64,000 bases of DNA from Nemertoderma westbladi (Eukaryota; Animalia; Xenacoelomorpha), in assembly GCA_032718475.1 (NCBI GenBank), contig JAUCBJ010006054.1, forward strand, positions 1 through 64,000, read 5' to 3'. This document shows, piece after piece, positions 1 to 64,000 of the stretch (positions are counted from its first letter, which is position 1; each line of letters opens with the position of its first letter). Position numbers and translations under genes: made by a program. The notes under the pieces are model-generated. The model saw only the letters and a program-made list of their open reading frames with translations, was not told the DNA's origin and ran no database searches.

Positions 1-267
1 TGTTGATGGAAAATTATATTCGGAATACTGATAAACAATCAGACACCCCAATCTTCTTGATATAATAAAGGTTAGAGAGACCGGATACATATAACGATTG
101 CGACTTACATTAAGTGGTTTGAAGTGAATCTAATGCTATTTTATAGGCCCTACACGTATTGTCTGTTGTTCTCCTTATATGTGACTAAAATTAGTGAAGG
201 TCGGCAGATTGGTGTGCAGTATTGTGCAGCATTGTGTATGATTGTGATTGATAACGAAGCATCAGGT

Positions 268-662
268 GAGACCTGGACACTGACTAAATCACTTGAACAA
301 CGAATTGATGGTTGCTACACAAGACTACTAAGGGCAGCCCTAAACATCAGCTGGAGACAACACATGACAAACGCCGAGCTTTATGGTACAATACCACCTG
401 TATCAACCACCCTCCGTGAACGCAGATTAAGATTCAGTGGGCACTGCTGGCGAAGTAAAGACGAGGTCATACCAGATCTACTTTTCTGGCAACCAACTCA
501 TGGAAAGCGTAGTCGTGGACGACCTGCCATAACATATATAGATCAACTTGAAAGGGATACTGAACTTGGGAGAAACGAAATTGCGACAACTATGGAGAAT
601 CGGGAAGCCTGGAAGGATCTCATTTCCACTGTCCGAGTTCGCTCGACCTAGTAGTAGTAGTA
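268..662 (+). mobile_element. 5'-truncated non-LTR retrotransposon (RTE-clade LINE), 3' end
   Basis: ORF 124-651 from ETWTLTK onward reads ETWTL...IDGCYTRLLRAALNISWRQHMTNAELY...LRERRLRFSGHCWR...LLFWQPTHGKRSRGRPAITYIDQL...MENREAW, the typical region C-terminal to reverse transcriptase in RTE-type elements. The stop codon runs straight into a (TAG)n tail at 649-662. The RT core is absent and no target-site duplication was seen. Confidence 0.85.
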
Positions 663-845
663 ATTGAATTAGGACCGGGGTAACTATTTTCAGCTTGTAT
701 TATTGGAAAATTTTTTTATTACGGCGTATTTTACCTAAAAAAATTCCGAAAAGAAAGGTAACAATGAATAATATATTTGAAAAAATGATCTTATCTATAG
801 ACTCAAGCTGCCCCAGTATTGTCATGTCGCTTAATCAATAATATT

Positions 846-1160
846 TTGACCAATGGGTATATTTATAATGGGTGTGTCTTTAAAACGTCGTTTGCGCGCC
901 GCAATCGTTCGTTTTAGTAAATGATTACAGAAAAATATCCATCGGGAGAGAAAGTTTGCGATGCCGACATTAAATTAAATTCGCTCATGCTTAAAATTAT
1001 GAAACTTCTAAGAAGCTACACAGTTAATACAGTGTTGACGTCAATCAATTTAACCGTGAGTAATATTCTGCGGAATTTTGAGGGTGTGTCTATAAAAATT
1101 TATATAGACCGCATTAATCGCCACCGCAAGCTGTTACCACTTACGTCAACCAATTTAAGC
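846..1160 (+). promoter_or_regulatory. Cluster of Pol II promoter-like motifs, partly duplicated
   Basis: CCAAT 850-854; GGGTGTGTCT+TTAAAA 870-885; palindromic CRE TTGACGTCAA 1035-1044; GGGTGTGTC+TATAAAA 1082-1097; TTACGTCAACCAAT 1141-1154. Lies upstream of ORF 1414. Confidence 0.4.
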
Positions 1161-1413
1161 GTAAATAAATATTTCCTTTGAAATTTAGGAAGTTTTTCAA
1201 AAAAAATTCTCTCAGGACAATAGCAATTAATCCGGTTGAGTGGTTAAAATATACCCGTTTTCCCGATAGCCCATCATTATATTATAAATACGTCGTAAAA
1301 TACTTTATTTCGTCATTCGGGTTATAATTCATTATTCATATTTTTCGCACATTGTATAGCGTGATATTATTGTATTTTTACACTTAATTATTAATATTTC
1401 GCAAAATTTGTTG

Positions 1414-2301
1414 ATGGAATCTGTGAAACCATCACAACCAAAAATGATGTCATTAAGCGGTAGCTCTACTGATAGTGCGCCCGCCCCATACGTATCGGTG
1501 ATTACAGGTAAGAGTGTGTGGGGCCTCGAGTGTTTGGGGGAAGGAATAGAAATAAAAGCATTTAACGGGAAATACGTTCGATTCAACCATTGGGGTGATA
1601 CCAAAGGACGCAACGTCGTGCAAGAATCGGTAAGTCTTACTTACCAGAACATAAGATTCCTATTTGACTTCCTCAATTATAATAAAATAGCCATTGAATA
1701 TTACAAGGAATACACCAGAGGCAATTTGCTTATAACGCCAATAAATCATGCGTACTTACGCATTGGGAAAAACGGCGCATCAATTTTTATCTCGCAAAAA
1801 ATTCTAGATGTCTTACAAAGCATCTACGGCAAAGTCGTTCTTTCCCGTATTGAACCGAAGAAAAAGGAAATTCACGGTGATAATTTTATGGAGTTCGAAG
1901 ATTGTGGGTACATTGGATATATCTACGACTTTGAAGGGCAACGATTTGTCGGCGTTTGGGAAGCGGATGATATAGGTAGACAGCGGAAGGGTGTTCTATA
2001 TTACGATGGGTTGAATCTCAGAGCGGATGAATTCTGTTTGCTCGACTTTAACATAGATAAGAATGTTAACGAGAATATCGATGAGGTTAGTATGAGGTAC
2101 ACATCAACCGTTAACGAAAACGGGATATATTTGTCCCACAACTTCGACACCAAGGTTATTTTCATCCCCCGAAACAACACAAATGTCAAGATAATTAAGC
2201 AATTACAGAAGTACGCGGACCGCGATATTCCGTCTGGGTGTGAGTTTCTACCGATTAAAAAGTTAGTTGTTGAATTATTCTATAATTCATGGAATTATTG
2301 A
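1414..2301 (+). CDS. Intronless 295-aa protein with two putative PC4-like (ssDNA-binding) domains, probably mobile-element or viral cargo
   Basis: Long open frame in AT-rich DNA, first ATG at 1414. Segment YIGYIYDFEGQRFVGVWE...DGLNLRADEFCLLDFNI resembles the PC4 pattern YVSVRDFKGKVLIDIRE...KGISLNPEQWSQLKEQI. A second segment IEIKAFNGKYVRFNHW...SVSLTYQNIRFL fits the same pattern. Alignment by eye only. Confidence 0.6.
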   Translation: MESVKPSQPKMMSLSGSSTDSAPAPYVSVITGKSVWGLECLGEGIEIKAFNGKYVRFNHWGDTKGRNVVQESVSLTYQNIRFLFDFLNYNKIAIEYYKEYTRGNLLITPINHAYLRIGKNGASIFISQKILDVLQSIYGKVVLSRIEPKKKEIHGDNFMEFEDCGYIGYIYDFEGQRFVGVWEADDIGRQRKGVLYYDGLNLRADEFCLLDFNIDKNVNENIDEVSMRYTSTVNENGIYLSHNFDTKVIFIPRNNTNVKIIKQLQKYADRDIPSGCEFLPIKKLVVELFYNSWNY

Positions 2302-2386
2302 TGGAATGATTCATTATAGTATTATACATTATTATTATACACATATTTATTTATTTATTACTTTATTTTATTTATTATACGCGGAT

Positions 2387-2827
2387 ATGTTGGGGGAAAA
2401 TGAGCTTGTGGTGGATGAGGTAGATATGGATGTGGAGGAAGAGGAGGAAGATGAGGATGTAGCAAATGAAATAGCGAAGGAGAACGAAGAGATATTGGTG
2501 GCAATGTATGTGAGGGAGAGAGAAGAAGCGCGGCTAGAAAGATTGTTAAATCCAAGGAATGAGTGGGAGGAGATAGAAAAAAAACATTATTTGGAGGAAG
2601 AGGCGAGGAAGAACAGCGCGTGGGGAGAAGATTGGACGTTAGAAATGGAGGCGGAGGGGGATAGGAGAACGCGGGAGGCGGAGAGATGTGCGCGGGAGAA
2701 AGCGATGGAGGAGAGAATCAATATGTTGGAAGGAATGATGGAGATGTTGGGTGATGGTGGTGGTGGTAATGATGCAGAGGATCAGGAAGAAGATTGGGCG
2801 GATGGCGATAGCGGGATAAGCGGGTAA
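2387..2827 (+). CDS. 146-aa highly acidic, probably helical or disordered protein of unknown function
   Basis: In-frame ATG at 2387 follows an AT-rich spacer. The sequence is strongly purine-biased and rich in E/D/R/M (VDMDVEEEEEDEDVANE...REREEARLERL). AATAAA at 2848-2853 follows the stop. Confidence 0.5.
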   Translation: MLGENELVVDEVDMDVEEEEEDEDVANEIAKENEEILVAMYVREREEARLERLLNPRNEWEEIEKKHYLEEEARKNSAWGEDWTLEMEAEGDRRTREAERCAREKAMEERINMLEGMMEMLGDGGGGNDAEDQEEDWADGDSGISG

Positions 2828-2876
2828 GGTGGTGGGAGAAATTTTTAAATAAAGCGGTGACGGATTTAAGTAAATG

Positions 2877-3041
2877 ATCAAATTAAAATAATAATATTAT
2901 AAATACAATAACCTTACTTCGATGCTATCACTCACTTCATGGCTCGCCCCATAGGTAGAATAATCAAATTAAAATAATATTATAAATACTATAACCTTAA
3001 CCCATATGCTAAGGCTTCACTCGCTTCATGGCTCGCCCCAT
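2877..3041. repeat. Imperfect direct repeat, 2 x about 77 bp
   Basis: 2877-2952 and 2963-3041 share ATCAAATTAAAATAAT..ATTATAAATAC.ATAACCTTA...TCACTC.CTTCATGGCTCGCCCCAT. Confidence 0.9.
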
Positions 3042-3198
3042 TTTTTCATCAAATCACGAAATCATGTTAAAGACTATATAACAAACGTCTGCAACCCACT
3101 TACTATATTGGGTTTTACCTATTGCGGTTCAAGGTCAAACGCCAGCCGGTAGACACAAATTAATTAAATTACTTCCGTCTGCGGACTGGCCTTATACC

Positions 3199-3232
3199 AC
3201 ATATGTCACATATACACAGTGGTGACATATGT
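3199..3232. repeat. Perfect 11-bp inverted repeat (hairpin)
   Basis: ACATATGTCAC (3199-3209) and GTGACATATGT (3222-3232), separated by a 12-nt loop. Confidence 0.75.
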
Positions 3233-3420
3233 TACATATGCGCAATGGTAACCATATATAGTAAGTGGGTGGGGTGACACAATGGTAATCATAGTAAGTA
3301 GGCGGGGCAAGAGCCGTTCGGCAAATTCTTTAACATGGTAGACTATGGCAGACGCTGTTTTATTTAAGTTGTTTATCATACTACTAATGTCACTTTGGAA
3401 TGACAATTGGACAGTCGTCT

Positions 3421-3466
3421 GAAGCTAGAGAGCTTCTTTCGCGGTGCGCCATCACCGCCAGCTAGT
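3421..3466 (+). mobile_element. Candidate Helitron-type 3' terminus
   Basis: GC-rich hairpin GCGGTG-cgccat-CACCGC (3441-3458), then CAG-CTAG|T (CTAG at 3462-3465), then an abrupt switch to AT-rich DNA. A second hairpin GAAGCT-agag-AGCTTC lies at 3421-3436. Confidence 0.4.
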
Positions 3467-3651
3467 GATTAATTTGAAACATTATTAGCAAATAAATTAC
3501 TTTAATTATTAAGTAATTAAACTTTAATATTATATTATAGAATTTTGCTATTATTTTTTATATTTTTTTACTTTTTACGGAACGGCCTACTATGAAGAAC
3601 GCAACATTCAGAAATGACTGGCACAAAGAAATACAATAATTTAACTCCAAC

Positions 3652-3963
3652 CTTGTCCGTCTATGTTCCAGAATAGAGCGTATTCATCAGGTTTGGCTAT
3701 TTTTAGTTTCTTCGCCATCACCATGCATACCTCCGCGCAATTGGTTTCCCTGGAGACGGGAATTGTTTTAGTAACGACCGCGAATTCGTTGGTCTTGTCG
3801 ACGCCCTCTATCGGCGCCACAACCTTAATATATCCGTCTAACGAACCAAAACTAAATCTTCTTTCACTAACAGAAACTTTGGCAGACCGTGGTGAAGCCA
3901 CCGCTGTTGTTATAACTCCCTGTTCATTACGAATTGTGTTCTTCAAGTCTTTTAAACATATTA
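3652..3963 (-). CDS. spri: Coding exon of RIN/sprint-family Ras effector and Rab5 GEF: end of VPS9 domain, linker and most of the RA domain
   Basis: Acceptor ttttatttAG at 3965-3964, donor CAAG|GTTGGA at 3651, 312 nt, phase 1-1. Encodes (V)ICLKDLKNTIRN...GYIKVVAPIEG...VVTKTIPVSRETNCAEVCMVMAKKLKIAKPDEYALFWNIDGQ, matching the RIN/sprint RA pattern TLPV..TT.EVC...A.K..I..P.DY.LF...DGE. Confidence 0.85.
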
Positions 3964-4016
3964 CTAAATAAAATTAAACCTATTTGGTTATATATAATAA
4001 TTATACGAAGTATCAA

Positions 4017-4100
4017 AGCAAGCAAACAGTCTGCCAGCCGGAGGCGACCCGAAGGCTCCTCCTTAGAAGGCTGCTACCCGAAGGTAGAGGTGGGCGCTAC
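4017..4100 (-). mobile_element. Possible SINE 3'-end fragment
   Basis: AAGCAAGCAA tail-like repeat followed by GGCGACCCGAAGGCTCC...GCTAC..CGA.G...G.GGGCGCTAC, which I recall as resembling the reverse-complemented 3' part of invertebrate SINEs. Not verified by search. Confidence 0.35.
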
Positions 4101-4318
4101 ACCTATCTGCTACCCGAAGGTAGAGGTGGGCGCTACATCTATCTGCTACCCGAGGGTAGGGGTGGGCACTACTCCTATCTGCTACCCGAAGGTAGGGGTG
4201 GGCGCTATTCCTATCTAGCTCCTCGAAGGTAGGGGTGGGCGCTACTCCTATCTGCTACACGAAGGTAAGGGTGTGCGCTACTCCTATCTGCTACCCGAGG
4301 GTAGAGGTGGGCGCTACC
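4071..4318. repeat. 36-bp GC-rich intronic minisatellite, about 7 copies
   Basis: Unit CTGCTACCCGAAGGTAG(A/G)GGTGGGCGCTACTCCTAT starting at 4071, 4107, 4143, 4179, 4215, 4252 and 4288. Confidence 0.95.
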
Positions 4319-4550
4319 ACCCATACTATATTTACACTTTTATATTAAACCATATTATATAACTTCGTATACTTCTAAGTTCTAACATAATTCGATAATT
4401 GTGAATATTTTATAACAAATTATCATAATAATTACGAGAAATAAAAATTATGATGCATAAAATGACATACCATGAACATATAGTCAGCGCAATGTAATGG
4501 CGAGGGCTATTTAACATTTGTCCCTATTACCTGTTGGTGTACATACAAAC

Positions 4551-4694
4551 CTGCACACTGTAAGGTCGTCAGATAATAATCGGTTTTCCCCACCAATTGG
4601 AACGGATCGAGTAAATTGATGAGATAAATCGTTTCCAATTCAACGTTGACAAATCCATTTTGAACCAGAATATAAATCAATAGAGGGAGGAATT
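4551..4694 (-). CDS. spri: Coding exon of RIN/sprint-family gene: C-terminal half of the VPS9 (Rab5 GEF) domain
   Basis: Acceptor tgtatttctacAG at 4696-4695, donor GCAG|GTTTGT at 4550, 144 nt, phase 1-1. Encodes (E)FLPLLIYILVQNGFVNVELETIYLINLLDPFQLVGKTDYYLTTLQCA(V), matching VPS9 FLP.L.Y.L...E..Y...LL.P..L.G...YYLT. It splices in frame to 3963, giving YYLTTLQCAVICLKDL. Confidence 0.9.
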
Positions 4695-4719
4695 CTGTAG
4701 AAATACAATGTAAAGTGGT

Positions 4720-5735
4720 AAACGTACACAATTAATTTAAATATGGATCAAACGTAAACAATTAATTTCAAAATGGATCAAACGTACACAATTAATTTCA
4801 ATATGGATCAAACGTACACAATTAATTTCAATATGGATCAAACGTAAACAATTAATTTCAATATGGATCAAACGTACACAATTAATTTAAATATGGATCA
4901 AACGTACACAATTAATTTCAATATGGATGAAACGTACACAATTAATTTCAATATGGATCAAACGTACACAATTAACTTCAATATGGATCAAAAGTACACA
5001 ATTAATTTCAATATGGATCAAACGCACACAATTAATTTAAATATGGATCAAACGTACACAATTAATTTCAATATGGATGAAACGTACACAATTAATTTAA
5101 ATATGGATCAAACGTACACAATTAATTTCAATATGGATCAAACGTAAACAATTAATTTCAATATGGATCAAACGTACACAATTAATTTCAATATGGATCA
5201 AACGTACACAATTAATTTCAATATGGATCAAACGTACACAATTAATTTCAATATGGATCAAACGTACACAATTAATTTCAATATGGATCATACGTACACA
5301 ATTAATTTCAATATGAATTAAACGTAAACAATTAATTTCAATATGGATCAAAAGTACACAATTAATTTCAATATGGATCAAACGTACACAATTAATTTAA
5401 ATATGGATCAAACGTATACAATTAATTTCAATATGGATCAAACGTACACAGTTAATTTCAATATGGATCAAACGTAAACAATTAATTTCAATATGGATCA
5501 AACGTACACAGTTAATTTCAATAAGGATCAAACGTACACAATTAATTTCAATATGGATCAAACGTACACAATTAATTTCAATATGGATCAAACGTACACA
5601 ATTAATTTCAATATGGATCAAACGTACACAATTAATTTTAATATGGATCAAACGTACACAATTAATTTAAATATGGATCAAACGTACACAATTAATTTCA
5701 ATATGGATCAAACGTACACAATTAATTTCAATATG
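4720..5735. repeat. 30-bp AT-rich tandem satellite, about 34 copies, intronic
   Basis: Unit AACGTACACAATTAATTTCAATATGGATCA with a strict 30-bp period and substitutions only. It ends about 25 nt from the splice acceptor at 4695. Confidence 0.98.
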
Positions 5736-5958
5736 TATCTTGAATATCATTATTGTCATTCTGTACTTACGCCCCCAGCGGTAATATTTGAAGATACATG
5801 TATTATTGTACACCAAAATACTCCAATAGTATATACTTACAAAATAATAATTTGTAAGTGGACTATTTTAATGATGTTGATGGCCATTGGCCATATATGA
5901 GTTTATACAGTCTTAGTTGAAGTAACATGACCTTCCAGTAGCTATTTTCAAGAAATAG

Positions 5959-8900
5959 TGCCATCAGCAAACATAGCTATGTACTAATGAACGCGCGATC
6001 AGCTCCAAATGTCAATGTACTAATAAACACGTACCATCAGCTCAAATAACAATGTACTAATAAACACGTACCATCAGCTCTAAATATCATGTATTAATAA
6101 ACACGTACCATCAGCTCCAAATATCATGTATTAATAAACACGTACCATCAGCTCCAAATAACAATGTACTAATAAACACGTACCATCAGCTCAAATAACA
6201 ATGTACTAATAAACACGTACCATCAGCTCCAAATAACAATGTACTAATAAACACGTACCATCAGCTCCAAATATCAATGTACTAATAAACACGTACCATC
6301 AGCTCCAAATATCATGTATTAATAAACACGTACCATCAGCTCCAAATGTCAATGTACTAATAAACACGTACCATCAGCTCCAAATATCAATGTACTAATA
6401 AACACGTACCATCAGCTCCAAATATAATGTATTAATAAACACGTACCATCAGCTCTAAATATCAATGTACTAATAAACACGTGCCATCAGCTCCAAATAA
6501 CATGTATTAATAAACACGTACCATCAGCTCCAAATATCATGTATTAATAAACACGTACCATCAGCTCCAAATAACAATGTACTAATAAACACGTACCATC
6601 AGCTCCAAATAACAATGTACTAATAAACACGTACCATCAGCTCCAAATAACAATGTACTAATGAACACGTACCATCAGCTCCAAATAACAATGTACTAAT
6701 AAACACGTACCATCAGCTCCAAATATCAATGTACTAATAAACGTACCATCAGCTCCAAATAACAATGTACTAATAAACACGTACCATCAGCTCCAAATAA
6801 CAATGTACTAATAAACGTATCATCAGCTCCAAATAACAATGTACTAATAAACACGTACCATCAGCTCCAAATAGCAATGTACTAATAAACACGTACCATC
6901 AGCTCCAAATAACAATGTACTAATAAACACGTACCATCAGCTCCATATAACAATGTACTAATAAACACGTACCATCAGCTCCAAATAACAATGTACTAAT
7001 AAACACGTACCATCAGCTCCAAATAACAATGTACTAATAAACACGTACCATCAGCTCCAAATATCAATGTACTAATAAACGTACCATCAGCTCCAAATAA
7101 CAATGTACTAATAAACACGTACCATCAGCTCCAAATATCAATGTACTAATAAACGTACCATCAGCTCCAAATAACAATGTACTAATAAACACGTACCATC
7201 AGCTCAAAATAACAATGTACTAATAAACACGTACCATCAGCTCCAAATAACAATGTACTAATAAACACGTACCATCAGCTCCAAATAACAATGTACTAAT
7301 AAACACGTACCATCAGCTCCAAATAACAATGTACTAATAAACACGTACCATCAGCTCCAAATAACAATGTACTAATAAACACGTACCATCAGCTCCAAAT
7401 AACAATGTACTAATAAACACGTACCATCAGCTCCAAATATCAATGTACTAATAAACGTACCATCAGCTCCAAATAACAATGTACTAATAAACACGTACCA
7501 TCAGCTCCAAATAACAATGTACTAATAAACACGTACCATCAGCTCCAAATAACAATGTACTAATAAACACGTACCATCAGCTCCAAATAACAATGTACTA
7601 ATAAACACGTACCATCAGCTCCAAATAACAATGTACTAATAAACACGTACCATCAGCTCCAAATAACAATGTACTAATAAACACGTACCATCAGCTCCAA
7701 ATAACAATATACTAATAAACACGTACCATCAGCTCCAAATAACAATGTACTAATAAACACGTACCATCAGCTCCAAATAACAATGTACTAATAAAAGTAT
7801 CATCAGCTCCAAATAACAATGTACTAATAAACACGTACCATCAGCTCCAAATAACAATGTACTAATAAACACGTACCATCAGCTCCAAATATCAATGTAC
7901 TAATAAACGTACCATCAGCTCCAAATAACAATGTACTAATAAACACGTACCATCAGCTCTAAATATCAATGTACTAATAAACACGTGCCATCAGCTCCAA
8001 ATAACATGTATTAATAAACACGTACCATCAGCTCCAAATATCATGTATTAATAAACACGTACCATCAGCTCCAAATAACAATGTACTAATAAACACGTAC
8101 CATCAGCTCCAAATAACAATGTACTAATAAACACGTACCATCAGCTCCAAATAACAATGTACTAATGAACACGTACCATCAGCTCCAAATAACAATGTAC
8201 TAATAAACACGTACCATCAGCTCCAAATATCAATGTACTAATAAACGTACCATCAGCTCCAAATAACAATGTACTAATAAACACGTACCATCAGCTCCAA
8301 ATAACAATGTACTAATAAACGTATCATCAGCTCCAAATAACAATGTACTAATAAACACGTACCATCAGCTCCAAATAGCAATGTACTAATAAACACGTAC
8401 CATCAGCTCCAAATAACAATGTACTAATAAACACGTACCATCAGCTCCATATAACAATGTACTAATAAACACGTACCATCAGCTCCAAATAACAATGTAC
8501 TAATAAACACGTACCATCAGCTCCAAATAACAATGTACTAATAAACACGTACCATCAGCTCCAAATATCAATGTACTAATAAACGTACCATCAGCTCCAA
8601 ATAACAATGTACTAATAAACACGTACCATCAGCTCCAAATATCAATGTACTAATAAACGTACCATCAGCTCCAAATAACAATGTACTAATAAACACGTAC
8701 CATCAGCTCAAAATAACAATGTACTAATAAACACGTACCATCAGCTCCAAATAACAATGTACTAATAAACACGTACCATCAGCTCCAAATAACAATGTAC
8801 TAATAAACACGTACCATCAGCTCCAAATAACAATGTACTAATAAACACGTACCATCAGCTCCAAATAACAATGTACTAATAAACACGTACCATCAGCTCC

Positions 8901-11900
8901 AAATAACAATGTACTAATAAACACGTACCATCAGCTCCAAATATCAATGTACTAATAAACGTACCATCAGCTCCAAATAACAATGTACTAATAAACACGT
9001 ACCATCAGCTCCAAATAACAATGTACTAATAAACACGTACCATCAGCTCCAAATAACAATGTACTAATAAACACGTACCATCAGCTCCAAATAACAATGT
9101 ACTAATAAACACGTACCATCAGCTCCAAATAACAATGTACTAATAAACACGTACCATCAGCTCCAAATAACAATGTACTAATAAACACGTACCATCAGCT
9201 CCAAATAACAATATACTAATAAACACGTACCATCAGCTCCAAATAACAATGTACTAATAAACACGTACCATCAGCTCCAAATAACAATGTACTAATAAAA
9301 GTATCATCAGCTCCAAATAACAATGTACTAATAAACACGTACCATCAGCTCCAAATAACAATGTACTAATAAACACGTACCATCAGCTCCAAATATCAAT
9401 GTACTAATAAACGTACCATCAGCTCCAAATAACAATGTACTAATAAACACGTTCCATCAGCTCCAAATAACAATGTACTAATAAACACGTACCATCAGCT
9501 CCAAATAACAATGTACTAATAAACGTACCATCAGCTCCAAATAACAATGTACTAATAAACACGTACCATCAGCTCCAAATATCATGTATTAATAAACACG
9601 TACCATCAGCTCCAAATAACAATGTACTAATAAACGTACCATCAGCTCCAAATAACATGTATTAATAAACACGTACCATCAGCTCCAAATATCAATGTAC
9701 TAATAAACGTACCATCAGCTCCAAATAACAATGTACTAATAAACACGTACCATCAGCTCCAAATATCAATGTACTAATAAAAGTATCATCAGCTCCAAAT
9801 AACAATGTATTAATAAACACGTACCATCAGCTCCAAATAACAATGTACTAATAAACACGTACCATCAGCTCCAAATAACAATGTACTAATAAACACGTAC
9901 CATCAGCTCAAATAACAATGTACTAATAAACGTACCATCAGCTCCAAATAACAATGTACTAATAAACGTACCATCAGCTCCAAATAACAATGTACTAATA
10001 AACACGTACCATCAGCTCCAAATATCAATGTACTAATAAAAGTATCATCAGCTCCAAATAACAATGTATTAATAAACACGTACCATCAGCTCCAAATATC
10101 AATGTACTAATAAACGTACCATCAGCTCCAAATAACATGTATTAATAAACACGTACCATCAGCTCCAAATATCAATGTACTAATAAACGTACCATCAGCT
10201 CCAAATATCATGTATTAATAAACACGTACCATCAGCTCCAAATAACAATGTACTAATAAACGTACCATCAGCTCCAAATAACAATGTACTAATAAACACG
10301 TACCATCAGCTCCAAATATCATGTATTAATAAACACGTACCATCAGCTCCAAATATCATGTATTAATAAACGTACCATCAGCTCCAAATATCAATGTACT
10401 AATAAACGTACCATCAGCTCCAAATAACAATGTACTAATAAACGTACCATCAGCTCCAAATATCATGTACTAATAAACACGTACCATCAGCTCCAAATAT
10501 CATGTATTAATAAACACGTACCATCAGCTCCAAATAACAATGTACTAATAAACGTACCATCAGCTCCAAATAACATGTATTAATAAACACGTACCATCAG
10601 CTCCAAATAACAATGTACTAATAAACACGTACCATCAGCTCCAAATAACATGTATTAATAAACACGTACCATCAGCTCCAAATAACAATGTACTAATAAA
10701 CGTACCATCAGCTCCAAATAACATGTATTAATAAACACGTACCATCAGCTCCAAATATCATGTATTAATAAACACGTACCATCAGCTCCAAATATCATGT
10801 ATTAATAAACACGTACCATCAGCTCCAAATATCATGTACTAATAAACACGTACCATCAGCTCCAAATATCATGTATTAATAAACACGTACCATCAGCTCC
10901 AAATATCATGTACTAATAAACACGTACCATCAGCTCCAAATAACAATGTACTAATAAACACGTACCATCAGCTCCAAATAACATGTATTAATAAACACGT
11001 ACCATCAGCTCCAAATAACAATGTACTAATAAACACGTACCATCAGCTCCAAATAACATGTATTAATAAACACGTACCATCAGCTCCAAATAACAATGTA
11101 CTAATAAACGTACCATCAGCTCCAAATAACATGTATTAATAAACACGTACCATCAGCTCCAAATATCATGTATTAATAAACACGTACCATCAGCTCCAAA
11201 TATCATGTATTAATAAACACGTACCATCAGCTCCAAATATCATGTACTAATAAACACGTACCATCAGCTCCAAATAACAATGTACTAATAAACGTACCAT
11301 CAGCTCCAAATATCATGTATTAATAAACACGTACCATCAGCTCCAAATAACAATGTACTAATAAACACGTACCATCAGCTCCAAATAACAATGTACTAAT
11401 AAACACGTACCATCAGCTCCAAATAACAATGTACTAATAAACACGTTCCATCAGCTCCAAATAACAATGTACTAATAAACACGTACCATCAGCTCCAAAT
11501 AACAATGTACTAATAAACGTACCATCAGCTCCAAATAACAATGTACTAATAAACGTACCATCAGCTCCAAATAACAATGTACTAATAAACACGTACCATC
11601 AGCTCCAAATAACAATGTACTAATAAACACGTACCATCAGCTCCAAATAACAATGTACTAATAAACACGTACCATCAGCTCCAAATAACAATGTACTAAT
11701 AAACGTACCATCAGCTCCAAATAACAATGTACTAATAAACGTACCATCAGCTCCAAATAACAATGTACTAATAAACACGTACCATCAGCTCCAAATAACA
11801 ATGTACTAATAAACACGTACCATCAGCTCCAAATAACAATGTACTAATAAACACGTACCATCAGCTCCAAATAACAATGTACTAATAAACACGTTCCATC

Positions 11901-14900
11901 AGCTCTAAATATCATGTATTAATAAACACGTACCATCAGCTCCAAATATCAATGTACTAATAAACGTACCATCAGCTCCAAATAACAATGTACTAATAAA
12001 CGTACCATCAGCTCCAAATAACATGTATTAATAAACACGTACCATCAGCTCCAAATATCATGTATTAATAAACACGTACCATCAGCTCCAAATAACAATG
12101 TACTAATAAACGTACCATCAGCTCCAAATAACATGTATTAATAAACACGTACCATCAGCTCCAAATATCATGTATTAATAAACACGTACCATCAGCTCCA
12201 AATAACAATGTACTAATAAACACGTACCATCAGCTCCAAATAACAATGTACTAATAAACACGTACCATCAGCTCCAAATAACAATGTACTAATAAACACG
12301 TACCATCAGCTCCAAATAACAATGTACTAATAAACACGTACCATCAGCTCCAAATAACAATGTACTAATAAACACGTACCATCAGCTCCAAATAACAATG
12401 TACTAATAAACACGTACCATCACCTCCAAATATCATGTATTAATAAACACGTACCATCAGCTCCAAATAACAATGTACTAATAAACACGTACCATCAGCT
12501 CCAAATAACAATGTACTAATAAACACGTACCATCAGCTCCAAATAACAATGTACTAATAAACACGTACCATCAGCTCCAAATAACAATGTACTAATAAAC
12601 ACGTACCATCAGCTCCAAATAACAATGTACTAATAAACGTACCATCAGCTCCAAATAACAATGTACTAATAAACGTACCATCAGCTCCAAATAACAATGT
12701 ACTAATAAACACGTACCATCAGCTCCAAATAACAATGTACTAATAAACACGTACCATCAGCTCCAAATAACAATGTACTAATAAACACGTACCATCAGCT
12801 CCAAATAACAATGTACTAATAAACACGTTCCATCAGCTCTAAATATCATGTATTAATAAACACGTACCATCAGCTCCAAATATCATGTATTAATAAACAC
12901 GTACCATCAGCTCCAAATATCATGTATTAATAAACACGTACCATCAGCTCCAAATATCATGTATTAATAAACACGTACCATCAGCTCCAAATATCATGTA
13001 TTAATAAACACGTACCATCAGCTCCAAATATCATGTATTAATAAACACGTACCATCAGCTCCAAATATCATGTATTAATAAACACGTACCATCAGCTCCA
13101 AATATCATGTATTAATAAACACGTACCATCAGCTCCAAATAACAATGTACTAATAAACACGTACCATCAGCTCCAAATAACAATGTACTAATAAACACGT
13201 ACCATCAGCTCCAAATAACAATGTACTAATAAACACGTACCATCAGCTCCAAATAACAATGTACTAATAAACGTACCATCAGCTCCAAATAACAATGTAC
13301 TAATAAACGTACCATCAGCTCCAAATAACAATGTACTAATAAACACGTACCATCAGCTCCAAATAACAATGTACTAATAAACACGTACCATCAGCTCCAA
13401 ATATCAATGTACTAATAAACGTACCATCAGCTCCAAATAACAATGTACTAATAAACGTACCATCAGCTCCAAATAACATGTATTAATAAACACGTACCAT
13501 CAGCTCCAAATATCATGTATTAATAAACACGTACCATCAGCTCCAAATAACAATGTACTAATAAACGTACCATCAGCTCCAAATAACATGTATTAATAAA
13601 CACGTACCATCAGCTCCAAATATCATGTATTAATAAACACGTACCATCAGCTCCAAATAACAATGTACTAATAAACACGTACCATCAGCTCCAAATAACA
13701 ATGTACTAATAAACACGTACCATCAGCTCCAAATAACAATGTACTAATAAACACGTACCATCAGCTCCAAATATCATGTATTAATAAACACGTACCATCA
13801 GCTCCAAATAACAATGTACTAATAAACACGTACCATCAGCTCCAAATAACAATGTACTAATAAACACGTACCATCAGCTCCAAATATCATGTATTAATAA
13901 ACACGTACCATCAGCTCCAAATAACAATGTACTAATAAACACGTACCATCAGCTCCAAATAACAATGTACTAATAAACGTACCATCAGCTCCAAATAACA
14001 ATGTACTAATAAACGTACCATCAGCTCCAAATATCATGTATTAATAAACACGTACCATCAGCTCCAAATAACAATGTACTAATAAACACGTACCATCAGC
14101 TCCAAATAACAATGTACTAATAAACGTACCATCAGCTCCAAATAACAATGTACTAATAAACACGTACCATCAGCTCCAAATAACAATGTACTAATAAACG
14201 TTCCATCAGCTCCAAATATCATGTATTAATAAACACGTTCCATCAGCTCCAAATAACAATGTACTATTAAACGTACCATCAGCTCCAAATATCAATGTAC
14301 AAATAAACACGTACCATCAGCTCCAAATAACAATGTACTAATAAACGTACCATCAGCTCCAAATAACAATGTACTAATAAACGTACCATCAGCTCCAAAT
14401 AACAATGTACTAATAAACGTACCATCAGCTCCAAATAACAATGTACTAATAAACACGTACCATCAGCTCCAAATATCATGTATTAATAAACACGTACCAT
14501 CAGCTCCAAATAACAATGTACTAATAAACACGTACCATCAGCTCCAAATAACAATGTACTAATAAACGTACCATCAGCTCCAAATAACATGTATTAATAA
14601 ACACGTACCATCAGCTCCAAATATCATGTATTAATAAACACGTACCATCAGCTCCAAATAACAATGTACTAATAAACACGTACCATCAGCTCCAAATAAC
14701 AATGTACTAATAAACGTACCATCAGCTCCAAATAACAATGTACTAATAAACGTACCATCAGCTCCAAATAACAATGTACTAATAAACGTACCATCAGCTC
14801 CAAATAACATGTACTAATAAACACGTACCATCAGCTCCAAATAACATGTATTAATAAACACGTACCATCAGCTCCAAATATCATGTATTAATAAACACGT

Positions 14901-17900
14901 ACCATCAGCTCCAAATAACAATGTACTAATAAACACGTACCATCAGCTCCAAATAACAAAGTACTAATAAACACGTACCATCAGCTCCAAATATCATGTA
15001 TTAATAAACGTACCATCAGCTCCAAATAACAATGTACTAATAAACACGTACCATCAGCTCCAAATATCATGTATTAATAAACACGTACCATCAGCTCCAA
15101 ATAACAATGTACTAATAAACACGTACCATCAGCTCCAAATAACAATATACTAATAAACACGTACCATCAGCTCCAAATAACAATGTACTAATAAACACGT
15201 ACCATCAGCTCCAAATAACAATGTACTAATAAACACGTACCATCAGCTCCAAATAACAATGTACTAATAAACACGTACCATCAGCTCCAAATAACAATGT
15301 ACTAATAAACACGTACCATCAGCTCCAAATAACAATGTACTAATAAACACGTACCATCAGCTCCAAATAACAATGTACTAATAAACACGTTCCATCAGCT
15401 CCAAATAACAATGTACTAATAAACACGTACCATCAGCTCCAAATAACAATGTACTAATAAACACGTACCATCAGCTCCAAATAACAATGTACTAATAAAC
15501 GTACCATCAGCTCCAAATAACAATGTACTAATAAACACGTACCATCAGCTCCAAATAACAATGTACTAATAAACACGTACCATCAGCTCCAAATAACAAT
15601 GTACTAATAAACGTACCATCAGCTCCAAATAACAATGTACTAATAAACACGTACCATCAGCTCCAAATAACAATGTACTAATAAACGTACCATCAGCTCC
15701 AAATAACAATGTACTAATAAACGTACCATCAGCTCCAAATATCATGTATTAATAAACGTACCATCAGCTCCAAATAACAATGTACTAATAAACACGTACC
15801 ATCAGCTCCAAATATCATGTATTAATAAACGTACCATCAGCTCCAAATAACAATGTACTAATAAACACGTACCATCAGCTCCAAATAACAATGTACTAAT
15901 AAACACGTACCATCAGCTCCAAATAACAATGTACTAATAAACACGTACCATCAGCTCCAAATAACAATGTACTAATAAACACGTACCATCAGCTCCAAAT
16001 AACAATGTACTAATAAACACGTACCATCAGCTCCAAATATCATGTATTAATAAACACGTACCATCAGCTCCAAATAACAATGTACTAATAAACGTACCAT
16101 CAGCTCCAAATAACAATGTACTAATAAACACGTTCCATCAGCTCCAAATATCATGTACTAATAAACACGTACCATCAGCTCCAAATAACAATGTACTAAT
16201 AAACACGTACCATCAGCTCCAAATAACAATGTACTAATAAACGTACCATCAGCTCCAAATAACAATGTACTAATAAACACGTACCATCAGCTCCAAATAT
16301 CAATGTACTAATAAACACGTACCATCAGCTCCAAATAACAATGTACTAATAAACGTACCATCAGCTCCAAATAACATGTATTAATAAACACGTACCATCA
16401 GCTCCAAATATCATGTATTAATAAACACGTACCATCAGCTCCAAATATCATGTATTAATAAATACGTACCATCAGCTCCAAATATCAATGTACTAATAAA
16501 CACGTACCATCAGCTCCAAATATCAATGTACTAATAAACACGTACCATCAGCTCCAAATATCAATGTACTAATAAACGTACCATCAGCTCCAAATAACAA
16601 TGTACTAATAAACGTACCATCAGCTCCAAATAACAATGTACTAATAAACGTACCATCAGCTCCAAATGTCAATGTACTAATAAACACGTACCATCAGCTC
16701 CAAATATCATGTATTAATAAACGTACCATCAGCTCCAAATATCATGTATTAATAAACACGTACCATCAGCTCCAAATATCATGTATTAATAAACACGTAC
16801 CATCAGCTCCAAATATCATGTATTAATAAACACGTACCATCAGCTCCAAATAACAATGTACTAATAAACGTACCATCAGCTCCAAATAACAATGTACTAA
16901 TAAACACGTACCATCAGCTCCAAATAACAATGTACTAATAAACACGTACCATCAGCTCCAAATAACAATGTACTAATAAACGTACCATCAGCTCCAAATA
17001 ACAATGTACTAATAAACACGTACCATCAGCTCCAAATAACAATGTACTAATAAACACGTACCATCAGCTCCAAATATCATGTATTAATAAACGTACCATC
17101 AGCTCCAAATATCATGTATTAATAAACACGTACCATCAGCTCCAAATATCATGTATTAATAAACACGTACCATCAGCTCCAAATATCATGTATTAATAAA
17201 CACGTACCATCAGCTCCAAATAACAATGTACTAATAAACGTACCATCAGCTCCAAATAACAATGTACTAATAAACACGTACCATCAGCTCCAAATAACAA
17301 TGTACTAATAAACACGTACCATCAGCTCCAAATAACAATGTACTAATAAACGTACCATCAGCTCCAAATAACAATGTACTAATAAACGTACCATCAGCTC
17401 CAAATAACAATGTACTAATAAACACGTACCATCAGCTCCAAATAACAATGTACTAATAAACACGTACCATCAGCTCCAAATAACAATGTACTAATAAACA
17501 CGTACCATCAGCTCCAAATAACAATGTACTAATAAACGTACCATCAGCTCCAAATAACAATGTACTAATAAACGTACCATCAGCTCCAAATAACATGTAT
17601 TAATAAACACGTACCATCAGCTCCAAATAACAATGTACTAATAAACGTACCATCAGCTCCAAATAACAATGTACTAATAAACACGTACCATCAGCTCCAA
17701 ATAACAATGTACTAATAAACACGTACCATCAGCTCCAAATATCATGTATTAATAAACACGTACCATCAGCTCCAAATAACAATGTACTAATAAACACGTA
17801 CCATCAGCTCCAAATAACAATGTACTAATAAACACGTACCATCAGCTCCAAATAACAATGTACTAATAAACACGTACCATCAGCTCCAAATATCATGTAT

Positions 17901-20900
17901 TAATAAACACGTACCATCAGCTCCAAATAACAATGTACTAATAAACACGTACCATCAGCTCCAAATAACAATGTACTAATAAACACGTACCATCAGCTCC
18001 AAATAACAATGTACTAATAAACACGTACCATCAGCTCCAAATATCATGTATTAATAAACACGTACCATCAGCTCCAAATAACAATGTACTAATAAACACG
18101 TACCATCAGCTCCAAATAACAATGTATTAATAAACACGTACCATCAGCTCCAAATATCAATGTACTAATAAACGTACCATCAGCTCCAAATAACAATGTA
18201 CTAATAAACACGTACCATCAGCTCCAAATATCAATGTACTAATAAAAGTATCATCAGCTCCAAATAACAATGTATTAATAAACACGTACCATCAGCTCCA
18301 AATAACAATGTACTAATAAACGTACCATCAGCTCCAAATAACATGTATTAATAAACACGTACCATCAGCTCCAAATATCAATGTACTAATAAACGTACCA
18401 TCAGCTCCAAATAACATGTATTAATAAACACGTACCATCAGCTCCAAATATCAATGTACTAATAAACGTACCATCAGCTCCAAATATCATGTATTAATAA
18501 ACACGTACCATCAGCTCCAAATAACAATGTACTAATAAACGTACCATCAGCTCCAAATAACAATGTACTAATAAACACGTACCATCAGCTCCAAATAACA
18601 ATGTACTAATAAACGTACCATCAGCTCCAAATAACAATGTACTAATAAACACGTACCATCAGCTCCAAATATCATTGTACTAATAAACACGTACCATCAG
18701 CTCCAAATAACAATGTACTAATAAACGTACCATCAGCTCCAAATAACATGTATTAATAAACACGTACCATCAGCTCCAAATAACAATGTACTAATAAACA
18801 CGTACCATCAGCTCCAAATATCATGTATTAATAAACACGTACCATCAGCTCCAAATAACAATGTACTAATAAACACGTACCATCAGCTCCAAATAACAAT
18901 GTACTAATAAACGTACCATCAGCTCCAAATAACAATGTACTAATAAACACGTACCATCAGCTCCAAATATCATTGTACTAATAAACACGTACCATCAGCT
19001 CCAAATAACAATGTACTAATAAACGTACCATCAGCTCCAAATAACATGTATTAATAAACACGTACCATCAGCTCCAAATAACAATGTACTAATAAACACG
19101 TACCATCAGCTCCAAATATCATGTATTAATAAACACGTACCATCAGCTCCAAATAACAATGTACTAATAAACACGTACCATCAGCTCCAAATATCAATGT
19201 ACTAATAAACGTACCATCAGCTCCAAATAACAATGTACTAATAAACACGTTCCATCAGCTCCAAATAACAATGTACTAATAAACACGTACCATCAGCTCC
19301 AAATAACAATGTACTAATAAACGTACCATCAGCTCCAAATAACAATGTACTAATAAACACGTACCATCAGCTCCAAATATCAATGTACTAATAAACACGT
19401 ACCATCAGCTCCAAATATCATGTATTAATAAACACGTACCATCAGCTCCAAATAACAATGTACTAATAAACGTACCATCAGCTCCAAATAACATGTATTA
19501 ATAAACACGTACCATCAGCTCCAAATAACAATGTACTAATAAACACGTACCATCAGCTCCAAATAACAATGTACTAATAAACGTACCATCAGCTCCAAAT
19601 AACAATGTACTAATAAACACGTACCATCAGCTCCAAATAACAATGTACTAATAAACACGTACCATCAGCTCCAAATAACAATGTACTAATAAACACGTAC
19701 CATCAGCTCCAAATAACAATGTACTAATAAACACGTACCATCAGCTCCAAATAACAATGTACTAATAAACACGTACCATCAGCTCCAAATAACAATGTAC
19801 TAATAAACACGTACCATCAGCTCCAAATAACAATGTACTAATAAACGTACCATCAGCTCCAAATAACAATGTACTAATAAACGTACCATCAGCTCCAAAT
19901 AACAATGTACTAATAAACACGTACCATCAGCTCCAAATAACAATGTACTAATAAACACGTACCATCAGCTCCAAATAACAATGTACTAATAAACACGTAC
20001 CATCAGCTCCAAATAACAATGTACTAATAAACGTACCATCAGCTCCAAATAACAATGTACTAATAAACGTACCATCAGCTCCAAATAACATGTATTAATA
20101 AACACGTACCATCAGCTCCAAATAACAATGTACTAATAAACGTACCATCAGCTCCAAATAACAATGTACTAATAAACACGTACCATCAGCTCCAAATAAC
20201 AATGTACTAATAAACACGTACCATCAGCTCCAAATATCATGTATTAATAAACACGTACCATCAGCTCCAAATAACAATGTACTAATAAACACGTACCATC
20301 ATCTCCAAATAACAATGTACTAATAAACACGTACCATCAGCTCCAAATAACAATGTACTAATAAACACGTACCATCAGCTCCAAATATCATGTATTAATA
20401 AACACGTACCATCAGCTCCAAATAACAATGTACTAATAAACACGTACCATCAGCTCCAAATAACAATGTACTAATAAACACGTACCATCAGCTCCAAATA
20501 ACAATGTACTAATAAACACGTACCATCAGCTCCAAATATCATGTATTAATAAACACGTACCATCAGCTCCAAATAACAATGTACTAATAAACACGTACCA
20601 TCAGCTCCAAATAACAATGTATTAATAAACACGTACCATCAGCTCCAAATATCAATGTACTAATAAACGTACCATCAGCTCCAAATAACAATGTACTAAT
20701 AAACACATACCATCAGCTCCAAATAACAATGTACTAATAAACACGTACCATCAGCTCCAAATAACAATGTACTAATAAACACGTACCATCAGCTCCAAAT
20801 ATCAATGTATTAATAAACATGTACCATCAGCTCCAAATATCAATGTATTAATAAACACGTACCATCAGCTCTAAATATCATGTATTAATAAACACGTACC

Positions 20901-23900
20901 ATCAGCTCCAAATATCATGTATTAATAAACACGTACCATCAGCTCCAAATATCATGTATTAATAAATACGCACCATCAGCTCCAAATATCATGTATTAAT
21001 AAACACGTACCATCAGCTCCAAATATCATGTATTAATAAACACGTACCATCAGCTCCAAATAACAATGTACTAATAAACACGTACCATCAGCTCCAAATA
21101 ACAATGTACTAATAAACACGTACCATCAGCTCCAAATAACAATGTACTAATAAACACGTACCATCAGCTCCAAATAACAATGTACTAATAAACACGTACC
21201 ATCAGCTCCAAATAACAATATACTAATAAACACGTACCATCAGCTCCAAATAACAATGTACTAATAAACACGTACCATCAGCTCCAAATAACAATGTACT
21301 AATAAAAGTATCATCAGCTCCAAATAACAATGTACTAATAAACACGTACCATCAGCTCCAAATAACAATGTACTAATAAACACGTACCATCAGCTCCAAA
21401 TATCAATGTACTAATAAACGTACCATCAGCTCCAAATAACAATGTACTAATAAACACGTTCCATCAGCTCCAAATAACAATGTACTAATAAACACGTACC
21501 ATCAGCTCAAATAACAATGTACTAATAAACATGTACCATCAGCTCCAAATATCAATGTACTAATAAACACGTACCATCAGCTCCAAATAACAATGTACTA
21601 ATAAACGTACCATCAGCTCCAAATAACAATGTACTAATAAACACGTACCATCAGCTCCAAATATCATGTATTAATAAACACGTACCATCAGCTCCAAATA
21701 TCAATGTACTAATAAACACGTACCATCAGCTCCAAATAACAATGTACTAATAAACACGTACCATCAGCTCCAAATATCAATGTACTAATAAACACGTACC
21801 ATCAGCTCCAAATAACAATGTACTAATAAACACGTACCATCAGCTCCAAATATCAATGTACTAATAAACGTACCATCAGCTCCAAATAACAATGTACAAT
21901 TAAACACGTACCATCAGCTCCAAATAACAATGTACTAATAAACGTACCATCAGCTCCAAATAACAATGTACTAATAAACACGTACCATCAGCTCCAAATA
22001 TCATGTATTAATAAACACGTACCATCAGCTCCAAATAACAATGTACTAATAAACACGTACCATCAGCTCCAAATATCAATGTACTAATAAACACGTACCA
22101 TCAGCTCCAAATAACAATGTACTAATAAACGTACCATCAGCTCCAAATAACAATGTACTAATAAACACGTACCATCAGCTCCAAATATCATGTATTAATA
22201 AACACGTACCATCAGCTCCAAATATCATGTATTAATAAACACGTACCATCAGCTCCAAATATCATGTATTAATAAACACGTACCATCAGCTCCAAATATC
22301 ATGTATTAATAAACACGTACCATCAGCTCCAAATAACAATGTACTAATAAACACGTACCATCAGCTCCAAATATCAATGTACTAATAAACGTACCATCAG
22401 CTCCAAATAACAATGTACTAATAAACACGTTCCATCAGCTCCAAATAACAATGTACTAATAAACGTACCATCAGCTCCAAATAACAATGTACTAATAAAC
22501 ACGTACCATCAGCTCCAAATAACAATGTACTAATAAACACGTACCATCAGCTCCAAATAACAATGTACTAATAAACACGTACCATCAGCTCCAAATATCA
22601 ATGTACTAATAAACGTACCATCAGCTCCAAATAACAATGTACTAATAAACACGTTCCATCAGCTCCAAATAACAATGTACTAATAAACACGTACCATCAG
22701 CTCCAAATAACAATGTACTAATAAACACGTACCATCAGCTCCAAATAACAATGTACTAATAAACGTACCATCAGCTCCAAATAACAATGTACTAATAAAC
22801 GTACCATCAGCTCCAAATATCAATGTACTAATAAACACGTACCATCAGCTCCAAATATCATGTATTAATAAACACGTACCATCAGCTCCAAATAACAATG
22901 TACTAATAAACACGTACCATCAGCTCCAAATAACAATGTACTAATAAACACGTACCATCAGCTCCAAATAACAATGTACTAATAAACACGTACCATCAGC
23001 TCCAAATAACAATGTACTAATAAACACGTACCATCAGCTCCAAATATCAATGTACTAATAAACGTACCATCAGCTCCAAATAACAATGTACTAATAAACA
23101 CGTTCCATCAGCTCCAAATAACAATGTACTAATAAACGTACCATCAGCTCCAAATAACAATGTACTAATAAACACGTACCATCAGCTCCAAATAACAATG
23201 TACTAATAAACACGTACCATCAGCTCCAAATAACAATGTACTAATAAACACGTACCATCAGCTCCAAATATCAATGTACTAATAAACGTACCATCAGCTC
23301 CAAATAACAATGTACTAATAAACACGTTCCATCAGCTCCAAATAACAATGTACTAATAAACACGTACCATCAGCTCCAAATATCATGTATTAATAAACAC
23401 GTACCATCAGCTCCAAATAACAATGTACTAATAAACACGTACCATCAGCTCCAAATAACAATGTACTAATAAACACGTACCATCAGCTCCAAATAACAAT
23501 GTACTAATAAACACGTACCATCAGCTCCAAATAACAATGTACTAATAAACGTACCATCAGCTCCAAATAACAATGTACTAATAAACGTACCATCAGCTCC
23601 AAATATCAATGTACTAATAAACACGTACCATCAGCTCCAAATATCATGTATTAATAAACACGTACCATCAGCTCCAAATAACAATGTACTAATAAACACG
23701 TACCATCAGCTCCAAATAACAATGTACTAATAAACACGTACCATCAGCTCCAAATAACAATGTACTAATAAACACGTACCATCAGCTCCAAATAACAATG
23801 TACTAATAAACACGTACCATCAGCTCCAAATATCAATGTACTAATAAACGTACCATCAGCTCCAAATAACAATGTACTAATAAACACGTTCCATCAGCTC

Positions 23901-26900
23901 CAAATAACAATGTACTAATAAACGTACCATCAGCTCCAAATAACAATGTACTAATAAACACGTACCATCAGCTCCAAATAACAATGTACTAATAAACACG
24001 TACCATCAGCTCCAAATAACAATGTACTAATAAACACGTACCATCAGCTCCAAATATCAATGTACTAATAAACGTACCATCAGCTCCAAATAACAATGTA
24101 CTAATAAACACGTTCCATCAGCTCCAAATAACAATGTACTAATAAACACGTACCATCAGCTCCAAATATCAATGTACTAATAAACGTACCATCAGCTCCA
24201 AATAACAATGTACTAATAAACACGTACCATCAGCTCCAAATAACAATGTACTAATAAACACGTACCATCAGCTCCAAATAACAATGTACTAATAAACACG
24301 TACCATCAGCTCCAAATAACAATGTACTAATAAACGTACCATCAGCTCCAAATAACAATGTACTAATAAACACGTACCATCAGCTCCAAATAACAATGTA
24401 CTAATAAACACGTACCATCAGCTCCAAATAACAATGTACTAATAAACACGTACCATCAGCTCCAAATATCATGTATTAATAAACACGTACCATCAGCTCC
24501 AAATAACAATGTACTAATAAACACGTACCATCAGCTCCAAATAACAATGTACTAATAAACGTACCATCAGCTCCAAATAACAATGTACTAATAAACACGT
24601 ACCATCAGCTCCAAATATCATGTATTAATAAACACGTACCATCAGCTCCAAATATCATGTATTAATAAACACGTACCATCAGCTCCAAATAACAATGTAC
24701 TAATAAACGTACCATCAGCTCCAAATAACAATGTACTAATAAACACGTACCATCAGCTCCAAATAACAATGTACTAATAAACACGTACCATCAGCTCCAA
24801 ATAACAATGTACTAATAAACGTACCATCAGCTCCAAATAACAATGTACTAATAAACACGTACCATCAGCTCCAAATATCATGTATTAATAAACACGTACC
24901 ATCAGCTCCAAATAACAATGTACTAATAAACACGTACCATCAGCTCCAAATAACAATGTACTAATAAACGTACCATCAGCTCCAAATAACAATGTACTAA
25001 TAAACACGTACCATCAGCTCCAAATATCAATGTACTAATAAACACGTACCATCAGCTCCAAATAACAATGTACTAATAAACGTACCATCAGCTCCAAATA
25101 ACAATGTACTAATAAACGTACCATCAGCTCCAAATAACAATGTACTAATAAACACGTACCATCAGCTCCAAATATCATGTATTAATAAACACGTACCATC
25201 AGCTCCAAATAACAATGTACTAATAAACACGTACCATCAGCTCCAAATAACAATGTACTAATAAACGTACCATCAGCTCCAAATAACAATGTACTAATAA
25301 ACACGTACCATCAGCTCCAAATAACAATGTACTAATAAACGTACCATCAGCTCCAAATAACAATGTACTAATAAACGTACCATCAGCTCCAAATAACAAT
25401 GTACTAATAAACGTACCATCAGCTCCAAATAACAATGTACTAATAAACACGTACCATCAGCTCCAAATAACAATGTACTAATAAACACGTACCATCAGCT
25501 CCAAATATCATGTATTAATAAACACGTACCATCAGCTCCAAATAACAATGTACTAATAAACACGTACCATCAGCTCCAAATATCATGTATTAACAAACGT
25601 ACCATCAGCTCCAAATATCATGTATTAATAAACACGTACCATCAGCTCCAAATAACAATGTACTAATAAACACGTACCATCAGCTCCAAATATCATGTAT
25701 TAATAAACGTACCATCAGCTCCAAATATCAATGTACTAATAAACGTACCATCAGCTCCAAATAACAATGTACTAATAAACGTACCATCAGCTCCAAATAA
25801 CAATGTACTAATAAACGTACCATCAGCTCCAAATAACAATGTACTAATAAACGTACCATCAGCTCCAAATAACAATGTACTAATAAACACGTACCATCAG
25901 CTCCAAATATCATGTATTAATAAACACGTACCATCAGCTCCAAATATCATGTATTAATAAACACGTACCATCAGCTCCAAATATCATGTATTAATAAACA
26001 CGTACCATCAGCTCCAAATATCATGTATTAATAAACGTACCATCAGCTCCAAATATCAATGTACTAATAAACGTACCATCAGCTCCAAATAACAATGTAC
26101 TAATAAACGTACCATCAGCTCCAAATAACAATGTACTAATAAACGTACCATCAGCTCCAAATAACAATGTACTAATAAACGTACCATCAGCTCCAAATAA
26201 CAATGTACTAATAAACGTACCATCAGCTCCAAATAACAATGTACTAATAAACGTACCATCAGCTCCAAATAACAATGTACTAATAAACGTACCATCAGCT
26301 CCAAATAACAATGTACTAATAAACACGTACCATCAGCTCCAAATAACAATGTACTAATAAACGTACCATCAGCTCCAAATAACAATGTACTAATAAACAC
26401 GTACCATCAGCTCCAAATATCATGTATTAATAAACACGTACCATCAGCTCCAAATATCATGTATTAATAAACACGTACCATCAGCTCCAAATATCATGTA
26501 TTAATAAACACGTACCATCAGCTCCAAATATCATGTATTAATAAACGTACCATCAGCTCCAAATATCAATGTACTAATAAACGTACCATCAGCTCCAAAT
26601 AACAATGTACTAATAAACGTACCATCAGCTCCAAATAACAATGTACTAATAAACGTACCATCAGCTCCAAATAACAATGTACTAATAAACGTACCATCAG
26701 CTCCAAATAACAATGTACTAATAAACACGTACCATCAGCTCCAAATATCATGTATTAATAAACACGTACCATCAGCTCCAAATAACAATGTACTAATAAA
26801 CACGTACCATCAGCTCCAAATAACAATGTACTAATAAACGTACCATCAGCTCCAAATAACAATGTACTAATAAACGTACCATCAGCTCCAAATAACAATG

Positions 26901-29900
26901 TACTAATAAACGTACCATCAGCTCCAAATAACAATGTACTAATAAACGTACCATCAGCTCCAAATAACAATGTACTAATAAACACGTACCATCAGCTCCA
27001 AATAACAATGTACTAATAAACACGTACCATCAGCTCCAAATAACAATGTACTAATAAACACGTACCATCAGCTCCAAATAACAATGTACTAATAAACACG
27101 TACCATCAGCTCCAAATAACAATGTACTAATAAACACGTACCATCAGCTCCAAATAACAATGTACTAATAAACACGTACCATCAGCTCCAAATAACAATG
27201 TACTAATAAACACGTACCATCAGCTCCAAATAACAATGTACTAATAAACACGTACCATCAGCTCCAAATAACAATGTACTAATAAACACGTACCATCAGC
27301 TCCAAATAACAATGTACTAATAAACGTACCATCAGCTCCAAATAACATGTATTAATAAACACGTACCATCAGCTCCAAATAACAATGTACTAATAAACAC
27401 GTACCATCAGCTCCAAATAACAATGTACTAATAAACACGTACCATCAGCTCCAAATATCATGTATTAATAAACACGTACCATCAGCTCCAAATATCAATG
27501 TACTAATAAACGTACCATCAGCTCCAAATAACAATGTACTAATAAACGTACCATCAGCTCCAAATAACAATGTACTAATAAACGTACCATCAGCTCCAAA
27601 TAACAATGTACTAATAAACACGTACCATCAGCTCCAAATATCATGTATTAATAAACACGTACCATCAGCTCCAAATAACAATGTACTAATAAACACGTAC
27701 CATCAGCTCCAAATAACAATGTACTAATAAACGTACCATCAGCTCCAAATAACAATGTACTAATAAACACGTACCATCAGCTCCAAATAACAATGTACTA
27801 ATAAACGTACCATCAGCTCCAAATAACAATGTACTAATAAACGTACCATCAGCTCCAAATAACAATGTACTAATAAACGTACCATCAGCTCCAAATAACA
27901 ATGTACTAATAAACACGTACCATCAGCTCCAAATAACAATGTACTAATAAACACGTACCATCAGCTCCAAATATCATGTATTAATAAACACGTACCATCA
28001 GCTCCAAATAACAATGTACTAATAAACACGTACCATCAGCTCCAAATATCATGTATTAACAAACGTACCATCAGCTCCAAATATCATGTATTAATAAACA
28101 CGTACCATCAGCTCCAAATAACAATGTACTAATAAACACGTACCATCAGCTCCAAATATCATGTATTAATAAACGTACCATCAGCTCCAAATATCAATGT
28201 ACTAATAAACGTACCATCAGCTCCAAATAACAATGTACTAATAAACGTACCATCAGCTCCAAATAACAATGTACTAATAAACGTACCATCAGCTCCAAAT
28301 AACAATGTACTAATAAACGTACCATCAGCTCCAAATAACAATGTACTAATAAACACGTACCATCAGCTCCAAATATCATGTATTAATAAACACGTACCAT
28401 CAGCTCCAAATAACAATGTACTAATAAACACGTACCATCAGCTCCAAATATCATGTATTAATAAACGTACCATCAGCTCCAAATATCAATGTACTAATAA
28501 ACGTACCATCAGCTCCAAATAACAATGTACTAATAAACGTACCATCAGCTCCAAATAACAATGTACTAATAAACGTACCATCAGCTCCAAATAACAATGT
28601 ACTAATAAACACGTACCATCAGCTCCAAATAACAATGTACTAATAAACACGTACCATCAGCTCCAAATAACAATGTACTAATAAACGTACCATCAGCTCC
28701 AAATAACAATGTACTAATAAACACGTACCATCAGCTCCAAATATCATGTATTAATAAACACGTACCATCAGCTCCAAATAACAATGTACTAATAAACACG
28801 TACCATCAGCTCCAAATAACAATGTACTAATAAACGTACCATCAGCTCCAAATAACAATGTACTAATAAACACGTACCATCAGCTCCAAATAACAATGTA
28901 CTAATAAACGTACCATCAGCTCCAAATAACAATGTACTAATAAACACGTACCATCAGCTCCAAATATCATGTATTAATAAACACGTACCATCAGCTCCAA
29001 ATAACAATGTACTAATAAACACGTACCATCAGCTCCAAATAACAATGTACTAATAAACGTACCATCAGCTCCAAATAACAATGTACTAATAAACACGTAC
29101 CATCAGCTCCAAATAACAATGTACTAATAAACGTACCATCAGCTCCAAATAACAATGTACTAATAAACGTACCATCAGCTCCAAATAACAATGTACTAAT
29201 AAACGTACCATCAGCTCCAAATAACAATGTACTAATAAACACGTACCATCAGCTCCAAATAACAATGTACTAATAAACACGTACCATCAGCTCCAAATAT
29301 CATGTATTAATAAACACGTACCATCAGCTCCAAATAACAATGTACTAATAAACACGTACCATCAGCTCCAAATATCATGTATTAACAAACGTACCATCAG
29401 CTCCAAATATCATGTATTAATAAACACGTACCATCAGCTCCAAATAACAATGTACTAATAAACACGTACCATCAGCTCCAAATATCATGTATTAATAAAC
29501 GTACCATCAGCTCCAAATATCAATGTACTAATAAACGTACCATCAGCTCCAAATAACAATGTACTAATAAACGTACCATCAGCTCCAAATAACAATGTAC
29601 TAATAAACGTACCATCAGCTCCAAATAACAATGTACTAATAAACGTACCATCAGCTCCAAATAACAATGTACTAATAAACACGTACCATCAGCTCCAAAT
29701 ATCATGTATTAATAAACACGTACCATCAGCTCCAAATAACAATGTACTAATAAACACGTACCATCAGCTCCAAATATCATGTATTAATAAACACGTACCA
29801 TCAGCTCCAAATATCATGTATTAATAAACACGTACCATCAGCTCCAAATAACAATGTACTAATAAACACGTACCATCAGCTCCAAATATCAATGTACTAA

Positions 29901-32900
29901 TAAACGTACCATCAGCTCCAAATAACAATGTACTAATAAACGTACCATCAGCTCCAAATAACAATGTACTAATAAACACGTACCATCAGCTCCAAATAAC
30001 AATGTACTAATAAACACGTACCATCAGCTCCAAATATCATGTATTAATAAACGTACCATCAGCTCCAAATATCAATGTACTAATAAACGTACCATCAGCT
30101 CCAAATAACAATGTACTAATAAACACGTACCATCAGCTCCAAATAACAATGTACTAATAAACACGTACCATCAGCTCCAAATATCATGTACTAATAAACA
30201 CGTACCATCAGCTCCAAATAACAATGTACTAATAAACGTACCATCAGCTCCAAATAACAATGTACTAATAAACGTACCATCAGCTCCAAATAACAATGTA
30301 CTAATAAACACGTACCATCAGCTCCAAATATCATGTATTAATAAACACGTACCATCAGCTCCAAATAACAATGTACTAATAAACACGTACCATCAGCTCC
30401 AAATATCATGTATTAATAAACGTACCATCAGCTCCAAATATCAATGTACTAATAAACGTACCATCAGCTCCAAATAACAATGTACTAATAAACGTACCAT
30501 CAGCTCCAAATAACAATGTACTAATAAACGTACCATCAGCTCCAAATATCATGTATTAATAAACACGTACCATCAGCTCCAAATAACAATGTACTAATAA
30601 ACGTACCATCAGCTCCAAATAACAATGTACTAATAAACGTACCATCAGCTCCAAATAACAATGTACTAATAAACACGTACCATCAGCTCCAAATAACAAT
30701 GTACTAATAAACGTACCATCAGCTCCAAATAACAATGTACTAATAAACGTACCATCAGCTCCAAATAACAATGTACTAATAAACACGTACCATCAGCTCC
30801 AAATATCATGTATTAATAAACACGTACCATCAGCTCCAAATATCATGTATTAATAAACACGTACCATCAGCTCCAAATATCATGTATTAACAAACGTACC
30901 ATCAGCTCCAAATATCAATGTACTAATAAACGTACCATCAGCTCCAAATAACAATGTACTAATAAACGTACCATCAGCTCCAAATAACAATGTACTAATA
31001 AACGTACCATCAGCTCCAAATAACAATGTACTAATAAACGTACCATCAGCTCCAAATAACAATGTACTAATAAACACGTACCATCAGCTCCAAATATCAT
31101 GTATTAATAAACACGTACCATCAGCTCCAAATAACAATGTACTAATAAACACGTACCATCAGCTCCAAATATCATGTATTAATAAACGTACCATCAGCTC
31201 CAAATATCAATGTACTAATAAACGTACCATCAGCTCCAAATAACAATGTACTAATAAACGTACCATCAGCTCCAAATAACAATGTACTAATAAACACGTA
31301 CCATCAGCTCCAAATAACAATGTACTAATAAACACGTACCATCAGCTCCAAATATCATGTATTAATAAACGTACCATCAGCTCCAAATATCAATGTACTA
31401 ATAAACGTACCATCAGCTCCAAATAACAATGTACTAATAAACACGTACCATCAGCTCCAAATAACAATGTACTAATAAACGTACCATCAGCTCCAAATAA
31501 CAATGTACTAATAAACGTACCATCAGCTCCAAATAACAATGTACTAATAAACGTACCATCAGCTCCAAATAACAATGTACTAATAAACACGTACCATCAG
31601 CTCCAAATAACAATGTACTAATAAACACGTACCATCAGCTCCAAATATCATGTATTAATAAACGTACCATCAGCTCCAAATATCAATGTACTAATAAACG
31701 TACCATCAGCTCCAAATAACAATGTACTAATAAACGTACCATCAGCTCCAAATAACAATGTACTAATAAACGTACCATCAGCTCCAAATAACAATGTACT
31801 AATAAACACGTACCATCAGCTCCAAATAACAATGTACTAATAAACACGTACCATCAGCTCCAAATATCATGTATTAATAAACGTACCATCAGCTCCAAAT
31901 ATCAATGTACTAATAAACGTACCATCAGCTCCAAATAACAATGTACTAATAAACACGTACCATCAGCTCCAAATAACAATGTACTAATAAACGTACCATC
32001 AGCTCCAAATAACAATGTACTAATAAACGTACCATCAGCTCCAAATAACAATGTACTAATAAACGTACCATCAGCTCCAAATAACAATGTACTAATAAAC
32101 ACGTACCATCAGCTCCAAATATCATGTATTAATAAACACGTACCATCAGCTCCAAATAACAATGTACTAATAAACGTACCATCAGCTCCAAATAACAATG
32201 TACTAATAAACGTACCATCAGCTCCAAATAACAATGTACTAATAAACGTACCATCAGCTCCAAATAACAATGTACTAATAAACACGTACCATCAGCTCCA
32301 AATATCATGTATTAATAAACACGTACCATCAGCTCCAAATAACAATGTACTAATAAACACGTACCATCAGCTCCAAATATCATGTATTAATAAACGTACC
32401 ATCAGCTCCAAATATCAATGTACTAATAAACGTACCATCAGCTCCAAATAACAATGTACTAATAAACGTACCATCAGCTCCAAATAACAATGTACTAATA
32501 AACACGTACCATCAGCTCCAAATAACAATGTACTAATAAACGTACCATCAGCTCCAAATAACAATGTACTAATAAACGTACCATCAGCTCCAAATAACAA
32601 TGTACTAATAAACACGTACCATCAGCTCCAAATATCATGTATTAATAAACACGTACCATCAGCTCCAAATAACAATGTACTAATAAACGTACCATCAGCT
32701 CCAAATAACAATGTACTAATAAACACGTACCATCAGCTCCAAATAACAATGTACTAATAAACGTACCATCAGCTCCAAATAACAATGTACTAATAAACGT
32801 ACCATCAGCTCCAAATAACAATGTACTAATAAACACGTACCATCAGCTCCAAATATCATGTATTAATAAACACGTACCATCAGCTCCAAATAACAATGTA

Positions 32901-35900
32901 CTAATAAACACGTACCATCAGCTCCAAATATCATGTATTAATAAACACGTACCATCAGCTCCAAATAACAATGTACTAATAAACACGTACCATCAGCTCC
33001 AAATATCAATGTACTAATAAACGTACCATCAGCTCCAAATAACAATGTACTAATAAACGTACCATCAGCTCCAAATAACAATGTACTAATAAACACGTAC
33101 CATCAGCTCCAAATAACAATGTACTAATAAACACGTACCATCAGCTCCAAATATCATGTATTAATAAACACGTACCATCAGCTCCAAATAACAATGTACT
33201 AATAAACACGTACCATCAGCTCCAAATATCATGTATTAATAAACGTACCATCAGCTCCAAATATCAATGTACTAATAAACGTACCATCAGCTCCAAATAA
33301 CAATGTACTAATAAACACGTACCATCAGCTCCAAATAACAATGTACTAATAAACACGTACCATCAGCTCCAAATATCAATGTACTAATAAACACGTACCA
33401 TCAGCTCCAAATAACAATGTACTAATAAACGTACCATCAGCTCCAAATAACAATGTACTAATAAACGTACCATCAGCTCCAAATAACAATGTACTAATAA
33501 ACACGTACCATCAGCTCCAAATATCATGTATTAATAAACACGTACCATCAGCTCCAAATAACAATGTACTAATAAACACGTACCATCAGCTCCAAATATC
33601 ATGTATTAATAAACACGTACCATCAGCTCCAAATATCAATGTACTAATAAACGTACCATCAGCTCCAAATAACAATGTACTAATAAACGTACCATCAGCT
33701 CCAAATAACAATGTACTAATAAACGTACCATCAGCTCCAAATATCATGTATTAATAAACACGTACCATCAGCTCCAAATAACAATGTACTAATAAACGTA
33801 CCATCAGCTCCAAATAACAATGTACTAATAAACGTACCATCAGCTCCAAATAACAATGTACTAATAAACACGTACCATCAGCTCCAAATAACAATGTACT
33901 AATAAACGTACCATCAGCTCCAAATAACAATGTACTAATAAACGTACCATCAGCTCCAAATAACAATGTACTAATAAACACGTACCATCAGCTCCAAATA
34001 TCATGTATTAATAAACACGTACCATCAGCTCCAAATATCAATGTACTAATAAACACGTACCATCAGCTCCAAATATCATGTATTAATAAACGTACCATCA
34101 GCTCCAAATATCAATGTACTAATAAACGTACCATCAGCTCCAAATAACAATGTACTAATAAACGTACCATCAGCTCCAAATAACAATGTACTAATAAACG
34201 TACCATCAGCTCCAAATAACAATGTACTAATAAACGTACCATCAGCTCCAAATAACAATGTACTAATAAACACGTACCATCAGCTCCAAATATCATGTAT
34301 TAATAAACACGTACCATCAGCTCCAAATAACAATGTACTAATAAACACGTACCATCAGCTCCAAATATCATGTATTAATAAACGTACCATCAGCTCCAAA
34401 TATCAATGTACTAATAAACGTACCATCAGCTCCAAATAACAATGTACTAATAAACGTACCATCAGCTCCAAATAACAATGTACTAATAAACACGTACCAT
34501 CAGCTCCAAATAACAATGTACTAATAAACACGTACCATCAGCTCCAAATATCATGTATTAATAAACGTACCATCAGCTCCAAATATCAATGTACTAATAA
34601 ACGTACCATCAGCTCCAAATAACAATGTACTAATAAACACGTACCATCAGCTCCAAATAACAATGTACTAATAAACGTACCATCAGCTCCAAATAACAAT
34701 GTACTAATAAACGTACCATCAGCTCCAAATAACAATGTACTAATAAACGTACCATCAGCTCCAAATAACAATGTACTAATAAACACGTACCATCAGCTCC
34801 AAATAACAATGTACTAATAAACACGTACCATCAGCTCCAAATATCATGTATTAATAAACGTACCATCAGCTCCAAATATCAATGTACTAATAAACGTACC
34901 ATCAGCTCCAAATAACAATGTACTAATAAACGTACCATCAGCTCCAAATAACAATGTACTAATAAACGTACCATCAGCTCCAAATAACAATGTACTAATA
35001 AACACGTACCATCAGCTCCAAATAACAATGTACTAATAAACACGTACCATCAGCTCCAAATATCATGTATTAATAAACGTACCATCAGCTCCAAATATCA
35101 ATGTACTAATAAACGTACCATCAGCTCCAAATAACAATGTACTAATAAACACGTACCATCAGCTCCAAATAACAATGTACTAATAAACGTACCATCAGCT
35201 CCAAATAACAATGTACTAATAAACGTACCATCAGCTCCAAATAACAATGTACTAATAAACGTACCATCAGCTCCAAATAACAATGTACTAATAAACACGT
35301 ACCATCAGCTCCAAATATCATGTATTAATAAACACGTACCATCAGCTCCAAATAACAATGTACTAATAAACGTACCATCAGCTCCAAATAACAATGTACT
35401 AATAAACGTACCATCAGCTCCAAATAACAATGTACTAATAAACGTACCATCAGCTCCAAATAACAATGTACTAATAAACACGTACCATCAGCTCCAAATA
35501 TCATGTACTAATAAACACGTACCATCAGCTCCAAATAACAATGTACTAATAAACACGTACCATCAGCTCCAAATATCATGTATTAATAAACGTACCATCA
35601 GCTCCAAATATCAATGTACTAATAAACGTACCATCAGCTCCAAATAACAATGTACTAATAAACGTACCATCAGCTCCAAATAACAATGTACTAATAAACA
35701 CGTACCATCAGCTCCAAATAACAATGTACTAATAAACGTACCATCAGCTCCAAATAACAATGTACTAATAAACGTACCATCAGCTCCAAATAACAATGTA
35801 CTAATAAACACGTACCATCAGCTCCAAATATCATGTATTAATAAACACGTACCATCAGCTCCAAATAACAATGTACTAATAAACGTACCATCAGCTCCAA

Positions 35901-38900
35901 ATAACAATGTACTAATAAACACGTACCATCAGCTCCAAATAACAATGTACTAATAAACGTACCATCAGCTCCAAATAACAATGTACTAATAAACGTACCA
36001 TCAGCTCCAAATAACAATGTACTAATAAACACGTACCATCAGCTCCAAATATCATGTATTAATAAACACGTACCATCAGCTCCAAATAACAATGTACTAA
36101 TAAACACGTACCATCAGCTCCAAATATCATGTATTAATAAACACGTACCATCAGCTCCAAATAACAATGTACTAATAAACACGTACCATCAGCTCCAAAT
36201 ATCAATGTACTAATAAACGTACCATCAGCTCCAAATAACAATGTACTAATAAACGTACCATCAGCTCCAAATAACAATGTACTAATAAACACGTACCATC
36301 AGCTCCAAATAACAATGTACTAATAAACACGTACCATCAGCTCCAAATATCAATGTACTAATAAACGTACCATCAGCTCCAAATAACATGTATTAATAAA
36401 CACGTACCATCAGCTCCAAATAACAATGTACTAATAAACACGTACCATCAGCTCCAAATAACAATGTACTAATAAACACGTACCATCAGCTCCAAATAAC
36501 AATGTACTAATAAACACGTACCATCAGCTCCAAATAACAATGTACTAATAAACACGTACCATCAGCTCCAAATAACAATGTACTAATAAACACGTACCAT
36601 CAGCTCCAAATAACAATGTACTAATAAACACGTACCATCAGCTCCAAATAACAATGTACTAATAAACACGTACCATCAGCTCCAAATAACAATGTACTAA
36701 TAATCACGTACCATCAGCTCCAAATATCAATGTACTAATAAACGTACCATCAGCTCCAAATAACATGTATTAATAAACACGTACCATCAGCTCCAAATAA
36801 CAATGTACTAATAAACACGTACCATCAGCTCCAAATAACAATGTACTAATAAACACGTACCATCAGCTCCAAATAACAATGTACTAATAATCACGTACCA
36901 TCAGCTCCAAATATCAATGTACTAATAAACGTACCATCAGCTCCAAATAACATGTATTAATAAACACGTACCATCAGCTCCAAATAACAATGTACTAATA
37001 AACGTTCCATCAGCTCCAAATAACAATGTACTAATAAACGTACCATCAGCTCCAAATAACAATGTACTAATAAACACGTACCATCAGCTCCAAATATCAA
37101 TGTACTAATAAACACGTACCATCAGCTCCAAATATCATGTATTAATAAACACGTACCATCAGCTCCAAATAACAATGTACTAATAAACACGTACCATCAG
37201 CTCCAAATATCATGTATTAATAAACACGTACCATCAGCTCCAAATAACAATGTACTAATAAACACGTACCATCAGCTCCAAATAACAATGTACTAATAAA
37301 CACGTACCATCAGCTCCAAATATCAATGTACTAATAAACGTACCATCAGCTCCAAATAACAATGTACTAATAAACGTACCATCAGCTCCAAATAACAATG
37401 TACTAATAAACGTTCCATCAGCTCCAAATATCAATGTACTAATAAACACGTACCATCAGCTCCAAATATCATGTATTAATAAACACGTACCATCAGCTCC
37501 AAATAACAATGTACTAATAAACACGTACCATCAGCTCCAAATATCATGTATTAATAAACACGTACCATCAGCTCCAAATAACAATGTACTAATAAACACG
37601 TACCATCAGCTCCAAATAACAATGTACTAATAAACACGTACCATCAGCTCCAAATAACAATGTACTAATAAACGTTCCATCAGCTCCAAATAACAATGTA
37701 CTAATAAACGTACCATCAGCTCCAAATAACAATGTACTAATAAACACGTACCATCAGCTCCAAATATCAATGTACTAATAAACACGTACCATCAGCTCCA
37801 AATATCATGTATTAATAAACACGTACCATCAGCTCCAAATAACAATGTACTAATAAACGTACCATCAGCTCCAAATAACAATGTACTAATAACACGTACC
37901 ATCAGCTCCAAATAACAATGTACTAATAAACACGTTCCATCAGCTCCAAATAACAATGTACTAATAAACACGTACCATCAGCTCCAAATATCATGTATTA
38001 ATAAACACGTACCATCAGCTCCAAATAACAATGTACTAATAAACACGTACCATCAGCTCCAAATATCAATGTACTAATAAACGTACCATCAGCTCCAAAT
38101 AACAATGTACTAATAAACACGTTCCATCAGCTCCAAATATCATGTATTAATAAACACGTACCATCAGCTCTAAATATCATGTATTAATAAACACGTACCA
38201 TCAGCTCCAAATATCATGTACTAATAAACACGTACCATCAGCTCCAAATATCATGTACTAATAAACACGTACCATCAGCTCCAAATAACAATGTACTAAT
38301 AAACACGTACCATCAGCTCCAAATAACAATGTACTAATAAACGTACCATCAGCTCCAAATAACAATGTACTAATAAACACGTACCATCAGCTCCAAATAA
38401 CAATGTACTAATAAACGTATCATCAGCTCCAAATAACAATGTACTAATAAACACGTACCATCAGCTCCAAATATCATGTATTAATAAACACGTACCATCA
38501 GCTCCAAATAACAATGTACTAATAAACACGTACCATCAGCTCCAAATATCATGTATTAATAAACACGTACCATCAGCTCCAAATAACAATGTACTAATAA
38601 ACACGTACCATCAGCTCCAAATATCAATGTACTAATAAACGTACCATCAGCTCCAAATAACAATGTACTAATAAACACGTACCATCAGCTCCAAATATCA
38701 TGTATTAATAAACACGTACCATCAGCTCCAAATAACAATGTACTAATAAACACGTACCATCAGCTCCAAATATCAATGTACTAATAAACGTACCATCAGC
38801 TCCAAATAACAATGTACTAATAAACACGTTCCATCAGCTCCAAATAACAATGTACTAATAAACACGTACCATCAGCTCCAAATAACAATGTACTAATAAA

Positions 38901-41900
38901 CACGTACCATCAGCTCCAAATAACAATGTACTAATAAACACGTACCATCAGCTCCAAATAACAATGTACTAATAAACACGTACCATCAGCTCCAAATAAC
39001 AATGTACTAATAAACGTACCATCAGCTCCAAATAACAATGTACTAATAAACACGTACCATCAGCTCCAAATAACAATGTACTAATAAACACGTACCATCA
39101 GCTCCAAATAACAATGTACTAATAAACGTACCATCAGCTCCAAATAACAATGTACTAATAAACACGTACCATCAGCTCCAAATATCATGTATTAATAAAC
39201 ACGTACCATCAGCTCCAAATAACAATGTACTAATAAACACGTACCATCAGCTCCAAATATCAATGTACTAATAAACACGTACCATCAGCTCCAAATATCA
39301 TGTATTAATAAACACGTACCATCAGCTCCAAATAACAATGTACTAATAAACACGTACCATCAGCTCCAAATAACAATGTACTAATAAACACGTACCATCA
39401 GCTCCAAATATCATGTATTAATAAACACGTACCATCAGCTCCAAATAACAATGTACTAATAAACACGTACCATCAGCTCCAAATATCAATGTACTAATAA
39501 ACACGTACCATCAGCTCCAAATAACAATGTACTAATAAACACGTACCATCAGCTCCAAATATCAATGTACTAATAAACACGTACCATCAGCTCCAAATAA
39601 CAATGTACTAATAAACACGTACCATCAGCTCCAAATATCAATGTACTAATAAACACGTACCATCAGCTCCAAATATCAATGTACTAATAAACACGTACCA
39701 TCAGCTCCAAATAACAATGTACTAATAAACACGTACCATCAGCTCCAAATAACAATGTACTAATAAACACGTACCATCAGCTCCAAATATCATGTATTAA
39801 TAAACACGTACCATCAGCTCCAAATAACAATGTACTAATAAACACGTACCATCAGCTCCAAATATCAATGTACTAATAAACACGTACCATCAGCTCCAAA
39901 TAACAATGTACTAATAAACGTACCATCAGCTCCAAATAACAATGTACTAATAAACACGTACCATCAGCTCCAAATATCATGTACTAATAAACACGTACCA
40001 TCAGCTCCAAATATCATGTATTAATAAACACGTACCATCAGCTCCAAATAACAATGTACTAATAAACACGTACCATCAGCTCCAAATATCAATGTACTAA
40101 TAAACACGTACCATCAGCTCCAAATAACAATGTACTAATAAACGTACCATCAGCTCCAAATAACAATGTACTAATAAACGTACCATCAGCTCCAAATAAC
40201 AATGTACTAATAAACACGTACCATCAGCTCCAAATAACAATGTACTAATAAACACGTACCATCAGCTCCAAATAACAATGTACTAATAAACACGTACCAT
40301 CAGCTCCAAATAACAATGTACTAATAAACACGTACCATCAGCTCCAAATAACAATGTACTAATAAACACGTACCATCAGCTCCAAATATCATGTATTAAT
40401 AAACACGTACCATCAGCTCCAAATATCATGTATTAATAAACACGTACCATCAGCTCCAAATATCATGTATTAATAAACACGTACCATCAGCTCCAAATAT
40501 CATGTATTAATAAACACGTACCATCAGCTCCAAATAACAATGTACTAATAAACGTACCATCAGCTCCAAATAACAATGTACTAATAAACACGTACCATCA
40601 GCTCCAAATAACAATGTACTAATAAACACGTACCATCAGCTCCAAATAACAATGTACTAATAAACACGTACCATCAGCTCCAAATAACAATGTACTAATA
40701 AACACGTACCATCAGCTCCAAATATCATGTATTAATAAACACGTACCATCAGCTCCAAATATCATGTATTAATAAACACGTACCATCAGCTCCAAATATC
40801 ATGTATTAATAAACACGTACCATCAGCTCCAAATATCATGTATTAATAAACACGTACCATCAGCTCCAAATAACAATGTACTAATAAACACGTACCATCA
40901 GCTCCAAATAACAATGTACTAATAAACACGTACCATCAGCTCCAAATATCATGTATTAATAAACACGTACCATCAGCTCCAAATATCATGTATTAATAAA
41001 CACGTACCATCAGCTCCAAATATCATGTATTAATAAACACGTACCATCAGCTCCAAATATCATGTATTAATAAACACGTACCATCAGCTCCAAATAACAA
41101 TGTACTAATAAACGTACCATCAGCTCCAAATAACAATGTACTAATAAACACGTACCATCAGCTCCAAATAACAATGTACTAATAAACACGTACCATCAGC
41201 TCCAAATAACAATGTACTAATAAACACGTACCATCAGCTCCAAATAACAATGTACTAATAAACACGTACCATCAGCTCCAAATATCATGTATTAATAAAC
41301 ACGTACCATCAGCTCCAAATATCATGTATTAATAAACACGTACCATCAGCTCCAAATATCATGTATTAATAAACACGTACCATCAGCTCCAAATATCATG
41401 TATTAATAAACACGTACCATCAGCTCCAAATAACAATGTACTAATAAACACGTACCATCAGCTCCAAATAACAATGTACTAATAAACACGTACCATCAGC
41501 TCCAAATATCAATGTACTAATAAACACGTACCATCAGCTCCAAATAACAATGTACTAATAAACGTACCATCAGCTCCAAATAACAATGTACTAATAAACG
41601 TACCATCAGCTCCAAATAACAATGTACTAATAAACACGTACCATCAGCTCCAAATAACAATGTACTAATAAACACGTACCATCAGCTCCAAATAACAATG
41701 TACTAATGAACACGTACCATCAGCTCTAAATAACAATGTACTAATAAACACGTACCATCAGCTCCAAATAACAATGTACTAATAAACACGTACCATCAGC
41801 TCCAAATAACAATGTACTAATAAACACGTACCATCAGCTCCAAATAACAATGTACTAATAAACACGTACCATCAGCTCCAAATAACAATGTACTAATAAA

Positions 41901-44900
41901 CGTACCATCAGCTCCAAATAACAATGTACTAATAAACGTACCATCAGCTCTAAATATCATGTATTAATAAACACGTACCATCAGCTCCAAATAACAATGT
42001 ACTAATAAACGTACCATCAGCTCCAAATAACAATGTACTAATAAACACGTACCATCAGCTCCAAATATCATGTATTAATAAACACGTACCATCAGCTCCA
42101 AATAACAATGTACTAATAAACACGTACCATCAGCTCCAAATATCAATGTACTAATAAACGTACCATCAGCTCCAAATAACAATGTACTAATAAACACGTA
42201 CCATCAGCTCCAAATATCATGTATTAATAAACACGTTCCATCAGCTCCAAATAACAATGTACTAATAAACGTACCATCAGCTCCAAATAACAATGTACTA
42301 ATAAACACGTACCATCAGCTCCAAATAACAATGTACTAATAAACACGTACCATCAGCTCCAAATATCAATGTACTAATAAACGTACCATCAGCTCCAAAT
42401 AACAATGTACTAATAAACACGTTCCATCAGCTCCAAATAACAATGTACTAATAAACACGTACCATCAGCTCCAAATATCAATGTACTAATAAACGTACCA
42501 TCAGCTCCAAATAACAATGTACTAATAAACACGTACCATCAGCTCCAAATATCAATGTACTAATAAACGTACCATCAGCTCCAAATAACAATGTACTAAT
42601 AAACACGTACCATCAGCTCCAAATAACAATGTACTAATAAACACGTACCATCAGCTCCAAATATCAATGTACTAATAAACGTACCATCAGCTCCAAATAA
42701 CAATGTACTAATAAACACGTACCATCAGCTCCAAATAACAATGTACTAATAAACACGTACCATCAGCTCCAAATATCAATGTACTAATAAACGTACCATC
42801 AGCTCCAAATATCATGTATTAATAAACACGTACCATCAGCTCCAAATAACAATGTACTAATAAACGTACCATCAGCTCCAAATAACAATGTACTAATAAA
42901 CACGTACCATCAGCTCCAAATATCAATGTACTAATAAACGTACCATCAGCTCCAAATAACAATGTACTAATAAACACGTACCATCAGCTCCAAATAACAT
43001 GTATTAATAAACACGTTCCATCAGCTCCAAATAACAATGTACTAATAAACGTACCATCAGCTCCAAATAACAATGTACTAATAAACACGTACCATCAGCT
43101 CCAAATAACAATGTACTAATAAACACGTACCATCAGCTCCAAATAACAATGTACTAATAAACACGTACCATCAGCTCCAAATATCAATGTACTAATAAAC
43201 GTACCATCAGCTCCAAATAACAATGTACTAATAAACACGTACCATCAGCTCCAAATAACAATGTACTAATAAACGTTCCATCAGCTCCAAATATCATGTA
43301 TTAATAAACACGCACCATCAGCTCCAAATATCAATGTACTAATAAACGTACCATCAGCTCCAAATAACAATGTACTAATAAACGTACCATCAGCTCCAAA
43401 TAACAATGTACTAATAAACACGTACCATCAGCTCCAAATATCAATGTACTAATAAACGTACCATCAGCTCCAAATAACAATGTACTAATAAACGTACCAT
43501 CAGCTCCAAATAACAATGTACTAATAAACGTACCATCAGCTCCAAATAACATGTATTAATAAACACGTACCATCAGCTCCAAATATCAATGTACTAATAA
43601 ACGTACCATCAGCTCCAAATAACAATGTACTAATAAACGTACCATCAGCTCCAAATATCATGTATTAATAAACACGTACCATCAGCTCCAAATAACAATG
43701 TACTAATAAACACGTACCATCAGCTCCAAATAACAATGTACTAATAAACACGTACCATCAGCTCCAAATAACAATGTACTAATAAACGTACCATCAGCTC
43801 CAAATAACAATGTACTAATAAACACGTACCATCAGCTCCAAATAACAATGTACTAATAAACACGTACCATCAGCTCCAAATATCATGTATTAATAAACAC
43901 GTACCATCAGCTCCAAATAACAATGTACTAATAAACACGTACCATCAGCTCCAAATATCATGTATTAATAAACACGTACCATCAGCTCCAAATAACAATG
44001 TACTAATAAACGTACCATCAGCTCCAAATAACATGTATTAATAAACACGTACCATCAGCTCCAAATATCAATGTACTAATAAACGTACCATCAGCTCCAA
44101 ATAACAATGTACTAATAAACGTACCATCAGCTCCAAATAACAATGTACTAATAAACACGTACCATCAGCTCCAAATAACAATGTACTAATAAACACGTAC
44201 CATCAGCTCCAAATAACAATGTACTAATAAACGTTCCATCAGCTCCAAATAACAATGTACTAATAAACGTACCATCAGCTCCAAATAACAATGTACTAAT
44301 AAACACGTACCATCAGCTCCAAATATCAATGTACTAATAAACACGTACCATCAGCTCCAAATATCATGTATTAATAAACACGTACCATCAGCTCCAAATA
44401 ACAATGTACTAATAAACACGTACCATCAGCTCCAAATATCATGTATTAATAAACACGTACCATCAGCTCCAAATAACAATGTACTAATAAACACGTACCA
44501 TCAGCTCCAAATAACAATGTACTAATAAACACGTACCATCAGCTCCAAATATCAATGTACTAATAAACGTACCATCAGCTCCAAATAACAATGTACTAAT
44601 AAACGTACCATCAGCTCCAAATAACAATGTACTAATAAACACGTACCATCAGCTCCAAATAACAATGTACTAATAAACACGTTCCATCAGCTCCAAATAA
44701 CAATGTACTAATAAACGTTCCATCAGCTCCAAATAACAATGTACTAATAAACGTACCATCAGCTCCAAATAACAATGTACTAATAAACACGTACCATCAG
44801 CTCCAAATATCAATGTACTAATAAACACGTACCATCAGCTCCAAATATCATGTATTAATAAACACGTACCATCAGCTCCAAATATAATGTATTAATAAAC

Positions 44901-47900
44901 ACGTACCATCAGCTCCAAATATAATGTATTAATAAACACGTACCATCAGCTCCAAATATCATGTATTAATAAACACGTACCATCAGCTCCAAATATCATG
45001 TATTAATAAACACGTACCATCAGCTCCAAATAACAATGTACTAATAAACACGTACCATCAGCTCCAAATAACAATGTACTAATAAACACGTACCATCAGC
45101 TCCAAATAACAATGTACTAATAAACACGTACCATCAGCTCCAAATATCAATGTACTAATAAACACGTACCATCAGCTCCAAATATCATGTATTAATAAAC
45201 ACGTACCATCAGCTCCAAATATCATGTATTAATAAACACGTACCATCAGCTCCAAATAACAATGTACTAATAAACACGTACCATCAGCTCCAAATATCAA
45301 TGTACTAATAAACACGTACCATCAGCTCCAAATATCATGTATTAATAAACACGTACCATCAGCTCCAAATATAATGTATTAATAAACACGTACCATCAGC
45401 TCCAAATATCATGTATTAATAAACACGTACCATCAGCTCCAAATATCAATGTACTAATAAACGTACCATCAGCTCCAAATAACAATGTACTAATAAACAC
45501 GTACCATCAGCTCCAAATATCATGTATTAATAAACACGTTCCATCAGCTCCAAATAACAATGTACTAATAAACGTACCATCAGCTCCAAATAACAATGTA
45601 CTAATAAACACGTACCATCAGCTCCAAATAACAATGTACTAATAAACACGTACCATCAGCTCCAAATATCAATGTACTAATAAACGTACCATCAGCTCCA
45701 AATATCAATGTACTAATAAACACGTACCATCAGCTCCAAATATCATGTATTAATAAACACGTACCATCAGCTCCAAATAACAATGTACTAATAAACGTAC
45801 CATCAGCTCCAAATAACAATGTACTAATAAACACGTACCATCAGCTCCAAATATCAATGTACTAATAAACGTACCATCAGCTCCAAATAACAATGTACTA
45901 ATAAACACGTACCATCAGCTCCAAATAACATGTATTAATAAACACGTTCCATCAGCTCCAAATAACAATGTACTAATAAACGTACCATCAGCTCCAAATA
46001 ACAATGTACTAATAAACACGTACCATCAGCTCCAAATAACAATGTACTAATAAACACGTACCATCAGCTCCAAATAACAATGTACTAATAAACACGTACC
46101 ATCAGCTCCAAATATCAATGTACTAATAAACGTACCATCAGCTCCAAATAACAATGTACTAATAAACACGTACCATCAGCTCCAAATAACAATGTACTAA
46201 TAAACGTTCCATCAGCTCCAAATATCATGTATTAATAAACACGTACCATCAGCTCCAAATATCAATGTACTAATAAACGTACCATCAGCTCCAAATAACA
46301 ATGTACTAATAAACGTACCATCAGCTCCAAATAACAATGTACTAATAAACACGTACCATCAGCTCCAAATATCAATGTACTAATAAACGTACCATCAGCT
46401 CCAAATAACAATGTACTAATAAATGTACCATCAGCTCCAAATAACAATGTACTAATAAACGTACCATCAGCTCCAAATAACATGTATTAATAAACACGTA
46501 CCATCAGCTCGAAATATCAATGTACTAATAAACGTACCATCAGCTCCAAATAACAATGTACTAATAAACGTACCATCAGCTCCAAATATCATGTATTAAT
46601 AAACACGTACCATCAGCTCCAAATAACAATGTACTAATAAACACGTACCATCAGCTCCAAATATCAATGTACTAATAAACGTACCATCAGCTCCAAATAA
46701 CAATGTACTAATAAACGTACCATCAGCTCCAAATAACAATGTACTAATAAACACGTACCATCAGCTCCAAATAACAATGTACTAATAAACACGTTCCATC
46801 AGCTCCAAATAACAATGTACTAATAAACGTTCCATCAGCTCCAAATAACAATGTACTAATAAACGTACCATCAGCTCCAAATAACAATGTACTAATAAAC
46901 ACGTACCATCAGCTCCAAATATCAATGTACTAATAAACACGTACCATCAGCTCCAAATATCATGTATTAATAAACACGTACCATCAGCTCCAAATATAAT
47001 GTATTAATAAACACGTACCATCAGCTCCAAATATAATGTATTAATAAACACGTACCATCAGCTCCAAATATCATGTATTAATAAACACGTACCATCAGCT
47101 CCAAATATCATGTATTAATAAACACGTACCATCAGCTCCAAATAACAATGTACTAATAAACACGTACCATCAGCTCCAAATAACAATGTACTAATAAACA
47201 CGTACCATCAGCTCCAAATAACAATGTACTAATAAACACGTACCATCAGCTCCAAATATCAATGTACTAATAAACACGTACCATCAGCTCCAAATATCAT
47301 GTATTAATAAACACGTACCATCAGCTCCAAATATCATGTATTAATAAACACGTACCATCAGCTCCAAATAACAATGTACTAATAAACACGTACCATCAGC
47401 TCCAAATATCAATGTACTAATAAACACGTACCATCAGCTCCAAATATCATGTATTAATAAACACGTACCATCAGCTCCAAATATAATGTATTAATAAACA
47501 CGTACCATCAGCTCCAAATATCATGTATTAATAAACACGTACCATCAGCTCCAAATATCAATGTACTAATAAACGTACCATCAGCTCCAAATAACAATGT
47601 ACTAATAAACACGTACCATCAGCTCCAAATATCATGTATTAATAAACACGTTCCATCAGCTCCAAATAACAATGTACTAATAAACGTACCATCAGCTCCA
47701 AATAACAATGTACTAATAAACACGTACCATCAGCTCCAAATAACAATGTACTAATAAACACGTACCATCAGCTCCAAATATCAATGTACTAATAAACGTA
47801 CCATCAGCTCCAAATATCAATGTACTAATAAACACGCACCATCAGCTCCAAATATCATGTATTAATAAACACGTACCATCAGCTCCAAATAACAATGTAC

Positions 47901-50900
47901 TAATAAACGTACCATCAGCTCCAAATAACAATGTACTAATAAACACGTACCATCAGCTCCAAATATCAATGTACTAATAAACGTACCATCAGCTCCAAAT
48001 AACAATGTACTAATAAACACGTACCATCAGCTCCAAATAACATGTATTAATAAACACGTTCCATCAGCTCCAAATAACAATGTACTAATAAACGTACCAT
48101 CAGCTCCAAATAACAATGTACTAATAAACACGTACCATCAGCTCCAAATAACAATGTACTAATAAACACGTACCATCAGCTCCAAATAACAATGTACTAA
48201 TAAACACGTACCATCAGCTCCAAATATCAATGTACTAATAAACGTACCATCAGCTCCAAATAACAATGTACTAATAAACACGTACCATCAGCTCCAAATA
48301 ACAATGTACTAATAAACGTTCCATCAGCTCCAAATATCATGTATTAATAAACACGTACCATCAGCTCCAAATATCAATGTACTAATAAACGTACCATCAG
48401 CTCCAAATAACAATGTACTAATAAACGTACCATCAGCTCCAAATAACAATGTACTAATAAACACGTACCATCAGCTCCAAATATCAATGTACTAATAAAC
48501 GTACCATCAGCTCCAAATAACAATGTACTAATAAACGTACCATCAGCTCCAAATAACAATGTACTAATAAACGTACCATCAGCTCCAAATAACATGTATT
48601 AATAAACACGTACCATCAGCTCGAAATATCAATGTACTAATAAACGTACCATCAGCTCCAAATAACAATGTACTAATAAACGTACCATCAGCTCCAAATA
48701 TCATGTATTAATAAACACGTACCATCAGCTCCAAATAACAATGTACTAATAAACACGTACCATCAGCTCCAAATAACAATGTACTAATAAACGTACCATC
48801 AGCTCCAAATAACAATGTACTAATAAACACGTACCATCAGCTCCAAATAACAATGTACTAATAAACACGTACCATCAGCTCCAAATATCATGTATTAATA
48901 AACACGTACCATCAGCTCCAAATAACAATGTACTAATAAACACGTACCATCAGCTCCAAATATCATGTATTAATAAACACGTACCATCAGCTCCAAATAA
49001 CAATGTACTAATAAACGTACCATCAGCTCCAAATAACATGTATTAATAAACACGTACCATCAGCTCCAAATATCAATGTACTAATAAACGTACCATCAGC
49101 TCCAAATAACAATGTACTAATAAACGTACCATCAGCTCCAAATAACAATGTACTAATAAACACGTACCATCAGCTCCAAATAACAATGTACTAATAAACA
49201 CGTACCATCAGCTCCAAATAACAATGTACTAATAAACGTTCCATCAGCTCCAAATAACAATGTACTAATAAACGTACCATCAGCTCCAAATAACAATGTA
49301 CTAATAAACACGTACCATCAGCTCCAAATATCAATGTACTAATAAACACGTACCATCAGCTCCAAATATCATGTATTAATAAACACGTACCATCAGCTCC
49401 AAATAACAATGTACTAATAAACACGTACCATCAGCTCCAAATATCATGTATTAATAAACACGTACCATCAGCTCCAAATAACAATGTACTAATAAACACG
49501 TACCATCAGCTCCAAATAACAATGTACTAATAAACACGTACCATCAGCTCCAAATATCAATGTACTAATAAACGTACCATCAGCTCCAAATAACAATGTA
49601 CTAATAAACGTACCATCAGCTCCAAATAACAATGTACTAATAAACACGTACCATCAGCTCCAAATAACAATGTACTAATAAACACGTTCCATCAGCTCCA
49701 AATAACAATGTACTAATAAACGTTCCATCAGCTCCAAATAACAATGTACTAATAAACGTACCATCAGCTCCAAATAACAATGTACTAATAAACACGTACC
49801 ATCAGCTCCAAATATCAATGTACTAATAAACACGTACCATCAGCTCCAAATATCATGTATTAATAAACACGTACCATCAGCTCCAAATATAATGTATTAA
49901 TAAACACGTACCATCAGCTCCAAATATAATGTATTAATAAACACGTACCATCAGCTCCAAATATCATGTATTAATAAACACGTACCATCAGCTCCAAATA
50001 TCATGTATTAATAAACACGTACCATCAGCTCCAAATAACAATGTACTAATAAACACGTACCATCAGCTCCAAATAACAATGTACTAATAAACACGTACCA
50101 TCAGCTCCAAATAACAATGTACTAATAAACACGTACCATCAGCTCCAAATATCAATGTACTAATAAACACGTACCATCAGCTCCAAATATCATGTATTAA
50201 TAAACACGTACCATCAGCTCCAAATATCATGTATTAATAAACACGTACCATCAGCTCCAAATAACAATGTACTAATAAATACGTACCATCAGCTCCAAAT
50301 ATCAATGTACTAATAAACACGTACCATCAGCTCCAAATATCATGTATTAATAAACACGTACCATCAGCTCCAAATATAATGTATTAATAAACACGTACCA
50401 TCAGCTCCAAATATCATGTATTAATAAACACGTACCATCAGCTCCAAATATCATGTATTAATAAACACGTACCATCAGCTCCAAATAACAATGTACTAAT
50501 AAACACGTACCATCAGCTCCAAATAACAATGTACTAATAAACACGTACCATCAGCTCCAAATATCATGTATTAATAAACACGTACCATCAGCTCCAAATA
50601 TCATGTATTAATAAACACGTACCATCAGCTCCAAATAACAATGTACTAATAAACACGTACCATCAGCTCCAAATAACAATGTACTAATAAACACGTACCA
50701 TCAGCTCCAAATAACAATGTACTAATAAACACGTACCATCAGCTCCAAATATCAATGTACTAATAAACACGTACCATCAGCTCCAAATATCATGTATTAA
50801 TAAACACGTACCATCAGCTCCAAATATCATGTATTAATAAACACGTACCATCAGCTCCAAATAACAATGTACTAATAAACACGTACCATCAGCTCCAAAT

Positions 50901-53900
50901 AACAATGTACTAATAAACACGTACCATCAGCTCCAAATAACAATGTACTATTAAACACGTACCATCAGCTCCAAATATCAATGTACTAATAAACATGTAC
51001 CATCAGCTCCAAATATCATGTATTAATAAACACGTACCATCAGCTCCAAATATAATGTATTAATAAACACGTACCATCAGCTCCAAATATAATGTATTAA
51101 TAAACACGTACCATCAGCTCCAAATATAATGTATTAATAAACACGTACCATCAGCTCCAAATATCATGTATTAATAAACACGTACCATCAGCTCCAAATA
51201 TCATGTATTAATAAACACGTACCATCAGCTCCAAATAACAATGTACTAATAAACACGTACCATCAGCTCCAAATATCATGTATTAATAAACACGTACCAT
51301 CAGCTCCAAATAACAATGTACTAATAAACACGTACCATCAGCTCCAAATAACAATGTACTAATAAACACGTACCATCAGCTCCAAATAACAATGTACTAA
51401 TAAACACGTACCATCAGCTCCAAATATCATGTATTAATAAACACGAACCATCAGCTCCAAATATAATGTATTAATAAACACGTACCATCAGCTCCAAATA
51501 TAATGTATTAATAAACACGTACCATCAGCTCCAAATATCATGTATTAATAAACACGTACCATCAGCTCCAAATATCATGTATTAATAAACACGTACCATC
51601 AGCTCCAAATAACAATGTACTAATAAACACGTACCATCAGCTCCAAATAACAATGTACTAATAAACACGTACCATCAGCTCCAAATATCAATGTACTAAT
51701 AAACGTACCATCAGCTCCAAATATCAATGTACTAATAAACACGTACCATCAGCTCCAAATATCAATGTACTAATAAACACGTACCATCAGCTCCAAATAA
51801 CAATGTACTAATAAACACGTACCATCAGCTCCAAATAACAATGTACTAATAAACACGTACCATCAGCTCCAAATAACAATGTACTAATAAACGTTCCATC
51901 AGCTCCAAATAACAATGTACTAATAAACGTACCATCAGCTCCAAATAACAATGTACTAATAAACACGTACCATCAGCTCCAAATATCAATGTACTAATAA
52001 ACACGTACCATCAGCTCCAAATATCATGTATTAATAAACACGTACCATCAGCTCCAAATATAATGTATTAATAAACACGTACCATCAGCTCCAAATATCA
52101 TGTATTAATAAACACGTACCATCAGCTCCAAATATAATGTATTAATAAACACGTACCATCAGCTCCAAATATCATGTATTAATAAACACGTACCATCAGC
52201 TCCAAATATCATGTATTAATAAACACGTACCATCGGCTCCAAATATAATGTATTAATAAACACGTACCATCAGCTCCAAATATCATGTATTAATAAACAC
52301 GTACCATCAGCTCCAAATATCATGTATTAATAAACACGTACCATCAGCTCCAAATATCAATGTACTAATAAACACGTACCATCAGCTCCAAATATCATGT
52401 ATTAATAAACACGTACCATCAGCTCCAAATATAATGTATTAATAAACACGTACCATCAGCTCCAAATATCATGTATTAATAAACACGTACCATCAGCTCC
52501 AAATATCATGTACTAATAAACACGTACCATCAGCTCCAAATAACAATGTACTAATAAACGTACCATCAGCTCCAAATAACAATGTACTAATAAACACGTA
52601 CCATCAGCTCCAAATATCATGTATTAATAAACACGTACCATCAGCTCCAAATAACAATGTACTAATAAACACGTACCATCAGCTCCAAATATCAATGTAC
52701 TAATAAACGTACCATCAGCTCCAAATAACAATGTACTAATAAACACGTTCCATCAGCTCCAAATAACAATGTACTAATAAACACGTACCATCAGCTCCAA
52801 ATAACAATGTACTAATAAACGTACCATCAGCTCCAAATAACAATGTACTAATAAACACGTACCATCAGCTCCAAATAACAATGTACTAATAAACACGTAC
52901 CATCAGCTCCAAATAACAATGTACTAATAAACGTTCCATCAGCTCCAAATAACAATGTACTAATAAACGTACCATCAGCTCCAAATAACAATGTACTAAT
53001 AAACACGTACCATCAGCTCCAAATATCATGTATTAATAAACACGTACCATCAGCTCCAAATAACAATGTACTAATAAACGTACCATCAGCTCCAAATATC
53101 AATGTACTAATAAACACGTACCATCAGCTCCAAATATCATGTATTAATAAACACGTACCATCAGCTCCAAATATCATGTATTAATAAACACGTACCATCA
53201 GCTCCAAATATCATGTATTAATAAACACGTACCATCAGCTCCAAATATCATGTATTAATAAACACGTACCATCAGCTCCAAATATCATGTATTAATAAAC
53301 ACGTACCATCAGCTCCAAATAACAATGTACTAATAAACACGTACCATCAGCTCCAAATAACAATGTACTAATAAACGTTCCATCAGCTCCAAATAACAAT
53401 GTACTAATAAATGTACCATCAGCTCCAAATAACAATGTACTAATAAACACGTACCATCAGCTCCAAATATCATGTATTAATAAACACGTACCATCAGCTC
53501 CAAATAACAATGTACTAATAAACACGTACCATCAGCTCCAAATAACAATGTACTAATAAACGTTCCATCAGCTCCAAATAACAATGTACTAATAAACGTA
53601 CCATCAGCTCCAAATAACAATGTACTAATAAACACGTACCATCAGCTCCAAATATCATGTATTAATAAACACGTACCATCAGCTCCAAATAACAATGTAC
53701 TAATAAACACGTACCATCAGCTCCAAATAACAATGTACTAATAAACGTTCCATCAGCTCCAAATAACAATGTACTAATAAACGTACCATCAGCTCCAAAT
53801 AACAATGTACTAATAAACACGTACCATCAGCTCCAAATATCATGTATTAATAAACACGTACCATCAGCTCCAAATAACAATGTACTAATAAACGTACCAT

Positions 53901-56900
53901 CAGCTCCAAATATCAATGTACTAATAAACACGTACCATCAGCTCCAAATATCATGTATTAATAAACACGTACCATCAGCTCCAAATATCATGTATTAATA
54001 AACACGTACCATCAGCTCCAAATATCATGTATTAATAAACACGTACCATCAGCTCCAAATAACAATGTACTAATAAACACGTACCATCAGCTCCAAATAT
54101 CAATGTACTAATAAACGTACCATCAGCTCCAAATAACAATGTACTAATAAACACGTTCCATCAGCTCCAAATAACAATGTACTAATAAACACGTACCATC
54201 AGCTCCAAATAACAATGTACTAATAAACGTACCATCAGCTCCAAATAACAATGTACTAATAAACACGTACCATCAGCTCCAAATATCATGTATTAATAAA
54301 CACGTACCATCAGCTCCAAATAACAATGTACTAATAAACGTACCATCAGCTCCAAATAACAATGTACTAATAAACACGTACCATCAGCTCCAAATAACAA
54401 TGTACTAATAAACACGTACCATCAGCTCCAAATATCAATGTACTAATAAACACGTACCATCAGCTCCAAATATCATGTATTAATAAACACGTACCATCAG
54501 CTCCAAATATCATGTATTAATAAACACGTACCATCAGCTCCAAATAACAATGTACTAATAAACGTATCATCAGCTCCAAATAACATGTACTAATAAACGT
54601 ACCATCAGCTCCAAATAACAATGTACTAATAAACGTATCATCAGCTCCAAATAACAATGTACTAATAAACACGTACCATCAGCTCCAAATAACAATGTAC
54701 TAATAAACGTACCATCAGCTCCAAATAACAATGTACTAATAAACACGTACCATCAGCTCCAAATATCATGTATTAATAAACACGTACCATCATCTCCAAA
54801 TAACAATGTACTAATAAACGTACCATCAGCTCCAAATAACAATGTACTAATAAACGTACCATCAGCTCCAAATAACAATGTACTAATAAACACGTTCCAT
54901 CAGCTCCAAATATCATGTATTAATAAACACGTACCATCAGCTCCAAATATCATGTATTAATAAACACGTACCATCAGCTCCAAATAACAATGTACTAATA
55001 AACGTACCATCAGCTCCAAATAACAATGTACTAATAAACGTACCATCAGCTCCAAATAACAATGTACTAATAAACACGTTCCATCAGCTCCAAATAACAA
55101 TGTACTAATAAACGTACCATCAGCTCCAAATAACAATGTACTAATAAACGTACCATCAGCTCCAAATAACAATGTACTAATAAACACGTACCATCAGCTC
55201 CAAATAACAATGTACTAATAAACGTACCATCAGCTCCAAATATCATGTATTAATAAACACGTACCATCAGCTCCAAATATCATGTATTAATAAACACGTA
55301 CCATCAGCTCCAAATAACAATGTACTAATAAACACGTACCATCAGCTCCAAATATCAATGTACTAATAAACGTACCATCAGCTCCAAATAACAATGTACT
55401 AATAAACACGTACCATCAGCTCCAAATATCAATGTACTAATAAACGTACCATCAGCTCCAAATAACAATGTACTAATAAACACGTTCCATCAGCTCCAAA
55501 TAACAATGTACTAATAAACACGTACCATCAGCTCCAAATATCATGTATTAATAAACACGTACCATCAGCTCCAAATATCATGTATTAATAAACACGTACC
55601 ATCAGCTCCAAATATCATGTATTAATAAACACGTACCATCAGCTCCAAATATCATGTATTAATAAACACGTACCATCAGCTCCAAATAACAATGTACTAA
55701 TAAACACGTACCATCAGCTCCAAATATCATGTATTAATAAACACGTACCATCAGCTCCAAATATCATGTATTAATAAACACGTACCATCAGCTCCAAATA
55801 TCAATGTACTAATAAACACGTACCATCAGCTCCAAATATCAATGTACTAATAAACGTACCATCAGCTCCAAATAACAATGTACTAATAAACACGTTCCAT
55901 CAGCTCCAAATAACAATGTACTAATAAACACGTACCATCAGCTCCAAATATCATGTATTAATAAACACGTACCATCAGCTCCAAATATCATGTATTAATA
56001 AACACGTACCATCAGCTCCAAATATCATGTATTAATAAACACGTACCATCAGCTCCAAATATCATGTATTAATAAACACGTACCATCAGCTCCAAATAAC
56101 AATGTACTAATAAACACATACCATCAGCTCCAAATATCAATGTACTAATAAACGTACCATCAGCTCCAAATAACAATGTACTAATAAACACGTTCCATCA
56201 GCTCCAAATAACAATGTACTAATAAACACGTACCATCAGCTCCAAATAACAATGTACTAATAAACGTACCATCAGCTCCAAATAACAATGTACTAATAAA
56301 CACGTACCATCAGCTCCAAATATCATGTATTAATAAACACGTACCATCAGCTCCAAATAACAATGTACTAATAAACGTACCATCAGCTCCAAATAACAAT
56401 GTACTAATAAACACGTACCATCAGCTCCAAATAACAATGTACTAATAAACACGTACCATCAGCTCCAAATATCAATGTACTAATAAACACGTACCATCAG
56501 CTCCAAATAACAATGTACTAATAAACGTACCATCAGCTCCAAATAACAATGTACTAATAAACGTACCATCAGCTCCAAATAACAATGTACTAATAAACAC
56601 GTTCCATCAGCTCCAAATAACAATGTACTAATAAACGTACCATCATCTCCAAATAACAATGTACTAATAAACACGTACCATCAGCTCCAAATAACAATGT
56701 ACTAATAAACACGTACCATCAGCTCCAAATATCATGTATTAATAAACGTACCATCAGCTCCAAATAACAATGTACTAATAAACGTACCATCAGCTCCAAA
56801 TAACAATGTACTAATAAACGTACCATCATCTCCAAATAACAATGTACTAATAAACACGTACCATCAGCTCCAAATAACAATGTACTAATAAACGTACCAT

Positions 56901-59900
56901 CAGCTCCAAATAACAATGTACTAATAAACGTACCATCAGCTCCAAATAACAATGTACTAATAAACGTTCCATCAGCTCCAAATAACAATGTACTAATAAA
57001 CGTACCATCATCTCCAAATAACAATGTACTAATAAACACGTACCATCAGCTCCAAATAACAATGTACTAATAAACGTACCATCAGCTCCAAATAACAATG
57101 TACTAATAAACGTACCATCAGCTCCAAATAACAATGTACTAATAAACGTACCATCAGCTCCAAATAACAATGTACTAATAAACACGTACCATCAGCTCCA
57201 AATATCATGTATTAATAAACACGTACCATCAGCTCCAAATAACAATGTACTAATAAACGTACCATCAGCTCCAAATAACAATGTACTAATAAACACGTAC
57301 CATCAGCTCCAAATAACAATGTACTAATAAACACGTACCATCAGCTCCAAATATCAATGTACTAATAAACACGTACCATCAGCTCCAAATAACAATGTAC
57401 TAATAAACGTACCATCAGCTCCAAATAACAATGTACTAATAAACGTACCATCAGCTCCAAATAACAATGTACTAATAAACACGTACCATCAGCTCCAAAT
57501 ATCATGTATTAATAAACACGTACCATCAGCTCCAAATATCATGTATTAATAAACACGTACCATCAGCTCCAAATAACAATGTACTAATAAACACGTACCA
57601 TCAGCTCCAAATATCATGTATTAATAAACACGTACCATCAGCTCCAAATATCAATGTACTAATAAACGTACCATCAGCTCCAAATAACAATGTACTAATA
57701 AACACGTACCATCAGCTCCAAATAACAATGTACTAATAAACACGTTCCATCAGCTCCAAATAACAATGTACTAATAAACGTACCATCATCTCCAAATAAC
57801 AATGTACTAATAAACACGTACCATCAGCTCCAAATATCATGTATTAATAAACACGTACCATCAGCTCCAAATAACAATGTACTAATAAACACGTTCCATC
57901 AGCTCCAAATAACAATGTACTAATAAACGTACCATCATCTCCAAATAACAATGTACTAATAAACACGTACCATCAGCTCCAAATATCATGTATTAATAAA
58001 CACGTACCATCAGCTCCAAATAACAATGTACTAATAAACGTACCATCAGCTCCAAATAACAATGTACTAATAAACGTACCATCAGCTCCAAATGTCAATG
58101 TACTAATAAACACGTACCATCAGCTCCAAATATCATGTATTAATAAACGTACCATCAGCTCCAAATATCATGTATTAATAAACACGTACCATCAGCTCCA
58201 AATAACAATGTACTAATAAACGTACCATCAGCTCCAAATAACAATGTACTAATAAACACGTACCATCAGCTCCAAATAACAATGTACTAATAAACACGTA
58301 CCATCAGCTCCAAATAACAATGTACTAATAAACACGTACCATCAGCTCCAAATATCAATGTACTAATAAACGTACCATCAGCTCCAAATAACAATGTACT
58401 AATAAACACGTACCATCAGCTCCAAATATCAATGTACTAATAAAAGTATCATCAGCTCCAAATAACAATGTACTAATAAACACGTACCATCAGCTCCAAA
58501 TATCATGTATTAATAAACACGCACCATCAGCTCCAAATAACAATGTACTATTAAACACGTACCATCAGCTCCAAATAACAATGTACTAATAAACACGTAC
58601 CATCAGCTCCAAATAACAATGTACTAATAAACACGTACCATCAGCTCCAAATATCAATGTACTAATAAACGTACCATCAGCTCCAAATAACAATGTACTA
58701 ATAAACACGTACCATCAGCTCCAAATATCAATGTACTAATAAAAGTATCATCAGCTCCAAATAACAATGTACTAATAAACACGTACCATCAGCTCCAAAT
58801 AACAATGTACTAATAAACACGTACCATCAGCTCCAAATATCAATGTACTAATAAACACGTACCATCAGCTCCAAATATCATGTATTAATAAACACGTACC
58901 ATCAGCTCCAAATATCATGTATTAATAAACACGTACCATCAGCTCCAAATATAATGTATTAATAAACACGTACCATCAGCTCCAAATATCATGTATTAAT
59001 AAACACGTACCATCAGCTCCATATAACAATGTACTAATAAACACGTACCATCAGCTCCAAATATCATGTATTAATAAACACGTACCATCAGCTCCAAATA
59101 ACAATGTACTAATAAACACGTACCATCAGCTCCAAATATCAATGTACTAATAAACGTACCATCAGCTCCAAATAACAATGTACTAATAAACACGTTCCAT
59201 CAGCTCCAAATAACAATGTACTAATAAACGTACCATCAGCTCCAAATAACAATGTACTAATAAACACGTACCATCAGCTCCAAATAACAATGTACTAATA
59301 AACACGTACCATCAGCTCCAAATAACAATGTACTAATAAACACGTACCATCAGCTCCAAATATCAATGTACTAATAAACGTACCATCAGCTCCAAATAAC
59401 AATGTACTAATAAACACGTACCATTAGCTCCAAATATCAATGTACTAATAAAAGTATCATCAGCTCCAAATAACAATGTACTAATAAACACGTACCATCA
59501 GCTCCAAATATCATGTATTAATAAACACGCACCATCAGCTCCAAATAACAATGTACTATTAAACACGTACCATCAGCTCCAAATAACAATGTACTAATAA
59601 ACACGTACCATCAGCTCCAAATAACAATGTACTAATAAACACGTACCATCAGCTCCAAATATCAATGTACTAATAAACGTACCATCAGCTCCAAATAACA
59701 ATGTACTAATAAACACGTACCATCAGCTCCAAATATCAATGTACTAATAAAAGTATCATCAGCTCCAAATAACAATGTACTAATAAACACGTACCATCAG
59801 CTCCAAATATCATGTATTAATAAACACGTACCATCAGCTCCAAATAACAATGTACTAATAAACACGTACCATCAGCTCCAAATATCAATGTACTAATAAA

Positions 59901-62900
59901 CGTACCATCAGCTCCAAATAACAATGTACTAATAAACACGTTCCATCAGCTCCAAATAACAATGTACTAATAAACGTACCATCAGCTCCAAATAACAATG
60001 TACTAATAAACACGTACCATCAGCTCCAAATAACAATGTACTAATAAACACGTACCATCAGCTCCAAATAACAATGTACTAATAAACACGTACCATCAGC
60101 TCCAAATATCAATGTACTAATAAACGTACCATCAGCTCCAAATAACAATGTACTAATAAACACGTACCATCAGCTCCAAATATCAATGTACTAATAAAAG
60201 TATCATCAGCTCCAAATAACAATGTACTAATAAACACGTACCATCAGCTCCAAATATCATGTATTAATAAACACGCACCATCAGCTCCAAATAACAATGT
60301 ACTATTAAACACGTACCATCAGCTCCAAATATCAATGTACTAATAAACGTACCATCAGCTCCAAATAACAATGTACTAATAAACACGTACCATCAGCTCC
60401 AAATATCAATGTACTAATAAACGTACCATCAGCTCCAAATAACAATGTACTAATAAACACGTACCATCAGCTCCAAAAATCAATGTACTAATAAAAGTAT
60501 CATTAGCTCCAAATAACAATGTACTAATAAACACGTACCATCAGCTCCAAATATCATGTATTAATAAACACGCACCATCAGCTCCAAATAACAATGTACT
60601 ATTAAACACGTACCATCAGCTCCAAATAACAATGTACTAATAAACACGTACCATCAGCTCCAAATATCAATGTACTAATAAAAGTATCATCAGCTCCAAA
60701 TAACAATGTACTAATAAACACGTACCATCAGCTCCAAATATCATGTATTAATAAACACGCACCATCAGCTCCAAATAACAATGTACTAATAAACACGTAC
60801 CATCAGCTCCAAATAACAATGTACTAATAAACACGTACCATCAGCTCCAAATAACAATGTACTAATAAACACGTACCATCAGCTCCAAATAACAATGTAC
60901 TAATAAACACGTACCATCAGCTCCAAATAACAATGTACTAATAAACGTACCATCAGCTCCAAATAACAATGTACTAATAAACACGTACCATCAGCTCCAA
61001 ATATCATGTATTAATAAACACGTACCATCAGCTCCAAATAACAATGTACTAATAAACACGTACCATCAGCTCCAAATAACAATGTACTAATAAACACGTA
61101 CCATCAGCTCCAAATATCATGTATTAATAAACACGTACCATCAGCTCCAAATAACAATGTACTAATAAACGTACCATCAGCTCCAAATAACAATGTACTA
61201 ATAAACACGTACCATCAGCTCCAAATATCATGTATTAATAAACACGTACCATCAGCTCCAAATAACAATGTACTAATAAACACGTACCATCAGCTCCAAA
61301 TATCAATGTACTAATAAACGTACCATCAGCTCCAAATAACAATGTACTAATAAACACGTTCCATCAGCTCCAAATAACAATGTACTAATAAACACGTACC
61401 ATCAGCTCCAAATATCATGTATTAATAAACACGTACCATCAGCTCCAAATAACAATGTACTAATAAACGTACCATCAGCTCCAAATAACAATGTACTAAT
61501 AAACACGTACCATCAGCTCCAAATATCATGTATTAATAAACACGTACCATCAGCTCCAAATAACAATGTACTAATAAACACGTACCATCAGCTCCAAATA
61601 TCAATGTACTAATAAACGTACCATCAGCTCCAAATAACAATGTACTAATAAACACGTTCCATCAGCTCCAAATAACAATGTACTAATAAACACGTACCAT
61701 CAGCTCCAAATATCATGTATTAATAAACACGTTCCATCAGCTCCAAATAACAATGTACTAATAAACACGTACCATCAGCTCCAAATATCAATGTACTAAT
61801 AAACGTACCATCAGCTCCAAATAACAATGTACTAATAAACACGTTCCATCAGCTCCAAATAACAATGTACTAATAAACGTACCATCAGCTCCAAATAACA
61901 ATGTACTAATAAACACGTACCATCAGCTCCAAATAACAATGTACTAATAAACACGTACCATCAGCTCCAAATAACAATGTACTAATAAACACGTACCATC
62001 AGCTCCAAATATCAATGTACTAATAAACGTACCATCAGCTCCAAATAACAATGTACTAATAAACACGTACCATCAGCTCCAAATATCAATGTACTAATAA
62101 AAGTATCATCAGCTCCAAATAACAATGTACTAATAAACACGTACCATCAGCTCCAAATATCATGTATTAATAAACACGCACCATCAGCTCCAAATAACAA
62201 TGTACTATTAAACACGTACCATCAGCTCCAAATATCAATGTACTAATAAACGTACCATCAGCTCCAAATAACAATGTACTAATAAACACGTACCATCAGC
62301 TCCAAATATCAATGTACTAATAAACGTACCATCAGCTCCAAATAACAATGTACTAATAAACACGTACCATCAGCTCCAAAAATCAATGTACTAATAAAAG
62401 TATCATTAGCTCCAAATAACAATGTACTAATAAACACGTACCATCAGCTCCAAATATCATGTATTAATAAACACGCACCATCAGCTCCAAATAACAATGT
62501 ACTATTAAACACGTACCATCAGCTCCAAATAACAATGTACTAATAAACACGTACCATCAGCTCCAAATATCAATGTACTAATAAAAGTATCATCAGCTCC
62601 AAATAACAATGTACTAATAAACACGTACCATCAGCTCCAAATATCATGTATTAATAAACACGCACCATCAGCTCCAAATAACAATGTACTAATAAACACG
62701 TACCATCAGCTCCAAATAACAATGTACTAATAAACACGTACCATCAGCTCCAAATAACAATGTACTAATAAACACGTACCATCAGCTCCAAATAACAATG
62801 TACTAATAAACACGTACCATCAGCTCCAAATAACAATGTACTAATAAACGTACCATCAGCTCCAAATAACAATGTACTAATAAACACGTACCATCAGCTC

Positions 62901-64000
62901 CAAATATCATGTATTAATAAACACGTACCATCAGCTCCAAATAACAATGTACTAATAAACACGTACCATCAGCTCCAAATAACAATGTACTAATAAACAC
63001 GTACCATCAGCTCCAAATATCATGTATTAATAAACACGTACCATCAGCTCCAAATAACAATGTACTAATAAACGTACCATCAGCTCCAAATAACAATGTA
63101 CTAATAAACACGTACCATCAGCTCCAAATATCATGTATTAATAAACACGTACCATCAGCTCCAAATAACAATGTACTAATAAACACGTACCATCAGCTCC
63201 AAATATCAATGTACTAATAAACGTACCATCAGCTCCAAATAACAATGTACTAATAAACACGTTCCATCAGCTCCAAATAACAATGTACTAATAAACACGT
63301 ACCATCAGCTCCAAATATCATGTATTAATAAACACGTACCATCAGCTCCAAATAACAATGTACTAATAAACGTACCATCAGCTCCAAATAACAATGTACT
63401 AATAAACACGTACCATCAGCTCCAAATATCATGTATTAATAAACACGTACCATCAGCTCCAAATAACAATGTACTAATAAACACGTACCATCAGCTCCAA
63501 ATATCAATGTACTAATAAACGTACCATCAGCTCCAAATAACAATGTACTAATAAACACGTTCCATCAGCTCCAAATAACAATGTACTAATAAACACGTAC
63601 CATCAGCTCCAAATATCATGTATTAATAAACACGTTCCATCAGCTCCAAATAACAATGTACTAATAAACACGCACCATCAGCTCCAAATATCATGTATTA
63701 ATAAACACGTACCATCAGCTCCAAATAACAATGTATTAATAAACACGTACCATCAGCTCTAAATATCATGTATTAATAAACACGTACCATCAGCTCTAAA
63801 TATCATGTATTAATAAACACGTACCATCAGCTCCAAATATCATGTATTAATAAACACGTACCATCAGCTCCAAATAACAATGTACTAATAAACACGTACC
63901 ATCAGCTCCAAATATCATGTATTAATAAACACGTACCATCAGCTCCAAATAACAATGTACTAATGAACACGTACCATCAGCTCCAAATATCAATGTACTA
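5959..64000. repeat. Large 36-38 bp satellite array (about 1,550 monomers, continuing beyond the window), apparently derived from an exon-intron junction of the RIN/sprint gene
   Basis: Consensus GTACCATCAGCTCCAAATAACAATGTACTAATAAAC(AC). Recurrent variants TAACAAT/TATCAAT/TATCAT/TATAAT, GTACT/GTATT and presence or absence of AC. Two degenerate units at 5959-6030. No unique spacers or insertions seen. Copy number estimated as length divided by about 37.3. Confidence 0.99.

Follow-up and report, generated by a model that had tools for sequence, protein, structure and literature searches.

Host exons and flanking repeats

The window analyzed here, a 64,000-nt stretch of Nemertoderma westbladi DNA (contig JAUCBJ010006054.1, positions 1 to 64,000), carries two consecutive coding exons on its minus strand, a minisatellite in each of the two introns that border the first of them, and a tandem array that runs through the upstream intron to the end of the window. 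The exon at 4694-4551 (minus strand, 144 nt, phase 1 at both borders) begins with E-F-L-P, is immediately preceded by AG and directly followed by GT, and matches the C-terminal half of the VPS9 domain (Pfam PF02204, E 7e-9, profile positions 48-99 of 104), bearing out the VPS9 host proposed in an earlier sequence-only reading of this DNA. Aligned to a Sprint/RIN profile, its first residue is the second acidic residue of the motif G-A-D-D. The exon at 3963-3652 (minus strand, 312 nt) encodes the end of VPS9, a linker, and the first half of an RA domain (Pfam PF00788, E 1.6e-5). Both exons are free of stops, in phase, and collinear with the Sprint/RIN profile, and their splice sites are intact. 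With a VPS9 exon followed by an RA exon, the host gene is, as judged from these predicted domains, a member of the Sprint/RIN family of Rab5 GEFs; its SH2 and RIN1-like domains, if present, lie outside the window. The same profile did not find the final RA exon in 1-7000, and Rfam gave zero matches over the same interval.

The VPS9 exon is divergent. Its mean identity to 80 homologue exons is 50%, whereas those share 77% among themselves, and the conserved G-E-G-G-Y-Y is replaced by G-K-T-D-Y-Y. The proline and the Y-x-x-T that are critical in RINL are nevertheless retained within the exon, and the corresponding aspartate is seen in the repeat units only.

The minisatellite upstream of this exon (4720-5739, minus strand, 30 bp x 34) shares its intron with the main array and ends about 25 nt before the acceptor, and a second one, detected by repeat finding (4071-4317, 36 bp x 6.8), lies in the next intron. 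The last 33 nt of the upstream intron with its AG acceptor (4695-4727, minus strand) weakly resemble the intron-like part of the array unit, a similarity that is matched by only 18 of 20,000 local shuffles but by 21 of 60 flank-wide shuffles and is to be read as a lead only.

Structure of the array

Tandem Repeats Finder reports a single array at 5979-64000 with a period of 38 and 1,562 copies, and splitting it yields 1,562 units of 35, 36, 37, or 38 bp that fall into 62 unit types, with zero foreign insertions. The array measures at least 58 kb, as its right end runs past the window edge at 64000. Read on the minus strand, the homogeneous units of its main part (5997-64000) consist of the codons F-G-A-D and a single G, resembling an exon end, then a GT donor, and then intron-like sequence. 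On the gene's strand, 1,443 of the 1,561 units in 5997-64000 have all 13 nt of F-G-A-D-G intact with a GT behind them; about 6% of units have lost the GT donor. Two claims of the earlier reading, that the monomer reads G-A-D-G|GT in phase with the E-F-L-P exon at 4694 and that some 58 kb hold about 1,500 near-identical donors, are thereby confirmed. The units stand head to tail, most of them holding the 5' splice site in the orientation of the gene, as is characteristic of an exon-boundary minisatellite, and the part of the unit that is demonstrably exon-derived amounts to only about 13 nt. The unit pattern was absent from the viral contigs searched.

Internally, the array repeats runs of as many as 51 units without change at offsets of 0.5-5 kb (shuffles give 8-10 units), no identical block exceeds 1.9 kb, and the order of the 62 unit types is non-periodic. 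The share of rare unit variants is 22% at either end of the array within the window and 1-3% in its middle, resulting in a U-shaped heterogeneity. The left edge, which is the 3' edge in the gene's orientation, is not abrupt but fades through two degenerate relic units (5926-5996, minus strand; 5996-5962 with 27/36 identical columns and 5961-5926 with 24/38), and because of this fading the register of the unit cannot be fixed from the edge. The score of the second relic was equalled by 2 of 150 random flank starts. The relics have drifted by 25-37%, whereas the bulk consensus still has an intact G-A-D-G|GT.

Selection against decoy donors left no clear signal, with 9 distinct substitution alleles at the 13 exon-like positions and 21 at the other 25. 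Masking of the donors by RNA structure was rejected, as a 291-nt stretch of the array folds no better than its shuffles (z 0.31; 127 of 200 as good). Giant introns can be removed by recursive splicing through internal AG|GT ratchet points, but the consensus unit offers none, its two AGs preceding TAC and CTG rather than GT.

Origin of the unit and competing explanations

A full HMMER search with the 47-residue exon returned 35 protein matches (a word-index search gave 0 of 20 candidates), the best of which are spread over molluscs and arthropods at 47-57% identity. Of 25 homologous loci, 9 are interrupted by an intron at exactly the same codon and phase, its AG abutting the split D/E codon of D/E-F-L-P; the other 16 lack an intron at this codon. 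In 5 of those 9 loci the upstream exon ends in I/M/L-G-A-D-G|GTA, the introns being 180-2,083 nt long, and the array unit agrees in frame and phase with this expected exon end. The final D has no G-A-D in front of it in 13 of the 35 proteins, whose sequence resembles genomic read-through out of an intron at this position; in P0035 the read-through covers a short intron starting right after G-A-D-G. A hydrophobic residue stands before GAD in all but one of 110 homologue contexts (109, with F in 9), and for 108 of 113 homologues the loop ahead of GAD ranges from 15 to 51 residues and is mostly 20-26 long. The host shares with Sprint and RIN1-3 the order VPS9, then RA, and its intron within G-A-D|D/E-F-L-P has the phase seen in the 9 intron-bearing loci, but it differs in its divergence (at most 57% identity) and in an extra intron after the VPS9 exon, which is apparently common to P0016 and P0035.

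When the commonest monomer was shuffled 2,000,000 times, G-A-D-G|GT arose on the gene's strand in 53 shuffles (2.7e-5), 29 of them with a hydrophobic codon in front, and a looser pattern arose in 477. Because the position and phase of the intron are conserved in homologues, and given this shuffle test, the proposal made from the sequence that the unit arose by amplification of an exon end together with the host gene's own 5' splice site is strongly supported. The aspartate of the unit fits the catalytic Asp of VPS9, as the spacing between D and P (four residues apart) agrees. The earlier statement that the satellite encodes this residue needs narrowing, since only the first unit, and not the satellite as a whole, would encode it.

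The reading that we consider probable combines a satellite-sized repeat of the gene's own exon boundary, an intron of more than 59 kb, predicted use of the first donor, and a real upstream exon past 64000. The end of that exon and its donor would have been duplicated from the boundary and expanded into the intron some 1,560 times, presumably by unequal exchange with homogenization. The spliceosome is predicted to pick the first donor through exon definition and 5'-to-3' scanning, by analogy with human F7, and most mis-spliced products would be removed through their premature stops; of the 8,802 AG-to-GT pseudo-exons no longer than 300 nt, just 2 keep the frame and avoid a stop. The most likely role of the repeat is that of a tolerated passenger, not of a regulator.

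A unit taken from the exon end of a gene copy that is now dead or broken, whether a relic paralogue or a locus at which the array marks a breakpoint, would require no decoy splicing over 59 kb. The divergence of the VPS9 exon, the final RA exon not found in 1-7000, and the lack of an upstream exon in the window favor this account, but it is unlikely given two consecutive stop-free exons in phase with intact AG/GT borders, the critical residues kept in exon and unit, and a bulk consensus that stayed intact while the relics drifted, as would be expected if a selected exon still seeds the array. It is very improbable that an unrelated satellite was inserted and matches G-A-D-G|GT by chance, or that the assembly inflated the array. 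The match does cover only about 13 nt plus GT, and the unit's upstream codons Y-V-F-I agree with just 1, 1, 0, and 0 of 110 homologues; yet the chance of 2.7e-5 applies to the single intron in which the motif would be predicted, and the non-periodic order of the unit types, the 1.9-kb limit on identical blocks, and the U-shaped heterogeneity are better explained by a real array than by looping in the assembly.

An intact gene whose own donor recurs about 1,450 times in an intron of at least 59 kb might slip in splicing at a meaningful rate to in-frame 36-nt units, as in ABCA7, where one-unit retention and length-dependent splicing are described (PMC5954066, in the text covered), with other slips leading to nonsense-mediated decay and dosage tuning. 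A 36-nt slip would add 12 residues in frame and leave G-A-D directly before E-F-L-P, 384 of 1,463 donors allow a slip by one unit that keeps the frame and meets no stop, and the loop before GAD varies in length among homologues. Were this so, satellite copies would supply the catalytic aspartate and lengthen the preceding loop, and turnover of the array would edit the neighborhood of the active site or set gene dosage. We nonetheless regard it as improbable: a slip by one unit shifts the frame or runs into a stop in about 74% of cases, the outcome is set solely by the first one or two units, which lie outside the window, and the in-frame pseudo-sites of F7 go unused (PMC1557585). As for a complete 23-nt micro-exon amplified intact with both of its splice sites, a T-rich AG lies 23 nt before the donor in 1,168 units, and 18 nt upstream of this AG is a CTGAT that resembles the branch consensus. 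A short upstream exon does occur in some homologues (L022), but upstream exons in homologues are about 17 codons or longer, an intron 7 codons ahead of GAD is absent from all homologues examined, and a T-rich AG is frequent by chance in A+T-rich DNA, making a micro-exon hardly credible.

Known boundary repeats and the meaning of scale

Boundary repeats that carry donors have already been described, in the text covered of the sources cited here (PMC1557585, PMC5954066, PMC3087553), and the new element is scale. In human ABCA7, the intron 18 VNTR has a 25-bp unit in 12 to about 427 copies, extending up to 10.7 kb (PMC5954066). As far as that text goes, it resembles the Nemertoderma array in placing a tandem unit with an exon's splice donor over many kilobases of a coding gene, but it is smaller, the at least 1,562 copies over 58 kb here being at least 3.6 times its copy number, and it comes with transcript data on one-unit retention and exon skipping. 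Human F7 has a 37-bp VNTR of 5-9 copies in intron 7, close in unit size to the array, and IFI6, CBS, LMNB2, and PDGF are listed beside it with 10-25 copies (PMC1557585). The first F7 monomer spans the exon-intron boundary and is followed by identical donors, and the same text describes a test in F7 that showed use of the first donor, which for the array is predicted only. Exclusive use of the first donor is here an extrapolation to a far larger array, and ABCA7, IFI6, and CBS use downstream donors to some extent.

The "mirages" in the Adh3 and globin genes of amphioxus likewise arose, in an invertebrate, through tandem duplication of the borders between exon and intron, and their concerted evolution spares the edges, but they comprise 3-6 units in the globin cases reported in the text covered (PMC3087553) compared to more than 1,500 here. 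The giant Y-linked introns of Drosophila are also inflated by satellites, and co-transcriptional splicing is of importance there (PMC11207136, PMC6508621); they differ in being megabase-scale and germline-specific, and their satellites are not described as copies of the gene's own donor in the text covered. The literature consulted, mostly open-access main texts, mentions neither this array nor a larger one bearing donors.

Because the kind of element was already described, the gain lies in its scale and in its value as a test system rather than in a new mechanism. If the gene is live, one authentic donor would face, over at least 58 kb, about 1,450 identical donors together with 1,168 acceptor-like sites, and no natural test of first-come choice among 5' splice sites that we found would be more extreme; the locus would then also show directly that a satellite-scale array can arise from the boundary of a coding exon.

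Host gene and the exon beside the array

Preceded by AG and followed by GT, the exon at 4694-4551 (minus strand) opens with the final two bases of a Glu codon and goes on as F-L-P. It matches the Pfam VPS9 domain (E 7e-9) as well as structures of Rabex-5. The exon after it, 3963-3652 (minus strand), matches RA. A HMMER search returned 35 protein matches; VPS9 and RA were present in 12 of the 12 long ones scanned, where the named proteins are Sprint/RIN of molluscs and echinoderms. Both exons align end to end to a profile of 137 homologue regions (positions 224-271 and 273-356). The first D of A-D-D-F-L-P is presumably D313 of Rabex. D313 is the aspartate finger (PMC3919270), and the critical residues of RINL are D453/P457 and Y494/T497 (PMC3264577). 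The D of G-A-D is four residues ahead of the P, where the sequence-only reading had placed it. Some homologues (metagenome-contig loci L021, L023 and L025, and protein P0023) carry S-A-D-D in place of G-A-D-D.

It is possible that this gene copy is dead or broken, since its VPS9 exon is divergent (mean identity 50%, maximum 57%, to 80 homologue exons, versus 77% among the homologues themselves) and since a profile search of 1-7000 did not find the final RA exon (best E 4.6 or worse). A short frame at 3461-3393 (minus strand) resembles the missing RA continuation, L-A-x-D-x-C-P (E 6.9-8.6), without a visible in-phase acceptor.

Origin of the unit

On the minus strand, the unit ends with the codons of F-G-A-D and one G, followed by GTACGT, and F-G-A-D-G plus GT is intact in 1,443 of the 1,561 units within 5997-64000. 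The earlier description of unit and exon, with F-L-P onward after the AG, was accurate. The further proposal, that the unit is an amplified exon end, was examined at 25 of 26 metagenome-contig loci (L026, covering residues 18-47 only, was dropped). In nine of the 25, AG lies directly ahead of the split D/E codon, in the same phase as at 4694; the intron is absent in 16. Five of the nine (four distinct) have an upstream exon ending I/M/L-G-A-D-G|GTA; the introns there measure 180, 257, 373 and 2,083 nt. No such donor was found in the 151-1,451 nt searched at the remaining four. G-A-D is missing before the final D in 13 of the 35 protein matches, with S, V or A preceding the D in 12 of them, as intron read-through would give; the protein hit P0035 reads through a short intron beginning after G-A-D-G. 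Shuffled monomers contained G-A-D-G|GT in 53 of 2,000,000 cases. Conserved intron position and phase, together with the shuffles, make origin from the end of the upstream exon well supported.

In 109 of 110 homologue contexts a hydrophobic residue stands ahead of GAD (F in 9). The overall match is short: the unit's further-upstream residues Y-V-F-I match 1, 1, 0 and 0 of 110 homologues, indicating that ~13 nt, perhaps up to ~25, is exon-derived; the rest of the unit is probably intron.

Growth of the array and its surroundings

A single array of period 38 and 1,562 copies extends from 5979 to the window's right edge. Splitting on a fuzzy anchor gives units of 38 bp (732), 36 bp (443), 37 bp (352) and 35 bp (35), in 62 types averaging 1.56 edits from the commonest, without interruption. 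Blocks as long as 51 units are repeated identically 0.5-5 kb apart, versus 8-10 units in five shuffles; types beyond the eight commonest account for 22% of units in the first and in the last twelfth versus 1-3% near 25-35 kb; and the array fades at its left edge into degenerate relic units (27/36 and 24/38 columns identical). Together these features are consistent with the array being real, having grown locally and having expanded recently in its middle. Several rare unit types are common to both ends, and there are hints, without proof, that the far end lies not much past the window. If the upstream exon sits there, the intron measures at least 59,306 nt.

The same intron holds a 30-bp minisatellite. 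Together with the intron's last 33 nt it occupies 4695-5739 (minus strand), and both have GTACGTTT and a stretch ATTG..ATT in common with the 36-bp unit. This similarity was significant against local shuffles (18 of 20,000); flank-wide (21 of 60) it was not. It may mean that repeated duplication of a single short ancestral intron built up the whole intron. At 4071-4317 the next intron has a third minisatellite (36 bp x 6.8, G+C-rich), so that both introns seen in the window contain tandem repeats.

On the plus strand, opposite to the RA exon and downstream of it, lie two tightly packed intronless ORFs, at 1420-2301 (~293 aa) and 2383-2827 (~147 aa, acidic), with an imperfect direct repeat after them near 2877-3040. 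They resemble part of a virus-like or mobile element that has inserted here. The longer ORF had no relative by protein search, in viral contigs, in Atlas, or in Pfam above cut-off. The stretch ~240-662 (plus strand), which had no Pfam match, resembles a LINE reverse-transcriptase ORF at its 3' end, with a short (TAG)n tail behind it.

Scale and donor choice

This kind of element is already known. F7 has 5-9 copies and IFI6, CBS, LMNB2 and PDGF have 10-25 (PMC1557585), against at least 1,562 here. The ABCA7 25-bp VNTR likewise includes a donor, that of exon 18, and reaches ~427 copies and 10.7 kb (PMC5954066); the present array exceeds it at least 3.6-fold in copy number and 5.4-fold in length. 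Further examples are amphioxus mirages, an invertebrate case of boundary repeats (PMC3087553), and boundary repeats in human paralogues (PMC2812944). No larger donor-bearing array was found in the article texts searched. The array is real and its origin well supported; any function is putative.

The authentic donor is predicted to be transcribed first and to be the only one with a real exon upstream. Splicing of F7 takes the furthest upstream among identical donors even with others functional (PMC1557585), and by inference the same choice may extend to the array. Partial use of downstream donors in ABCA7, IFI6 and CBS (PMC1557585 and PMC5954066) counts against exclusive first-donor choice. The real donors at 4550-4545 (GTTTGT) and 3651-3646 (GTTGGA), both minus strand, match the usual consensus (PMC1557585) more poorly than the satellite's GTACGT. 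An RNA fold hiding the decoy donors was rejected, a 291-nt stretch having shown no special fold.

The array contains 1,168 T-rich AG sites. Among 8,802 AG-to-GT pairs of at most 300 nt, a length divisible by three occurs in 2,352 and just 2 are stop-free, so nearly all pseudo-exons would contain stops. If splicing slipped to the next donor, the frame would hold and no stop would intervene for 384 of 1,463 donors. The loop before GAD spans 15-51 residues in 108 of 113 homologues; should such a slip happen, the loop would gain 12 residues, with G-A-D still adjoining E-F-L-P.
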